In this document: piece after piece, positions 1 through 64,000 of the stretch
Numbering within the stretch: the first letter of the stretch is position 1
How the letters are laid out: each line of letters opens with the position of its first letter
Source: Calditrichia bacterium
Lineage (GTDB): Bacteria > Calditrichota > Calditrichia > RBG-13-44-9 > J075
Reading direction: 5' to 3'
Assembly (NCBI GenBank): GCA_050633245.1
Contig: JBOEGD010000022.1
Span: 1 to 64,000 of the forward strand
Length of the DNA stretch: 64,000 bases
Translations under genes and position numbers: made by a program
The notes under the pieces: model-generated
Seen by the model: the letters and a program-made list of their open reading frames with translations, nothing else
Databases searched by the model: none
What the model was told of the DNA's origin: nothing

Positions 1-262
1 TTTTGAGTTCTTTTAAGAAGGAGAAATCGCTGATTTGATTATCGCTAAGGTAGAGCGTTTGCAGGTTTGCCAGATCCTGTAGGTAAGAGATGATTTTGTA
101 ATGCTGATTATCCAAATAACTGTACAATGAAATAGCAATAACCTGGTTGCTATCATCTACCATGTAGCTCCGCAGGGATTTCATCTGCTCGATTTTTTCG
201 ACTCTGGTTAGTCGTAATCCCAGAGTCTCTTCTATTTGGCGAATGATATCCCGATCAGACAT
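1..262 (-). CDS. Leucine-rich repeat protein, N-terminal part (runs off the window; possibly LRR-Roc/COR type)
   Basis: Not in the ORF track. Manual translation from ATG at 262 (purine-rich GAGGAAAGAAAGG upstream): MSDRDIIRQIEETLGLRL...LQDLANLQTLYLSDNQISDFSFLKELK, matching the LxxLxxLxLxxNxIxD consensus. Confidence 0.75.
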   Translation of the reverse strand, partial: MSDRDIIRQIEETLGLRLTRVEKIEQMKSLRSYMVDDSNQVIAISLYSYLDNQHYKIISYLQDLANLQTLYLSDNQISDFSFLKELK

Positions 263-315
263 AGTGCCTTTCTTTCCTCAACGATGAGTTTATTCAGTAA
301 ACGACTTTAAAGATA

Positions 316-1404
316 TTATTTCAATGCCCCTACTACAGTCGCTAAATGCATCCAGTTGTCGCCCAGCCAGTTTTTCAGTTTTTCAATAGGTGATCTCAGC
401 TCTGCTTTGTAGCTCTCAAAAGCATCTTCTTCGCGAATAAGGTTTATTGCAGTGGCAATCTCCTCGTCAATTTCACTACGGAGTGGATTTTCAAGTTCGA
501 TAAACTCGTTTGCTGTTTCCAGTGCCTTTTTTGTTTTAATGGTGTTTGCCTGGCTCAACTGCATTTTAGCCAGAATGTCCTTTATCTCTTTCAGACAGAG
601 TTTTGCTTCTTCCAGAGATCCCGCAGCCGGCGGCGCTGTATTATTATGTGAGCTGTGAGTAACGGTGTTTTTATCGCCAGTAATCAAAACGCTGCCGGAT
701 ACATTCCCGCCAACAGAGATGTTGCGATTGTTTGTGATACTCTGCCCTACTTCCTGTCCGTCGGTTTTATTATTCTGTTCATTCTCTTTTGCCATTGTTG
801 CCTCCCGCTGCTTGAATGTTTTAAGCAGCTCATCGTTTTTTATGATATTAATTTTTTCACTACCCGATAGCTCAATATTCTTAACAGCTTTTTTACCGAG
901 TTGACAAGCATTTTCAATATCCTTTCCGGCAGCAAGGGCATTATAAAAGCCCTCAGAGAACGCGATAGCCACTTCGTTTTCAAGTCTCCGATCAGAGCCA
1001 ATAACATAGGGAACATGATCAATGAGAATCTTTGCAGTTGGGTCGGTCCAACAAGCGTTGAGCACAATACAGCAAATATTTCCGTTTGCGTCAATTATGT
1101 CTATCAATTCAGTGAATTTATCTGCGCTTATCGGATTGGCGATACGTTCAGTATCCATAAAAAAAAGCCCCTGCTCGAAGTCGCCATGTCCGGAGAAATG
1201 AAGGATGTATGGTAGCTGTCGGTTCATTTCATTCTGCAGCTTTTGCATATTGACGCTCAATATAGGTGGGCGCAGGCTATATGGATTGCTGTTTAAACGA
1301 GAATCGAGCTGCTGATTAATACGATCATACTCCACATCAAAATGCGGGTCACCCTTGCCAATCGGATTGGCGGCTATAAACAAAACTGATTTATCTCTGC
1401 TCAT
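316..1404 (-). CDS. CHAT-domain (caspase-like) protease with the shared 22-aa motif and a C-terminal helical domain
   Basis: LFIAANP start, HFSGHG (catalytic His) and VLNAC (catalytic Cys), AIAFSEGFYNAL; motif RNISVGGNVSGSVLITGDKNTV at aa 227-248. Confidence 0.9.
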   Translation of the reverse strand: MSRDKSVLFIAANPIGKGDPHFDVEYDRINQQLDSRLNSNPYSLRPPILSVNMQKLQNEMNRQLPYILHFSGHGDFEQGLFFMDTERIANPISADKFTELIDIIDANGNICCIVLNACWTDPTAKILIDHVPYVIGSDRRLENEVAIAFSEGFYNALAAGKDIENACQLGKKAVKNIELSGSEKINIIKNDELLKTFKQREATMAKENEQNNKTDGQEVGQSITNNRNISVGGNVSGSVLITGDKNTVTHSSHNNTAPPAAGSLEEAKLCLKEIKDILAKMQLSQANTIKTKKALETANEFIELENPLRSEIDEEIATAINLIREEDAFESYKAELRSPIEKLKNWLGDNWMHLATVVGALK

Positions 1405-1423
1405 ATGTTATCCTCGTTGTAGT

Positions 1424-2395
1424 TCAAGCGTTTAATAATTCCTGCATTTTTTCATGAAAAGCCGAAGCCACCTTGAAAGCGCCTTCATCACTGGGATGAA
1501 TTTCATCTTCCCAAAGCTCTTTTATTGGCAGAAGCGGTCGGGCATCGACGTAATCAAACTTATCCGGAAAGAGTTCTTTTAGAGACTGCATGACTTGCTC
1601 GCGGAAGTCGTCGATAATGATCTTAACGATATTCGGTCGCATCTCTTCCGGTATGTTGCGGTCATCGAAATGCTTTGCCATCCAGCCGCCGCGCTTTTTA
1701 CCGGCGTAACTATAGGTATGTCCGATAATCTGTACGCCCGGATGTGTTGAGAGCACCTGCTCGATTATATCACTATAGTGATTGCGTAATTTAGCCAGGC
1801 TGTGGTTGAGGCGCTCACGTTTAATCAGGTTTTCCGGTGGCTCTCCTGCTGAATAATCTTTAATGTGCTCCGGAAATTCATCACCGATTACATCGTTTCC
1901 ACCCGCGCTCAGCAGGAAAAACCGGGGTTGGGTTCTTTCAATAATCGTAACATACTCCGCGATGTTCACCATGTCGATAATTGTGTCTCCGGCAGCACCG
2001 AGGCTGCGAATGGCGTACTCATCAAAGCGCTGATCGTCTATAAGGTGATCGATCACATCGCAAATCAGCGGATGCTGAAACCAGGAATCGCCCTCTGAAA
2101 CCACCATTAATGATTCTGGTCTGCGGATCAGCTGCTCGCGCAGCTTGGCCAACCTTTGCCGCCGTTTCCAGGAATTGGCCAGTCGCATTAGCATCGACAT
2201 AATGCCGCCGCCAACTCCGCCGCGATATCCGCCGCCGGAGTCATCCAACAGCTCTACATCGTCACGCAACACCAGCGTGGGGCACATCTGCCCCTCACGG
2301 GTGGATAATTCAAAATATTCAAGCAGCTTTTCTTCGCTAAGATCTTTTTTGAGCAGCAGGTCTTCCAATTCGGAAACGCGAATTTGTTTCGGCAT
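1424..2395 (-). CDS. SGNH/GDSL-family hydrolase with an N-terminal extension
   Basis: Block I EGDSWF, block III SAGGND, block V DEIHP. Confidence 0.85.
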   Translation of the reverse strand: MPKQIRVSELEDLLLKKDLSEEKLLEYFELSTREGQMCPTLVLRDDVELLDDSGGGYRGGVGGGIMSMLMRLANSWKRRQRLAKLREQLIRRPESLMVVSEGDSWFQHPLICDVIDHLIDDQRFDEYAIRSLGAAGDTIIDMVNIAEYVTIIERTQPRFFLLSAGGNDVIGDEFPEHIKDYSAGEPPENLIKRERLNHSLAKLRNHYSDIIEQVLSTHPGVQIIGHTYSYAGKKRGGWMAKHFDDRNIPEEMRPNIVKIIIDDFREQVMQSLKELFPDKFDYVDARPLLPIKELWEDEIHPSDEGAFKVASAFHEKMQELLNA

Positions 2396-2698
2396 AGTTT
2401 TCCCCTCCGGGCTAAAAGGTGTGGCAATTATTTTGCCTGCTTTACCAGCGAAAAGTAGCGACTTAAAACATCTGTTGATAAAGCATGGTGCGCTTCTTAC
2501 TAGAGGGGAGTATTGTTTTAATTACGCAAAAAAATATGTCGAGTTCAAGATTGGTGTAAAAAATTTCAGTATTGGGGATTATGATGCGGTGAATCAGTAG
2601 ATTCTTTGTTGAATCTTGCAGTATTGTTGTTATCTTTTTAAACAACTCCCCTTGATCTATTCAAATTGTTATTGCATGAACCTTTCTCAGGAGCCGCT

Positions 2699-5600
2699 AT
2701 GCCTGAACCGTTAACGATTTCCATTGCCGGCGGCATCATTAGTTCACTGGCAGCCAACATGCTGCAAAATGCCGGCGTAAAACTACGCAAAGCTATTCGC
2801 AAGTCCGGTCAGGAAGAGGCGTTGCGTCGCTGTACTCAAGCGGGGGTGGCAGCTTTCCTCGGAGTTATCAAAACCAACAGTCAGGAAGAAATTGACCATC
2901 TGGATACTATCTTCCGCGCTTTTTTTGAGAAACCGGACGTTGCCGAGGAGCTGGCAATGTTGCTGGAGGGCGAGCTGCCGGATGAAGAGGCTTTGCTGAA
3001 ACAGTTCGAGCAAGCCGGGTTTATCGCAGAACAACTACCGGGACTGGATTTTGAAGTATCCATGTCTGCATTTCAGCAAACCTTTATTGCCTCTGCGGCC
3101 GGAGAAGGAGAGCTGGCAGGCAATATCCAGGCGCTGAACCTGATAAAACAGAGCAAAATCCAAAACGAGTCACTTGAGACCTTGAAGCAAATTTCAGCAG
3201 TCCTCAAGTCCCTTAAAGAAGACACGCTACAGATGGCTTCCGGCAAGATTACCGGCAGCATTGCGGAAACCGGGCAGGAAGGCGGGGTAGATTTTACGCA
3301 GCAACTGCGGCCCTATTTTTCCGGAATGACTTCAGAAAACTCCAGCCGGTCAGTTACTATTGGTGGCGATGTTCAGAAAAGCATTATTATTACCGGGGAC
3401 AGGGCCAAGGTAGACGCATTTTTCAACTTTGGAAACTATTATGCTACCTCAAATGAGGCAACTGCTTCCGAAGACAATTCTACCGCTACACGAGTCCGCT
3501 ACCTGAACAGCCTAATCAACCATTGCCAAACTCTGCCGCTAGCTGCGCTGGGTGAAAACGTGACGCTGAAGGAAGAGATTACTCTTGATAAAGTGTACGT
3601 CGGTCTGGATACCACCACTATGCAAGAGCTTACTGATAGTGAACGCAAGGTGTTATCAGAAAAATCTGGGCGGGAGATAGAGAAAGATGCTAAACGTCCA
3701 ACAACCGCTCTGGAAGCAGCAGAAGGCAACGACCGGCTGGTGCTGCTCGGTGATCCCGGTGCCGGCAAGAGCACTTTTGCAAAGCAGCTTTGTGTGCAGT
3801 TGGCAACGGCTGCACTGGAACGTGGAGACGAGGTTAGCCTGCCAGTTTTTATAAATCTGCGTGATCTCGCTGCGAAGCTCAAAACCGATTCCTTAAAAAA
3901 GTTATCTGCCAGTGACCGTACCATTGAGCTGCGGCGTTTAATGACAGAACAGATACAGCGCTCATTCGCCGAATTGGAAAGTGAGGAATTTGGGGAGACT
4001 TTTTTAAAAGGAATTCAGAATGCGAAATGTCTGCTGGTATTAGACGGCCTCGATGAGGTGCCTTTTGACAAACGCGAATCGATGCGGGATTTGGTGGGCG
4101 AATCCTGTGCGTATTTTAAGCTGCAAAAACTGTTAATTACCTGCCGGGTTCGCAGTTATAGCGACGCCAGCCACTTCGATGGTTTTGCAAGCTATACATT
4201 GGCGCCGTTTAATGCCGATAAGATTCGCAACTTTATCCGCGGTTGGTATCTGGCGCAGCAGAGTATGGGACGAATTGTAGCGGCTCAGATTGAGGACAAG
4301 ATTGAAGACCTTGCTAAAGCGGCTCTTGAGGGTTCGCTGAAAGAGATTGCCGGCAACCCGATGCTGTTGACCACGATGAGCATTATCCACCAGCGTGATA
4401 TTGGCCTGCCGGATCGCCGGGTAGAGCTGTATAAATTAGCCGTGGAGGTTCTACTGCATCGCTGGCGGGAACATCAGGCCGGGGATCAACTTGGTATATC
4501 CGATGAATTAAGAGATTTTCTGCGCGATGATAGTCGTTTGCGTCCCATGATTGAACGTTTAGCTTACGAAGCTCACAGACCACAGCTACACAATCAATAT
4601 TCCGGTAGTTTGGATCGTGGAACTGCATTGGTGTTACTGGGGGATAATTATCTTGGTGGGGTAGATTTAGCTGATCAATTCTTAGACTATATTGATCAAC
4701 ACTCTGGTCTCTTCGTTGGTGAAAGCGGGGAGCCAGGCAGGGTGTTGACCTATGGTTTCCCACATCGAACTTTCCAAGAATATCTGGCTGGTTGCTATTT
4801 GGTATCTCAACGTGATCTGGTACGACAGATACTTTTTCTCGCTGAAGAAGGGGACTATTGGAGTACTGCATTGCAGCTGGGTTTTGAGGAGTTGCGCTAT
4901 AATCGTCGAAGTGATAACCAGCTATTAGATCTTGCCTATCAACTTTGTAGCAGTGAATCTGCGAAAACAGCTGTAGTAGAGCGTCAGCACTTGTGGTCGT
5001 CTAACATTGCAAAACTACTAGGAACTCAAAAAATAGAACAGGACAAGTCAATATCATGCGGCGGAGCAGTTTATTTGAAGCGAATCCGTGCTGCTTTGGT
5101 AAACCGTTTATCTGGCTCTCTCCCATCTGTAGAGCGCATGCAAGCAGGAAATAACTTGGCATTATTAGGTGATCCACGTTTGGGAATAACAACTGTGGAT
5201 GGTATAGAGTTTTGTTATGTACCAGAAGGTCCGTTTGGATATCGTGATCGGGAAAGCCCCAGCCTACTTTCTGTTTACTGGCTTAGCAGATATCCAATTT
5301 CGAATGCACAGTATAATATCTTTATTAAAGAAAAAGGCTATAAAAACCCTAATTATTGGGAGGAAGCAATTGATGCCAAAGTTTGGAATGCTGGGGTGGT
5401 TAAAGGTCGCTATGAAGAAAAAGCAAGTGCTTTTCCTAGACTTTTTAGAGAAGAGTTTAATTACTCTAATCGCCCCCAGGTTGGTGTTAGCTGGTATGAA
5501 GCAATCGCTTTTTGTCGTTGGCTCACTGAATTAAGTCACAAAAAAAAGTGGCTAAGTCAAGATCTTCGAATTGACCTGCCTACTGAATTTCAATGGGAAA

Positions 5601-6070
5601 AATCTGCTTTAGGGGGAAGGAGTATTAATAATCAGGCAATAATTTTACCCTTAAGGGAGCTCAGAGAGAATGAAACGGAAACCCTTTTGTTAGGGGCTCA
5701 AAAAAACCCGATGCCTCATAGACTATACCCATGGGGTGAAAAAGTTGACGCAAATGTGGCTAATTGTCGCCAAACGGGTGTAGGAACTACAAGCTCTTTA
5801 GGGTGCTTTCCAAAAGGAATGAGTCCTGTTGGCTGTGAGGAGATGAGCGGTAATGTTTGGGAGTGGTGTCAATCCAAGTTCTGGGGAGGAGGGAGGCTTG
5901 GAGCAGCAAAAGATGGACGAGTGCTCCGTGGAGGTTCATGGCTTAACCATGACTTTAATCTACGTTGCTCCTATCCATATTTTGAATACCCTGATTTACG
6001 TAAAAATTTTATTGGTTTCCGTGTTGGGGTTTTTCCGGTTGGGGGACAGGGTAGATCGGAGATGACGTGA
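2699..6070 (+). CDS. NACHT NTPase + C-terminal FGE-sulfatase (CLec-fold) domain, with an N-terminal helical domain and the shared motif
   Basis: Start moved to ATG 2699 (AGGAG SD). Walker A GDPGAGKST, Walker B LVLDGLDE, GNPMLLT, FPHRTFQEY; FGE motifs LPTEFQWEK, MSGNVWEW, RGGSW, GFR. Confidence 0.9.
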   Translation: MPEPLTISIAGGIISSLAANMLQNAGVKLRKAIRKSGQEEALRRCTQAGVAAFLGVIKTNSQEEIDHLDTIFRAFFEKPDVAEELAMLLEGELPDEEALLKQFEQAGFIAEQLPGLDFEVSMSAFQQTFIASAAGEGELAGNIQALNLIKQSKIQNESLETLKQISAVLKSLKEDTLQMASGKITGSIAETGQEGGVDFTQQLRPYFSGMTSENSSRSVTIGGDVQKSIIITGDRAKVDAFFNFGNYYATSNEATASEDNSTATRVRYLNSLINHCQTLPLAALGENVTLKEEITLDKVYVGLDTTTMQELTDSERKVLSEKSGREIEKDAKRPTTALEAAEGNDRLVLLGDPGAGKSTFAKQLCVQLATAALERGDEVSLPVFINLRDLAAKLKTDSLKKLSASDRTIELRRLMTEQIQRSFAELESEEFGETFLKGIQNAKCLLVLDGLDEVPFDKRESMRDLVGESCAYFKLQKLLITCRVRSYSDASHFDGFASYTLAPFNADKIRNFIRGWYLAQQSMGRIVAAQIEDKIEDLAKAALEGSLKEIAGNPMLLTTMSIIHQRDIGLPDRRVELYKLAVEVLLHRWREHQAGDQLGISDELRDFLRDDSRLRPMIERLAYEAHRPQLHNQYSGSLDRGTALVLLGDNYLGGVDLADQFLDYIDQHSGLFVGESGEPGRVLTYGFPHRTFQEYLAGCYLVSQRDLVRQILFLAEEGDYWSTALQLGFEELRYNRRSDNQLLDLAYQLCSSESAKTAVVERQHLWSSNIAKLLGTQKIEQDKSISCGGAVYLKRIRAALVNRLSGSLPSVERMQAGNNLALLGDPRLGITTVDGIEFCYVPEGPFGYRDRESPSLLSVYWLSRYPISNAQYNIFIKEKGYKNPNYWEEAIDAKVWNAGVVKGRYEEKASAFPRLFREEFNYSNRPQVGVSWYEAIAFCRWLTELSHKKKWLSQDLRIDLPTEFQWEKSALGGRSINNQAIILPLRELRENETETLLLGAQKNPMPHRLYPWGEKVDANVANCRQTGVGTTSSLGCFPKGMSPVGCEEMSGNVWEWCQSKFWGGGRLGAAKDGRVLRGGSWLNHDFNLRCSYPYFEYPDLRKNFIGFRVGVFPVGGQGRSEMT

Positions 6071-6160
6071 GCGGGCGAAGGACGGTGAAAAATTATAGAA
6101 ATAGCAAATTAAGAGCATCAGCTCCAGTGGAGCTGAATAATTGCAACATATGGGGCAAAC

Positions 6161-8881
6161 ATGTCTGCAACTAACTACGGCGATGTAAAAAAATCTGTCA
6201 TTATAACCGGGAACGGCAATTCAGTAACCTTTGTTGTTGATGATTCAACCGAAAAGGCGGCGCAGGCTCGCGCGGCTTATCTGGTTTATATGTTCAATAG
6301 CCTGCGAAAGCTACAGCTTGGTGGTATTGATCGACAAGCAGCGAGTGAGGACAATCCTCAATTAAGCCTTGATGGAATTTACACTGCTTTAATGACCGGC
6401 AGACCCGAATCTCACATGGAAAAGATCGAAGGGGAGAAAAAAGAGGCAAAATTGCTCTCGGTACTGGAAGAGCTGGATGCACAAACAGAACTGGCACTTC
6501 TCGGTGAACCGGGCAGCGGTAAGAGTACTTTTGTGAACTTTCTGGTGCTGTGCCTTACTGGCGAAGCAATTGGGCACCCTCACGCCAATTTACAGGCATT
6601 AACCGAACCGCTGCCAACTACAGAGGATGCCGAGGAGAAGGAAAAAGAGCGTCGCCAAAAGTGGATGCACGGAGCGTTATTACCAGTACGCGTAATACTG
6701 CGCGATTTTGCAAAAGGTGGATTACCTGAAGAAGGACCTGCGACGGCTGACCATCTATGGCAGCATATTCGCAGTACTCTTGAAGACAATCGACAGGGAA
6801 GTTTTGCAGAACACTTGCATGAAGAACTACAGCAGAGTGGTGGACTGATTATGTTGGATGGACTGGACGAGGTCTCCGACCCGGAGCGCGTTCGACCGCA
6901 GATTATTCAGGCAGTTAATGCCTTCAAAAACGCCTATTCCAACTGCCGCTTTCTGGTTACCAGTCGCACCTATGCCTATCAGAAACAGGCGTGGAAGCTG
7001 CCGGGGTTTAAAGAGGCGATTATTCAACCCTTTAATCTGCCTCAAATTACGCAGTTTGTAGATCGTTGGTATACTCATATCGGGGAACTGCGGCAATGGT
7101 CTGTGCAGGATTCACAGGGCAAGGCTGCGGTACTGAAAAGCGCTATATCAGCTAACAGCAATTTACAGCACCTTGCCGATCGTCCGCTGTTGCTGACCTT
7201 AATGGCCAGCCTGCATGCCTGGCGCGGTGGTACTCTGCCGGATAAGCGTGAAGAGTTGTATCAGGACTCGGTTGACCTGTTGCTGGATTGGTGGGAACGC
7301 CCTAAAATTGAACACCTGGCTTCCGGGCAGATTCGCGAAGTGCAGCCTGGCATTGCACAGTGGCTGCAGGCGGACAGGGATAAAGTGCGGGACTTGCTGA
7401 ACGAGCTGGCTTATAAAGCGCATGCCGACCAGCAAGATCTGGATGGCTGTGCCGATATTCCGGAAGGGGATTTGGTGCTGGGGCTCATGGACATCAACAA
7501 CAATAAAGATGCAAACACCAAAATGTTAGTTGAATACCTGAGCTTTCGTGCCGGACTGCTGGTTCCGCGTGGGCAGCGAGTTTACAGCCTTCCACACCGC
7601 ACCTTTCAGGAGTATCTTGCGGCCTGCCATTTGACGGCTGATGACGACTATCCGCTTTCTTTGGCAGATCTTGCGCGCGCCGAACCGAATCGCTGGCGGG
7701 AGGCGGTAATGCTGGCGGCAGCCAAGGCCTGGCGGGGCGCGCGTTCCTCTATTTGGGGATTGGTAGATGCGCTCTGTTATGCCCCACCTAAGGACTCCGA
7801 TAATGCAGAAGCCGATATCTGGGGGGCACACCTGGCGGCTCAGGCGTTGGTGGAAGTTGCCGACTTAAGTCAGGTCTCGGCTCGTCAACAGCCAAAAGTG
7901 GAGCGATTGCGAGAATGGCTGTTGCGCTTAATGCGGGAAGACTGGCTTCCTCCCATCGAACGAGCTCTTGCCGGACGTAATCTAGCCAAGCTGGGTGATC
8001 CGCGGCCGGAGGTGATGACGCTGGAGGGTATGCAGTTTTGTTATGTTCCGGGCGGGCCGTTTATCTACCAGGGAGAAGAAAACGACTCTCTTTCCGAGGG
8101 CTTTTGGCTGGGACGCTACCCGGTCAGTAATGTGCAGTATCAGGAATTTGTAAAAGCAGGTGGGTATGCGAATCCTGCCTATTGGTCAGAGGCGGCTAAG
8201 GCTGGTTTGTGGGAAAACGGGCGGTTCAAGGGCAAATATGAAGATCATGCGACATCTGCCCCAAGGATTTTTGGCGAGCCATTTGATTTAGCAAATCATC
8301 CACAGGTTGGCTTTAGCTGGTATGAGGCTGTAGCATACTGCCGTTGGCTGACGGATTATGGCCGGGAGCAGGGCTGGATCGATAAAAAAAGCTGCTTTGT
8401 TTTACCTTCTGAGTTTCAATGGGAGAAAGCAGCTCGTGGTGGGGATCAAATTGGGGTCGAACCCATATTCATCAAGCTTGAGGAATTAAAAGATAAAAGA
8501 GGTGCTGCTGCAAAGCAGGAGTTAATTGCCAACCCCAATTACCGTCGGGAGTATCCGTGGGGAGATGAACTTACTTTAAACCTTGTGAATTGCAGCGATT
8601 CCGGCATTGACAGCACGAGTGCACTTGGGTGCTTTACGAGTGGAGTGGGTCCGCTCGGTATCGAAGAGATGGCAGGAAATGTTTTTGAGTGGAGTCTATC
8701 GAAATGGGGCGGTGACGTAGAAATAGATGCTAGCGGTAATGCCCGCGTTATTCGTGGCGGCTCGTGGGGCGCCATTGATGACCTCAACCGTTGTTCCGCT
8801 CGCCTGAGCTTCAATCCGTTCGACCGTTACGACCTCATCGGTTTTCGTATTGGTCTCTTCCCATCTTCGAAGAATGGGTGA
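6161..8881 (+). CDS. NACHT NTPase + FGE-sulfatase domain, paralog of the upstream gene; starts directly with the shared motif
   Basis: Walker A GEPGSGKST, Walker B IMLDGLDE, RPLLLT, PHRTFQEY; LPSEFQWEK, MAGNVFEW, RGGSW, GFR. Confidence 0.9.
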   Translation: MSATNYGDVKKSVIITGNGNSVTFVVDDSTEKAAQARAAYLVYMFNSLRKLQLGGIDRQAASEDNPQLSLDGIYTALMTGRPESHMEKIEGEKKEAKLLSVLEELDAQTELALLGEPGSGKSTFVNFLVLCLTGEAIGHPHANLQALTEPLPTTEDAEEKEKERRQKWMHGALLPVRVILRDFAKGGLPEEGPATADHLWQHIRSTLEDNRQGSFAEHLHEELQQSGGLIMLDGLDEVSDPERVRPQIIQAVNAFKNAYSNCRFLVTSRTYAYQKQAWKLPGFKEAIIQPFNLPQITQFVDRWYTHIGELRQWSVQDSQGKAAVLKSAISANSNLQHLADRPLLLTLMASLHAWRGGTLPDKREELYQDSVDLLLDWWERPKIEHLASGQIREVQPGIAQWLQADRDKVRDLLNELAYKAHADQQDLDGCADIPEGDLVLGLMDINNNKDANTKMLVEYLSFRAGLLVPRGQRVYSLPHRTFQEYLAACHLTADDDYPLSLADLARAEPNRWREAVMLAAAKAWRGARSSIWGLVDALCYAPPKDSDNAEADIWGAHLAAQALVEVADLSQVSARQQPKVERLREWLLRLMREDWLPPIERALAGRNLAKLGDPRPEVMTLEGMQFCYVPGGPFIYQGEENDSLSEGFWLGRYPVSNVQYQEFVKAGGYANPAYWSEAAKAGLWENGRFKGKYEDHATSAPRIFGEPFDLANHPQVGFSWYEAVAYCRWLTDYGREQGWIDKKSCFVLPSEFQWEKAARGGDQIGVEPIFIKLEELKDKRGAAAKQELIANPNYRREYPWGDELTLNLVNCSDSGIDSTSALGCFTSGVGPLGIEEMAGNVFEWSLSKWGGDVEIDASGNARVIRGGSWGAIDDLNRCSARLSFNPFDRYDLIGFRIGLFPSSKNG

Positions 8882-9469
8882 GCGGGTGACAAGGAGAGCG
8901 GGTGGGATATTGAATAAGGTATGAACTTTGGCTCTGTTTCTCTGATCTCTGTTTTCTCTGAACTCTGTTAATGCCACGCGTAGCGGGGCCGAAAGTTGAG
9001 GCGCGTAATTTTGAACAAGAGAGCTGGATATGACACATATGTTACGTGACAAGCGGGTAGATTGCTATAATTGTGGTAAGACTATTACTGTTAGGAGGTT
9101 GTTTTCTGCAAGGATTAGCGGGACACCCGATACAAAGGAAGAAATGGTTGCAGTTTTGGAGGTGAAGGATTACTTGGTTAAAAATGCTGAGTATGTGTAG
9201 AGCTGTGATGGCTCTTTGAGTTGCATGTATATGTAATAATATCTATATTGTTTCAAACTCCCCCCTAAGCAGCAAGCTCTTTAGTTGTGCTAAGAGCATT
9301 TCTTAAATAATTTTTCGCATCGTTCTTGTCGCCTATGAACTAAACATTATTGGTATACCACTCTTCCGGTAATTAACTGGGCTGAGATTTAATACTTCTA
9401 GAGTGCCAGAATGTTTGAAACGTGCGATATGTTTGTGTTGTTGAACTGTGAAGAATTGCCGGAGGTAAA

Positions 9470-10540
9470 ATGTATCGAGAATTCAATCGTATGATCCTGA
9501 CTATGACAATTGTGCTATTTGTTGGGAATAATATTTTGATCGCTGACGAAACGTCTAAAGATAAAAAGATAAACGTTTATGTGTGGGATTTTGATGCAAA
9601 ACCTCCTGAGGACTTGAACGCGCAAGAATTCGCAAAGAGCGTTACCGAAGAAATTGAAGAGTTGCTGATCAAAAGCAACATGTTTCGTGTCTTAAATAGG
9701 CGTGAGTATTGGAATTTCTTTACGCAGCGAGAGCAAGAGTCTGGCATTAAAGGAATCGATCACTTTAACGAAAAGATGATTGATACTCTCAAGTCCATTA
9801 ATGCAGAATATGTCGTTTTTGGTAAGGTTGACTATAATGAACCTAGTGGACAAGTGAAGCTTCAAGCTTCCCTGCAAAATTTTAACTCGGAGAAGGTAGC
9901 TCAGGCAACAGAGTATGGTGCAAGGAAACTCAGCTTGGACCCAGAAGAACGAGTAAAGTTGGTAGCTGCACTTGTTAAACCTATACTTTCAAAAGTAAAA
10001 AAGCTCCAATCAAATGAAAGCGATAATAAGAGTTCTTCTTTCTTTTCGGCAAATAGTTGGAATAACGATAGGTTTACAATTAGGTTTGGGTCAACGGCTG
10101 AAAGGAGAGCTTTTTTGACTGGTGTAAGATTAGTCGTTGAACCGCATATAGGAATAGCTCCGTTCCAAAAAGACATTACAAAGCTGCGTATAGAGGGATT
10201 TAAAGACCTTTTAAAGGTGGGGCTTGAAACAAATCTATACCATGGTTTTCTTGCTTTGCAAGTTGGGTTTGTTCTGCCGAGCGAACTCAATTTTGTTGAA
10301 GAAAGTGATGTCGCGGGTGGGTTGTATCTTGTAGATAGGTCGACATACATAGTTGATTCTAAATTGAGTTTCACTGTAGGTTTCTCATTCTTTAACGGCA
10401 TTGTTGCCGCTAATTATACTAGGATAGGATTTGATAATAAAGCCTTCGACTCAATTTATGATGGACCTTTAAACCAAAAGTTAATTCTTTTTAGCATACA
10501 ACCACTTTCGTTGATTCGTTTAGCAGTTAAGAGCTTATAA
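9470..10540 (+). CDS. Exported protein, N-terminal CsgG/TolB_N-like domain plus a beta-rich C-terminal region
   Basis: Signal peptide; INVYVWDFD...FRVLNRR...REQESGI...AEYVVFG pattern; GGAGG SD; paralogous N-terminus to 14164. Confidence 0.55.
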   Translation: MYREFNRMILTMTIVLFVGNNILIADETSKDKKINVYVWDFDAKPPEDLNAQEFAKSVTEEIEELLIKSNMFRVLNRREYWNFFTQREQESGIKGIDHFNEKMIDTLKSINAEYVVFGKVDYNEPSGQVKLQASLQNFNSEKVAQATEYGARKLSLDPEERVKLVAALVKPILSKVKKLQSNESDNKSSSFFSANSWNNDRFTIRFGSTAERRAFLTGVRLVVEPHIGIAPFQKDITKLRIEGFKDLLKVGLETNLYHGFLALQVGFVLPSELNFVEESDVAGGLYLVDRSTYIVDSKLSFTVGFSFFNGIVAANYTRIGFDNKAFDSIYDGPLNQKLILFSIQPLSLIRLAVKSL

Positions 10541-10601
10541 ATAAATCTATGTTGTTTTATAATTAATAGTAATAACTGCTTTCCTGCTTAGTGAGTAAAA
10601 T

Positions 10602-11657
10602 GTGGAGTTCGATATGTTGTTCAAAAAAAAACGTATTACTGTAAACTTATCATTAGTTTTCATTATTACTATAATGCTCTTGACCTTGTTGTCCAGCTGT
10701 TTCAATAATGACTTCGACAGTGATAATATTCTTAATAGTGATGATAATTGTGCTTTTACAAGTAATAGTGAGCAGGGCGATGCTGATGAAGATGGCGTTG
10801 GGGATGCTTGTGATTCAACTAGTCTGATATATATGAGTGAAAGAGATGGGAACCCAGAGATTTATATGCTCAACCTTATTGATATGAATCGTACGCAGTT
10901 AACCCAGGATAATAGTATATCAAACTTTGCTCCAACTTGGTCACCAGATGGTAGATTGATTGCATATCATTCAAAGAGTAGTGCTAGGGAATATTTCGAT
11001 ATATTGGTCATGGAAAGAAGTGGTAAAAATATTAGAAATTTAACAGAAAGTTTAAGCGTAGCAGGAGATAGCTACAGGCCAACATGGTCACCAGATGGCG
11101 CGCAAATTGCCTTTCAATTCGATTCGGAGCTCGCATCAAATAAGCTTTGGATTCTAAATATAAACAATCCTCAAAATGCAGCCAACCTCATTAGCTCTTC
11201 TAAGCAAAGGCATGAACATGATCCCTGCTGGTCACCGACTGGAGAGAGTATCGTTTTTACTACAGAAACTCTTGATACAAACAACCGAATCTACTCATTG
11301 ATTTTGGTAGATGTCCTTGATAAAACTGAAGTTAAAATATTAACGGATTCATTGAGAATATGGAATGCCGTATTCTCTGCTGATGGTCAGGAAGTATTTT
11401 TTGCTAAGATTGTTCAACAGTATTTTGAGATTTTTTCCATAAACCTTGATGGAACAAATCTCAGAAGCATATATAAGCTTGAGGAGGGAAATGTGAATGA
11501 ACCTTCACTTTCACCTCGAGGTGATGTTATGGCCTTTCAGTTTCAAGCTGATTCAGATGGGGAATCGAGAGATATTGCTGTCTTGGATCTTAAAAGTAAC
11601 GTTATTACACGTATTACAACAAATGGCTTTGTTGATGGTACGCCGGATTTATTCTAA
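10602..11657 (+). CDS. Lipoprotein with a thrombospondin type-3-like Ca-binding repeat and a TolB/PD40 beta-propeller
   Basis: Lipobox LSSC; DNC...QGDADEDGVGDACD; repeated P.WSPDG motifs. Exact start uncertain. Confidence 0.8.
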   Translation: MEFDMLFKKKRITVNLSLVFIITIMLLTLLSSCFNNDFDSDNILNSDDNCAFTSNSEQGDADEDGVGDACDSTSLIYMSERDGNPEIYMLNLIDMNRTQLTQDNSISNFAPTWSPDGRLIAYHSKSSAREYFDILVMERSGKNIRNLTESLSVAGDSYRPTWSPDGAQIAFQFDSELASNKLWILNINNPQNAANLISSSKQRHEHDPCWSPTGESIVFTTETLDTNNRIYSLILVDVLDKTEVKILTDSLRIWNAVFSADGQEVFFAKIVQQYFEIFSINLDGTNLRSIYKLEEGNVNEPSLSPRGDVMAFQFQADSDGESRDIAVLDLKSNVITRITTNGFVDGTPDLF

Positions 11658-11923
11658 AGATGATGCCATACTCAATATGGACATCATGAATAATTAACAG
11701 ATGAGTTTTAAAACAGAACTTTCTTAGTTCTAACATCCGGCAGTTTAATAGAGAATTAATAACGGATAAAATGTTATAAATGGCTATTGTTGTGGTGTTA
11801 TGGGGCAACTATTGAAAATAGTAAACTGATATGCTATAGATCAGTGCGTGATGATATTTAGCTTTAGTGATTCCTTCAATAAACAGAACCTCCCCGCTTT
11901 AAAGATATCAATACTAACATATT

Positions 11924-12966
11924 ATGGGAGCGTTCATGTTGTTCATTTCGCAAAGTCAAAAAATTATTCAAACGTTAGTTCTGCTTTTGAGTATGACATT
12001 GCTATTCTTATTCTCTCGTTGTTCTGAAAATGATGCGGATGGCGATGGGATTCTCGATGCGAACGACAACTGTTCTCTAACGCAAAACCCAGAACAGGAC
12101 GATTTTGATGGCGATGGAATAGGCCATGTGTGTGATTCAACTGTAATAATGTTTGAAAATAATCTAGACAATGATTATGAAATTTTTACATGGAACCTAG
12201 AAAGTGGAAAGCTACGGCAGTTGATGGATAACAATGTAGATGATATAGATGCCGTTTGGTCACCAGATAGAGCTCAGATAGCTTTTCGAGTTGATAGTGA
12301 AGAGGAACATATGGATGACATCTATATTATGGATTCAAATGGAAACAATCGGGTCAATATTACAGCAATTCTAGGAGATGGTGATGACAAAGTTCCTTCT
12401 TGGTCGAAAGATGGCAAGGCACTTATATTTCAACATGAAAACTTAGTCTCATTTCGACACGAGATTTGGAAAATCACATTTGGCTCTAATCATGCAGAGC
12501 GTTTAATTGAAGAAAATATAAATGGCATGAACTAAACCCCACCTTCTCTAATGATGGTAAGAAAATCGCCTTTACCATTGAGAACTTTCAAGCCAATGCG
12601 TGGTCACTTGTTCTGATAAATGAAGATGGAAGTTCTAATAATACTTTATTTAATAGTCCTACAAGAATATGGAATGCTGAATTCGCAAAAGATGATAAAC
12701 ATATTTATTATACATACCAAACTAACGGCCGATATGGCCTTTTTTCGATAAATATTAGTACGCGTGAAATAAGCCACCTAATTTCTAATGAACAAAAAGA
12801 TGCTTACGGACCATCAATATCGCCTAAAAATGATAAGATAATATTCGAATATCGAGAAATTCAAGAACTAACAAAGTCACAGATTTACAAGTTGGATCTT
12901 TCGGGTTTCGAAGCAACGCAAATTACTTTTTTCAATTCACGTAGTCGTAATCCAGATTGGTATTAG
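11924..12966 (+). pseudogene. Frameshifted paralog of 10602 (TSP3 + PD40 propeller lipoprotein)
   Basis: ORF stops at 12535, but the -1 frame from about 12520 reads KWHELNPTFSNDGKKIAFT...RIWNAEF...GPSISPKND...RNPDWY* (stop 12966), collinear with the paralog. Real lesion or sequencing error. Confidence 0.8.
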
Positions 12967-13198
12967 ATGCTTAAAATTGGAGCCAGGGAGCTTTAGGAGT
13001 AAATTTTCTATAGTTGTTGTATCTATTTAAACTAGTGGCGTATCTGCGTATGTTTATTCAAAATTTCCCCGCAAATGGTGAGCTCTAATATTTCCGTATG
13101 GGCTTCGCTCAAGTAATTGTTCGCATTGTTCTTGACGTCCATAAACTAAGTAATGCTTTGTATACCGTCTCTTTTGTAATTAGGTGAACTGAGAATCT

Positions 13199-14152
13199 AT
13201 GTCTGATAAAATACTAAATGAATTAGTTCATGCAATTCTTTCTTTGCCCGGCGTTAATGCCCCGCAAATGCTTCAAAGTATTGTGGAATCTTTGCCGAAG
13301 CAGGTTCAGGAAGCTATATCGCAGAGTGAGAATCATGATATGCGAGGTATTGTGCAGGCGTGTTCGAAGCAAGATAAACTTGATGATTTGATACAGGCTT
13401 TGAGAACAATGTTTGGAGAGTCAGCCTCATATCAACAGCTTGTAGAATTGCAAACTGCCTGGGAATCAGATCGAGAGTATGACATCTCGAAAACAGACCG
13501 CTCTGCGGGAGTTGATGGAAATGTCTCTGATTCCGTTATCATTACCGGGGATAATAACAAAGTCTACTCTGGAAATATAAATAAGCTAGACTTGCCAGAT
13601 CATGAGGAGAATGATGGAAAGTTTAAGGCAACGGCTCACAGGATCCAAATAATTACACTCGTTATTGCGATCTTGGCTATAATCACCCCGCTCTTATATG
13701 ACTACCTAATCAAACAACCTGATGTCGCACTATTGCCCGTAAATACTAGAGATGGTATGGTTGTTAAGGAAGATCAGCCTCTTGAAACTTTTGATTCTCC
13801 TGCTCAGGATGTAGACCTGCCTACAGAAAACAATAATCCTAAGTCATTTGGAAACAAAGCTCAGAAGCAGGAAGACCCTGTGAAAGAGCGGGATAAGGCT
13901 TCAGGTTCAACGAAACCTGAGGTCAATATACCTAAGATAAATCTAAAACTAATTGTTCCAAACCCAATGCGTAATGGCCGTGTTCTTGTAAATGGCGCAG
14001 AGCATTATACAAGACCTAACACCATAATTAAGTCTATTAACGTTGTTCCCGGAAGGCATGAAATTCTGATTGTTACGAAAACAGATACTTGTAGAGCAGC
14101 GGGAGTGTTTATAGAAGACGGTAAGACTATACCGGTGGATTTTGTAGAATAA
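13199..14152 (+). CDS. EAD2-like effector-associated domain + shared motif + single TM helix + extracytoplasmic linker and PEGA-like beta domain
   Basis: N-terminal LVHAILSLP...SIVESLP...IVQAC...LDDLIQALRTMFGES resembles the EAD2 consensus; motif RSAGVDGNVSDSVIITGDNNKV; TM IQIITLVIAILAIITPLLY. Confidence 0.6.
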   Translation: MSDKILNELVHAILSLPGVNAPQMLQSIVESLPKQVQEAISQSENHDMRGIVQACSKQDKLDDLIQALRTMFGESASYQQLVELQTAWESDREYDISKTDRSAGVDGNVSDSVIITGDNNKVYSGNINKLDLPDHEENDGKFKATAHRIQIITLVIAILAIITPLLYDYLIKQPDVALLPVNTRDGMVVKEDQPLETFDSPAQDVDLPTENNNPKSFGNKAQKQEDPVKERDKASGSTKPEVNIPKINLKLIVPNPMRNGRVLVNGAEHYTRPNTIIKSINVVPGRHEILIVTKTDTCRAAGVFIEDGKTIPVDFVE

Positions 14153-14163
14153 TAGGAGGGGAA

Positions 14164-15207
14164 ATGTATCAACATCTCAATAACATATACTTGTTTTTGA
14201 TGTTTATCCTGTTTTTGGGGAATACTACTCTGATCGCTGATCAGCAATCAAAAGTCGAAAAAATAAATGTTTATGTCTGGAATTTTGATGCCAAGTCTAC
14301 AAATTCTAAAGCTCTGGCAAATGATGTAACGGAAGAGTTTGAGGAGGCATTGATCAATAGTCATACCTTCCGTGTATTAGATAGACGTAACTTTTCGAAG
14401 GTTTTTACACAGCGAGAGCAAGAGGCTGGTATAAAAGGGATTGAGGGCTTTAATGACAAGATGTTTGACACGCTAAAATCTTTAAATGCAGAATATATCG
14501 TTTTTGGAGAAGTAGATTTCGAAGACCCCAGTGGGGAAATAAAGTTCAGAGCTTATTTGCAAAATCTCGATACAGAAATTATTGCAAAAAAAACACTCCA
14601 TGGCGCGAGGGCACTTCGTCTGGCACCGAAGACTCGTATGAAGTTAATCGGAACCTTAGTTGATTCAATAATTTGTCAGTCAACGGCCAAATTAGACTTG
14701 GAGTTTGATGATGAGTCAAAATATTCCAAACAAGGAAAAAGATGTGGCTTTTCTGTCAAAATAAACCCTCCAGATTTTGATGTTGGAAATGATCTGATGT
14801 GGCAATCTATTCTATTACCTGGTTTGGGACATATTCTGGACAATAAAAAGCGCGGATATGTTTATACGACTGCATTTATTGCATCTGCCATTTTCTCTGT
14901 GACTTCAGCCATACGTTACAATAGTAAGCTGGATGAATTAAAAGATGCGAACTCTATATTCGATTCAGATCGAAACATCACGAATGCCTTGGTAAAAAAC
15001 AAGAAAATTGAGGAAATAAACGATGCTGAGAATTTGGTAAATACTTCTCTATATATCTTTGGAGGGCTTTATGTTGTAAATCTAACCGATGTAATTTTCT
15101 CTACTTGGCTTAATAAACCAGCCCCTGAAGTACAACCGATAGTTACTTTCCCCAACTCCCCGCAATTACAATCAAACCCTATGTATGGTATAAAAATAAG
15201 TTGGTGA
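14164..15207 (+). CDS. Exported protein, CsgG/TolB_N-like domain + DUF5683-like C-terminus
   Basis: Signal peptide; FRVLDRR...REQEAGI; SILLPGLGH motif followed by hydrophobic helices; GGAGG SD. Confidence 0.55.
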   Translation: MYQHLNNIYLFLMFILFLGNTTLIADQQSKVEKINVYVWNFDAKSTNSKALANDVTEEFEEALINSHTFRVLDRRNFSKVFTQREQEAGIKGIEGFNDKMFDTLKSLNAEYIVFGEVDFEDPSGEIKFRAYLQNLDTEIIAKKTLHGARALRLAPKTRMKLIGTLVDSIICQSTAKLDLEFDDESKYSKQGKRCGFSVKINPPDFDVGNDLMWQSILLPGLGHILDNKKRGYVYTTAFIASAIFSVTSAIRYNSKLDELKDANSIFDSDRNITNALVKNKKIEEINDAENLVNTSLYIFGGLYVVNLTDVIFSTWLNKPAPEVQPIVTFPNSPQLQSNPMYGIKISW

Positions 15208-15212
15208 GGAAT

Positions 15213-17117
15213 ATGAAAAAAGCTCTGCAAATGATCGTAATCTGCACTCTTGTTCTGGCTTGTTCAACAGATCCTGATCTTACGAAAAGTGAAGATGTTG
15301 AACCGGATATAGTAACAGATATTGATGGAAATGAATACCAAACGATTCAAATCGGGTCTCAGGTTTGGATGGCAGAAGATTTAAGGGTTACTCGCTATCG
15401 AGATGGAACTAAAATTTTAAATCTTATCGATAGCTCCGATTGGTCTTCGACTCAGGAGGGAGCCTATGCGAGTTATGAAAACAATGATGCTAATGGTGTT
15501 GAATTCGGTTTGCTCTATAATGGTCTTGCAGTTGAAGATGTAAGAAATATTGCACCCGAGGGCTGGCGAGTGCCGACGGATAAAGACTGGAAAATACTGG
15601 AAACTCATCTGGGAATTAGCATTGAAGAGCTGGATGTCGCTTCAGCAAGGGGGGCTTTTGAAGGAGGGATGTTGAAGGAGATAGGAACTTCACATTGGAA
15701 TAATCCTAATGTCGGTGCAACAAACGAGACTTTTTTCACCGCTCGCCCCGGAGGACAGAGACAGGATGACGGCTCTTACGATGGTTTAGGACTGATAGGC
15801 TGGTTTTGGTCTGTAACTCGGATACAGGGAGGTACAAACTTGTGGCAACGAACCCTGCAAAATGACAATGCTCAAATTGGACGCGGGGTAAATAGCCCTC
15901 AACATGGCAGGTCTATTCGCTGTATTAAAGAAACCGCCGGACCGGCGGGATCCCCCTTGCAAGAGGATAAAATCACTCCATTTGATGCCTTAGTTAATAA
16001 TCGTTTTGGTCACGCCGTATCGATAGATGGTTCCTTTTTAGCTGTGTCGGCAATTAGTAATGATCGAAGAGGACCTGCCGCAGGTTCTGCTTACATTTTT
16101 GAACGCGTGACTTCTGGCTGGAGTGAGAAACTACAACTGTTACCAGATTTGCTTGAGCCCGGTGATGAGTTGGGGCGCTCTATCGGCTGTGGAGACGGTT
16201 GGGTAATCGTTGGGGCGGATGGAGACGACGATCGAGGTAAAAATGCTGGTGCAGTTTATATCTATCGTAATGCTACAAGTGGATGGGAATTCACTCAAAA
16301 GCTTACCGCACCGAATGGTGCTCCAGATGATCGATTTGGGGTGTCATGTGCTATAAATAATCAGTGGGCAGTTGTTGGAGCTTTTGCACAAGATAGTATT
16401 GCAATGAATAGCGGCTCCGTTTATATATATCGCTACAATACTGGAGCGCAGAACTGGGGTTTTGACAGAGAAATAGTTGCGCCAACTGCGAGAGAGGGAG
16501 CAATTTTTGGAAACGCTGTAAGCTTATCAGGAAATCAGATAGTAATCGGAGCTAGCATGGATGATGAGCTTGGAGATCAAGCCGGAGCCGCTTATGTTTT
16601 CGAACATGAAGTAAATGAATGGAGCTTTAAAGGCAAGTTAGTTGCCTCAGATGGTATGTCTGGAGCTAACTTTGGTGCATCCGTAGCTATTGATGGAGAT
16701 GATTTAATTGTTGGTTCTCCCAAATCAGACGGCCAAGGAGATAATGCGGGTTCGATTTACTTCTTCGAAAAGCAAAACAATGTCTGGCAAGAATCCGGTA
16801 GATATATGGCCTCTTCTCCTGCTGCGTCTGATGAATTTGGCGGTAGAGTAGATATTTCCGGAGAGATAGCTTTAATTGGTAGCACTGGTAAAGATATTAC
16901 TGGCGAGAACTCTGGAGCGGCTTATATCTTTAGAAAAGATGGCGATGGTTGGAAAGAAATTGAAGTAATATGTGCTTCCGATGGAGCAAGTAGCAATAGC
17001 TATGGAGACTATGTGGCAATTGATGGGAATTATGCTGTCGTAGGTGCACCTCAAAGCGCTCATGATGGAGCAAGCTCCGGTATTGTTTATATATATACTC
17101 CTTTGATACAAAACTAG
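15213..17117 (+). CDS. Lipoprotein with a Fibrobacter succinogenes major paralogous (FISUMP) domain + FG-GAP repeat propeller
   Basis: Lipobox VLAC; DIDGNEYQTIQIGSQVWMAEDL...GLLYN...PEGWRVPT...SIRCIK; repeated FG.SVAIDG...VGA...G.AYIF units. Confidence 0.85.
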   Translation: MKKALQMIVICTLVLACSTDPDLTKSEDVEPDIVTDIDGNEYQTIQIGSQVWMAEDLRVTRYRDGTKILNLIDSSDWSSTQEGAYASYENNDANGVEFGLLYNGLAVEDVRNIAPEGWRVPTDKDWKILETHLGISIEELDVASARGAFEGGMLKEIGTSHWNNPNVGATNETFFTARPGGQRQDDGSYDGLGLIGWFWSVTRIQGGTNLWQRTLQNDNAQIGRGVNSPQHGRSIRCIKETAGPAGSPLQEDKITPFDALVNNRFGHAVSIDGSFLAVSAISNDRRGPAAGSAYIFERVTSGWSEKLQLLPDLLEPGDELGRSIGCGDGWVIVGADGDDDRGKNAGAVYIYRNATSGWEFTQKLTAPNGAPDDRFGVSCAINNQWAVVGAFAQDSIAMNSGSVYIYRYNTGAQNWGFDREIVAPTAREGAIFGNAVSLSGNQIVIGASMDDELGDQAGAAYVFEHEVNEWSFKGKLVASDGMSGANFGASVAIDGDDLIVGSPKSDGQGDNAGSIYFFEKQNNVWQESGRYMASSPAASDEFGGRVDISGEIALIGSTGKDITGENSGAAYIFRKDGDGWKEIEVICASDGASSNSYGDYVAIDGNYAVVGAPQSAHDGASSGIVYIYTPLIQN

Positions 17118-17167
17118 AAAGCGATCCACTAGCCTTAGTATTATTTATCATTTAAGTGCAGAAGTGT

Positions 17168-17200
17168 CTTGCCAGGCTCATGCTAAATGAGCCTGGCAAG
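17168..17200. terminator. Hairpin between convergent genes
   Basis: CTTGCCAGGCTCAT-gctaa-ATGAGCCTGGCAAG perfect inverted repeat. Confidence 0.7.
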
Positions 17201-17206
17201 CAAACT

Positions 17207-17956
17207 TTAAAACGTCGATCCACCCAAAAACGCAACTACCAGTGACCCGCCAACAAGAAGGCTCGCCATTGGGTTATGTCTCTCAACCTGAAAGAGATAT
17301 CGAGAGTAATTGTCTTCATTAAGACGCAGGTTAAATCCATAAAACATATTCTGTTTGAAGATTCCCTGGTCATTTTCACTCTCATGTGGTATGCAGACAA
17401 TCAGCAATCGGCAATATCGAATCTGGCTATCTTGCAGAAACTCAATAAGTTTTTTTTGTTCCTTCTCTGCTTGTGGCCAGTCATGATTTACCAGAAAATC
17501 ATAATCCGTAATATTTCCGGGATTACAACTTTTATCATCCTCTATTTTTCCCAGAATAAAGGTATGATGATTAGAATAAACGGAGTTGAGTTCATTGGGC
17601 TTGAAATACGGTCCTTCAATGAATTGTCCGCTTTCATCTGCAAGTTGTTTCCAAGGGAATTCTTGATTTAACATTGTTGTTCGATCCGAAGGAGTGGATA
17701 TTGCAAGATAACGCAGGTTCCACTCTACGCTTATTTCTACTGCCTGGATGGTGGGTTTGCCCTTTTGCTTATACTCTTGAAGGTTACCACCGTCACTAAA
17801 CGAAATTCGTACTGGTTCTTTCTGGGTCTTTGGTCTGTTTGGGTAGATGTCTACTCGCTTGTTAAAGGTAAACAAGTTGCAGGAAGAGCTGGTGAATAGC
17901 AGAAAAAGAATAAGCCAGTTTAATACCTTTTTATTTGGATAGGTTCGATTTAACAT
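17207..17956 (-). CDS. Hypothetical lipoprotein
   Basis: 249-aa ORF; hydrophobic leader ending SSSC; translationally coupled to the upstream gene. Confidence 0.6.
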   Translation of the reverse strand: MLNRTYPNKKVLNWLILFLLFTSSSCNLFTFNKRVDIYPNRPKTQKEPVRISFSDGGNLQEYKQKGKPTIQAVEISVEWNLRYLAISTPSDRTTMLNQEFPWKQLADESGQFIEGPYFKPNELNSVYSNHHTFILGKIEDDKSCNPGNITDYDFLVNHDWPQAEKEQKKLIEFLQDSQIRYCRLLIVCIPHESENDQGIFKQNMFYGFNLRLNEDNYSRYLFQVERHNPMASLLVGGSLVVAFLGGSTF

Positions 17957-17957
17957 A

Positions 17958-19087
17958 TTATTTCTCCTCCAGAATTGTATCCTTAATGGTGGAATACTTT
18001 TCGATTAATTTAGCGCGGTTGGGAGCACCCCGGTTAAAAGCGATATGAGCACCAAAGCTTGGTCCTTTGTCCTTACCGCCAAACCCATCGTTAAATGTTG
18101 AGAAAGTGAAGTTACCGATTCTTACGCGCAGGCTGCTAAAAAGCTCGTTTAAGGGAGTCTTGGCCTGAAATACTTTGCTTTGATTTCTCCCGTTAAATTC
18201 ATTTATCATTGCCAACTCATCAACGCTTCTGGATTTCACAAAGAATCCATTAGCGTGTGTCATCGCAAATTGAATGAGAATTGGAAATCCTCTGACAGTA
18301 ATGCGAGTACTAATCATCCCCTGAACATTTACGTAATAAGATGTGAGATCATCAAAGTGATATCCGGGCAGCAACAGGCCACCTCTGATCATACCACCGA
18401 CGCCAACAGAGCGAACTCCAACACCATAAACCGAGAATTTACGCGGCAGATATGCTTCCCTCAGGTTTGAGCCGGCATGGAGAAAAAGCTCCTGATTCAC
18501 GGTGTTAAGGCTAAAACCTGCACCGACAAAGAACGGAGACGGAACCGCTTCTTCTACCCGACCCGGTAGCTTACGGCTATAATCGAAGCGCAGAAAATAC
18601 TCTATTGAGAATCCTGCAATCGGTACTTTTTTCGTAGGCCCCAGAGATGTGTTGTTAACAGTGTCGGTCGAATCGCGTGGAATGCGAAGAAGCTGAGAAT
18701 TGCCCCTCCAGTTCGCCCAATGAATCACATCGTTTTGCAGCCATTCCGTAACATAATCGTTGACCACGCCAAATGTGGCGGTTTTTCTTTTTGTTAATGA
18801 CAGATCCTGATTTAAAAAATAGTCCGCGGTTTCAAAGACGCTATACGAAAGAATATTAAAGCCAAGTGTTTCATCGATATCATTATAGGGCGTGAAGCGA
18901 TACGTGTTGGTTCCGGTTAATACTTCCTTGCCGAATTGAGTAAAACCGAGAAAATGAAGTCCAATATCTCTGCGCTCCTCCAGTTCCGGGAGCATAATCG
19001 CCCCCCAATGGAACTTGGACTGACCAACCCCTGAGCAAAACTAAGGAATGTTAAAAGTAAAGTGAATATTAACGTTTTTAGTATCAT
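17958..19087 (-). CDS. Hypothetical exported, beta-rich protein; 5' end split by a 1-bp frameshift
   Basis: 345-aa ORF from 18995. A signal-peptide-like MILKTLIFTLLLTFLSF starts at ATG 19087 (AAGGGGG SD) in another frame; one extra base in the run at 19037-19040 joins them. Confidence 0.6.
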
Positions 19088-19692
19088 TTCAGACCCCCTT
19101 GTTATGTCGCAAATGCACCTGTTTTCTGATTACTTAAAACCGTATGTGTCGTCTATCCTGTAAGACTACATATATGGCTCTGTATGTCATTTACTCATTA
19201 AATATTCTGTAGTGGGGAGAATTTTTCCGGCCTTTGTTGATACCGGTAAATGGGATTTAAAGGGGAGTAGAATACACCAAGAGTTGACAGCGTGATAATT
19301 AAAACCCGTCGAATTTTCTAAATGGAATTCTAAAGCTTTACAACCATTCTTACTCGATGCCTGTATATTTAAATAGAGGCGAATCATCTTGAATTCTCTC
19401 AAAAAACTTTATGTTCTAAGCAGAAAACCATTCATAGCGATCTTCAGAAATAAATAGAAGTGGCTCGAAAATCTGTCACTAAACTATTGGTTATTCATTC
19501 GAATTCCTCTCTGACTATCCCCGCCAAAAAAAGTTGAGTGCAGATCTTACTGACCCTCCCTTGCACAAAATCCTATAAATCTCTATATTTTAGCAAAATC
19601 TCCCCTTGTTAAGCATCTGTTTGGTAAGTGACTTTACCGGCAAATAGACGTATTTATTGCAAACACAGCGACGACTTACGGAAGATGATTCT

Positions 19693-22600
19693 ATGCCGAA
19701 AAACGAACGCAGTATTCAGGTTAAACGGGATGCTTACGAGAATGTCATCATTTCTGGCGATGGTAACCAGGTTACTATTTATCAGACTGTAAAACAGATT
19801 GAGTTAGTTACTGAAACGGCACATACTGATAAGAAAAAACCCGTTGGCCCCAATCCCTACCTGGGCCTGGGGGCTTTCCAAGAGAGTGATGCAGCACGTT
19901 TTTTCGGTCGTGACAAGCTGATTGCCATTCTTTGGGAAAAATTCCGCGATCTGCATACGCCGAACCCTACTGGTGAGCCACCTACCCGCCTGCTACCTAT
20001 CTTGGGACCCTCTGGATCAGGAAAGTCTTCCCTGGCAAAAGCAGGATTGATACCCGAACTAGCCCGCCATCCCTTACAGGGGCGTCAATCCACTCGAGTT
20101 GGTCTGATTACTCCGGGCAGTAAGCCGTTGGAAAGTCTGGCGCTGGTGCTGGCTCGCATCGCAACGAATGATCCTTCGCCTGCACTCAAGCGTGATGAAT
20201 ATCTGGAGGTTCTCTCAGGCCGTGCGCAAAGGGGGGATTATCGCGGGCTCAGCAGCATTGCCGATACCCTGCCGGGAATTGAGAGTAATCCGCTGGTGAT
20301 TTTGGTAGACCAGTTCGAGGAGACTTTCGCCCTTAGTGAGGATGAAGATGAGCGTAATGCCTTTATCGAAAATTTGTTGCAGGCCGTCGCCGACCCTTCA
20401 CAGCGAGTGGCGGTGATCCTAACTATGCGCAGTGATTTTATCGGTGAAACCCAGCAGCATACCGTGCTTAATACGCTGGTAACCCGCCAGGGCGAGCTGG
20501 TACCGGCAATGAACGAAGATGAACTAAGGGATGCAATTGCTAAACCGGCAGAACTGGCTGAGTATCCGCTGGACGAGGCCACCATCAATTTGCTCGTTGA
20601 ACAGACCGAGGGCCGCGAAGGTGCGTTGCCACTATTACAGTTTGCATTGACCCGCATCTGGGATGCGCTGCCGGAAAAAGAGCCGGCGATAACGCTAAAA
20701 GACATTGGTGGGGTTGGCGGTGCTCTTGCCGGGGAAGCGCAACGCTTGTATGATAGCCTTGATCATAAAGGAAAGGCCATTGCCAAACGGGCTTTCCTGG
20801 CGATGGTTCAATTAGGTGAAGGCACCCGCGATACTCGCCGCCGCGTCACGCTGCAGCAGGTAGTCTCGGCATCCGAGGATGAAAACACTGTACGCCAGAT
20901 CCTGCAGCTCTTCTCCCGGCAGGATACTCGCTTGGTAACTCTTTCCGGAGATGATACCGGCGATGCTGTTGAAGTAACCCATGAGGCCTTGCTGAACCAC
21001 TGGCATGAGCTGAATGAATGGTTGGATGCCGGCCGGGACGATCTACGTTTTGCCCGGCGGTTGGAGGCAGCGGCAAAACATTGGCATGAGTCTAATATGC
21101 CAGATGGAATGTTGTGGCGGCCGCCTGATTTGGATTTACTATTAGAATACCATAAGAAGAATAATGAGGGACTAACGGTTTTACAAAATAGTTTTTCTGA
21201 GGCCTCACAAAATGCCGAGCAACGTCGAATCGCAAGTAGAAAAAAGCAACAAAGAATACTGCGTAACTTGGTAGTAGGACTAACTATTGCTATGCTCGTT
21301 ACACTTGGTTTGGCAAATTTTTCACTCCGAAAACAAAAAGAAGCTGAACAGAAAACCTGGGAGGCAAATTTTAATTTGGCACAGATCTTCGAAAGGGATG
21401 CCGGATTTGCCCTTGCGGATGCACTTGAACATAAAGACACTCAACGTAATTTTCAGAAAGCTTGGCTATATACGCTTGCCGCCCTGAATTTGAACATTGG
21501 GCAAGAAAGGCACTTGCCAATTTCGATTGGGCGTTTGGTCCGACCGGAATTGCGTTATGGAACCTGGCATCAAATATGGTCCACACCAAAATTTCTCGGA
21601 AAGGATATAAGGAGCGTGGCTTTTTCACCTGATGGAAAGATGCTCGTTTCAGGCTCAGGTGATAAAATAATACGCTTATGGAATTTAGTGAGTGGCGAAG
21701 AAATATCGACCTTGAGTGGTCATAAAGGTTTTGTAAATAGTGTAGCTTTTTCGCCTGATGGAAAGACGATCGTTTCAGGCTCATGGGATAAAACAGTACG
21801 CTTATGGAAAATTGGAAGTGACCAGGCAATATCCATCATGGGTGGCCATAGTTTTCCTATAAATAGCGTGGTTTTTTCACCTAATGGGAAGATAATTGCT
21901 TCCGGCTCCGATGATAATACAATTCGCCTTTGGGATGTAGAAAATGGTCAGGCAATAACTACCTTTAATGGTCATATCAACCCTATATATAGCATAGTAT
22001 TTTCACCTAGTGGAAAGATACTTGCTTCCGGCTCCGATGATAACACAGTGCGTCTTTGGGATGTGGAAAGTGGCGAAGAAATATCTGTCTTGAGTGGTCA
22101 TGAAAATTCTGTGAATAGTGTAGCTTTTTCACCTGATGGGAAGATACTTGCTTCCGGCTCCGATGATAATACAATTCGCCTTTGGGATGTGGAAAGTGGT
22201 GATGAGATATCCACCATGAGCGGTAATAAGTACTCTGTGAATAGTGTTGTCTTTTCACCTGATGGGAAGATACTTGCCTCTGGAGCTAATACAATTCGTC
22301 TTTGGGATGTGGAAAGTGGTGAAGAGATTTCTGATTTGGGCGATCATCGGCGCTCTGTGAAGAGTGTTGCCTTTTCACCCGATGGGAAGATACTTGCTTC
22401 CAGTGATATTACAGTCCGTCTTTGGGATGTGGAAAATAAAAAGTCAGTATATAATTACGATGGTCATCGTGCTTATGTCACAAATGTTGATTATTCGCCA
22501 GATGGAAAGATTGTTGCTTCTGGTTCTGGTGATAATACAGCGCTCTTGTGGGATGTAGAAAGTGGTGATGAGATCTCTACTTTGATCGGTCATAGTAACT

Positions 22601-24420
22601 CTGTAAACAGTGTAACCTTTTCACCAAATGGAAGTGTAATCGCCTCTGGCTCGAGTGATAAAACGATTCGTTTGTGGGATGTGAATATTGGAAATGAAAT
22701 TTCTACCTTTTTCGGCCATAGTAACTCTGTAAACAGTGTAACCTTTTCACCAAATGGAAGGGTAATTGTTTCTGGCTCGAGTGATAAAACGGTTCGTTTG
22801 TGGGATGTGGAAAGTGGCGAAGAAACATCTATATTGAGCGGTCATTGGGAGGTCGTGAATAGTGTGGTTTTTTCACCTGACGGAAAATTAGTCGCTTCTG
22901 GTTCTAATGATAATACGGTGCGCCTTTGGGATGTGGAAAGTGGTCAGGAAATATTCAGCTTTATTGGTCACAGTTCTTATGTAAATAGTGTTGCCTTTTC
23001 ACCAAATGGAAGTGTAATCGCCTCTGGCTCCTCGGATGATACAGTCCGCCTATGGGATGTTGAAAGTTTTCAGGCAATATCTATTCTAAGTGGTCATGGA
23101 AGTTCTGTCACGAGTGTCGATTTCTCCACTGATGGAAAGATGCTTGCTTCTGGCTCCTTGGATGATACAGTTCGTCTATGGGATGTTGAAAGTAGCAAGG
23201 CGGTTTCTATCTTTGACAACTATAGTTATAATGTATATAGTGTTGCACTTTCTCCTGATGGTAAGAGCGTAGCTTTTGGTTCTGGTGATAGTGCTGTGCG
23301 TTTATGTGCTGTGGAAAGTGGAATGTCAGAATTTACCTTGAGCCACAGTGAAGATGTGAGAGCTGTGGTCTTTTCACCAGATGGGAAAATACTCGCTTCC
23401 TGCTCCAATTATAGTGCAGTGTCTTTGTGGGACGTTGAGAGTGGGGAGTTAATATCTACTCTGGTTGGTTATAGCGGTTTAGTCAATAGCCTTGCCTTTT
23501 CCCCAAATGGGAAGTTTCTTGCCTCCGGTAGTTCTGATAAGGCTGTGTATTTGTGGGATGTTGAGAGTGGGAAGTTAATATCTACTCTGATTGGGCATAG
23601 TGGTTTGGTATCGTGTGTTGCCTTTACCCCCGATGGAAAAATTCTAGTCTCTGGCTCGTGGGATGATACGGTACGATTGTGGGATATAGAGAGTGGAGAG
23701 CTAATATCTACCCTGAGTGGTCATACAAGGCTCATTAAGAGTGTTGCCTTTACACCTAATGGGAAGATTCTTGCCTCTGGTTCATGGGATGGTTCGATAC
23801 GTTTATGGGATATGGAAAGTCTTCAGACAATATCTATTTTAAGTGGTCATGGCGATTCGGTCACCAGTGTCGCCTTTTCCCCAAATGGGAAGATCCTTGC
23901 CTCCGGCTCCTTGGATGATAAGATTCGCTTGTGGGATGTAGAAAGTGTCCAAACAACAACTGTTTTAAGCGGTCATGGTAGTTCTGTTACGAGTGTCGCC
24001 TTCTCCCCCGATGGGAAAATGCTTGCTTCTGGTTCCAGTGATAGTACAGTGCGTTTGTGGGATGTGGAAGCTGGCCAAACAATTGCTATCTTAAGCAGTC
24101 ATAAGGAATTTGTCACGAGTGTCGCTTTCTCTCCGAATGGAAGTATGGTTTCTTCTGGGTCTTTGGATGATACAGTACGCTTGTGGGAAATCTCAATTGT
24201 TCATGAGTATGCACAGGTTGGTAAACTGTCCGATAATTTTCAAAAAATTCATGAGATGTCATTCAGTTTATTTGGCTATAAATTGGAAAGCTCTCAATTA
24301 GAACTCATTCAACCTAAAATTCATCTTCCTCTTCGAGAGAAGGAGAAAATTGTTGAACTTTGTGATCGCTACCGCCCTCCTAATAAAGATCCAATTGAAT
24401 GGCTTTTAGAGATGGAATAG
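19693..24420 (+). CDS. nSTAND1-type NTPase + TM helix + 21 WD40 repeats; shared motif at the N-terminus
   Basis: PNPYLGLGAF...FFGR, Walker A GPSGSGKSS, VDQFEE, GALPLLQFAL, VTHEALL; TM LVVGLTIAMLVTLGL; 21 GH...SVAFSPDG...LWD units counted by hand. Confidence 0.92.
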   Translation: MPKNERSIQVKRDAYENVIISGDGNQVTIYQTVKQIELVTETAHTDKKKPVGPNPYLGLGAFQESDAARFFGRDKLIAILWEKFRDLHTPNPTGEPPTRLLPILGPSGSGKSSLAKAGLIPELARHPLQGRQSTRVGLITPGSKPLESLALVLARIATNDPSPALKRDEYLEVLSGRAQRGDYRGLSSIADTLPGIESNPLVILVDQFEETFALSEDEDERNAFIENLLQAVADPSQRVAVILTMRSDFIGETQQHTVLNTLVTRQGELVPAMNEDELRDAIAKPAELAEYPLDEATINLLVEQTEGREGALPLLQFALTRIWDALPEKEPAITLKDIGGVGGALAGEAQRLYDSLDHKGKAIAKRAFLAMVQLGEGTRDTRRRVTLQQVVSASEDENTVRQILQLFSRQDTRLVTLSGDDTGDAVEVTHEALLNHWHELNEWLDAGRDDLRFARRLEAAAKHWHESNMPDGMLWRPPDLDLLLEYHKKNNEGLTVLQNSFSEASQNAEQRRIASRKKQQRILRNLVVGLTIAMLVTLGLANFSLRKQKEAEQKTWEANFNLAQIFERDAGFALADALEHKDTQRNFQKAWLYTLAALNLNIGQERHLPISIGRLVRPELRYGTWHQIWSTPKFLGKDIRSVAFSPDGKMLVSGSGDKIIRLWNLVSGEEISTLSGHKGFVNSVAFSPDGKTIVSGSWDKTVRLWKIGSDQAISIMGGHSFPINSVVFSPNGKIIASGSDDNTIRLWDVENGQAITTFNGHINPIYSIVFSPSGKILASGSDDNTVRLWDVESGEEISVLSGHENSVNSVAFSPDGKILASGSDDNTIRLWDVESGDEISTMSGNKYSVNSVVFSPDGKILASGANTIRLWDVESGEEISDLGDHRRSVKSVAFSPDGKILASSDITVRLWDVENKKSVYNYDGHRAYVTNVDYSPDGKIVASGSGDNTALLWDVESGDEISTLIGHSNSVNSVTFSPNGSVIASGSSDKTIRLWDVNIGNEISTFFGHSNSVNSVTFSPNGRVIVSGSSDKTVRLWDVESGEETSILSGHWEVVNSVVFSPDGKLVASGSNDNTVRLWDVESGQEIFSFIGHSSYVNSVAFSPNGSVIASGSSDDTVRLWDVESFQAISILSGHGSSVTSVDFSTDGKMLASGSLDDTVRLWDVESSKAVSIFDNYSYNVYSVALSPDGKSVAFGSGDSAVRLCAVESGMSEFTLSHSEDVRAVVFSPDGKILASCSNYSAVSLWDVESGELISTLVGYSGLVNSLAFSPNGKFLASGSSDKAVYLWDVESGKLISTLIGHSGLVSCVAFTPDGKILVSGSWDDTVRLWDIESGELISTLSGHTRLIKSVAFTPNGKILASGSWDGSIRLWDMESLQTISILSGHGDSVTSVAFSPNGKILASGSLDDKIRLWDVESVQTTTVLSGHGSSVTSVAFSPDGKMLASGSSDSTVRLWDVEAGQTIAILSSHKEFVTSVAFSPNGSMVSSGSLDDTVRLWEISIVHEYAQVGKLSDNFQKIHEMSFSLFGYKLESSQLELIQPKIHLPLREKEKIVELCDRYRPPNKDPIEWLLEME

Positions 24421-24770
24421 TTTGCATCTCCCACTTACCTATTGCTGACCTAACGAAAAAGGGCTATCCCAGAAGACAAGATAACCCTTTGTTTTTAGCA
24501 GCACCTCCATTTTGGGAGCGGGTAAATGAGAGAAATAAATAAAGACAACAACTTCTTCAGCGTTTATTCTGCTAAATCCCATTCACTCTTTCTATCTAAT
24601 TCATTCTGACCATCTATGTTATTATTGGGCTAAGCCCTTTTACGAATGAGCCCTTCGACTGCGATCGGGATCGGGTGGATGAGCGAAAGACAAAGATTCT
24701 TTAAACCTATTTTGTTAAAATCAAATTTATCGCGTCCGTCCATGTTAGGATCGAGCCAATCCTTGTAAAT

Positions 24771-24926
24771 AAAAAAAGGCTGCGAGTTCTCGCAGCCTTT
24801 TGAGTAGTGGCACCTCCCAGATTTGACTCCACCCCTCCGTGGGTGTCGGCCTTCGGCTCGCCTAATGGCGCTCCAAATCCGCTATCCTGCGGATTTGTGA
24901 ACTGGGGACACACGGATATTCAGTCC
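24771..24926 (-). repeat. tRNA-Phe 3' partial copy (from the anticodon arm) with a 74-bp T-loop insert, plus a copy of the tRNA terminator
   Basis: GGACTGAATATCCGTGTGTCCCCAGTTC[24898-24825]AAATCTGGGAGGTGCCACTACTCAAAAGGCTGCG...CGCAGCCTTTTTT. Confidence 0.9.
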
Positions 24927-25092
24927 TTTCAGAGGGGTTCGTGTAAGTGTTTGGTTTTGTTGATAGTGTATTGATTGTTAAATGCTTACGCTCCTCAAAC
25001 CTGGTCTGCTTTTATTACCCCCAATTACGTTAAATTACCTTGGACATTACCAGTATATTATCGGTTTCTTTAGCAATTGATATATACTCAAT

Positions 25093-25261
25093 CATCTCTC
25101 TGGGATGAATCTTGTAGTGATAGAATCTCAAGTAACGAACTATCCAGTTGCAATAAGTGTCTGCTCAGTACGACAGGCGTAATGGTGGTATCTGAGGACC
25201 TGACGAACCTGATCCATAATTTCAAGCTTCGATCCGGCTCAAGCTTTGATTTGCTTTTCAT
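25093..25261 (-). pseudogene. intI: Integron integrase N-terminal remnant
   Basis: Reading through two frameshifts gives MKSKSKLEPDRSLK/MDQVRQVLRYHHYACRTEQT/YCNWIVRYLRFYHYKIHPREM, the typical IntI N-terminus; truncated afterwards. Confidence 0.75.
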
Positions 25262-25526
25262 AAGATCTTCTTCTATTATTTATCATATTATCTGTCGTTT
25301 TACTCTTTTCTATTTAGATGCAGAAATTGGCTGTTTTCCACATATTGCTAATATTTGGTTGATATCATGGAGTTTTTTCGATTAACTGGAAATCCGGATT
25401 TTTCCATATTTGCATGTTATAAGCTTGATATCATGGAAAGTTCAGATTGCTTGTTGCATCTGATTATTTTCCATGATTACCTAATATTGAGATAATATGA
25501 TAGAAACTTCTCCATATATCAGCAAG

Positions 25527-25613
25527 GTTAGGAGCGTAAGCCGAAATCGCATTACACTTAGGTTTGTATAATGTGTGTGGGATGGCGTTAAATATTTGAC
25601 ACACAGGTTAGAA
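25527..25613 (+). other. Putative attI/attC-derived junctions (GTTAGGA at 25527, GTTAGAA at 25607)
   Basis: GTTRRR cores divergent from intI; the second lies 1 nt before the ATG at 25615 and follows a TGTGTGT...ACACACA inverted repeat. Confidence 0.45.
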
Positions 25614-25614
25614 C

Positions 25615-26187
25615 ATGAATGAGTTATTTAACATATTTCAATCTATCGGTATACCACACCCTGAAATTAATAGGTATATAGAACTTGTTAAAAGAAACGA
25701 GGTAGCTAAGGGGCGTTATTTTATTCGAGAGGGATATGGAACAAGCAGGCTTGGCTTTGTTGAAAAGGGTCTATTTCGAAATGTGTATCATACAGAAAAT
25801 GGAGATGAGTGTACGTTTGCTTTCTCTGCTGAAAACGACTTCATCTATGAATGTAAAGCTATGAGAACCTTTGAAGCGGCCGAGTATTCTGTTCAAGCAA
25901 TAGAGAATTCAACAATTTTAGAGGTTGACTATAAAACGTGGGTAGAACCATTCAAGGATACTGCTTGGTGGAATAAAATTTTGCTGGATTTGACGGCATT
26001 GGAATTGAGCCTGAAAAGCAACAGACAAATAGAACTAATGAAGCTAAACGGTCGGGAGCGATATGCATATTTTTTTAAAAAATATTCTGATTTAGAGCAT
26101 AGAGTCAAACAGCATATTATAGCCTCATATCTTGGCATTACGCCGGTGTCTTTGAGTAGAATACGTAAAGGTATGGGATTACTTTAA
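25615..26187 (+). CDS. Crp/Fnr-family regulator
   Basis: cNMP-binding fold (FIREG...LGFVEKGLFR) and C-terminal IASYLGITPVSLSRIR HTH. Confidence 0.9.
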   Translation: MNELFNIFQSIGIPHPEINRYIELVKRNEVAKGRYFIREGYGTSRLGFVEKGLFRNVYHTENGDECTFAFSAENDFIYECKAMRTFEAAEYSVQAIENSTILEVDYKTWVEPFKDTAWWNKILLDLTALELSLKSNRQIELMKLNGRERYAYFFKKYSDLEHRVKQHIIASYLGITPVSLSRIRKGMGLL

Positions 26188-26303
26188 TAGTTGTTAACAT
26201 TTGATAATGAAATAATACTCCTGATGTTGTAATGTTATGTGTGGTATAGCGGTTGGTTATGTACGCAATATACTCAGATAATATCTAATGAAGGAGTAAC
26301 CAA

Positions 26304-26930
26304 ATGGATAACAAAAAGAGGATTGTTGTTTTTGGGGCGACAGGAAAAACGGGGCGACATGTATGGCAGCAAGCCCTGGAACAAGGACACGAAGTCACGG
26401 TCTTCGTGCGCTCACCGCAAAAAATTGAACACACTGATGCAAAATTACATATTGTGCAGGGCGATGTCTTTGACGCAGAGGTCGTTGCCAATGCGGTTGC
26501 TAACCATGATACTGCCATCGTCTGTCTGGGCAGTACGAGTTTAAGCGACAAAACAACGTTGACCATTGGTTCAAAAAATGTCATTGATGGCATGGTGCGC
26601 CACAATGTGGGGCGTCTCGTCATTCTCTCAGCTGCAGGTGTGACGGAAAGTTGGGTACAGATCGGGTGGCTCTCACGCATCCTGTTCAAGACGATGCTGC
26701 GCAACGTCTTTGCGGATCACCATACCCAAGAGGCACTCATTAAAGAAAGCCCTCTCGACTGGACAATCGTGCGCGCGGCCATTCTCAAAGATGAACCTAC
26801 CACTGGTGATTACACGGTTAGCAATACCGCCAAGGTTAGTCATATCAACCGCGCAGATGTGGCGGACTTTCTGGTCAACCAAGTAACGGATACGACCTAC
26901 ATAAAACAAGCCATCTCAATTACATCCTAG
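26304..26930 (+). CDS. NAD(P)H-binding oxidoreductase (flavin reductase/BVR-B-like atypical SDR)
   Basis: VFGATGKTG Rossmann motif, DWTIVR, INRADVADF. Confidence 0.9.
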   Translation: MDNKKRIVVFGATGKTGRHVWQQALEQGHEVTVFVRSPQKIEHTDAKLHIVQGDVFDAEVVANAVANHDTAIVCLGSTSLSDKTTLTIGSKNVIDGMVRHNVGRLVILSAAGVTESWVQIGWLSRILFKTMLRNVFADHHTQEALIKESPLDWTIVRAAILKDEPTTGDYTVSNTAKVSHINRADVADFLVNQVTDTTYIKQAISITS

Positions 26931-26952
26931 ATTACAAAAACACATTCCTGCG

Positions 26953-27058
26953 GATTTGATGTCGTCCATCCTTGGACTCCACCCTCCGGGATTCACCAAA
27001 GGTGAATTCCAAACATGCTTTCCATGCATGTTTGTGTGAACTGGGGACATATGGATTT
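26953..27058 (-). repeat. Degenerate tRNA-Phe 3' fragment with an 80-bp T-loop insert
   Basis: AAATCCATATGTCCCCAGTTC[27037-26958]AAATC, truncated after the T-loop. Confidence 0.8.
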
Positions 27059-27066
27059 AGGGAAAT

Positions 27067-27241
27067 AAAAAAAGGCTGCGAATCTTCGCAGCCTTTTTGA
27101 GTAGTGGCACCTCCCAGATTTCACTCGGCATATCCTTATGCCTCGCCTTCGCTATGCTCAGGTTTGCAAACCTGCGGCTTGTAAATGCAAAACTGCACTC
27201 CTTGCAGTTTTGTGAACTGGGGACACACGGATTTTCAGTCC
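27067..27241 (-). repeat. tRNA-Phe 3' partial copy (from the anticodon arm) with a 92-bp T-loop insert, plus terminator
   Basis: GGACTGAAAATCCGTGTGTCCCCAGTTC[27213-27122]AAATCTGGGAGGTGCCACTACTC, then a terminator identical to the native one. Confidence 0.9.
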
Positions 27242-27394
27242 CGCTTGGCACGTACGGGCTAAGTTCAATTTTTTCAACGTAACAATGAATTTCTATTGAT
27301 GTTTGGCTAAAAGAGCTTCCGAGGCAAATAAGGACATTTAATACCTTATATGCCCTGGTATTCCGCAAGGTGTGTTGACTTATTGTGGACTTTT

Positions 27395-27637
27395 TTATTC
27401 GGCAAGCCTATCTCTTTTATCCGGCTCAGTATCTGGTATCTCTTCAAGCGCTTTCAGAAAATCATCGAGCTTGAAGCCACTTGAGCGATCTTCGAAAAAA
27501 CGCAGCGACTCATATCGAATGATCTCATTGGATATGGAGTTCACCAGGATTTGATTGATCGACAGGCTTTCCCGCTCGGCAATCTTGCGGACTTTTTTGT
27601 GAATCTGATCTGGTAAACGTAGCTGAAGTTTTCCCAT
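27395..27637 (-). CDS. Ribbon-helix-helix (HicB-like/CopG) antitoxin
   Basis: LQLRLPDQIHKKVRKIAERESLSINQIL; coupled to the PIN gene. Confidence 0.8.
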   Translation of the reverse strand: MGKLQLRLPDQIHKKVRKIAERESLSINQILVNSISNEIIRYESLRFFEDRSSGFKLDDFLKALEEIPDTEPDKRDRLAE

Positions 27638-28068
27638 TATCTCACCTCTTTCAGAAATTGTTGCGGAGTAATAATGTCTATTGCATAAGGCGATAAGTCT
27701 CCGCGAACAAAGTCTTTTATATTATGAGTAACAATTGCATTGGCATTAAAATTAACGGCGCATTCAAACACCATATTGTCATTCTCGTCCTTAAGATTTG
27801 GTCGGACAGTGTAAAAAATCGGCACTTCATCGCTGTAATGTGCCAACGCTTTGAGAATAGCCTCTTTACCTGCTGTGGAGATAGCGATTATTTTCTGGCT
27901 GTATAGCTCTTCAATCCGATATTCATATTCAAGATAGAGTGGTACTGAAATGCCGAACCTGAATAGGCCGGTATGAATTCTACTAAGGATCTGATAACTC
28001 GCACCTGATTTACTGCGCAGAGCGGATTCAATAACACATGTATCAACAATGATTTTTTTCAGTGCCAT
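27637..28068 (-). CDS. PIN-domain toxin
   Basis: IIVDTCVI, LEYE, DENDNMVFECA, IVTHNIKDF acidic PIN residues; start set at ATG 28068. Confidence 0.88.
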   Translation of the reverse strand: MALKKIIVDTCVIESALRSKSGASYQILSRIHTGLFRFGISVPLYLEYEYRIEELYSQKIIAISTAGKEAILKALAHYSDEVPIFYTVRPNLKDENDNMVFECAVNFNANAIVTHNIKDFVRGDLSPYAIDIITPQQFLKEVR

Positions 28069-28130
28069 ATATACAACTATAAATTGTTCGTGCTGAAAAG
28101 TCAAGGTTAAATGTATTTGTAGAAGAGTTG

Positions 28131-28328
28131 TTATTTTGAATGAGGGGAGTAGGCCATCGCAGCCTGAATAGATTGCAGGTTTAGTTGAGGGTAAGCTTCC
28201 AGAAGTTGATCAAAAGTTTCACCTGCAGCAAGCTTCTCAAGCAAAAGCTCCACTGTGATCCGGGTTCCTTTAATAACCGGCTTACCCATCATGACTTGAG
28301 GGTCGGAAATGATTTGTGTTTCGTTCAT
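28131..28328 (-). CDS. DUF433-family protein
   Basis: DPQVMMGKPVIKGTRITVE...YPQL signature. Confidence 0.9.
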   Translation of the reverse strand: MNETQIISDPQVMMGKPVIKGTRITVELLLEKLAAGETFDQLLEAYPQLNLQSIQAAMAYSPHSK

Positions 28329-28461
28329 AATACGGCTCCTATACGATTGCTAAAATATAGGTGTTTTTTGGGTTGGCATCAATGATTTCTTGTGTATACA
28401 GAATTAAGAGAAGTTTGCAGATGAAGTATTCTACTCTTAAGAACCTGGACTAAGTCGATTT

Positions 28462-30153
28462 TTATCTCAATAAAATCATCTTTTTGATTTTCGTTTGATC
28501 ACCGGCTCTCAGGCGGTAGAAATAAACTCCGCTTTGCAGTGCGTCGGCATTCCAAATGATCTGATGTTTCCCGGGGTTCAGGGAGTCTGTAAACAGCTGA
28601 CCTACCACCTGTCCCCGAACGTTGAGAATATCTAGTTTTACAGATAATGGCGCAGACAGGTTAAAGCTGATTTTAGTAGAAGGGTTAAATGGGTTTGGAA
28701 AATTTTGAAATAGTTCTATCTGCTGCGGTACGATATTTTCTGTGGATTGAGAACCGACAATACCGGTGTCCGTAAACTTTGCAAAAAACGCATCCGAATT
28801 ATTCGGGCTGGAAAGTGAAAAAGGGCCCAGCTGAATGTTTTCACTAAAATAACCTGCGACATATCCTTCATCGTTTTGGTCAATAACAATAGAAAATCCC
28901 TGATCAAATTCTTCAGCTCCAAAACTTAATGCCCATTCCACCGTCCCATCTGTTGAATATTTTGCGATAAAAGCATCCAGTTGGCCGTTGGATAATAATG
29001 TAGTACCTGAAAAATCAATACTGCCCTCGAAGCTGCCCGCTACGTAATATTCCCCTTGCGTGTTTACCGCAATACTATTTCCGAAGTTTCTAATGGCTCC
29101 GCTGCCATGGCTTATCCATATTAACTCCCCATCAGAAGAATATTTGACCAGAAAAACTCCCGCAGGAGCAAATATTGTAGTGTCAGAAACGGTAAGTGAT
29201 TCTCTAAAATATCCTGTGGCAAGAATATTGTTTTGATCGTCTACGTATACATCTATGCCCAGATTAACACCACCTGAGTTTCCTGTTTCTACCCAAATAA
29301 AATTGCCAGACGAGCTGTATTTTGCGGTGAATACTTCATGTTCGATAGAGCCGGTTACAACAGAATCACCGAACATCGCCGTTGAACGATAATAGCCTGA
29401 TATGATAACATTGTTCATTTTATCAGTGGTTAAGCCGAGTCCAACATCTTGCGAGGCTCCTCCGGCGCGTTCTGCCCAGATTATCTGTCCGCTTGAATCG
29501 AGTTTCGCGATAAAAATATCTTCTGCTCCAGACGATGTTAGCGATGTATCACCGAAGGTCGCAGTTCCCGAAAACATGCCGCAAAGTAAGATATTGCAGC
29601 CATCATCGATTGCGATATGCCTTGCGATTTCGGTCTTGAAGCTACCCAATTGCTTAACCCAGGATAATGAACCGTCCGGTCTGTATTTTGCAACGAATAC
29701 GTCATTGCTTCCACTGCTGGTTAACATCGTATCCTGAAAAGTAATACTACTGGTAAACTCTCCAGCAATTACGATATTTTCTGATGAATCAACTGCAACG
29801 CTGTTTGCAATATTGCTACCCGTGCCACCTCCTTGCCTGACCCACAGGAGCTGTCCCAGATTATTATACTTTGTAAGGAAGACATCATCGAAGCCTAAAG
29901 ATGTTAGGGATGTGTCTCCAAAATCGCACGTTCCTCTGAAACTTCCGGTGACGATACGATTCCCTTCACCATCATTAGCAGCTTCAGTTGCTCTGTCGAA
30001 GCTACTTCCGCCTATCTGTGTAGCCCAGTTCCAGTCGAGTGGTTGCGCTAATGCTGCGGTATTGCTAGCAAGTAGCATCATACCGCTCAATATATAACCC
30101 AATAGATTTTTCAATTGATCCGTCTCTTTCTTGAGTAAGAAAATGAGTGACAA
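28462..30153 (-). CDS. Secreted SBBP-like beta-propeller protein with a C-terminal sorting domain
   Basis: Repeated D..GN....G.F....FG...L.S.G..D.F.AKY...G...W units; QNFPNPFNPST. Start uncertain. Confidence 0.82.
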   Translation of the reverse strand: MSLIFLLKKETDQLKNLLGYILSGMMLLASNTAALAQPLDWNWATQIGGSSFDRATEAANDGEGNRIVTGSFRGTCDFGDTSLTSLGFDDVFLTKYNNLGQLLWVRQGGGTGSNIANSVAVDSSENIVIAGEFTSSITFQDTMLTSSGSNDVFVAKYRPDGSLSWVKQLGSFKTEIARHIAIDDGCNILLCGMFSGTATFGDTSLTSSGAEDIFIAKLDSSGQIIWAERAGGASQDVGLGLTTDKMNNVIISGYYRSTAMFGDSVVTGSIEHEVFTAKYSSSGNFIWVETGNSGGVNLGIDVYVDDQNNILATGYFRESLTVSDTTIFAPAGVFLVKYSSDGELIWISHGSGAIRNFGNSIAVNTQGEYYVAGSFEGSIDFSGTTLLSNGQLDAFIAKYSTDGTVEWALSFGAEEFDQGFSIVIDQNDEGYVAGYFSENIQLGPFSLSSPNNSDAFFAKFTDTGIVGSQSTENIVPQQIELFQNFPNPFNPSTKISFNLSAPLSVKLDILNVRGQVVGQLFTDSLNPGKHQIIWNADALQSGVYFYRLRAGDQTKIKKMILLR

Positions 30154-30476
30154 TCTTGAAGGTATTTAATAAGACTTTAATCTTTTTCAGTTGAAGCGAT
30201 GTATAACGTAAGATTTATCAATACAACATTCGCAAGAGAGAAGATTTTTCGGAAAAATAAATGATCTTTTCATGCTTAACGGTGAAAATTCTATTTTCCA
30301 GCGAAAACTTTGAACCACGCTTCGGATTCTACTATTATGATCAATAGAGTTCATTCAGCTGAAATGAATGCTAGGACAAATCGAGAGTAAACAACGGACT
30401 AATCGTGGACTTTTCGGATTTCTCCAATAAAAAACGGGCTACGAAAAAGCTTCGTAACCCGTTGATTTTACTTTAG

Positions 30477-30588
30477 TGGCACCTCCCAGATTTCACTCGC
30501 CACGTCCTGTGCCTCGCCCTGCGGGGTATCGCTAACGCTCAATGGAAAACCGCAATCCTGCGGTTTTTTGAACTTGTGGACACACGGA
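30477..30588 (-). repeat. tRNA-Phe 3' partial copy with a 76-bp T-loop insert, right after the native tRNA terminator
   Basis: TCCGTGTGTCCACAAGTTC[30569-30494]AAATCTGGGAGGTGCCA. Confidence 0.88.
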
Positions 30589-30599
30589 AATAGGGAAAT

Positions 30600-30631
30600 A
30601 AAAAAAGGCTGCGAATCTTCGCAGCCTTTTT
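30600..30631 (-). terminator. Intrinsic terminator of tRNA-Phe
   Basis: AAAAAGGCTGCGAA-ga-TTCGCAGCCTTTTTTT. Confidence 0.85.
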
Positions 30632-30637
30632 GAGTAG

Positions 30638-30710
<73 letters not shown>

Positions 30711-30863
30711 GCCTTAAATAAGAAGCAAAATATAGCAGGTCTTCTTACTAAAAACAAGACGTTTTTTTCGCTTTCCGCAAATGTTTTTACTACATTGCAA
30801 AATATCCCGGCTTGATAAATTTCTATTGCTGCCGATTCTTCTAAGAAACGAAACCGAGCCTTA

Positions 30864-31556
30864 ATGATTCTCCTACTCTGCGATAATGAAAAACGCGCCA
30901 CTTCCCTGCAGAACGATTTAACACGCGAGGGGTTTGAGGTTGCAATATATAAAGACTTCGGGCCGGCTATGCTCGATTTGTCCCAGGGCGGCCCCTTTAA
31001 GCTGATCCTGCTGGACTTTGAGTTTAAAAAGCCGGAAGGTATAGATATTTGTACAAAACTAAAGAACAATTCGCTTACCAAGTTTATTCCGCTCATCTGC
31101 ATTCTTGGCAAGGAACGCCTGGTCGACCAGATCATGGCCTTCGAGGTCGGTGCAGACGACTTTATCCTGATGCCATACTCCACTCCGGAAATTCAATTAA
31201 AGATGCGCTCTATCCAGCGAATGATCGATTTACAGAACACGGTTCGCCAAAAAGATGCGCAGCTCGAAAATCTGAAAAATGTGCAGCGCATTATGGTGAC
31301 GCTGAACCACCATATTAACAATGCCCTTACACCGCTCTATTTTGCGGTGCAGATGGACGACGACCCTGATAATAATGAACGTCTGCGAGATATTGCAAAA
31401 GAAACGGTTGAGTTTATCAGCAAGGTGCTGCAGAGCCTACACAAGATCGTGCAAAGCGGCAAAATGCAGGTGATGAAAGATGGTGTGTACAAAGACATCA
31501 TGGTGGATATCGAGGCGGAGCTGAAGAAGTTGGTGGATAAAGAAGAGAGTGGGTAG
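30864..31556 (+). CDS. Receiver-domain protein with a HisKA-like C-terminal segment (no ATPase domain)
   Basis: LILLD, GIDIC, GADDF; TLNHHINNALT H-box. Confidence 0.8.
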   Translation: MILLLCDNEKRATSLQNDLTREGFEVAIYKDFGPAMLDLSQGGPFKLILLDFEFKKPEGIDICTKLKNNSLTKFIPLICILGKERLVDQIMAFEVGADDFILMPYSTPEIQLKMRSIQRMIDLQNTVRQKDAQLENLKNVQRIMVTLNHHINNALTPLYFAVQMDDDPDNNERLRDIAKETVEFISKVLQSLHKIVQSGKMQVMKDGVYKDIMVDIEAELKKLVDKEESG

Positions 31557-31780
31557 ATCGCCCCGACGTCTCGGGGCTGGTAGGTCGTCCCTTCGGGACT
31601 GGTAGTGGGTAGGTCGTTCGCTGTGCTCACTTGTAGGTCGCTCACTGCGTTCGCTTGTAGGGGGTAGACCGCAGTTTCGCTGCTGGTAGGTCGCTTTGGC
31701 CTTTGGCCTGCGCTGGTAGGTCGTCCCTTCGGGACTGGTAGTGGGTAGGTCGTTTGCTGCGCTCACTGCTGGTAAGTAGA
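31552..31780 (+). repeat. Tandem GTAG-hairpin (REP-like) array, 8 units
   Basis: Units of GTAGGTC + short hairpin + TG/TT; GTAGGTCGTCCCTTCGGGACTGGTAGTGG occurs twice. Confidence 0.8.
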
Positions 31781-31861
31781 TGATAGAAAATTATTTTCAA
31801 AATAAAGTCTAAAAGACAGAATATATAGTGTCTTCTAAAGTGAACCTGAGGTGCTATATAT

Positions 31862-32221
31862 ATGCAAGCTACAAGCTTCGAAAAACTACGTGTTTATACT
31901 TCCGCAAAAGATATCTCCTCAAAAACCTGGTTTGCAGTAAATCAATCCAATATATCCCAGAACTATTATCTGATTAACCAGCTCTTACGCGCGATAGACA
32001 GCGTTGGGGCAAACATTGCTGAAGGCTGCGGCAGAGGAAGCATGGCAGACAGGCGTCGAATGACAATTATTGCTCGCGGATCTATTTATGAGACGAAGCA
32101 TTGGGTTAGACTTGCGCTTGAAAGGGCTTTCCTAAAAGAAAAAGCTGCGAGAGAGATTTTAATTGAAATTGAAAATCTCATCCCGCAGCTTAATGCGTAT
32201 ATAAACTTCTTAAGTAAGTAG
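31862..32221 (+). CDS. Four helix bundle protein (23S rRNA IVP / bAvd-like)
   Basis: SFEKLRVY, NQLLRAIDSVGANIAEGCGR, IARGSIYETKHW. Confidence 0.92.
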   Translation: MQATSFEKLRVYTSAKDISSKTWFAVNQSNISQNYYLINQLLRAIDSVGANIAEGCGRGSMADRRRMTIIARGSIYETKHWVRLALERAFLKEKAAREILIEIENLIPQLNAYINFLSK

Positions 32222-32230
32222 GTTTTTCTT

Positions 32231-32300
32231 ATTCTACCTCCTACAGCTCGCCGAAGGCGGGCGTCCCACCTCCAACCAGCTCCGAAGGAGCGACCTACCG
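32231..32300 (-). repeat. GTAG-hairpin array, inverted relative to 31552-31780
   Basis: Minus strand: GTAGGTC GCTCC TTC GGAGC TG ... GTGGGAC GCCCGCC TTC GGCGAGC T GTAGGAG GTAGAAT. Confidence 0.75.
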
Positions 32301-35012
32301 CTATGCTTTTAGCGGATTCGGCTTCTCCGGATCAATTCCCAGTTCTTTAACAGCTTTGTTGACAACCGTTTTAGGAATATCACCACGCTTGGCCAGCTGA
32401 GTAAGCACCGCAAGAACGATACACTCGGCATCCACTTCAAAGAAACGACGCAGGGCTTCGCGTGTTTCACTTCGACCAAAACCATCTGTTCCCAGTGCAT
32501 ACAAACCACCCGGCACAAACTTATCCAGTTGATTTGGTAAGGATTTTATGTAATCCGATACCGCGATAAACGGACCGTCTTCTTTGGAAAGAAGTTCGGT
32601 GATATAGGGAACCTTTGCCTTTTTGCTCGGATTAAGGAAATTCCAGCGCTCTGCGGCAATCGCATCGCGATAGAGTTCGTTGTAGCTGGTTGCACTCCAC
32701 ACGTCGGCAGCAACATCATATTTCTCTTCCAGAATTTTCTGTGCACGCAATGCATCCGGCATCAGGGCGCCGCTTCCGAAGATATGTGCCTTTATGCGAG
32801 CTTTGCGCTGGCCCTTAGCTTTGGCAGGTTTCTCAGAGAACTTATAAAGTCCTTTCAAAATGCCCTCTTCAATGCTCTTTTTCATGGCCGGCATGGCGTA
32901 ATTCTGATTGTGAACCGTTAGATAGTAGAATACATCTTCACGCTTGTTATACATGCGATCCAAACCTTCATGCACAATCGTTGCCACTTCATAGGCAAAT
33001 GCAGGATCATAGGACAAGCAGTTCGGAACCGTGCTGGCCAATACATGACTATGACCATCTTCGTGCTGCAGACCTTCACCGTTTAGCGTGGTGCGTCCAG
33101 CCGTACCGCCGACCATAAAGCCACGTCCGCGCTGATCGCCAAATGCCCAAATCGCATCGCCGACGCGCTGGAAGCCAAACATCGAGTAGAAGATAAAGCA
33201 TGGAATCATGTCCACGCCGTAGTTGGCGTAAGCCGTTCCGGCAGCGGTAAAGGAAGCCATCGATCCGGCTTCGGTAATCCCTTCTTCCAGAATTTGTCCG
33301 TTTTTCGCTTCGCGGTAGTAGAGGAAGCTGTCTGCATCGACCGGCTCATAAAGCTGACCGCTATGTGCGTAAATTCCAATTTGACGGAAAAGGAAGTCCA
33401 TACCAAAGGTACGCGCTTCGTCCGGAACGATCGGCACTACGCGCTGACCAATTTTCGGATGCTTCACCATCATCGTTAGCATGCGCACGAAGGCCATGGT
33501 GGTAGATACTTCGCGGGTGCTGCCTTCCAGCAGCTCGCTGAAGTAGCTGATTTCCGGCGTCTCCTGTGGCTCTGTAAGCACCTTGCGCTGAGGAAGGAAT
33601 CCGCCCAGCTTACTACGCATATCTTTGATGTACTGAATTTCCGGACTCTTGTCGCCAGGATGATAGAACGGATAGTCTTTCAGTTTCTCATCGGTTACCG
33701 GGATCTCGAAGCGATCGCGGAAGGTGCGCATTTCTTCGAGACTCAGTTTCTTCTGCTGGTGCGTGGCGTTGCGACCTTCGCCGGCGGTTCCCAATCCGTA
33801 TCCCTTAATGGTGCGAGCGAGGATAACGGTTGGCTTGTCTACTGTGTCTTGCGCGTTCTTATAAGCAGCGTAGAGTTTACCGGAATCGTGTCCGCCAAGG
33901 CGCAGTTTCCATAACTGCTTATCGGATAGGTGCTCAACCAGTTCGCCCAGCTCAGGATATTTGTTCCAGAAGTGTTTACGCACGTAGGAACCATCTTCCA
34001 CGATGTATTTCTGAGAGTTTCCGTCAACGATTTCGTCGAGGCGCTTAATGAGATGGCCTTGCGTATCTGCCTGAAAGATCGGATCCCAATCTTCACCCCA
34101 GATTACCTTTAGCACGTTCCACTGAGCACCGCGGAAAACGGTTTCCAGTTCCTGAATGATTTTGCCGTTTCCACGAACCGGGCCGTCCAGGCGCTGTAGG
34201 TTACAGTTAATAACAAAAACCAAATTGCCGAGATTCTCGCGGCTGGCCAATGTAATGGCACCGAGGGATTCCGGCTCGTCGGTTTCACCGTCACCGAGGA
34301 AGGCATAGATTTTTTGCTGGCTGGTATCTTTTAGTCCACGATCGTGTAGATACTGCGCGAAGCGAGCCTGATAAATGGCAGAAATTGGTCCGAGTCCCAT
34401 CGAGACTGTTGGGAATTCCCAGAAGTCCGGCATTAGCCACGGATGCGGATAAGAGGAAAGGCCGCCGCCTTTTTCCAGCTCGCGACGAAAGGCGATCATC
34501 TTGTCTTCTTTGAGACGTCCTTCCAGATAAGCGCGTGCATAAATCCCGGGAGAAGCGTGTCCCTGAATATAAACCAGGTCGCCATCAAAGCCATCGCCCT
34601 TGCCGCGGAAGAAATGATTGAAGCCTACTTCATAAAGCATTGCAGCGGAAGCATAGGAAGAAATGTGACCGCCGATGCCTGGAAAATTTACGTTTGCGCG
34701 CACAACCATTGCAGTGGCGTTCCAGCGCAGTAAACGGCTAATACGTTTTTCAATTTCTTTGTCACCCGGATACTCGGGTTCATCTTCGACAGGAATGGTA
34801 TTGATATACGGCGTATTAGGGAAAAACGGGAGTTCATGCCCTCGGGAGTATAGACGCTGTAGCAGTTGCGTCATTAAATAACGCGCCCGGTCTTCGCCAC
34901 GATGGCGAATAACACCTTCAAGTGCTTCCAGCCATTCTGAGGTTTCCTCCGCGTCCATATCGCCATTCGCGCGAAGCATTTGAGTAAATTGTTCCAGGAC
35001 CTGATCTGCCAT
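32301..35012 (-). CDS. aceE: Pyruvate dehydrogenase E1, homodimeric type
   Basis: GGHISSYAS, YIQGHASPG, PTVSMGLG, GDGETDE ThDP motif, NCNLQRLDGP, GEGLQH; ATG 35012 with GGAGG SD. Confidence 0.97.
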   Translation of the reverse strand: MADQVLEQFTQMLRANGDMDAEETSEWLEALEGVIRHRGEDRARYLMTQLLQRLYSRGHELPFFPNTPYINTIPVEDEPEYPGDKEIEKRISRLLRWNATAMVVRANVNFPGIGGHISSYASAAMLYEVGFNHFFRGKGDGFDGDLVYIQGHASPGIYARAYLEGRLKEDKMIAFRRELEKGGGLSSYPHPWLMPDFWEFPTVSMGLGPISAIYQARFAQYLHDRGLKDTSQQKIYAFLGDGETDEPESLGAITLASRENLGNLVFVINCNLQRLDGPVRGNGKIIQELETVFRGAQWNVLKVIWGEDWDPIFQADTQGHLIKRLDEIVDGNSQKYIVEDGSYVRKHFWNKYPELGELVEHLSDKQLWKLRLGGHDSGKLYAAYKNAQDTVDKPTVILARTIKGYGLGTAGEGRNATHQQKKLSLEEMRTFRDRFEIPVTDEKLKDYPFYHPGDKSPEIQYIKDMRSKLGGFLPQRKVLTEPQETPEISYFSELLEGSTREVSTTMAFVRMLTMMVKHPKIGQRVVPIVPDEARTFGMDFLFRQIGIYAHSGQLYEPVDADSFLYYREAKNGQILEEGITEAGSMASFTAAGTAYANYGVDMIPCFIFYSMFGFQRVGDAIWAFGDQRGRGFMVGGTAGRTTLNGEGLQHEDGHSHVLASTVPNCLSYDPAFAYEVATIVHEGLDRMYNKREDVFYYLTVHNQNYAMPAMKKSIEEGILKGLYKFSEKPAKAKGQRKARIKAHIFGSGALMPDALRAQKILEEKYDVAADVWSATSYNELYRDAIAAERWNFLNPSKKAKVPYITELLSKEDGPFIAVSDYIKSLPNQLDKFVPGGLYALGTDGFGRSETREALRRFFEVDAECIVLAVLTQLAKRGDIPKTVVNKAVKELGIDPEKPNPLKA

Positions 35013-35220
35013 TCTATTCCTCCGTAAGGCTGTCAAAAAAATGTGTCATACAAATAGAGTTCAATATAACTGATCGACCAGCATTTTACAAGTGGATACA
35101 GATGAATGACAATTGATAATTGTCCATTTACCATTGTTGCAATGTGCTGCGGACTTTTTTCGTGGTTACTAACGAGTGGAATGAAGAGAGTGCTTTAAAG
35201 AAATGGTCAACGATCTGTTT

Positions 35221-35311
35221 TGTCACGCCAAGCGGAGTCGAGGCGCTAAGCAATCGGTTTAAACTGTAGTGATTCGCGAAAATGTGCGCCTCGATTTCAC
35301 TCGGCACGACA
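35221..35311. repeat. REPIN-like inverted pair
   Basis: TGTCACGCCAAGCGGAGTCGAGGCGC ... GCGCCTCGATTTCACTCGGCACGACA imperfect inverted repeat. Confidence 0.65.
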
Positions 35312-35383
35312 TTTTCGCTTGAATCTTAGCCAAAGCCTCCAACTCGTAATTTGCATTAATGGTCAATTGTCATTGTATAATTG

Positions 35384-36685
35384 TCAATTGCCAGCGCAGC
35401 CCGAATGAACGACCTTCCCCGCAATCAACACAGTGCATACATGTGTAACATATTCGAAAGGATCGCCGTCGTAGCAGACGATATCGGCTTCTTTGCCTTT
35501 TTCCAGTGAGCCGACCGTTTTATCGATACCAAGAATACGTGCTGGCTCAATAGTGATAGCGGCTAGAGCATCTTCGCGGGAGAGTCCATTCGCAGCAGCA
35601 ATGGCCGCTTCATAGAGAACCAGACGTGTTTTCGGTACATAGCTTTCATAGCCAGCCTGAAAGGCAAACGGAATACCGGCGGCCTTTAGCTTGGCAGCAG
35701 TTTCATACGATGCATTTTTGGTATCGCCCCAGTTGCGCGTCATCGTCGGGTGAATTAAGACCGGAACGCCGGCTGCCTTAATTTCATCGAGAACGAGATA
35801 GGCTTCGGCGGCGCCGTCAAGAATCAGCTTAAAGCCAAACTCCTTCGCAAGGCGTAGGGCGGTCATAATTTCGGTACTACGATGTGCTGTAATCAGCGCA
35901 GGCATCTTTCCATCGAGAACTTTTACCAGCGTTTCCATTGCCAGGCTGCGAGCAGGTTTCTTATCACCTTTTTTCGCCAGCTTCTTTTTGTATTCCATGG
36001 CTTTTAACAGCTCGGTGCGCAGCATGGCCACGCCTTTGGCGCGCGTTCCCGGCTTTTTATAGTTACGAGTGATGGTAGATCCGAGTGTCATCGTTGCCAT
36101 TACAGTAGAATCCAGCAGTGCATCGTCCAGGGTATTACCGACGGTTTTTACCAAAACGGACTGCCCGCTGACGAGTGCTCCGGGAGCGTGACCGGTATGC
36201 AGGGTCGTTACGCCGTGCTGACGAATAAACTCGACCAGCTTTTCGCGTGCATTATAGGCATCCATCGCCCGAAGCTCGGGCTGAATCGCGCTTGCCTTGT
36301 CGAGCTGATCCTGATCGTGCTTCTGATTGTAGTATCCAGCCAGTCCAACCACGGAGTGTGCATCGATGAGTCCGGGTGTAACTACCTCAGCCTCGATAAC
36401 TTTATATCCGGAAGGAATTTCTACTGAAGAAGCGGATCCAACATTTTCTATTTTGCCGTTCTTTACCAGCACGACACCATTGCTGATTGGTGCTCCGGCC
36501 ATGGTGTAAACCGTTTTGCCTTTAATGGCGGTTTGGGCGGATGCTACAGATATCACAGAAGTGAGCAGTAGGATAAGGGCAATAATTACGAACGGTGTTC
36601 TTCTAAGCGCCTCGCCTCCTCCCGGCGTGACATCTAGCGGTAGCATGCTACGAAAAATATTCTGTTTCTCTTTTATCCGGCTCAA
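35384..36685 (-). CDS. Amidohydrolase-family protein with degenerate metal ligands
   Basis: TPGLIDAHS, GSLEKGKEAD; the second His of HxH and the later His/Asp ligands are replaced. Confidence 0.88.
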   Translation of the reverse strand: MSRIKEKQNIFRSMLPLDVTPGGGEALRRTPFVIIALILLLTSVISVASAQTAIKGKTVYTMAGAPISNGVVLVKNGKIENVGSASSVEIPSGYKVIEAEVVTPGLIDAHSVVGLAGYYNQKHDQDQLDKASAIQPELRAMDAYNAREKLVEFIRQHGVTTLHTGHAPGALVSGQSVLVKTVGNTLDDALLDSTVMATMTLGSTITRNYKKPGTRAKGVAMLRTELLKAMEYKKKLAKKGDKKPARSLAMETLVKVLDGKMPALITAHRSTEIMTALRLAKEFGFKLILDGAAEAYLVLDEIKAAGVPVLIHPTMTRNWGDTKNASYETAAKLKAAGIPFAFQAGYESYVPKTRLVLYEAAIAAANGLSREDALAAITIEPARILGIDKTVGSLEKGKEADIVCYDGDPFEYVTHVCTVLIAGKVVHSGCAGN

Positions 36686-37986
36686 TGTGCACCTCCGTGA
36701 TCATGCGCGTGAAACTCTCCGCGGAATACTTCATAGCCGCCGGTTGAATAGGGTCGTTGTTCCGGATTGCTGCGATCGTACATTAAATCACCTTCAACCC
36801 AGGTTTGCTCAATTTTAGTATAAACGCTCAGTGGGTCGCCGGAGAGGATGATAAAATCCGCATCTTTGCCCTTTTCGAGTGAACCGAGGCGATCCTGCAA
36901 GTCCAGCATACGGGCGCCGGCCAAGGTAACAGACTCAAGTGCTTTAGCGCGGGACATGCCGTGTTTTACACCGAATGCAGCCGAGCGTAGAAAGAGGCGC
37001 GAATCGGTTATGCTATCGTCAGTATGATATGCGACATCAACGCCAACGTCTTCGAGCGCTTTGCCGTTGATATTTAGCAGATTAATGGCTTCCAATTTTC
37101 CACCGGGTGAGTCAATGGCAATGATGGAGCAGGGAACGCCGGCAGCAGCAATCTCGTCGGCAACCATCCAGGCTTCACTCACGTGATGAAGCACCACGCG
37201 AAAGCCGAACTCTTTCGACAAACGCAACACCGTTAAAATGTCATCATGACGATGGGTATGATGATGGACAATGCGCTTGCCGTCTAAAACTTCAAGCAGA
37301 CCTTCCATGCGCAGATCGCGTTTTGGTGCGTCTTTTTTCTTGTCCTTCTTGGCCTTGTTTTGCTTCTCGCGGTACTCTTGCGCTTTTATGAACAGCTCTC
37401 TAACCAACGCAGCAGACTTTGCGCGGGTGCCGGAAAAAGGTGCATTTGCACGAATAGAGTTTGTCCCGTTAGCCATCTTCATTCCGCCGCAGACACCGTT
37501 GAGTGGATCTTCGCAAAACATCAAATCTTCAATCTTGCGGCCCTTTCGCAGTTTTACGTAGAGGGTCTGTCCGCTCATCAAATAGCCGGAGCCGGCCATG
37601 ATATTTGCGGTTGTCACACCACCAGCGCGGGCCTTCATAAATGAGTCGTTGAAAATATTGATGCCGTCTAATACGCGCACATCCGGGTGCAGTGTTGCCG
37701 AGCGATCGCCACCACTGACCTCACCAATATGCGAATGCGTATCAACCAGACCGGGCATAATTTGTCGGCCGGTTACATCATGGATGACTGCATTTGAAGG
37801 AATGGAGACCTTCGTTGCATCACCAACGGCTTTAATGACGCCGTTTTGAACAATCAGCACGCCATTCTCTATCGGGGCTGATGCAATTGGAAAAATCTTT
37901 GCACCGCGAAAGGCATGCGGTTTTTCCTGTGCAAGCAGTGCCGAAACCAGCAGCATAATGCACAAAGGGACAAGAAACAGTTTCAT
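36682..37986 (-). CDS. Secreted amidohydrolase-family protein
   Basis: MPGLVDTHSH, KMANG, HTHR, LHH, HTDD, GSLEKGKDAD; signal peptide. Confidence 0.9.
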   Translation of the reverse strand: MKLFLVPLCIMLLVSALLAQEKPHAFRGAKIFPIASAPIENGVLIVQNGVIKAVGDATKVSIPSNAVIHDVTGRQIMPGLVDTHSHIGEVSGGDRSATLHPDVRVLDGINIFNDSFMKARAGGVTTANIMAGSGYLMSGQTLYVKLRKGRKIEDLMFCEDPLNGVCGGMKMANGTNSIRANAPFSGTRAKSAALVRELFIKAQEYREKQNKAKKDKKKDAPKRDLRMEGLLEVLDGKRIVHHHTHRHDDILTVLRLSKEFGFRVVLHHVSEAWMVADEIAAAGVPCSIIAIDSPGGKLEAINLLNINGKALEDVGVDVAYHTDDSITDSRLFLRSAAFGVKHGMSRAKALESVTLAGARMLDLQDRLGSLEKGKDADFIILSGDPLSVYTKIEQTWVEGDLMYDRSNPEQRPYSTGGYEVFRGEFHAHDHGGAH

Positions 37987-38106
37987 TGCGGATCCTCAAT
38001 TTGGGGTTGGAGAATTAGAATAATTGATTCACATGAAAGATGCAAGGACAACAGTGAACAGGCATTGGGAATCGGGGATCGAAGATCGAACAGACATAAG
38101 ATTAGA

Positions 38107-38210
38107 GACGGGAATTAACAGACGGGAATTAACAGACGGCAATTAACAGACGGCAAAGAACGGACGGCAATTAACAGACGGCAATTAACAGACGGCAATT
38201 AACAGACGGC
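38107..38210. repeat. 14-bp tandem repeat GACGGCAATTAACA, about 7.5 copies
   Basis: Directly visible; followed by AGAAACAGGC units. Confidence 0.9.
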
Positions 38211-38285
38211 AGAAAAAATGAGAAACAGGCAGAAACAGGCAGAAACAGTGAGAAGTCGCTCTATTCACAATTGTCTTTTTTCTCA

Positions 38286-38370
38286 TAAGCGAAGCGCCCA
38301 ACCGGTCCCGACTTGTCGGGACGTCCTACCTCCCCACCAGCGTAGGCCGCAGGCCGGAGCATTCTACCTG
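38286..38370 (-). repeat. GTAG-hairpin array right after the Kelch gene stop
   Basis: Minus strand: GTAGAAT GCTCCGGCC TGC GGCCTACGC TG ... GTAGGAC GTCCCGAC AA GTCGGGAC. Confidence 0.7.
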
Positions 38371-39549
38371 CTATTTCAACAAAATAAACTTCTTCGTCTG
38401 CTGTATGTCGCCGCTGGTGAGTTTGTAGAAGTATGTACCGCTTTCCAGTTCTGAGGCGTCGTAGCGTAACTCGTGGTAGCCAGCGCTTCGGTTATCGTCC
38501 AGAATAACCTCGATTGATTGCCCAAGCATATTGAAAATCTCGACTCGCACGCTGCGCGTTTCCGGAAGCGTGAAGGCGATAGTTGTAGAAGGATTAAATG
38601 GGTTTGGATAATTTTGTTCAAGTTTAAACCCGGATGGAATAAGATTGGTCGGCAGAATTCCTACAGCCGGGCCCAAAGGCAGAATTTCTTCGACAATATC
38701 AAGCGCGAACCGAGTCGTATCAAATCCCCCAAGAACATACAAGCTGTTCTGATACGTCACATCCGTAATCCACTGGCGCCGTGCACTCATTGTAAACTGA
38801 TCATATTGCCAGTTGTCCAGTGTGGGATCATAAACCAGCAGGGCGTCACTGGGATTATCCGGATCTTCATCATTGCCGCCACCGACATAATAAATTCTAT
38901 TGTTTAAGACGGCGATAACGCCGGACAGAAGTTTTTGCGGCATTGTTGCCAGCGGTGTCCAGTTGTCTTGTGAAGGAGAATATCTTTGCAGAGTGCTATC
39001 ATTATAGCCGACGAGATAAATCTCATCCTGATAAACTGTAGAGCTGAGACCGAAGGTAGCAGTAGTTGAATTATTAGATTTGTCCTGCCAATTGTCTGTT
39101 GCCGGATTGTATTGGTAGACAAAACCGAAGGGGTGAAAGAGGTAAATTAAACTGTCAACAACCTCTGCTGTACATCCCCATGGGCGAAAGTTTGGGCTGG
39201 GGGAGAGATATGTCCAGGTGCCGGTTGGCAGGTGATACTTTCGGAGCAGCTCGCTGCCACCGGGCCACCCGCTCATCAAATAGACATCATCTCCCAACAC
39301 TACAGATTCCATATCCCAAACAGCTGCATCAGGAATAGTGTCATGCAGGGTCCATGAAACGCCGTCGAATTTATACACGTTGAGTGAGGCGAGACTGCCG
39401 TTAAAATCTTCGGCTCCACCAAAATAGTAAATAGAATCGTTCCACACTTCAGCGGTACCAGCCCCGAGGGCTACCGGTAGGTTCGGGGGCGTTTGAGCTG
39501 ATAGAATGGTCGAGCAAAGTATTGAAAAAAACAGGATGATTATTTTCAT
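38371..39549 (-). CDS. Secreted Kelch-repeat protein with a C-terminal sorting domain
   Basis: IYYFGG/IYYVGG/LYVLGG...Y.P....W repeats; QNYPNPFNPST. Confidence 0.88.
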   Translation of the reverse strand: MKIIILFFSILCSTILSAQTPPNLPVALGAGTAEVWNDSIYYFGGAEDFNGSLASLNVYKFDGVSWTLHDTIPDAAVWDMESVVLGDDVYLMSGWPGGSELLRKYHLPTGTWTYLSPSPNFRPWGCTAEVVDSLIYLFHPFGFVYQYNPATDNWQDKSNNSTTATFGLSSTVYQDEIYLVGYNDSTLQRYSPSQDNWTPLATMPQKLLSGVIAVLNNRIYYVGGGNDEDPDNPSDALLVYDPTLDNWQYDQFTMSARRQWITDVTYQNSLYVLGGFDTTRFALDIVEEILPLGPAVGILPTNLIPSGFKLEQNYPNPFNPSTTIAFTLPETRSVRVEIFNMLGQSIEVILDDNRSAGYHELRYDASELESGTYFYKLTSGDIQQTKKFILLK

Positions 39550-39648
39550 CTGACTTCCTCCGGAATTGCTTTCGTAGTTCTTATGTGGAAAGCTAATCAG
39601 ATAGAAAAAGGAGGACTAATACTGTAGCGACAGCTTTTGACACGGAAA

Positions 39649-39684
39649 AGCCATAGCGTCGCACAATTGTGCGGCGCTATGGCT
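39649..39684. terminator. Long hairpin downstream of the M23-like gene
   Basis: AGCCATAGCGTCGCACAA/TTGTGCGGCGCTATGGCT near-perfect palindrome. Confidence 0.55.
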
Positions 39685-39690
39685 GGCACA

Positions 39691-41946
39691 TTATTTCAAC
39701 AAAATAAACTTCTTCGTCTGTTCTACATCGCCACTGGTGAGCTTGTAGAAATACGTACCGCTTTTCAGATTTGAGGCGTCATAGTTCAGTTCGTAGAAGC
39801 CGGCATTACGTTTACCATCGAGAATAACGTCTAGCGATTGCCCCAGCGTGTTGAAAATTTCAATGCGCACTCTGCGTGATTCCGGCAGAGTAAATGCAAT
39901 TGTCGTGGATGGATTAAACGGGTTCGGATAGTTTTGCAATAGTTCCAGCGTTTGTGGCACAACTTCCCCGGGATCGACGCTGGTAACTATGCCATTATTG
40001 AAAGTAACGTCCATGCTGTCTGTAGTGGAATTGCCGTGTTGATCCAGCGCTTCAACATAGATGCGATAGTCACCGTCTACATGTGCAGCGGTGTTGAAAG
40101 CCAGATTCTCTTCTGAAAGTACGGCCAGGCTATCGCCATTGTTATTGGTCAGCAGATGATAGTAATTGCGCTGCTCATCGTTCCAGCTACTCGGCAACAG
40201 CATACCATCGCTCTTGTATATCAGCGGCGCATAAAGCGTGTAGTGCCCGGAATTATACTCCTCAAACTGATGGCTGAGGCGCTGTCCGAGCGTGCGTGGA
40301 TGAACCAATACACCGTCGGATATTTTTCGTACCCAGTAAAAAGTTTCATAAGCCGGTTGTTGCCAGGTTGACTGACCGATATAGTCTACAACCTTGCAAA
40401 TAATATCAATCTCGCCGGACAGATTGTTTGGTGATAGATAAGTGCTGGTTTCGTTTAGGCAGAAGGCAAACTTCTCGTTCGGAAAGACATCTTCCAACAC
40501 CGGGGCAATAATGTCTTCATTGGGACGCAGCACTTCCAGTGGGTTAAACGTAATTCCCCACTCGTTGTCCTCATATCGCCAGACCAAACCAGAGTCCTCA
40601 ATTTCCACAAAGTGAATATGTCCCCAGTCGGAAGTCCAGGCAATGATGTCACCGATATAGTCATGGACTTGAACCGTATCGCCAACGGCAACCATAATAC
40701 TATTTTCGATGAGATGCGCATATAGCCAGCCGCGCGAAAAGTCGGCAGTCTGTTCCTGACTGGTTGCTACACGCCAATAGGCGGCGCCACCAAGCGTGAG
40801 CACACATTTTACCAGACCGTTAGTTACGGCATAGGTTGGTTCTGCTATTGGAATAATCATATCCAGACCCTGGTGCATGTAGCGATTGGAACCGCCAAGA
40901 CCCATATGCTGCTCATAATAATTCCACACGGTGTGCATGCTGTCGAACGGCACGAATGGCCAGGGAATAGTTGTAGTTTCCTGCTTATTTTCCGTTTCAT
41001 TCTCAAATGTTTGAAAGCGTTTCTCCGCTCCATTGGCGGCAGTAGTTTTAACACCGCTCTCATTATAAAGCTGTATACTACCGCGTGAAAGACCTTCAGA
41101 GCGATCAAGATAATGAATACCGGTAACGAGTTGATCTTGCACAAAGCGTAGATCGCGGAAGGATTCTTTTCCTTGCAAGGATGATGTGAATATCTGCTGT
41201 TTCGAATTAAGATTGTAGACCTTCAGGTTCCGCTTGTCGATTATTGCCAGCGATTGTTGGTTAGCCGAGAGTGCAATTTTTCTTGGGTAGAGAAAATCGG
41301 TTTCGGTTGAAAACAGCTTATTTTTCTTTTCAAATACGCTGAGTTTTTTTCCGCGAGCAATGGCAACCATTTCGCCTGCGATAGCAAACTGATCTGCTGG
41401 TGGGTAAAGCGTGCGGCTTTTATTAAGTGGATTGATAACGTGCAGATTGCCATCGCCATTCACGCCGAAGCGCTGCCCGTCATCCGAGAAACCAAACAAA
41501 CTGGCGCGTTTAAAGCTTGTGCGGTGGAGCTTTTTTCCATCTTTGGTTGTAAAGCGAATTCCAACGCCGTTCGCATTATGAATTTCCACTTCCATTAGTG
41601 CGAGTATTCCACTATTTGAAACGTATAGATCGGCTGCATTCGGTTCATCTAAACTGTAAACCAACTGACCATTTTCAAATACTCGCAGGTTGCGTAGCTC
41701 TCGTCCGCCATGGCCGTCGCGCTGCATCAGCATATCGCTTGCAGGTAGGTCGTAGGTCAACCGGAAAACTCCGTTGGCAGACCATGCTTCATTGCCTGCG
41801 GCTTGTGCAAATGTGCCGTTTGGCTGAAGTGAGAGAGATTGAACCAGTGCTTCAGCAGAGTGCTCTTCTGCGATAGCCGTAAGCATTATGCTGCTCAAAA
41901 ATAGAAATGCGACGATGCGATAAAATGAGGTCATGCGATTCTCCAT
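39691..41946 (-). CDS. Secreted protein with an M23-like metallopeptidase domain and a C-terminal sorting domain
   Basis: HQGLD (HxxxD), YAHL, GHIHF (HxH); QNYPNPFNPST. Start uncertain. Confidence 0.75.
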   Translation of the reverse strand: MENRMTSFYRIVAFLFLSSIMLTAIAEEHSAEALVQSLSLQPNGTFAQAAGNEAWSANGVFRLTYDLPASDMLMQRDGHGGRELRNLRVFENGQLVYSLDEPNAADLYVSNSGILALMEVEIHNANGVGIRFTTKDGKKLHRTSFKRASLFGFSDDGQRFGVNGDGNLHVINPLNKSRTLYPPADQFAIAGEMVAIARGKKLSVFEKKNKLFSTETDFLYPRKIALSANQQSLAIIDKRNLKVYNLNSKQQIFTSSLQGKESFRDLRFVQDQLVTGIHYLDRSEGLSRGSIQLYNESGVKTTAANGAEKRFQTFENETENKQETTTIPWPFVPFDSMHTVWNYYEQHMGLGGSNRYMHQGLDMIIPIAEPTYAVTNGLVKCVLTLGGAAYWRVATSQEQTADFSRGWLYAHLIENSIMVAVGDTVQVHDYIGDIIAWTSDWGHIHFVEIEDSGLVWRYEDNEWGITFNPLEVLRPNEDIIAPVLEDVFPNEKFAFCLNETSTYLSPNNLSGEIDIICKVVDYIGQSTWQQPAYETFYWVRKISDGVLVHPRTLGQRLSHQFEEYNSGHYTLYAPLIYKSDGMLLPSSWNDEQRNYYHLLTNNNGDSLAVLSEENLAFNTAAHVDGDYRIYVEALDQHGNSTTDSMDVTFNNGIVTSVDPGEVVPQTLELLQNYPNPFNPSTTIAFTLPESRRVRIEIFNTLGQSLDVILDGKRNAGFYELNYDASNLKSGTYFYKLTSGDVEQTKKFILLK

Positions 41947-42014
41947 GCAAGTGTGATGCTGAAAACTAGGAAGTTGTCTATGCAGAAGCAATGGGGGAGA
42001 TTACAAAAATAGGG

Positions 42015-42075
42015 GGTAGGTCGTGGCTGCGCCACTTGTAGGATACTCACTGCGTTCGTTGGTAGGATGTAGATG
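42015..42075 (+). repeat. GTAG-hairpin array
   Basis: GTAGGTC GTGGC T GCCAC TT GTAGGAT ACTCAC TGC GTTCGT TG GTAGGAT GTAGATG. Confidence 0.7.
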
Positions 42076-42165
42076 GATGCAGGAGCTTTTATATCTGCTT
42101 TCATTAAAAAATGTCTTTATAAATTCTTAGTATGGTACTATAACGCTCTAATCTCGAAGACAATA

Positions 42166-43182
42166 CTAGAATGGCGGAGCAGATTCTGCACGGATGGCTC
42201 TAATATTAATTAGGTGTTTTTCTCCAAAAGGGGTTAACTTCCAATAAGTGTTTTGGTCGGAAACAGTCCTCTTTTTATTGCCATATGTTATCAAACCGAG
42301 CGCTTGGAGCTGAATCTTTATTGCATCAAATACAACATGATATATTACTATATCCTCATATTTATTAATTTTCTGTAACTCATGAGGAACTGTGTGCCAA
42401 TAGACCAATTGAACTTTTTCTCTAAACTGTTCTTCTGTACATTCACCCAACATGTCTGAGCCCACATAGGAAAATATATTGTTCCATGTGGCATTCAATT
42501 CTATTTCTACTACTTTCCCATTCTTATTAACTAACTCAGCATTTTGAGAAAGGGTTTCATTTCCTTTTGCTAAATATTCGAACTCAGAAGGAGGTTTAGT
42601 AATCGAAGAGTTTAATTCAGTTTCGAGCTCTACTATTTGTGATCTTAACTCCTCAAGTTTTCTAAACAACTTTTCATCTGCAGCATACTTGCCGGGTATC
42701 CAGCCATCTGCAGGATGCTTTTTTTTAAGTTGGACTAAACTTCGCGATACTTTTCCTCCAAGATCCTCTGCATTTTTCCAAAACTTACAATGTTTTTGCT
42801 GAGCTTTCTTCCTGAATAGCTCAAGCTTCTTAAGATTCACTTCGTTCTTTTCTAGTTTAGAACCAGTAAGTTGGTCTATATCATAATGAAGAAAGCATAA
42901 AATAGGCTTTTTAGTTTGCAGCGCATAATCAAACTCCATTTCTGTATAGCTAATTCCATCGGCGTTTTTACTACCATATTTACCGGAAATAATTAATAAA
43001 TAGTAATCTGAATTATCAATAACTTCCTTGATTAGAGTCCATGCATCTTCATCTGCTGCAGGAAACAACTCCATTCCTGCAGGAATGCAATCCAACTCCA
43101 ACAATGCATGAATAACATGTTGGCGTTCGTCTATTAGATCTCTATATGTAGATGAAACAAAAACTTGATGTTTTCTTTCCAT
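42166..43182 (-). CDS. DUF4062-domain protein
   Basis: QVFVSSTYRDLIDER, PAGMELFPA, SDYYLLIISGKYGS, SYTEMEFDYA; visibly AT-rich. Confidence 0.9.
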   Translation of the reverse strand: MERKHQVFVSSTYRDLIDERQHVIHALLELDCIPAGMELFPAADEDAWTLIKEVIDNSDYYLLIISGKYGSKNADGISYTEMEFDYALQTKKPILCFLHYDIDQLTGSKLEKNEVNLKKLELFRKKAQQKHCKFWKNAEDLGGKVSRSLVQLKKKHPADGWIPGKYAADEKLFRKLEELRSQIVELETELNSSITKPPSEFEYLAKGNETLSQNAELVNKNGKVVEIELNATWNNIFSYVGSDMLGECTEEQFREKVQLVYWHTVPHELQKINKYEDIVIYHVVFDAIKIQLQALGLITYGNKKRTVSDQNTYWKLTPFGEKHLINIRAIRAESAPPF

Positions 43183-43640
43183 GTTAATGTCCTATTAAGT
43201 TCAGGTATCGCTGTTAACATTAAACGCCTCATGTAACTGAAAGATATTGATATTTGGAATTTATGTTATATGTAAACATTCTGCTGAGATCACTATCATA
43301 AAAATGAAAACCTTATTCTTGAAGTGACATAATGATGTCTTCTAAATAGAAGTTCTGCTCGGAAATCCTTTATCTCGGTATTTTCCACTAAAATAAGTTC
43401 TGAGAGCTTGCCAACCAATAAAACCCTGATGATAATTAGTTGATTTTTACGGTTAAAAATATCAAGGTTAAATCGATGGTAGAGTGTGTTAATGTATTTA
43501 ACTACACTTTCCAAGTAGGCAGTGTACTACGAAGCCGATGTCTTTGTAATCTACATGCGCTCAGTCCTGTTTCGTTTTATTGTAAAGAGAACAACATTGT
43601 CTGCCTTGACGTTTGAAAAGACCGAAAGGTTGCCTTCCGT

Positions 43641-44126
43641 TCACTGTACCCGCTTTACAAAATCAAATGGAATACGCTGATCTCCGCCGAAAATGGCCGC
43701 GTTTATCTGATCACCATTGCGCATGTATTCAATCTTGGTTGGGAAGTCGTGCTCCGGGTTTTCGCAGGTAAAATTGTTTTCAGCGATTTTGGTTAGTTTG
43801 AAGACAACCGGCTTGGGGTTTCCAGCTCCAGCTACTTCCAATTGCCATGTATCCCCATGCTTTACCAACGACATATTTTCCTGAAACGTCGTGTCTTGCT
43901 GTTTTAGTGTAAAGCCATGTCCGGCGTATTCGGTATTGCTGGTTTTGGTCCACGTTTCATAGGTCTGCTTGCCTTCTTTGTCATTGCTGCGCTGCCATTC
44001 GCCGAGAAGCCAGTCGAAGTTTTCAGTCTTCGTAATGGGGGTCTTTTCTGGAACAGGTTCGCTTTGTTTATCTGTTTGGCAGGCGAAGGCTAAGGTCACA
44101 AATAGGATGAAGGAGATGATTTTCAT
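43641..44126 (-). CDS. DUF6265-like lipoprotein
   Basis: Start MKIISF, lipobox AFAC; DWLLGEW, ENPEHDFPTKIEY. Confidence 0.75.
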   Translation of the reverse strand: MKIISFILFVTLAFACQTDKQSEPVPEKTPITKTENFDWLLGEWQRSNDKEGKQTYETWTKTSNTEYAGHGFTLKQQDTTFQENMSLVKHGDTWQLEVAGAGNPKPVVFKLTKIAENNFTCENPEHDFPTKIEYMRNGDQINAAIFGGDQRIPFDFVKRVQ

Positions 44127-44407
44127 GGGGGATCTTTCTTGGTTGGGCTGGGTTTGATGCGCACAATTGTGCGCCTGTAAGTTTTTTTTCTTATAAAATA
44201 TAGCTGCGAATTTTGGAGATCGCAATGTAAAAGCGGGTCCGGCCAAAATGGCTTTCCAAGCGGCAAAATTGTCATAAAACCCGAATTTCTTTCCGAGGCT
44301 CTGCCAAACGTCGGCAGACAATCGGCAATTTTTTCAGCAGGTCGATTTTTTCAATAAAAACAACGTAAATCATTAATAAATAACGTTTTGCGCGTCGTGG
44401 TTTGCAG

Positions 44408-44424
44408 TTGGCATGTGGTTTGTC
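44408..44424 (+). promoter_or_regulatory. Putative sigma-54 -24/-12 promoter of the hsp20 pair
   Basis: TTGGCATGTGGTTTGT: GG-N10-GT instead of the canonical GC. Confidence 0.5.
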
Positions 44425-44518
44425 TTATAGCTGATCGAAGTTGAGATAGAAAAATTGACATGAAGCGAAGTTTTGAACATAAAAAAGCAACACAACTCTT
44501 AATTAAGGAGAATTTACT

Positions 44519-44941
44519 ATGAGTTATACCAATTATTACACACCGGTTGATTTGCAAAAAGAAGTTGATCGCATTTTTGGTGGTTTTATAAATCGCCGCG
44601 TTATCGATAGAATGGACAGTTTTACTCCGCGTATCGACGTCGCTGAAACTGATGCTGCCTTTATTCTGGAGGTGGAAGCTCCGGGACTCAGCAAAGAAGA
44701 CATCAACGTTGTGGTGGAAGAGGGTGTTCTAACGATTTCAGGTGAGCGCAAGAATAATGAAGACGTGAAATACCTGCAGCGCGAAAGCGGTTATGGCACA
44801 TTCAGTCGCGCCTTTAATGTTGGCGACCGCATCGAGGCTGAGAAAGTTACCGCCAGCTATAAAGATGGAGTTTTGACTCTGAACCTGCCGAAGGCAGAGA
44901 AGGTCAAGCCAAAGTCCATTAAAGTAAAAGCCGGCAAATAA
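44519..44941 (+). CDS. Small heat shock protein (Hsp20)
   Basis: PRIDVAET, EAPGL, LTISGER, YGTFSRAF, ASYKDGVLTLNLPK. Confidence 0.95.
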   Translation: MSYTNYYTPVDLQKEVDRIFGGFINRRVIDRMDSFTPRIDVAETDAAFILEVEAPGLSKEDINVVVEEGVLTISGERKNNEDVKYLQRESGYGTFSRAFNVGDRIEAEKVTASYKDGVLTLNLPKAEKVKPKSIKVKAGK

Positions 44942-44981
44942 AGAATTTCAAACAGGTATTTCTGAAAAGGAGGACAAGACC

Positions 44982-45425
44982 ATGAAAATGATAAAATGGC
45001 ATCCAAATAGACGCTTTTTAAATGTGAACAACGATATGCACAGTATGATGGACCGGTTTTTCTCGCCGGAGATTCACGGTAATGTGAGTCATCATCACTG
45101 GATTCCGCAACTGGACGTGTTAGAGAATGACAATGACTATCAGGTTGCTTTAGAGCTACCTGGTCTTGGCAAGGAAGACGTGTCAATTACGCTTGTGGAG
45201 AGCAAGTTGACCATTGAAGGTGAAAAGAAGCAGGTTGAGAAAACGGAAGATAAGCAACTGCATCGCGTAGAGCGTCGCTTCGGCAAGTTTCAGCGCCAAA
45301 TACAACTGCCTGATCTCGTTGATCAGGATAATATAGATGCGACCTTTAAAGATGGTATTCTTACCATCACGCTGCCGAAATCGGAGCAGGCTAAGCCGAA
45401 AACGATCAGCATAAAGGTTTCCTAG
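44982..45425 (+). CDS. Small heat shock protein (Hsp20)
   Basis: ELPGL, ERRFGKFQRQIQLP, ATFKDGILTITLPK. Confidence 0.95.
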   Translation: MKMIKWHPNRRFLNVNNDMHSMMDRFFSPEIHGNVSHHHWIPQLDVLENDNDYQVALELPGLGKEDVSITLVESKLTIEGEKKQVEKTEDKQLHRVERRFGKFQRQIQLPDLVDQDNIDATFKDGILTITLPKSEQAKPKTISIKVS

Positions 45426-45452
45426 TGAATCCCTGCTGGGTTGGGTAAACAC

Positions 45453-45487
45453 AAAGGGCGTCCCGATTTCTCGGGACGCCCTTTTTT
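45453..45487. terminator. Intrinsic terminator, probably bidirectional
   Basis: AAAGGGCGTCCCGA-tttc-TCGGGACGCCCTTTTTT. Confidence 0.85.
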
Positions 45488-45510
45488 ATGCACAAATAGA
45501 TGGGGATGAA

Positions 45511-46218
45511 TTAATCATCCCCACCACCAAATGCCATCAGAATATTCAGAATTGCCGTGAAAACATTAAATAAACCGGCAAAAAGCATAATAGCCCCGAT
45601 GATCGGACTGTCGATGCCTTCATCATATAGAATATCTGATGTGGCGTAAACCAGAATCATTACACCAAAGATACCGATCCCCGCACTGATGAGAATTCCC
45701 AGCATGCCGCCAGGCATCCACATATTTAGTACGACAGCCCCAATAAGGGCTATGAACATACCACCCATAAGGCCTTTTGGTGCAGAATAGCGTTTGCCGG
45801 ATGTCCAGATAATTGCCGTTACCGCTGTGAATATTAGAAGCGTCATTAAGCCGGCTTTTAGAACCAGGCTATAGTCGCCTGCCATAAGTGCGGCAATTGC
45901 AACTGCTGGCCCCAAAACAATTCCAGCTAAAAAGCCATCCAACAACAATAGTGGAAATCCCAATACGGGATTATGGCGAGCAGTAATTGCCAGATACGGC
46001 ACGGCATTGATAACTACCAAAGCCAATACCCATCCATACCATTTCGAAAATAAATTCAGAATAAACGGTGTTGTTGAACCGATATAGGCTCCAACACCCG
46101 CAGCTGCAACAGCCCAAAATAAATGTCCATATGTGGCCTTGACTAATGCGGCTCGTTCCGTGCTAAGCTCTGTTGTATGTTGCATGCGTTCGGCGACGCT
46201 TAGATCGCGATCTTCCAT
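45511..46218 (-). CDS. Bax inhibitor-1/YccA-family membrane protein
   Basis: About 7 TM helices; RAALVKATY at the N-terminus; LFNVFTAILNIL...GDD at the C-terminus. Confidence 0.8.
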   Translation of the reverse strand: MEDRDLSVAERMQHTTELSTERAALVKATYGHLFWAVAAAGVGAYIGSTTPFILNLFSKWYGWVLALVVINAVPYLAITARHNPVLGFPLLLLDGFLAGIVLGPAVAIAALMAGDYSLVLKAGLMTLLIFTAVTAIIWTSGKRYSAPKGLMGGMFIALIGAVVLNMWMPGGMLGILISAGIGIFGVMILVYATSDILYDEGIDSPIIGAIMLFAGLFNVFTAILNILMAFGGGDD

Positions 46219-46352
46219 CTCTCAAACTCCTCCTAAAAGTTGATGAATTTTAAAAAACTACGCTAATCGATTCTAAAATGCAAGACTGATTGCAACTGAA
46301 ACGTCTGATTTGTATGTTTAACCACTCACCCCAAAAAGCCAAAGGAATTGCC

Positions 46353-48362
46353 ATGAGTAGCAAACAATTTCGCACTACCTGCGTGATGGATTGTCCAGAT
46401 ACCTGTGCCTTGGATGTTACAGTCGATGACGGTAAAATTACCGCTATTCGCGGTGCTCGTGGACGACACCCGGATACTGCCGGTTTTATTTGCACCAAGG
46501 TTTCACGTTACCACAAGCGCATCTATCACCCCGACCGTTTGAAGTATCCAATGCGTAGAGTTGGTGAAAAGGGCCGTGGGGAATTTGAGCGGATTAGCTG
46601 GGATGACGCAATTTCGGAAATCACTGAACGCTTTCGCAAAATCAGTGCGCGTTGGGGCGGTGAAGCTATCTTTCCGTACCACTACGGTGGTTCAAATGGC
46701 CTGTTGGCAGATGAGTTCATGGACCATCTTTATTTTTCCAGACTGGGCGCATCCCGCTGTATGAAAACGCTATGCGCTGCACCTACAACTGCGGTTGCTT
46801 CCGGTATGTATGGAAAGATGCCGGGCGTAGCTTTTGAGGATTATCTGAAGGCGAAGTTCATTCTGGTCTGGGGAGCCAATCCGAAAGTTTCGAATATTCA
46901 CCTAATGCCTTATTTGCGAAAGGCAAAACGAGCCGGAGCATTTGTCGCCGTTGTCGATCCACGTCGCAATTTTAGTGAAGATGAAGTTGATATGCATTTG
47001 CCGGTGATGCCGGGTGGCGATTTACCGTTGGCTCTGGGAATGATTAATCATTGGCAGCGTAACCACAACTTGGATCATGATTTTCTAAAAAGTCATGCTG
47101 AGAATCTGGATGTGTTGCTGCGAGCAGCTTCCGATTGGCCAGTAGAACGAGCGGCGGCAAAAAGTGGTGTGTCTGAAGAGATGATTGCCGAACTGGCAGA
47201 TCGGTATGCAGAAGCCAGCCCGGCGGTGCTTCGTTGTGGTTGGGGGCTGGAGCGCAATAAAAATGGTGGACAGGCGGTGGCCGCAATTCTGGCAATGCCT
47301 TCATTGCTTGGAAAGTTCGGTGTGCGCGGTGGTGGCTATACCATGAGCAATGGCGGGGCCGTGTCATTCGATAAGTCGAAGGTCTTGGGTGAGCTGGACT
47401 GGAATACGCGTGAGATTAATCAGACGCGTTTGGGTGAAGCTCTTTTACCTGAATTGAAAACGCCGGTTAAGGCGTTGTTCGTTTATAACTGTAATCCGGT
47501 TGCTACCGTACCAGATCAGAATGCTGTTGTGCGTGGGCTCATGCGTCAGGATCTTTTTACGGTCGTTTTTGAGCAGGTAATGACCGATACCGCGCCATAT
47601 GCAGACATATTGCTGCCTGCGGTGACATTTTTAGAGCAGCATGAGTTGAAGAGAGGGTACGGCAGTTATACGATTGGTGGAATGCAGCTGGTGATTGATG
47701 CAGTTGGTGAGGCGAAACCAAATGAAGAGGTCTTTGCCATGTTGGGGCGTGCCATGGGGTGGAACGATGGAGCCTTTGCACTCGATACCAATGCGCTTAT
47801 GAAAAAATCTGCTGCCGCGCTAACACTGCCAGACGGTAGTTCCGGTAGCTCTGAATTACTTAGTGGTGGTTCGCAAGACGTTAAATTTGATGGCGAAAAT
47901 CCTATTCAATTTAAATCGGTTCTGCCACGCACAAAAAATGGCAAAGTGAATCTGGCTCCCGATGCTTTGGGGGATGCACCTTATCGTTTCGAAAGAATTG
48001 TCTCGGACGAATATCCGCTGGCATTGATTACACCTGGTAATGAAAAAATGATATCCAGCAGTTTCGGTGAATTCAACTATCCAGAACTTTGGATGACCAT
48101 GAACTCAGAGGATGCTGCTTCACGTAATTTAACAGATGGTGCCAGCGTTCGGGTGTTTAATGAACTTGGTGAAGTGGCTTGTAAGGTTAAAATAAAAAAT
48201 ACGGTTCGGCCGGGCGTTGTTAGCATGCCGAAAGGTGCCTGGAAAAAGAGCTCGTTAAATGGTAGTACATCGACTGCACTTTGCCCATCCGATACCAATG
48301 TTGTTGGCGGCGGTGCTTGTTATAATGATGCGCGTGTTGAGGTAGAGCTGTTAGAGAAATAG
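46353..48362 (+). CDS. Molybdopterin-dependent oxidoreductase
   Basis: CVMDCPDTC...C Fe-S motif, RLKYPMRR, ISWDDA, TDTAPYADILLPA, C-terminal molybdopterin-dinucleotide-binding domain. Confidence 0.93.
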   Translation: MSSKQFRTTCVMDCPDTCALDVTVDDGKITAIRGARGRHPDTAGFICTKVSRYHKRIYHPDRLKYPMRRVGEKGRGEFERISWDDAISEITERFRKISARWGGEAIFPYHYGGSNGLLADEFMDHLYFSRLGASRCMKTLCAAPTTAVASGMYGKMPGVAFEDYLKAKFILVWGANPKVSNIHLMPYLRKAKRAGAFVAVVDPRRNFSEDEVDMHLPVMPGGDLPLALGMINHWQRNHNLDHDFLKSHAENLDVLLRAASDWPVERAAAKSGVSEEMIAELADRYAEASPAVLRCGWGLERNKNGGQAVAAILAMPSLLGKFGVRGGGYTMSNGGAVSFDKSKVLGELDWNTREINQTRLGEALLPELKTPVKALFVYNCNPVATVPDQNAVVRGLMRQDLFTVVFEQVMTDTAPYADILLPAVTFLEQHELKRGYGSYTIGGMQLVIDAVGEAKPNEEVFAMLGRAMGWNDGAFALDTNALMKKSAAALTLPDGSSGSSELLSGGSQDVKFDGENPIQFKSVLPRTKNGKVNLAPDALGDAPYRFERIVSDEYPLALITPGNEKMISSSFGEFNYPELWMTMNSEDAASRNLTDGASVRVFNELGEVACKVKIKNTVRPGVVSMPKGAWKKSSLNGSTSTALCPSDTNVVGGGACYNDARVEVELLEK

Positions 48363-48379
48363 AGCGAGAAAAAAGTATA

Positions 48380-48412
48380 AAACCGGAGCCATTTTAAAAA
48401 TGGCTCCGGTTT
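48380..48412. terminator. Hairpin after the oxidoreductase gene
   Basis: AAACCGGAGCCATTTT-a-AAAATGGCTCCGGTTT. Confidence 0.65.
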
Positions 48413-48478
48413 GCAATTCTGATAATCAAATTGAGAATTTTTGAAAGGTTTCAAAATTGGGGTTGTTTTTTCTAATAA

Positions 48479-48715
48479 AGACTGCTCCATTCTGACAATG
48501 CTCCAGTCTGGTTCGAAAACTCAAGGTTTGTCCGCTACTTCGCTGCCTCAGCGAGGTGTCAGTTCTTAAAAGTATTTAGGTCCATTAAATGGCGCTTTCT
48601 TGGGCTTTGCTGCAATCTTTCTCAAAAAGAGTTCAAAATATTGTCCAAACTTTCTAAGTAATAGTACCAACTTTTTTTGAATAGACTGCTCCATTCTGAC
48701 AATGCTCCAGTCTGG
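48479..48715. repeat. Exact 33-bp direct repeat (48479-48511 and 48683-48715)
   Basis: AGACTGCTCCATTCTGACAATGCTCCAGTCTGG twice, 171 bp apart. Confidence 0.85.
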
Positions 48716-48746
48716 CAGTAAAAATTACGATTTACCAAAATATCCA

Positions 48747-49343
48747 ATGCAAAAAAAACATCTACATAAATTCCGTTGTTTCGTAAATCAACTGATATCT
48801 CCAAGTGATGATGAATGGCAAGCCTTGGCCGAGTGTTTAGTGTATCAAGAGCTTCCCCGGAAGAGTTTTTTCTGTGAGCCGGGTGATATTGCAAATACAG
48901 TTGGATTCGTCGCGGAAGGCGCGTTCCGCAACTATGTCGTAAAAGATGGGGTTGAGATTGTCCGATACTTTATCTTTGAGAATGACTTTGTGTCTGAGTA
49001 TAAAAGTTTTTTAACGAAACAACCCTCGCAGGAATACATGCAGGTGATTGAGGATGCAAAATTACTGACCTTTACCGATAAAGATTTACAAGCGCTGTAT
49101 GATGCTTATCCGATATGGGAACGCTATGGGCGTTTAATTTCCGAGGGGCTATTTGTCTTGCTCTCTCAGCGTATCAATAACTTGCTTCTGGAATCTCCCG
49201 AGGAACGCTACTTGTCATTACTGCGAGAAACGCCTGAAGTCTTCCAGCGCGTTCCGCAATATATGATTGCTTCTTTTTTAGGCATGACACCTGAAACATT
49301 AAGCCGAATTCGGCGTCGAATTACTGAGGGAGAAATTTCTTGA
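48747..49343 (+). CDS. Crp/Fnr-family regulator
   Basis: VGFVAEGAFR; RVPQYMIASFLGMTPETLSRIR. Confidence 0.92.
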   Translation: MQKKHLHKFRCFVNQLISPSDDEWQALAECLVYQELPRKSFFCEPGDIANTVGFVAEGAFRNYVVKDGVEIVRYFIFENDFVSEYKSFLTKQPSQEYMQVIEDAKLLTFTDKDLQALYDAYPIWERYGRLISEGLFVLLSQRINNLLLESPEERYLSLLRETPEVFQRVPQYMIASFLGMTPETLSRIRRRITEGEIS

Positions 49344-49409
49344 TTTAAGTCAATGACTTTTTCCCGCCCTCATCTCTATTTTGATGCAAATCCAAGCAGG
49401 AGAATTCTC

Positions 49410-50285
49410 ATGACCCAGTTGGCTTATCGCCTTCGGCAACCTTTTCCGCTTTCTATCCAATTTTCCCGCAGCTTTCCAACAATCTTAGGATTTGGAACCT
49501 ATGTGGTTCTGTTTTTGTTCCTGTTCACACCATTTGGGATTGAGGAAAACGCAACGCTTCAAATTCAGTTGATAATGTTTGGCTATGGAATCGTTGTTAT
49601 GCTGGTTATGGGATTGAATTTCTATTGCCTTCCGGTTTTTTTTCCATCCATTTTTTCTGAAGAGCAATGGAGTTTAGGTAGAGAGTTAAGCTGGTTGGCT
49701 TGGAATACGATCACCTGTTGTGTTGGGGTGGGAATCTATGGCGTTGCAAGTGCTATTCCAGAATGCGAAACAACATTTCTCGAACGCTTTGGAGAGGGAT
49801 TGTTGCTAACGTCATTACCATTGTCAATATATTTACTTTGGTCATACAATGGTATGATTGGCAAGAAGCTGGCAACGATGCGCATGCAAAATCCGCAAAC
49901 TGTGACATTACAGGAAGAGCCAATCGCCTCTAAAAGTATCTCTTTGAGCTCTGAAAGTGAAAGCGAGCACCTTTCTCTACCGCTTAATGCACTACGCTTT
50001 GTAGAATCGCGTGACAACTATTGCCTGATCGTCTGGTGGGATGGGAAAAAGCTGCGAAAACAATTGCTTCGGTCAAGCCTGAAACGACTCGTCGATCAGA
50101 TAAAGCATCCTGAAGTTCGCCGTTGCCACCGATCATATCTTGTAAACCTTTCTCAGGTTGAAGACATTAGAGGCAACTCACGTGGCTATCGTCTCTATTT
50201 ACATAATTGTTCGGAAGAAGTGCCGGTGTCTCGCGAAAACGGTCGTGCAATTAAGGAGGTGCTGAAGTCCGAAGTAGCCGCCTGA
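49410..50285 (+). CDS. Membrane-bound LytTR regulator
   Basis: 4 TM helices, then FVESRDNY, LRSSLK, RCHRSYLVNL, VPVSR; AGGAG SD before ATG 49410. Confidence 0.9.
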   Translation: MTQLAYRLRQPFPLSIQFSRSFPTILGFGTYVVLFLFLFTPFGIEENATLQIQLIMFGYGIVVMLVMGLNFYCLPVFFPSIFSEEQWSLGRELSWLAWNTITCCVGVGIYGVASAIPECETTFLERFGEGLLLTSLPLSIYLLWSYNGMIGKKLATMRMQNPQTVTLQEEPIASKSISLSSESESEHLSLPLNALRFVESRDNYCLIVWWDGKKLRKQLLRSSLKRLVDQIKHPEVRRCHRSYLVNLSQVEDIRGNSRGYRLYLHNCSEEVPVSRENGRAIKEVLKSEVAA

Positions 50286-50459
50286 GCGCGTAAAAACGCG
50301 CTTTACCCTTCCCGTTTATCCCAGAATAGCACAACTTATCCCATAATTCCCCACGACTTGATTCTTTTTTCTATCTTCCGGCGTGCTGCTGAAAAGGCAG
50401 CCACTCACAATAGCTTAATACTCGACAAAACATGGCTTAAATATGTTCTGGAGGATGAA

Positions 50460-52748
50460 ATGAAAAAACAATTGTCGTATTTAATGGCCTTGCTCTTATT
50501 TCCAATACTTGCTTTTGCACAAACCGGCTCTATCCAGGGGAAAATAATGGATGGCTCCAGCCGGCAACCACTGGTTGCGGTCAATGTTACACTAGATGGT
50601 CAGGCAATGGGAACAGCCAGTGGCCCGGATGGCAGCTATGATATTGCAGATGTCTCGGTCGGAAGCTATACGCTGGTTGCAGAGTTCATCGGCTATGAAG
50701 CAGTTTATCAAACGGATGTTATTGTTCGGAAGAATCGGATTACGTTTGTCAATATCGATCTGTATGAAGCCGTAATCTCTGGAGAGGCTGTTACCATAAC
50801 CGGTGGTTATTTTCAAAAGAAAGAGCGCAGCCGTGTACTAACCTCACTTTCCAAAGAAGAAATACGTCGTTCACCAGGAACAGCCGGTGAAATTACCCGG
50901 GTATTAACGGCTCTACCCAGCGTAGCGTCACGCGGGGAAAACAGTCAAGATATCGTCGTCCGCGGCGGTAGCCCCATCGAAAATGGCTTCTATGTCGATA
51001 ATATTCCGATACCGCAAATTGCTCACTTCACAACAGCTTCAGGGTCTTCTAATGGCCCGGTAGGTATTCTGAATACCGATCTTATCGATAACGTCGATTT
51101 TTATAATGGTGGTTTCAGTTCGCGCTTCGGAGATCGCATGTCTGCGGTTATCGATGTGTCTTATCGCGAAGGAAACCGCGAGGTGACGGATGCTCAGTTT
51201 GATGTGAACTTTGTGGGGTTTGGCGGAGTGGTAGACGGTCCATTAGGGGGTGGAAAAGGATCTTGGTTAATCTCCGGCCGACGTAGCTATTTGGATATCA
51301 TTGCAGATGCAATTAACGCCGGAGGTGCACCGCGATTTGAAGATGTGCAGGGAAAACTGGTTTTCGATATCAGCCCGACCAATAAACTAACCTTCCTGAA
51401 TATCTTTGGAAATAATGCTTTCAATCAAGATCAAGAAGACTCGTTTGACGAAGGCTTTGACGAATATATTGAAGTATCTAATAAACAGAACACCTCCGGC
51501 GCAAATTGGTTTACGCTCTGGAATAAAAAGGCATGGTCAAATACCGCTGTTTCCTACACCTACAAAACGCATGACATCGACGTGAACAACACGGTTAGTG
51601 GTGATACGGAGTTTCAAAATGATTTTGTGGAAAGTACGACAACAGTTCGGCATACGACGTTTCTGCAGCCCGTCGGGCAGTTGGATCTGGAAGTTGGATT
51701 AGACTATTCTTTTGAAGACGGTACGTATGACTACAGACGTCTTGTAGCAGACACCAGCTTGGGCGGTATTGGCAGACCCATTGAAAATCGGCTCGATCAA
51801 TCTGTCTCCGGTAGCAAGTTTGGTGGGTTTTTAAATGCTACTTTTCAACCGGTAAAGCCGCTAAGTATTTCGCTGGGAATACGTGGTGACTATAGTTCAT
51901 ACAATGAAGCCTCGACTGTCTCTCCACGTCTTTCAGCCTCCTGGCAAGCAACTTCTCGGCTCGCGTTTAATGCTTCGTACGGCGTGTTTCATCAAGGACT
52001 TCAAAGATTCTTGCTCTCTCAAGACGAAGAGTTCGAGGCGCTGGATGATATGAAGTCGACGCATTATGTTGCCGGACTGGAGTATCTGCTAACGGCTGAT
52101 ACGCGTTTGACGATTGAGGTCTTTAATAAAGACTATGAGAACATTCCGCAGGCTGAAGCAGCAACGTCTCCGGTTGGACCGGTCTATATCCCGGACTGGC
52201 GTTTTGGTGAAACGAATTGGGGGCCGCTAAACAGCAATGGCGAAGGCTACTCGCGTGGTGTTGAGGTTTTAGTACAGAAAAAGTTGGCGGAGAAGTTCTA
52301 TGGTATCGTAAGCGGAAGTTTCTTTCGTAGTCGCTATACCGATTTCAATGGGGTTGAACGCAGCCGTGATTATGACAATAAATATTTGTTTAATGTGATC
52401 GGGGGTTATAAGCCGAACAACAAGTGGGAATTCTCCGTGCGCTGGACATATTTAGGAGAGCGGCCTTATACTGAAATCAATGAGGCGGCATCGGTTCAAA
52501 CGCAGTCGCAGCGGCTTTTTGTCGATCGCACCAACGAAGCGACACTTCCGGCGTATCACTCGCTGTTCTTTCGCTCAGATCGTCGCTTTAATGTAAAAGG
52601 TTCAACGTTGATTGCCTATCTAAGCGTTTGGAATGCCTACAACCGTGAGAATGTTGATGCGTTTGTTTGGAGTAATCTGGAGCAGCGTATTCTGAAGGAA
52701 ACGCAATTTTCACTGCTGCCAATTTTTGGCATCGAATACGAATTTTAG
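50460..52748 (+). CDS. TonB-dependent receptor with an N-terminal carboxypeptidase-regulatory-like domain
   Basis: Signal peptide, VRGGSPIENGFYVD plug motif, GGFSSRFGDRMSAV, C-terminal YEF. Confidence 0.92.
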   Translation: MKKQLSYLMALLLFPILAFAQTGSIQGKIMDGSSRQPLVAVNVTLDGQAMGTASGPDGSYDIADVSVGSYTLVAEFIGYEAVYQTDVIVRKNRITFVNIDLYEAVISGEAVTITGGYFQKKERSRVLTSLSKEEIRRSPGTAGEITRVLTALPSVASRGENSQDIVVRGGSPIENGFYVDNIPIPQIAHFTTASGSSNGPVGILNTDLIDNVDFYNGGFSSRFGDRMSAVIDVSYREGNREVTDAQFDVNFVGFGGVVDGPLGGGKGSWLISGRRSYLDIIADAINAGGAPRFEDVQGKLVFDISPTNKLTFLNIFGNNAFNQDQEDSFDEGFDEYIEVSNKQNTSGANWFTLWNKKAWSNTAVSYTYKTHDIDVNNTVSGDTEFQNDFVESTTTVRHTTFLQPVGQLDLEVGLDYSFEDGTYDYRRLVADTSLGGIGRPIENRLDQSVSGSKFGGFLNATFQPVKPLSISLGIRGDYSSYNEASTVSPRLSASWQATSRLAFNASYGVFHQGLQRFLLSQDEEFEALDDMKSTHYVAGLEYLLTADTRLTIEVFNKDYENIPQAEAATSPVGPVYIPDWRFGETNWGPLNSNGEGYSRGVEVLVQKKLAEKFYGIVSGSFFRSRYTDFNGVERSRDYDNKYLFNVIGGYKPNNKWEFSVRWTYLGERPYTEINEAASVQTQSQRLFVDRTNEATLPAYHSLFFRSDRRFNVKGSTLIAYLSVWNAYNRENVDAFVWSNLEQRILKETQFSLLPIFGIEYEF

Positions 52749-52812
52749 GCCTTCCCCCAAAAAAGCCTTCGCTACTCATATTTTTTGCAGCACGATTGGA
52801 GCGGCGAGGGCT

Positions 52813-53535
52813 TTAACTAAACGGATGCTCTCTGGCACGTTTGTAGAGAATCTCCCGTCGTACATCCGGCGAGGGTTGCGTATAAATCATTTTGAATAGG
52901 AGTGTAATCAGAAGACCTGCAGCGAACCCACCGATATGGGCAAAGAAGGCCACTCCTCCACTTCCGGCGACTCCAAGGCTACTGAAGCCACTGAAAATTT
53001 GAATTCCGAACCAAAGTGCAAGCATTACCCAGGCCGGCCACTCGCCCCAGAGTGGAATAACTACCAGCACAATAATCCCTTTTACCCTCACCCCGGGGAA
53101 GAGAACCAAATAACTACCCAAGATGCCGGCAATGGCTCCGCTGGCACCAACCATTGGAATAGTTGAAGTAGGATCAATAATGACTTGTGCATAAACAGCC
53201 GCAATGCCACAGGCAAAATACAAGACCAGATAGCCGATTACTCCAAATCGATCTTCAACGTTATCGCCGAATATCCATAAGTAGAGCATGTTCCCGCCCA
53301 GGTGCATTAGCCCACCGTGAAAAAACATGCTGCGTACGATATCCAGAAAAGTCTCCATTGATAACGGAGCTGCAGAAATGTTCGCCGGCACTACAGAGTA
53401 TACTTGAAACAGATGATTTACCTCTTCGGGAGACAGTGAACCCGTCCAGAAATAAATGGCAATATTTATCAACAGCAATGTGTAGGTTGCAATTGGTGTT
53501 CGTCGCGTTGGGTTCATGTCCTTGAATGGAAGCAC
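52813..53535 (-). CDS. Rhomboid intramembrane serine protease
   Basis: SMFFHGGLMHLGGNM, VGASGA, AHIGG. Confidence 0.95.
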   Translation of the reverse strand: MLPFKDMNPTRRTPIATYTLLLINIAIYFWTGSLSPEEVNHLFQVYSVVPANISAAPLSMETFLDIVRSMFFHGGLMHLGGNMLYLWIFGDNVEDRFGVIGYLVLYFACGIAAVYAQVIIDPTSTIPMVGASGAIAGILGSYLVLFPGVRVKGIIVLVVIPLWGEWPAWVMLALWFGIQIFSGFSSLGVAGSGGVAFFAHIGGFAAGLLITLLFKMIYTQPSPDVRREILYKRAREHPFS

Positions 53536-53740
53536 AAGTGATCCTTTCGGTAGTATTCAAACAATGTGAGTAACTCTGTTCGATGTCCGTCAATGTAAGC
53601 GAAACGCTGCAATATGCCAAGAGATTCTGAGGCATTGCGAATGAGAATCTGTAAGACAAGATGTTGATTTTGTATATTATCTGCTGCATAATGTAGCATA
53701 CATCTTACCCTTTCAAATAATGAACCACTCGGAGAGCTTT

Positions 53741-54757
53741 ATGAAATATATTGTATCAATACTGTTGGCATCCTTGTTCGTTAGTCAGCCAATTTTTTCA
53801 CAAGACACGTTTTCCATCGTTGCTGTAGATACCATCACTGGTGAAGTGGGCAGTGCAGGCGCCTCTTGCGTTGCCGGCTCGATAATTCTAAGTGATGTGC
53901 ATCCCGGAGTAGGGGTTGTGCATACCCAGTCGTTTTATCTGTCGTCTAACCAGCAATACGGCAGACAGCTGATGAATCAGGGGTTTCCGCCGCAGCAGAT
54001 TGTCGATTCGCTGGTGGCAAATGATGCGCAAAATAATCCAACCCGCAGACAGTATGGCGTGGTTGATTTAATCGACAATGGGCGTAGTGCAGCATATACC
54101 GGCGTAAACTGTTTCGATTGGAAGGGCCAGACGCTCGGACAGACGTATGCGATTCAGGGAAATATTCTTTCCGGCCCGGAAGTCTTGGACTCAATGGAAA
54201 CACGTTTTCTGGCCACCTCTGGAGATCTCGCCGAAAAGTTGATGGCCGCCTTACAGGGCGCAAACTTTGCTGGTGCTGATGTGCGCTGTTTGGGGGCTGG
54301 AACCTCGTCAATCTCAGCGTTTATTCGAGTAGCTAAACCCAATGATATGCCAGGCAAATTCCATCTGGATCTGAATGTAAACAGCACGGCAACCGGTGTA
54401 GAACCTATCGATTCACTGCAAGTGCTGTTTAATAGCTGGCGAGGACCTACCGGTGTAGAACCCGTAGCAACCCGACAAATTGAGACCTTTCAGCTAGAAC
54501 AAAACTATCCGAATCCGTTTAATCCGGAGACGACTATTCGCTATCAGCTGAACCGTCGTTCGAATATTAGTCTAAAGGTTTTCACGCTGTTGGGACAGGA
54601 AGTTGCAACGCTGGTGGCAGAACAACAGACAGTAGGCAGCTATTCTGTTAAATGGGATGGCACGACCTATGAGGGCAATGCAGCTGCGGGGGTCTATTTG
54701 TATCGCCTGCGCGTTGGTACTGAGGCTGTTACAAGACAAATGATTTTGGCAAAATAA
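53741..54757 (+). CDS. Secreted DUF1028 (Ntn-hydrolase-like) protein with a C-terminal sorting domain
   Basis: TFSIVAVD, RQYGVVD, AYTG, QGNIL; QNYPNPFNPET. Confidence 0.88.
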   Translation: MKYIVSILLASLFVSQPIFSQDTFSIVAVDTITGEVGSAGASCVAGSIILSDVHPGVGVVHTQSFYLSSNQQYGRQLMNQGFPPQQIVDSLVANDAQNNPTRRQYGVVDLIDNGRSAAYTGVNCFDWKGQTLGQTYAIQGNILSGPEVLDSMETRFLATSGDLAEKLMAALQGANFAGADVRCLGAGTSSISAFIRVAKPNDMPGKFHLDLNVNSTATGVEPIDSLQVLFNSWRGPTGVEPVATRQIETFQLEQNYPNPFNPETTIRYQLNRRSNISLKVFTLLGQEVATLVAEQQTVGSYSVKWDGTTYEGNAAAGVYLYRLRVGTEAVTRQMILAK

Positions 54758-54760
54758 GGG

Positions 54761-54793
54761 AAACTGGAGCAGTTTTCAAAACTGCTCCAGTTT
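54761..54793. terminator. Hairpin between convergent genes
   Basis: AAACTGGAGCAGTTTT-c-AAAACTGCTCCAGTTT. Confidence 0.7.
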
Positions 54794-54797
54794 TGTG

Positions 54798-56060
54798 CTA
54801 TCCCTTTAAAAGCTGGAGCGGCTTGCCGTTCCAGCCGGGAAAAAGAGCAGCCTGATTTTTAACGCGTAAATGCTTAACGGCAACCTCGGTAAATAACGAG
54901 CGAAAGTCTATCTGAACAGGCAGGTCGCGGCCATCTTCAAGTGCATCTACATCTAGTTCCGGAATACCGCCGTAAATTTGCCCGCCCTCGACATTGTTGC
55001 CCAATACAAACATGCAGGATGCGCGGCCGTGGTCGGTTCCCACACTACCATTCTCCGCAACGGTGCGGCCGAATTCCGTCATTGTCATGAGCGTTACATT
55101 GTCCTGATAAACGCCAAGATCAGTCCAGAAGGCGTTTATACAGTCAGCTAGATCGTCTGCTCTTCTTGCGAAGGAACCGGTTGCCGTTCCCTGACGCACA
55201 TGCGTATCCCACCCATTACTCTCGGCAAAAGCGACTTCAAGACCGACATCTGCTTTTACAAGAATTGCTATCTGCTTTAGATTCTTTCCAAGTGGAGACG
55301 TTGGGTATTTAGCACCATTGGCTGGCTTATAACCGTTTATCTCAATATCTGATATGGTGCGTATGGCATCGAAGCTGTCCTTGCCGCTTTCTTTTAGCAA
55401 GTCCTGTGTTGTCTGGCGATACAGCTCTTCGATGCTCTTACCGGCACTTTGCACCACTGCTCTTGCTTGTCTGCCGGAAAGCTTGAAATCGTTTAAGTCT
55501 GTTAAGGCAATTGCCGCATTATTGCCATAAAGCGCTCGCGGCATTGCGGGCGTCATTGAAACGGCCTGAAAAGGAGTTGCTTCATGCCCCATCAAACCAA
55601 TGGCCCGATTGAGCCAACCACTGGAAGTCCCTTTGTCTCCAGGTGTACCCGTCTCCATATAGTCCTGAGCGTCAAAATGAGAGCGGGTGTTATTTGGTGA
55701 TCCGATGCCGTGAACAATAGCCAGCCGCTCTTCATCGTAGAAGCGCTTAAGCGAAGCGAATGACGGATGCAGTCCAAAATTACCATCCAGTTCCAAGAGG
55801 CGACGCTCCGCAGACTTCGCTGCTGTCATTCCAAGATTGGGGCGCAGTTTCAGCAATCGCGGATCATTCAGTGGCGAGACGGCCATCAGGCCATCCATTG
55901 CACCACGCTGGAAAATTGTAACCAGAGTATTGCGACGACGATAGCCGCTCAAATTTTCGGCAGCCTGGGCAGTACGAGATAAGAATAGCGGCGTTCCACC
56001 GACAGAAAGTGAAAAAAGCGCCAAGCCTCCGGCTTTTAGAAATGCGCGTCTTGAGATCAT
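54798..56060 (-). CDS. DUF1501-family Tat-exported protein
   Basis: SRRAFLK, FQRGAMDGL, RSHFDAQ, GWDTH, TEFGRT, GTDHG. Confidence 0.92.
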   Translation of the reverse strand: MISRRAFLKAGGLALFSLSVGGTPLFLSRTAQAAENLSGYRRRNTLVTIFQRGAMDGLMAVSPLNDPRLLKLRPNLGMTAAKSAERRLLELDGNFGLHPSFASLKRFYDEERLAIVHGIGSPNNTRSHFDAQDYMETGTPGDKGTSSGWLNRAIGLMGHEATPFQAVSMTPAMPRALYGNNAAIALTDLNDFKLSGRQARAVVQSAGKSIEELYRQTTQDLLKESGKDSFDAIRTISDIEINGYKPANGAKYPTSPLGKNLKQIAILVKADVGLEVAFAESNGWDTHVRQGTATGSFARRADDLADCINAFWTDLGVYQDNVTLMTMTEFGRTVAENGSVGTDHGRASCMFVLGNNVEGGQIYGGIPELDVDALEDGRDLPVQIDFRSLFTEVAVKHLRVKNQAALFPGWNGKPLQLLKG

Positions 56061-56154
56061 TGCCTATCCTTTCAACGAATACTTTTATTGCCTGAAACGA
56101 AATTTATTCCGTGGTTGATCGCGAGCGAATAAATCTCCTCGCGGAACTATGTGT

Positions 56155-58068
56155 TTATCTGCGCTGAAACTCAGGCGAACCGAGCAGAATACCAACGACC
56201 TGAGCCAAATTTACTTCAGCATTCGTTCGCGTCAAATTTAAGTCCTCCGGATTCTCTTCCAGCAGATCTTTAGCGACAGCAGTCTTTTTCTCAAGCGCTT
56301 TTGATACTTTCTTGTCAATTAGCGGGTCGTAAATCAGCGGAAGCAATATGTCGATCGTTTCGCTTAGGTCACGCTCCGGTAGCAGAAGGTTTGCATAGGT
56401 TGTCAGGGCGGCTTCTGCTGATTCTGGCTCGTGGTGATTATTCAACTTAGACAAGTCTATTTTAATGCCCTTTATGCGATTGTCCGCTAATGAGAGACCA
56501 AATTTCATACGGTTTAGTAAAGATCCGGTGTTAATCCATGCCTCAGCTCGATCAGGGTAACCGGATGGTGCCTGATAACCATATACATTTTGGCCCATTC
56601 TGAAAATCCACTGCTGTACTTGTCTTGGATTGTTCATTTTAGCATCTACAGCACGCAGCGAGCTGACCACCAGTTCGAATGGTGATTTTATTTTGGAGCG
56701 ATGACTCTGCCAAAACTCCGGAGACTCGATAAGCGTTTGCATGACGCTGCGAATGTTTCCATTGCTGCTTAAAAAGCTTTTGGCCATTCGTTTTACTACG
56801 CTCTCGGGTGGAGAATCATCGATAAAACGTGCTGCGAGTTTGCGAGAAATATGGCTCGCTGTGGACGGATGTGCAGCTAGCATTCGCAGCAACTCTTCAC
56901 CCTCTTCAAGGCCACGCCCAGCCGGGAAATGCTTTCCGAGTGCCTTCTTGGCATAGGCATCATGATGATCTCCACGAAAGTAAAAATCGCCTTGCCGCAC
57001 AAAACCAAGTCGACGATTATGAGCCAAACGCTTTTTAATCTTCTCTGCCGAACCTTTCTCATGGAAGATATTCCAGCCGGTGAAGATGCGTGCAATCTCT
57101 GTAATGTCCTTCTGCGTATAACCGCCATCAACACCCATTGTATGTAGTTCTAAAAGCTCTCGTGCATAATTTTCATTGATGCCGCGAAATTTGCTGCGCT
57201 TTCCCTTGCGCCTATTCTCTTGTAGAAGCCGACGCTTCTTGCGGCGACGCTCGATAATCTCATTTTCCGGTCGTTTATTAAAACGCATTTCTTCTTCCGA
57301 TTTTATATCGCTAAGCGTTTGAACGGTGTCGGGGGCAAAGGAACGAATATTGTCGAGGTAAAAAAGCATAGCCGGGTGCTTGGCTGTTGCCATAAGCATG
57401 TCAGAAAAGCTACCGAGCACAAATGGCCGAATTGTATCACGTTCGAAGGTTGGCACAAATGGCCGCACTTCGCCATCTAATGTCGACACAGAAAAATGAT
57501 TGAACCAGAAGTCTACCAGCATTTCCCGCAGTTGGTTGTCGCTTGAAGTAGCCAAATAGAGTTTATGAGCCTGAGCGAGTTTTATTAATCCGGATCGGCG
57601 TTTCAGATTGTTCTTCTCATAGTAGGAATCGAGAATCTTCTTTTGTTTTGTATATGGAAGGGTTTGAAAGTTCTTTGGAAGATAACCTTCTTTCCCGGCA
57701 TTTTGTTTTACCTGACCATGATGCGGATGCATATCGAATATTTCTCGCGTTGTTAATGGTAGATAATAAACTTTCTTAAGATCTTTAGCCAATCGCTCAT
57801 CGCTAAACGCGCCGTCCAGCTGCATTTGCACCCATTTATCGATACCAAAATCCACCATTTTATCAACATCACCGGGACCGCCGCCAAAGGCCAATCGGTT
57901 GAGTAGATGAGCTGCTGCCTGTCTATCCGTCAGCCCCGCCTTTTTATATGGCAGTTTCATTTTAGCCGCCTTGCGTTGCTGCGGCTGTTCACTGTGGCCA
58001 TCGGCACATGCAGTCACCATTAGTGCCAGAAGAAGGAGTAGTGTTGTTAACCGTTGTTGTGTCGTCAT
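56155..58068 (-). CDS. DUF1800-family lipoprotein
   Basis: HLLNRLAFG, FWFNHF, PAMLFYLDN, NENYARELLELHT, SPEFQRR. Confidence 0.92.
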   Translation of the reverse strand: MTTQQRLTTLLLLLALMVTACADGHSEQPQQRKAAKMKLPYKKAGLTDRQAAAHLLNRLAFGGGPGDVDKMVDFGIDKWVQMQLDGAFSDERLAKDLKKVYYLPLTTREIFDMHPHHGQVKQNAGKEGYLPKNFQTLPYTKQKKILDSYYEKNNLKRRSGLIKLAQAHKLYLATSSDNQLREMLVDFWFNHFSVSTLDGEVRPFVPTFERDTIRPFVLGSFSDMLMATAKHPAMLFYLDNIRSFAPDTVQTLSDIKSEEEMRFNKRPENEIIERRRKKRRLLQENRRKGKRSKFRGINENYARELLELHTMGVDGGYTQKDITEIARIFTGWNIFHEKGSAEKIKKRLAHNRRLGFVRQGDFYFRGDHHDAYAKKALGKHFPAGRGLEEGEELLRMLAAHPSTASHISRKLAARFIDDSPPESVVKRMAKSFLSSNGNIRSVMQTLIESPEFWQSHRSKIKSPFELVVSSLRAVDAKMNNPRQVQQWIFRMGQNVYGYQAPSGYPDRAEAWINTGSLLNRMKFGLSLADNRIKGIKIDLSKLNNHHEPESAEAALTTYANLLLPERDLSETIDILLPLIYDPLIDKKVSKALEKKTAVAKDLLEENPEDLNLTRTNAEVNLAQVVGILLGSPEFQRR

Positions 58069-58103
58069 CTCTAATTGCTTTTCTGTTTCATAGCGGGTAA
58101 CTT

Positions 58104-58120
58104 AACAAGTTGTATGCCAA
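58104..58120 (-). promoter_or_regulatory. Putative sigma-54 promoter of DUF1800/DUF1501
   Basis: TTGGCATACAACTTGT (GG-N10-GT), with TGT-N10-ACA near 58172-58187. Confidence 0.5.
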
Positions 58121-58234
58121 AGAAGCATATTAACTAAAATCGCGATTTTCAATAGAAAAAACCGTGATATGTGTCCGGTATAGTACAAACATCTGTACAC
58201 AAGTCGGAAACGCGATACCCTGGTTTCGAACGTA

Positions 58235-58321
58235 AATCATAACTCATCAATCGTAACTCATCAGTCATAACTCATCAATCATAACTCATCAGTCATAACT
58301 CATCAATCATAACTCATCAAT
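58235..58321. repeat. 14-bp tandem repeat A(A/G)TCATAACTCATC x6
   Basis: Directly visible; ends 4 nt before the TrmH ATG. Confidence 0.9.
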
Positions 58322-58325
58322 TTCT

Positions 58326-59102
58326 ATGTCTACCTGGAAAAGCTACATCATCTTACATAAGAAGCGACATCGTCGGGAAATCGGCCTGATGCTCGTTGAA
58401 GGCGCTCGTTTGTGTAGAGAAGCAATAACCTCTGCTATGGAATGTGAAGAGATATTCGTAACTGAATCTTTTCAGGAGAGCGATGAATGGAAGACAATCG
58501 AGACACTTGCCTGGAAGCGTCAGATAGAATGCAGGGTTATCGATGAAAAAAGTCTGAAGCGGCTGGCGGAGACCGAAAGCCCTCAGGGCATAATATTAAT
58601 TGCTCATATTCCTAAAAATGACCTGAGCACGCTTTCTGTTGCGCCGGATTCTATCTTTTTGGTATTAGATAGTGTTCGTGACCCGGGGAATGTTGGTACG
58701 CTGATTCGCACTGCAGACTGGTTCAATGCTGCTGGAGTATTGCTTGCCGATAGCGTAGATCCCTGGAGCGGCAAGGTCCTGCGTTCATCAATGGGGTCGG
58801 CTTTTCGTCTGCCCGTTATAGAGACGGATATCGCCGAGGCATTAACCTGGCTGTCGCAAAATAAAATTGACTGTATAGCGAGTACTTTGGAAGCAAAAGA
58901 AAACCTCGATACTGCAAAATTCAATAAGCCCACAGCATTATTGCTTGGCAGCGAGGCGCATGGTCTCTCTGCCGCCACAGTCGATAAGGCAAATCGAACC
59001 ATGAAAATTGCTGGATTTGGTGGAGCTGAATCCTTAAATGTTGCTGTCGCAGGCGGCATATTCCTCGAAAAAATTGCTCGTACCCTCGGAAAGGACTCCT
59101 GA
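58326..59102 (+). CDS. TrmH/SpoU-family RNA methyltransferase
   Basis: LDSVRDPGNVGTLIRTA, LGSEAHGL, ESLNVAVA. Confidence 0.95.
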   Translation: MSTWKSYIILHKKRHRREIGLMLVEGARLCREAITSAMECEEIFVTESFQESDEWKTIETLAWKRQIECRVIDEKSLKRLAETESPQGIILIAHIPKNDLSTLSVAPDSIFLVLDSVRDPGNVGTLIRTADWFNAAGVLLADSVDPWSGKVLRSSMGSAFRLPVIETDIAEALTWLSQNKIDCIASTLEAKENLDTAKFNKPTALLLGSEAHGLSAATVDKANRTMKIAGFGGAESLNVAVAGGIFLEKIARTLGKDS

Positions 59103-59103
59103 T

Positions 59104-59982
59104 ATGCAGCCTCCTGTTGAAAATGAAAAGCCACAGTGGCCAACTCCCTTTGAGGCGGTATTAGTTTTGGTTGGTAGTATGTTTTTTATGGCATTGCTGC
59201 ACTCTATTTATTTAGTGGCTGTCGGGGTGGAAGACCCATCCGCAATGCTTAGTTCGATGGAACTTAAACTATTTACGATCACCGGTGGTTTGTCCATTGG
59301 AGTGTTTCCCCTCATTTTTGCGCGAATTCGTGAATACGATGTTGTTAGTCTTTTTCGTCTGAATCCACTTGAACCGGGAATTATTTTATATGGAGTGGGA
59401 ATTGGACTCTGTCTTGCCGTTTTGGGAGATGAAGTAAGTCGACTTGTCGAATTAGCGTTTCCGGTTCCCGAAGAGATCAGAGAGAATCTCGCCAAGACGG
59501 TAATTGCGGAATCCTTCGCTGAATTCATTGTTTTGTTTATTGGAGTGGTTATAATTGCTTCTGTTGTGGAAGAAGCGCTCTTCCGAGGTTTTCTGCAAGT
59601 AAGCATGGAAAAGCAGATTGATGTAACTCGTGCCGTGGTTATCAGCACTGTTGCCTGGGCAGCAATGCACTTAAATCCGGAAATGCCGGCCATTGCCATT
59701 CCATTACTGTTGTCGGGCTTTATTTCAGGTTATCTGGCATGGCGAACCAACAGCATTGTTTTACCGATTGCCATTCACGCCGTGAATAACTTGCTGGCAC
59801 TGATATATTACAATATGGATTTTGAAGAGATTTTCTTCTTTTATGCCTGGAATGGCCACGTTTCGCCTATTTTGATAATCGGCTGTATTGCAGGATTATA
59901 CGTCATGCTTACAAGGCTGGACGCTTACTATAGCGCGATGTTGCGATCTTCCAGCACAGGAGATGAAGGCTCAGGAAGCTGA
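59104..59982 (+). CDS. CPBP (Abi/CAAX) intramembrane metalloprotease
   Basis: EEALFRG, WAAMH, HAVNN motifs; multiple TM helices. Confidence 0.92.
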   Translation: MQPPVENEKPQWPTPFEAVLVLVGSMFFMALLHSIYLVAVGVEDPSAMLSSMELKLFTITGGLSIGVFPLIFARIREYDVVSLFRLNPLEPGIILYGVGIGLCLAVLGDEVSRLVELAFPVPEEIRENLAKTVIAESFAEFIVLFIGVVIIASVVEEALFRGFLQVSMEKQIDVTRAVVISTVAWAAMHLNPEMPAIAIPLLLSGFISGYLAWRTNSIVLPIAIHAVNNLLALIYYNMDFEEIFFFYAWNGHVSPILIIGCIAGLYVMLTRLDAYYSAMLRSSSTGDEGSGS

Positions 59983-60623
59983 ACCGGGTTTTTGCGAAAA
60001 TACTCGAGTAGATTTTCCTCTGCATTCTTCACATCTATTGCACGGCTGTTTTTGAGCGTATCGCAGACTGCTTGCGGCGTTACGTTTTCCCGTTCTGCAA
60101 CCTCCCGATATGTGCCTAAATCCTTATAGCTCCAGAACAGTCGATAATGGCGCTCATTCCAGCGTTTACGAATGGCTGTAATTAGTTGAAAAATTGTATT
60201 GGTGAGCATGTCGAGGGCAGGGTTTTCAGAGAGAATGCTGTAAGCGTATTTTTTCTTTTTGGCTGTATGCAGGGCGTTACTGGCGCGATGAAAGGCCGGA
60301 CCGTCCATCTCAATAGGTAAAATACCACCCATCTTATAAACCTTGCCGATCCCAAGGCCAAAGCGTAACTGTACCGGGGCCGTCAGCTTTTCCAGCGCCA
60401 AAACAATTCTAAAGGCGGTTTCCAGATCATTCAATAGTCCCTGAAACTCATCTCCCTTGGAAATTGTAATTGGAGCTTCTAACTGATCTTTGAACTCTTC
60501 ATTAATCTGCACAACAGCAGACTTTACAAAGAGTTGCGTTTTGTAGCGGTTGCGGCTTGTCAACTGCTTTGAGCCGCTGATGTCACCAATCATTACTACA
60601 TACTTTTTGTTTTCAGATTCCAT
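59928..60623 (-). CDS. SatD-family protein
   Basis: IGDISGS, GDEFQG, LRFGLGIG, MDGPAFHRA, C-terminal HTH. Confidence 0.9.
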   Translation of the reverse strand: MESENKKYVVMIGDISGSKQLTSRNRYKTQLFVKSAVVQINEEFKDQLEAPITISKGDEFQGLLNDLETAFRIVLALEKLTAPVQLRFGLGIGKVYKMGGILPIEMDGPAFHRASNALHTAKKKKYAYSILSENPALDMLTNTIFQLITAIRKRWNERHYRLFWSYKDLGTYREVAERENVTPQAVCDTLKNSRAIDVKNAEENLLEYFRKNPVQLPEPSSPVLEDRNIAL

Positions 60624-60862
60624 TTGAACCCCTGGGTTTATGAATCGGACAACAAATAATTTTGAAGATCATGCCCGGAAGATGTTCATAAAGCGATCTT
60701 CTTCACTAGGTATCGTCATAATCGACAGCCATTTTTAGCAAACAGATTGGCGGCAGCCAGATCGTACTACATTCCTGCATCATTCCATTTCAGCAATTTT
60801 ACACCGTTAGCTGGAATCCCCAAGTTCACATCCAGTGAAACAATCTACAGGGCGATATGCAA

Positions 60863-60888
60863 AAAATCAAGGCTATAAACTTGATTTT
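60863..60888. promoter_or_regulatory. Palindromic operator-like site upstream of the SatD gene
   Basis: AAAATCAAG-gctataaa-CTTGATTTT. Confidence 0.45.
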
Positions 60889-61084
60889 CTGTAGAACGAG
60901 CATTTTGTGAGCTAATTCCATGACTTATGCATAGTTATAGATATATATTCGGAATACAGGTGTCAGGTGTCAGAACTCGGAAGTGTTTGTCTTTCTTGCT
61001 ATTCACGTCTTGCCTCTCGCTTTTCGCTTCTGCCATTGAACTTTGAACTTTGAACTGACGTAATAGAATAAACTTGAGGAAATC

Positions 61085-61777
61085 ATGAAATTCATATTTG
61101 TCCTAATCCTAGCGGCTTTAGTATCATCGTGTATGCAGAATACCGATGCAATTGGTCAGGGACCTGATGAGGATCAGGCAACATATCGTCTGGTTTTTGC
61201 GACGACCTGGGATGCCACAACTTTTGCAACAAACTTCCCGGCAAATCGCCATTTCTCCGGACTTATTGGTGCGACTCATAATGCTCCGGGCGATTTCTGG
61301 AAAGATGGTGAGCTGGCCTCAATCGGCATTCAGCGCGTCGCAGAGCTTGGAGCTAAAGATTCGTTAATAGTTGAGGTCATGCAGGCAATTTCTTCCGGCT
61401 CGGCCGATTCATTGCTGAGTGGTGGGGATATACCCTTGACTGCGGATTCAACTGTAATGATGTTTACCGTTCATCAGGATTATCCGTTCGTAACGCTCGT
61501 TTCGATGGTCGCCCCCAGCCCGGATTGGTTTGTGGGAGTTGGTGGGCTGAACATGATCGAACAAAATGAGTGGCGTGATACCTTCACGCTGCAGCTTCCG
61601 GTGTATGACTCCGGCACAGATGACGGACTTCGGTTTACGTCAGGTAATTTGGAGGCCTCGCCAAAATCAGCGATTCAACGGCTTAGTAGCGATGCATCGG
61701 ATACCGATTTCAGCGATGGCATTCATCGAACAGAGTTTACCTATATTGCAACGTTTAAGTTTGAGCGGGTTGAATAG
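61085..61777 (+). CDS. Spondin_N-domain lipoprotein
   Basis: HFSGLIGATH, AELG, SMVAPSPDWFVG, YDSGTD; lipobox VSSC. Confidence 0.9.
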   Translation: MKFIFVLILAALVSSCMQNTDAIGQGPDEDQATYRLVFATTWDATTFATNFPANRHFSGLIGATHNAPGDFWKDGELASIGIQRVAELGAKDSLIVEVMQAISSGSADSLLSGGDIPLTADSTVMMFTVHQDYPFVTLVSMVAPSPDWFVGVGGLNMIEQNEWRDTFTLQLPVYDSGTDDGLRFTSGNLEASPKSAIQRLSSDASDTDFSDGIHRTEFTYIATFKFERVE

Positions 61778-61853
61778 TATCAGGTGCCAGGAGAAGGCAG
61801 TAAGGCAGTAAGGTAATGACAAACGGTCAGCAGTCTCTTCTCGCTTCTCGCTG

Positions 61854-61909
61854 ATAATTCATAATTCATAATTCATCACTCATAATTCATCACTCATAAT
61901 TCATCAATT
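61854..61909. repeat. Heptamer tandem repeat (ATAATTC/ATCACTC) x8
   Basis: Directly visible. Confidence 0.85.
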
Positions 61910-61920
61910 CTAAGTGGCCT

Positions 61921-62415
61921 ATGTATCCAAAACGAATCGAACCAAAGCCCGGACAAGAATCCGTTTGGGATTATCCTCGTCCCCCTCGCCTGGAAAAATT
62001 TTCTAAACCCATTCAGATTATGTTTAACGGCGTCGAAATTGTAAATACCATTCGTGCATTTCGCGTTCTGGAGACCACCCATCCGCCGGTCTATTATTTA
62101 CCGCCGGACGATATTCAGATGGGCCATCTGGTAAAAGCTCCGGGACAGAGTTGGTGCGAGTGGAAGGGCCGGGGACGCTATTATTCCGTTCAGGTCGGCG
62201 AAAAAGTTGCTACCTCTGTGGGCTGGTATTATTCCAACCCTGCCATGGCGTTCAAGGAGATAAAGGATTATGTCGCCTTCTATGCCGGGCCAATGGAAAG
62301 GTGTACGGTTGACGGAGAAGTGGTGTTGCCTCAACCGGGGGACTTTTACGGAGGTTGGATAACGGCGAATATTGTTGGGCCGTTTAAGGGTGGCCCCGGA
62401 AGCATGGGATGGTAG
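61921..62415 (+). CDS. DUF427-family protein
   Basis: ESVWDYPRPP, LETTHPPVYY, CEWKG, FYGGWIT. Confidence 0.93.
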   Translation: MYPKRIEPKPGQESVWDYPRPPRLEKFSKPIQIMFNGVEIVNTIRAFRVLETTHPPVYYLPPDDIQMGHLVKAPGQSWCEWKGRGRYYSVQVGEKVATSVGWYYSNPAMAFKEIKDYVAFYAGPMERCTVDGEVVLPQPGDFYGGWITANIVGPFKGGPGSMGW

Positions 62416-62448
62416 TGGTTATAACATATTTCAGGGAGAGAAAGAAAC

Positions 62449-63375
62449 ATGAAGCAGGGATGGCTTTGGTTTATTTTGTTTACCGTGTGGCTGGGATACA
62501 CAGATTTGGCTGCATGTGAGTGCTGTGCCGATAGATTGACGACGCATGGTGGTAGTTTCGGCACTGAACTTCTACCCATGGAGCTTAAAACGCTGGAGTC
62601 GTTACAGCTGAGTGGCAGATTGGCTCTTCATTCAAGTGAGCGCGACCCGGTGATTCCGGTCCCCTCAATAAGCATGAAAGGCTTTGTAAAATCCGATACG
62701 CTTTTTTTTATCGGATATAGCGGTAAAAAACAAGTCGGGAGTGCATTTGTTCTCCTACCGCTTCAAATTCAGGAATTTCACACCGATTTGCGGCTTATTT
62801 ATCCTGCTGCTGCCTCAAAAAAGAAAACCACCTTATACAAAGAAGCCCGTTTTAACGGAAAGTTGGAAATAAATGCTAAGCTGCGCCGGCACCTTGGATT
62901 GCAAATGGGCGAGGCTGTTCGGCTTGTGCTTCACGGCGTTGGAGATAAATGTTGGAAGATAGAACAGTTTCATAGCTGGACCATGCAATATGATTATCAA
63001 CACGATGGAGTTGAGTTGGTGGGGTTTGGTTATGGAATGATTAATCGTGTTACAAAAAAACAGCTGACCAGTCGAAAAAGTAGCGCGCTGCCGAATCTGT
63101 CTGCCGGCGCGGTGGAAACTAATCCGAAATCGACTCCAATTACCGCAGCGAAAAAAGTAAAAAAGCAACAAGAAGCTGTGCCGATTCAAGCTGTTGCAAT
63201 GCGCGGTAGTAAGTTTCATATAGTCGAAGCTGGACAGACGGTCTATCGCATTGCCTTGATTCATGGATTGAATGTAGATGATCTGGCGCGTTGGAACAAT
63301 ATTTCTCCGCCCAATTACATTGTTAAGATTGGACAGAAAATTCTGCTTCAGCCCCCTTCAGATTTACAGAAATAA
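62449..63375 (+). CDS. Exported protein with a C-terminal LysM domain
   Basis: Signal peptide; HIVEAGQTVYRIA...LARWNNI...IVKIGQKI. Confidence 0.8.
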   Translation: MKQGWLWFILFTVWLGYTDLAACECCADRLTTHGGSFGTELLPMELKTLESLQLSGRLALHSSERDPVIPVPSISMKGFVKSDTLFFIGYSGKKQVGSAFVLLPLQIQEFHTDLRLIYPAAASKKKTTLYKEARFNGKLEINAKLRRHLGLQMGEAVRLVLHGVGDKCWKIEQFHSWTMQYDYQHDGVELVGFGYGMINRVTKKQLTSRKSSALPNLSAGAVETNPKSTPITAAKKVKKQQEAVPIQAVAMRGSKFHIVEAGQTVYRIALIHGLNVDDLARWNNISPPNYIVKIGQKILLQPPSDLQK

Positions 63376-63697
63376 AAAACCGGTGCAGCCAAAGTCACAC
63401 CGGTCGCGGTGTTGTTTGTTCTTCCTCCGGCCAATTAAAGTTGTTTAAGAGCTTCGGATAACTTCTGACTTTACAAGCGATAAGTTACATTGATCTGCCC
63501 ATAATTGGATGGCGCCATCGGCTCCATCCAATACTAATTTCCTGATTGGATTGTTTTGCAAACAAAATCAAGCGAGTTTCGTTAACTAATATCAGACGCG
63601 CTGCATCTGCAATAGTCTTTTGAAAAAGCAGGATAGCTGTTTAAATTATCGCCCTAATACGAACGAACAATGCGATCATATAAAGAATAGAGCCCTC

Positions 63698-64000
63698 ATG
63701 GAAGCCAATGATGCAAACGCGTCGCAACAGCGCGACTATCCGCAGGACGTGGAAATACTTGAAATAGACGGACGTGAGTTTATAATCGTCGGTACCGCGC
63801 ATATCTCGCAGCAATCTGCTGACTTGGTACGTGAGGTGATTGAGAAAGAATCGCCGGATGTGGTTTGTGTAGAGCTCGATGCGCAGCGATTTAAGGCTTT
63901 GTCTGAGAAGAAGCGCTGGGAATCGCTCGATCTGAAAACCATTATTCGACAAAAACAGCTTAGCACGCTGATGGTGAATCTACTTTTGGGATCTTATCAG
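63698..64000 (+). CDS. TraB/GumN (PrgY)-family protein, N-terminal part
   Basis: Not in the ORF track. Manual translation: ...IIVGTAHISQQSADLVREVIEKESPDVVCVELD... Confidence 0.88.
   Translation, partial: MEANDANASQQRDYPQDVEILEIDGREFIIVGTAHISQQSADLVREVIEKESPDVVCVELDAQRFKALSEKKRWESLDLKTIIRQKQLSTLMVNLLLGSYQ

Follow-up and report, generated by a model that had tools for sequence, protein, structure and literature searches.

Five immune-type proteins of a Calditrichia bacterium were proposed, in a first-pass annotation, to share one ungapped motif of 22 residues and to use it for amyloid signalling from NLR-like receptors to a caspase-like protease. All of them are encoded in the window, by which we mean the whole stretch of 64,000 nucleotides that was analysed. 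The locus raises a simple question: is this motif a signalling module and, if so, of which kind?

That the motif exists is readily answered. In all five proteins it is the exact translation of the coordinates listed below, it aligns free of gaps (consensus RSVxIGGDVxxSVIITGDxNxV), and the domains originally assigned to these proteins are borne out by Pfam. The E values of the motif copies refer to a profile made from foreign sequences only (foreign-only HMM; see below).

316..1404, minus strand: short CHAT (caspase-like) protease, then the motif, then a C-terminal helical region of ~110 residues (Pfam CHAT 25.8 bits, cut-off 24)
661..726, minus strand: motif copy 1, residues 227-248 of 362 of the CHAT protein (E 2.2e-9)
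1424..2395, minus strand: GDSL/SGNH lipase-like gene (Pfam Lipase_GDSL_2 34.5 bits)
2666..6070, plus strand: NACHT-1, with NNH2 helical domain, motif, NACHT and FGE-sulfatase (FGS) sensor domain (Pfam)
3347..3412, plus strand: motif copy 2, residues 228-249 of NACHT-1 (E 8.9e-9)
6161..8881, plus strand: NACHT-2, with the motif at the extreme N-terminus, NACHT and FGE-sulfatase (Pfam)
6161..6226, plus strand: motif copy 3, residues 1-22 of NACHT-2 (E 8e-4, aligned from position 7)
13199..14152, plus strand: EAD2 protein, with EAD2, motif, hydrophobic helix and PEGA-like C-terminal domain (Pfam EAD2 27.8 bits, residues 10-84)
13499..13564, plus strand: motif copy 4, residues 101-122 of the EAD2 protein (E 4.6e-8)
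14164..15207, plus strand: CsgG-like lipoprotein (Pfam CsgG 24.8 bits)
19657..24420, plus strand: nSTAND1-WD40 protein, with motif, nSTAND1 NTPase, hydrophobic helix (by eye) and ~20 WD40 repeats (Pfam nSTAND1 351.5 bits, WD40)
19708..19773, plus strand: motif copy 5, residues 18-39 of the nSTAND1-WD40 protein (E 2.5e-6)

The motif is not confined to this locus. A profile of the five window copies retrieved four further copies, in related contexts, from the 72,624 six-frame ORFs of the same genome. Altogether, the 6.3-Mb genome contains nine clear ungapped copies and a divergent one, scattered over at least five contigs and all carried by STAND NTPases, CHAT, EAD2 or transmembrane (TM) proteins, or a ROCO GTPase. 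Five of the carriers are STAND NTPases (three NACHT-FGS and two nSTAND1), one is the CHAT protease and three are single-pass membrane proteins; the divergent copy is that of the ROCO GTPase. Outside the window, the four clear copies and the divergent one reside in STAND NTPases, small membrane proteins and this GTPase.

Identity among the genome's copies is low (18-63%). When each window copy was left out of the profile in turn, four of the five were regained at E<0.01; the WD40 copy was weak (E=20, rank 28). The latter represents a divergent subtype that is common to a second nSTAND1 protein on contig C6. With the profile built from 94 foreign sequences alone, the nine genome copies are the top nine matches (E 2e-9 to 0.022); the next match has an E of 0.29 and the best one on reversed sequences 0.81. 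The foreign sequences had been picked by a profile made from this genome, and the agreement at the sequence level is therefore partly circular; their contexts played no part in the picking.

The motif is rich in V (15.8%), G (15.4%), I (12.4%) and N (9.4%), also in S and D, and is depleted of P (0.4%), L (1.2%) and K (2.6%); Q (1.7%) is not enriched. Strand-prone and turn-prone positions alternate along it (Chou-Fasman scale). It occurs once per protein, never in arrays, and is surrounded by polar, unconserved sequence. The evidence supports a genuine shared adaptor-type module over a compositional accident. A search of 85 other genomes of the phylum did not find the motif at E<=0.001, and for this reason the local network is without comparative support among its kin.

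The placement of the motif in the individual proteins is as first described. It follows the effector domain in the CHAT protein and EAD2 in the EAD2 protein, it precedes nSTAND1 near the N-terminus of the WD40 protein, and in NACHT-2, where the sole in-frame ATG is at 6161, it is the N-terminus itself, ahead of NACHT. The catalytic His/Cys motifs of the CHAT protein are intact: all 10 of the sequences aligned have HFSGHG and LNxC without variation. Homologues of its short CHAT domain carry EAD7, EAD8, EAD11 or TIR in the motif's place. The lipase-like gene shares the strand of the CHAT gene and lies 19 bp upstream of it. Motif HMM searches gave no match in it; its product is a possible co-effector. 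The CHAT gene is divergent from that of NACHT-1, 1.26 kb apart, with the lipase gene between them.

The two NACHT-FGS receptors of the window (NACHT and FGE-sulfatase, 121 and 120 bits in Pfam) have a third paralogue on C18. The layout of NACHT-1, NNH2 or another N-terminal domain followed by motif and NACHT, recurs in the foreign proteins P0016 and P0044. In NACHT-2 the first six positions of the motif are degenerate, and orthologues in 11 of 40 relatives have different N-termini. The true start of the nSTAND1-WD40 protein is likely the ATG at 19693; a metagenomic orthologue fragment (P0013) begins just ahead of the motif.

The EAD2 protein is a paralogue (E 4e-16) of a motif-TM-PEGA protein encoded on C18, which matches Pfam PEGA; its own TM helix and PEGA likeness were judged by eye and from this paralogy. 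Its EAD2 is the only one in the genome, and the element that it has in common with the NTPases is therefore the motif, not EAD2. The CsgG-like gene starts 11 bp downstream. Its product is 38% identical to that of L002:7563-8522 over 136 residues (E 5e-27), and a paralogue of the gene adjoins the motif-TM-PEGA gene on C18 downstream. The arrangement suggests that a motif-TM-PEGA gene and a CsgG-like gene form a conserved cassette.

Beyond this genome, a profile search of 1,835,955,588 proteins yielded 104 at E<=0.001, 97 foreign ones and seven from the genome itself. In 95 foreign proteins the motif is good; it lies within 20 residues of the C-terminus in 38 of these and within 20 of the N-terminus in 36; four proteins are tiny and in 17 the motif is internal. 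Pfam, applied to 65 of the 97 foreign proteins (the longer ones), identified AAA_16 (7), nSTAND1 (5), NACHT (5), nSTAND5 (3), EAD10 (3), caspase (2), CHAT (2) and nSTAND6 (2); NB-ARC, trypsin and TIR are also among the partner domains. The architectures comprise caspase-motif-TIR, caspase-motif, trypsin-motif and motif-CHAT as well as receptors of the types motif-nSTAND1-WD40/TPR, motif-NACHT-FGE and N-domain-motif-NACHT. The family is found in Chloroflexota, Cyanobacteria, Actinomycetes and a Methanotrichaceae archaeon.

In other genomes, many motif proteins come in pairs. At least two motif ORFs are present at 35 of 78 foreign loci. In 21 of the 49 informative loci (an ORF with C-terminal motif plus at least 300 nt downstream), a second motif follows on the same strand between -150 and +600 nt from the stop codon, in 15 of them within 63 nt. 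Typically, a small helical protein has the motif at its end, and a large NTPase with the motif at its start comes next, be it nSTAND5-TPR, NB-ARC-TPR or AAA_16; the majority of pairs are of this kind and contain no protease. Such pairing is the feature by which BASS-type amyloid signalling is defined. In one pair a caspase-motif-TCAD2 protein precedes a motif protein of 1360 residues. Cognate motifs are 55.8% identical, against 51.3% for non-cognate ones, and none of 5000 permutations reached the observed value, a significance that is overstated because the loci are related. Seventeen of the small foreign proteins make up a single helical family: their N-terminal helix is hydrophobic, and they end in the motif. 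Searches of Pfam, NCBIfam and PDB sequences gave no name for this family. This form is absent among the motif-bearing proteins of the window's genome.

Most likely, we are dealing with a homotypic adaptor for signalling, one of the bacterial amyloid-signalling (BASS) kind, by which receptor oligomerisation would template motif partners; we consider this assignment, made by published criteria from sequence, probable and still well short of certain. A ligand would drive oligomerisation of a receptor and so gather its motif copies. These could fold into a stacked beta-arch, i.e., a cross-beta nucleus, which would recruit the motif-bearing partners and template the same motif in them. Induced proximity would switch on the CHAT protease, and the membrane proteins would gather in clusters at the inner membrane. 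Which motif copies talk to which is something that we infer. The reading of the first-pass annotation is supported in part: the motif is a shared adaptor-type module, and its wider family looks like known amyloid signalling motifs in its terminal positions, effector/NLR gene pairs, immune domains and composition; the placement and adjacency within the window conform to this only in part.

A homotypic adaptor, of course, need not be an amyloid. Receptor and effector could also be joined by discrete, stoichiometric beta-sheet augmentation without open-ended templating, the motif then acting much like a very small effector-associated domain, in keeping with the 'EAD principle' of Kaur et al. It would fit that the motif falls on positions ~41-64, the beta half, of the EAD10 profile (PF19954) in six of six foreign proteins compared by coordinates, EAD10 being, according to Kaur et al. 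(2020, PMC7159879), a small adaptor of mixed alpha+beta structure. Dispersal of copies over the genome, as seen here, is reported to be typical for EADs (Kaur et al. 2021, PMC8195603), and in three of the five window proteins (CHAT, NACHT-1 and the EAD2 protein) the motif is internal; only in NACHT-2 and the WD40 protein is it N-terminal. However, 22 residues in unconserved polar flanks are too small for a globular domain, and many copies lack the helical leader. Also, composition and strand/turn pattern agree with the published descriptions of BASS, and Bab/Agp, the architecture of which is described as akin to EAD10-type systems, was shown to signal through amyloid. We regard an adaptor without amyloid as unlikely, albeit as a reading to be taken seriously.

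Alternatively, the motif might be a recognition or cleavage site or a degron: CHAT would cut the motif proteins, e.g., after the conserved Asp of TGD, and thereby release or activate them. G17 indeed never varies and D18 seldom does (it is present in 84 of 94 foreign copies), a caspase-fold protease is at hand in the locus, and caspase and trypsin domains recur among the foreign motif proteins. Yet most foreign pairs comprise no protease, the protease of the window is a motif protein itself, position 18 is N rather than D in NACHT-2 and the C18 TM protein, and 22 conserved residues with hydrophobic strands go far beyond the needs of a cleavage site. Such a role is very improbable. Even less can be said for an incidental low-complexity linker or a single beta-solenoid turn without signalling function. 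In its favour, Pfam likeness of the motif is sub-threshold throughout and always to beta-solenoid-type repeats (DUF3060, E 6e-4; Gp5_C, 0.015; FapA, 0.045; Curlin_rpt, 0.13). This view is already largely refuted, and hardly credible, in the light of the genome-wide specificity with its gap after nine matches and its reversed control, the single copy per protein, the terminal placement, the gene pairing and the restriction to immune-type proteins.

That all receptors converge on the CHAT protease is a plausible hypothesis. It is weakened because the identity of the CHAT motif to those of the receptors is only 40-45%, which is the bottom of the 41-68% range of cognate pairs elsewhere, because three membrane proteins bear the motif, too, and might just as well be outputs, and because NACHT-1 has a helical N-terminal domain of its own. 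A bolder proposal, which we judge doubtful, is that one prion-like motif wires a genome-wide many-to-many immune network: five STAND receptors, the ROCO GTPase and envelope-anchored TM-PEGA/CsgG-like cassettes would nucleate or join a common cross-beta hub that activates the caspase-like protease and the operon-linked lipase. If true, the network would amount to a supramolecular organising centre in bacteria, similar to an inflammasome, and the membrane-anchored copies would be envelope sensors or the site of polymer assembly.

How does this compare with known systems? In fungal NWD2/HET-S and the mammalian RHIM necrosome, receptor oligomerisation is known to nucleate a short beta-arch motif by which the effector is templated (summarised in PMC7889193), which is the logic proposed here. 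The Pfam models of RHIM, HET-s and PP did not match the motif segments even at E<=10. A search of PDB chain sequences with the motif gave no match either (best E 0.29, a phage tail spike). The receptors are reminiscent of the STAND-FGS conflict systems as described by Kaur et al. (2021), in which a NACHT or nSTAND1 NTPase has a C-terminal FGS sensor. In the EAD-coupled ones an N-terminal adaptor recurs on separate effectors, with several copies per genome; here the motif takes this part. In contrast to these systems, which according to that description are often tied to a diversity-generating retroelement, the FGS genes here have none: RVT_1 had no match in the genome (97% complete), and the three FGS genes, whose last 500 nt were searched for a template repeat, match only themselves there.

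Is the motif already catalogued? In part it is, since it overlies the beta half of certain Pfam EAD10 members. The genome's own copies, however, lack the EAD10 helical leader and score below EAD10: nine segments of 40 residues gave no match even at E<=10 (gathering threshold 24.1 bits), and a genome search with EAD10 returned only one unrelated match of 12.3 bits. A canonical EAD10, from Fischerella (100 bits), differs, too; its beta part is another, shorter one and bears no resemblance to the motif in a profile comparison. BASS-type motifs and the beta half of certain EAD10 adaptors seem to be one and the same object, which ties two literatures together.

The closest relatives are the BASS pairs of Bell and NLR proteins as described by Dyrka et al. 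(2020, bioRxiv 10.1101/2020.01.06.895854). They share with the motif family at large a motif of ~22 residues with which a small helical protein ends and a NACHT, NB-ARC or other STAND NTPase begins (their genes being adjacent and often overlapping), further a composition rich in G, N, V and I and poor in P, L and K, and occasional CHAT and TIR partners. A full-text literature search with the motif strings found no match. Unlike BASS pairs, the motif proteins of the window's genome include no Bell-like partner and are dispersed; internal placement is seen in three of the five copies in the window, and TM-PEGA proteins and NACHT-FGS receptors are among the partners. While 91% of BASS gene pairs are reported to be collinear, CHAT and NACHT-1 are not.

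BASS11 of the Bab/Agp system has been reported to form amyloid that is required for abortive infection, as shown experimentally (Ibarlosa et al. 2024, bioRxiv 10.1101/2024.11.07.622273), and Agp-type proteins are described as the archetype of EAD10 systems (PMC8195603). Like our motif, BASS11 comprises ~20 residues, with four glycine breakers, and is found C-terminally in an effector and N-terminally in a receptor. If D99 is set on D18, the residues T85, G88, S89, V90, D99 and N100 named in the text of that report fit motif positions 4, 7, 8, 9, 18 and 19; I87 and Q92, which come to lie on positions 6 and 11, are not the residues most common there. The motif may be BASS11, as judged from a description in text, not from its sequence. 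The partners differ: the Bab/Agp receptor is of the type TPR-GreA/B-C-PIN, here it is a STAND NTPase, and the Babybell effector domain is replaced by a protease or membrane protein. Bab/Agp is one experimentally worked-out case of bacterial amyloid signalling. The genome described here has nine to ten motif copies on defined receptors (FGS-lectin and WD40 sensors), on a protease with intact catalytic residues and on membrane proteins, and therefore offers a compact test-bed for the specificity of templating, for the sharing of one effector by several receptors, and for the switching-on of a protease, not a pore-former, by amyloid templating. The set of motifs is new, unusually large and dispersed; the kind of system is already known.

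The first-pass annotation had pointed to an ungapped 22-residue motif in five proteins of the window. Translation returns exactly the five peptides it gave, the alignment is gapless, and Pfam agrees with the domain contexts assigned to these proteins. The genes are:

316-1404, minus strand: short CHAT protease, motif at residues 227-248 of 362 (Pfam 25.8 bits, cut-off 24)
1424-2395, minus strand: GDSL-type lipase without the motif, between CHAT and NACHT-1
2666-6070, plus strand: NACHT-1, with NNH2, motif, NACHT and FGE-sulfatase (Pfam)
6161-8881, plus strand: NACHT-2, with the motif at its start, then NACHT and FGE-sulfatase (Pfam)
13199-14152, plus strand: EAD2 (Pfam) and motif, then a hydrophobic helix and a PEGA-like C-terminus
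19657-24420, plus strand: motif, nSTAND1 and about 20 WD40 repeats (Pfam)

The base composition of the island shows no anomaly, its genes having 39-52% GC versus 45% for the genome. The effector-associated domain EAD2 (window 13226-13450) is the sole one in the genome, so the element common to the EAD2 protein and the NTPases is the motif. Judged by the 'EAD principle', this domain has no partner in the genome.

An HMM of the five copies, the check that the annotation had proposed, recovered additional copies when run against this 6.35-Mb genome as 72,624 stop-to-stop ORFs. Outside the window, on other contigs (C6, C11, C18 and C26), we list:

C11: 263-aa protein with ubiquitin-like N-domain, motif and TM (read in context)
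C18: 266-aa motif-TM-PEGA protein (read in context)
C18: third NACHT-FGE receptor, motif following an N-terminal helical domain (read in context)
C6: second nSTAND1 NTPase, motif N-terminal (read in context)
C26, L005:10033-11988, minus strand: tenth, divergent copy at the end of an LRR-Roc-COR (ROCO) GTPase, the gene being cut by the contig end

The ROCO copy lies 9 residues ahead of the stop; with E values of 2.3-12 against the motif HMMs, its membership is uncertain. Leave-one-out HMMs retrieve four of the five window copies at E<0.01; the WD40-protein copy fails (E=20) and groups with the C6 copy as one subtype. A model built from 94 foreign sequences only ranks nine copies of this genome as its top nine (E 2e-9 to 0.022), the next match having E 0.29 and the best reversed-sequence match E 0.81. 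The flanks are polar and without conservation, so we are dealing with a short linear motif and not a domain edge.

In the C11 protein (L001:6009-10691) the N-domain is ubiquitin-like or YukD-like by a structural match in the Atlas, and motif, TM and a C-terminal domain follow. Its gene is flanked by two TIR_2 genes, and a TRADD-like N domain is present in one of these as well; the region looks like a second conflict island.

The motif is widely distributed in other organisms. When 1.84 billion representative proteins were searched with the motif profile, 104 matched at E<=0.001, of which 97 were foreign; many of these are metagenomic fragments, so that protein lengths are lower bounds. A word-seeded search with the 40-column alignment returned this genome's own proteins and two fragments only, which reflects word seeding, not rarity. 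Among 95 foreign proteins with a good motif, it sits within 20 residues of the C-terminus in 38 and of the N-terminus in 36; 17 are internal and four are tiny fragments. Pfam, applied to the 65 longer of the 97 foreign proteins, found AAA_16 (7), nSTAND1 (5), NACHT (5), nSTAND5 (3), EAD10 (3), caspase (2), CHAT (2) and nSTAND6 (2). Twenty foreign proteins were read singly. Their effector architectures comprise caspase-motif-TIR, caspase-motif, trypsin-motif and motif-CHAT, their NTPase architectures motif-nSTAND1-WD40, motif-nSTAND1-TPR, motif-NACHT-FGE and N-domain-motif-NACHT-HEAT. Seventeen small foreign proteins form one helical family, in which the N-terminal helix is hydrophobic and the chain ends with the motif; none of 45 pattern matches in viral contigs is a relative of this family.

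With an alignment of eight sequences of this small helical family as query, 114 relatives were found at 78 loci of species-representative genomes. They belong mostly to Chloroflexota, but also to Acidobacteriota, Actinomycetes, Cyanobacteria (Fischerella, Tolypothrix) and one Methanotrichaceae archaeon, and at 35 of the 78 loci there are at least two motif ORFs. Where the ORF with the C-terminal motif has at least 300 nt downstream (49 loci), 21 have another motif in the same orientation that starts between -150 and +600 nt from the stop, and in 15 of those it starts within 63 nt. The downstream genes encode nSTAND5-TPR, NB-ARC-TPR and AAA_16 proteins; at one locus, a caspase-motif-TCAD2 protein is followed by a 1360-aa motif protein. 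Cognate motifs are 55.8% identical versus 51.3% for non-cognate ones, a difference reached in 0 of 5000 permutations, although the loci are related and this gives no clean probability. Five genomes checked contain 1 to 9 motif copies each. In Fischerella muscicola PCC 7414 (L055:7899-12115), a 147-aa protein resembling Bell, the effector domain of BASS pairs (BASS, bacterial amyloid signalling sequence), ends in a divergent motif; 132 nt further on lies the gene of a 1213-aa protein with helical leader and motif. The arrangement recurs on a Tolypothrix tenuis plasmid (L061).

An EAD10-TPR-GreA/B-C-PIN archetype had been expected here, but AAA_16 was the only match of the 1213-aa partner.

The motif has no name among the models of Pfam, NCBIfam and PADLOC, no PDB chain resembles it, and six strings taken from it were not found in a full-text literature search. 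In six of six foreign proteins compared, however, its coordinates coincide with about 41-64 of the 77 positions in the Pfam EAD10 profile, and to this extent it is partly catalogued already. EAD10 has been described as a mixed alpha+beta adaptor (Kaur et al. 2020, PMC7159879) that is used as such by TPR-GreA/B-C-PIN systems (Kaur et al. 2021, PMC8195603). The genome's own copies obtain no EAD10 score, and a canonical Fischerella EAD10 differs in having another, shorter beta part without profile similarity to the motif. A further trail leads to Bab/Agp, an amyloid-signalling abortive-infection system: Agp has the TPR-GreA/B-C-PIN architecture, and its N-terminal motif is BASS11 (Ibarlosa et al., bioRxiv 10.1101/2024.11.07.622273). 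The Bab residues named in the text of that preprint mostly fit our motif with D99 placed on D18, I87 and Q92 being misfits; we take this fit to named residues as a lead only.

What kind of motif is this? By the operational definition of Dyrka et al. 2020 (bioRxiv 10.1101/2020.01.06.895854), a BASS is a stretch of about 25 residues that aligns without gaps between the C-terminus of an effector and the N-terminus of an NLR, with much G/N/V/I and little P/L/K; the paired genes are adjacent, usually collinear and often overlapping. BASS motifs on CHAT and TIR proteins have been reported there and by Ibarlosa et al. (10.1101/2024.11.07.622273). The composition of our motif agrees with this description, save that Q is not enriched, and its strand-prone positions 3, 5, 9, 13-15 and 22 alternate with G/D/N turns. 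By these descriptive criteria, we read the window motif as a BASS-type adaptor; an amyloid fold we infer.

The annotation had also suggested the CHAT protease as an output of the network. This idea is favoured by the fact that, NTPases aside, no motif-bearing protein but CHAT is an enzyme. Its His and Cys motifs do not vary among the 10 sequences compared, and homologues of the short CHAT domain bear EAD7, EAD8, EAD11 or TIR, so that the motif occupies an adaptor slot. Against a single CHAT hub, however, speak the identity of only 40-45% between the CHAT motif and those of the receptors, a gene neither adjacent to nor collinear with any receptor, the N-terminal helical domain that NACHT-1 itself possesses, and the motif's position next to the membrane in three TM proteins.

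Residues 249-362 of CHAT (window 316-660, minus strand) align weakly, with 22-27% identity, to P0015, P0062 and P0097, small foreign proteins that stand alone and in which the motif lies between a Gly-rich pseudo-repeat and a helical tail resembling CHAT's; motif and C-terminal helical domain may together make up a module of their own. From its second Met (window 2699-2760), NACHT-1 runs through a short Pro/Glu-containing segment into a hydrophobic helix that contains Gly. Judged by eye, this start is similar to the region with the 'MEPIS' motif, which Ibarlosa et al. (bioRxiv 10.1101/2024.11.07.622273) place N-terminally in Bab, in Bell domains and in some of the antiphage NLRs. Both nSTAND1 proteins (window about 21280-21350; L004 on C6) show by eye a TM-like hydrophobic stretch between NTPase and repeats, and the WD40/repeat sensor may thus lie on the non-cytoplasmic side.

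Two of the three TM motif proteins are paralogues (E 4e-16), and each gene is followed by one for a paralogous CsgG-like lipoprotein (E 5e-27). These motif-TM-PEGA/CsgG-like pairs point to an envelope-associated module, be it sensor or effector. The cassette of a motif-TM-PEGA-like and a CsgG-like gene is kept at window 13199-17117 and at L002:6386-8522, and in the window it continues with an overlapping Fib_succ_major and FG-GAP gene. A third CsgG-like paralogue was seen by eye at window 9470-10540, where Pfam has no match.

The motif was found neither in 40 relatives (E<=0.01) nor in the phylum's 85 other genomes searched (E<=0.001). Even so, the motif is not wholly foreign to the lineage. 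Homologues of NACHT-2 are present in 11 of the 40 relatives. The closest orthologue (53% identity; L096:1228-4314 in a relative of the same family, G010) starts with two TM helices, and its motif is degenerate, the GD..N signature being lost; in another (L097) the N-domain is helical and the motif is absent. Evidently, receptors of this family swap their N-terminal modules.

Diversification of the FGE-sulfatase (FGS) sensor domains by a diversity-generating retroelement was rejected: for none of the three FGS receptor genes (window 5571-6070 and 8382-8881; C18:79673-80172) does the genome contain a template repeat elsewhere, and no reverse transcriptase was found in it. In this they differ from many FGS systems of Kaur et al. 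2021 (PMC8195603).

The shared motif is real, and it illustrates well a type of system that is already known. No new principle emerges, because the family is widespread, canonically paired elsewhere and partly captured by EAD10. Unusual are the size and dispersal of the motif set within a single genome, in a phylum where the search gave no other matches. Equally unusual are its internal placements, its partners of the NACHT-FGS and TM-PEGA types and the lack of a Bell-like executor.
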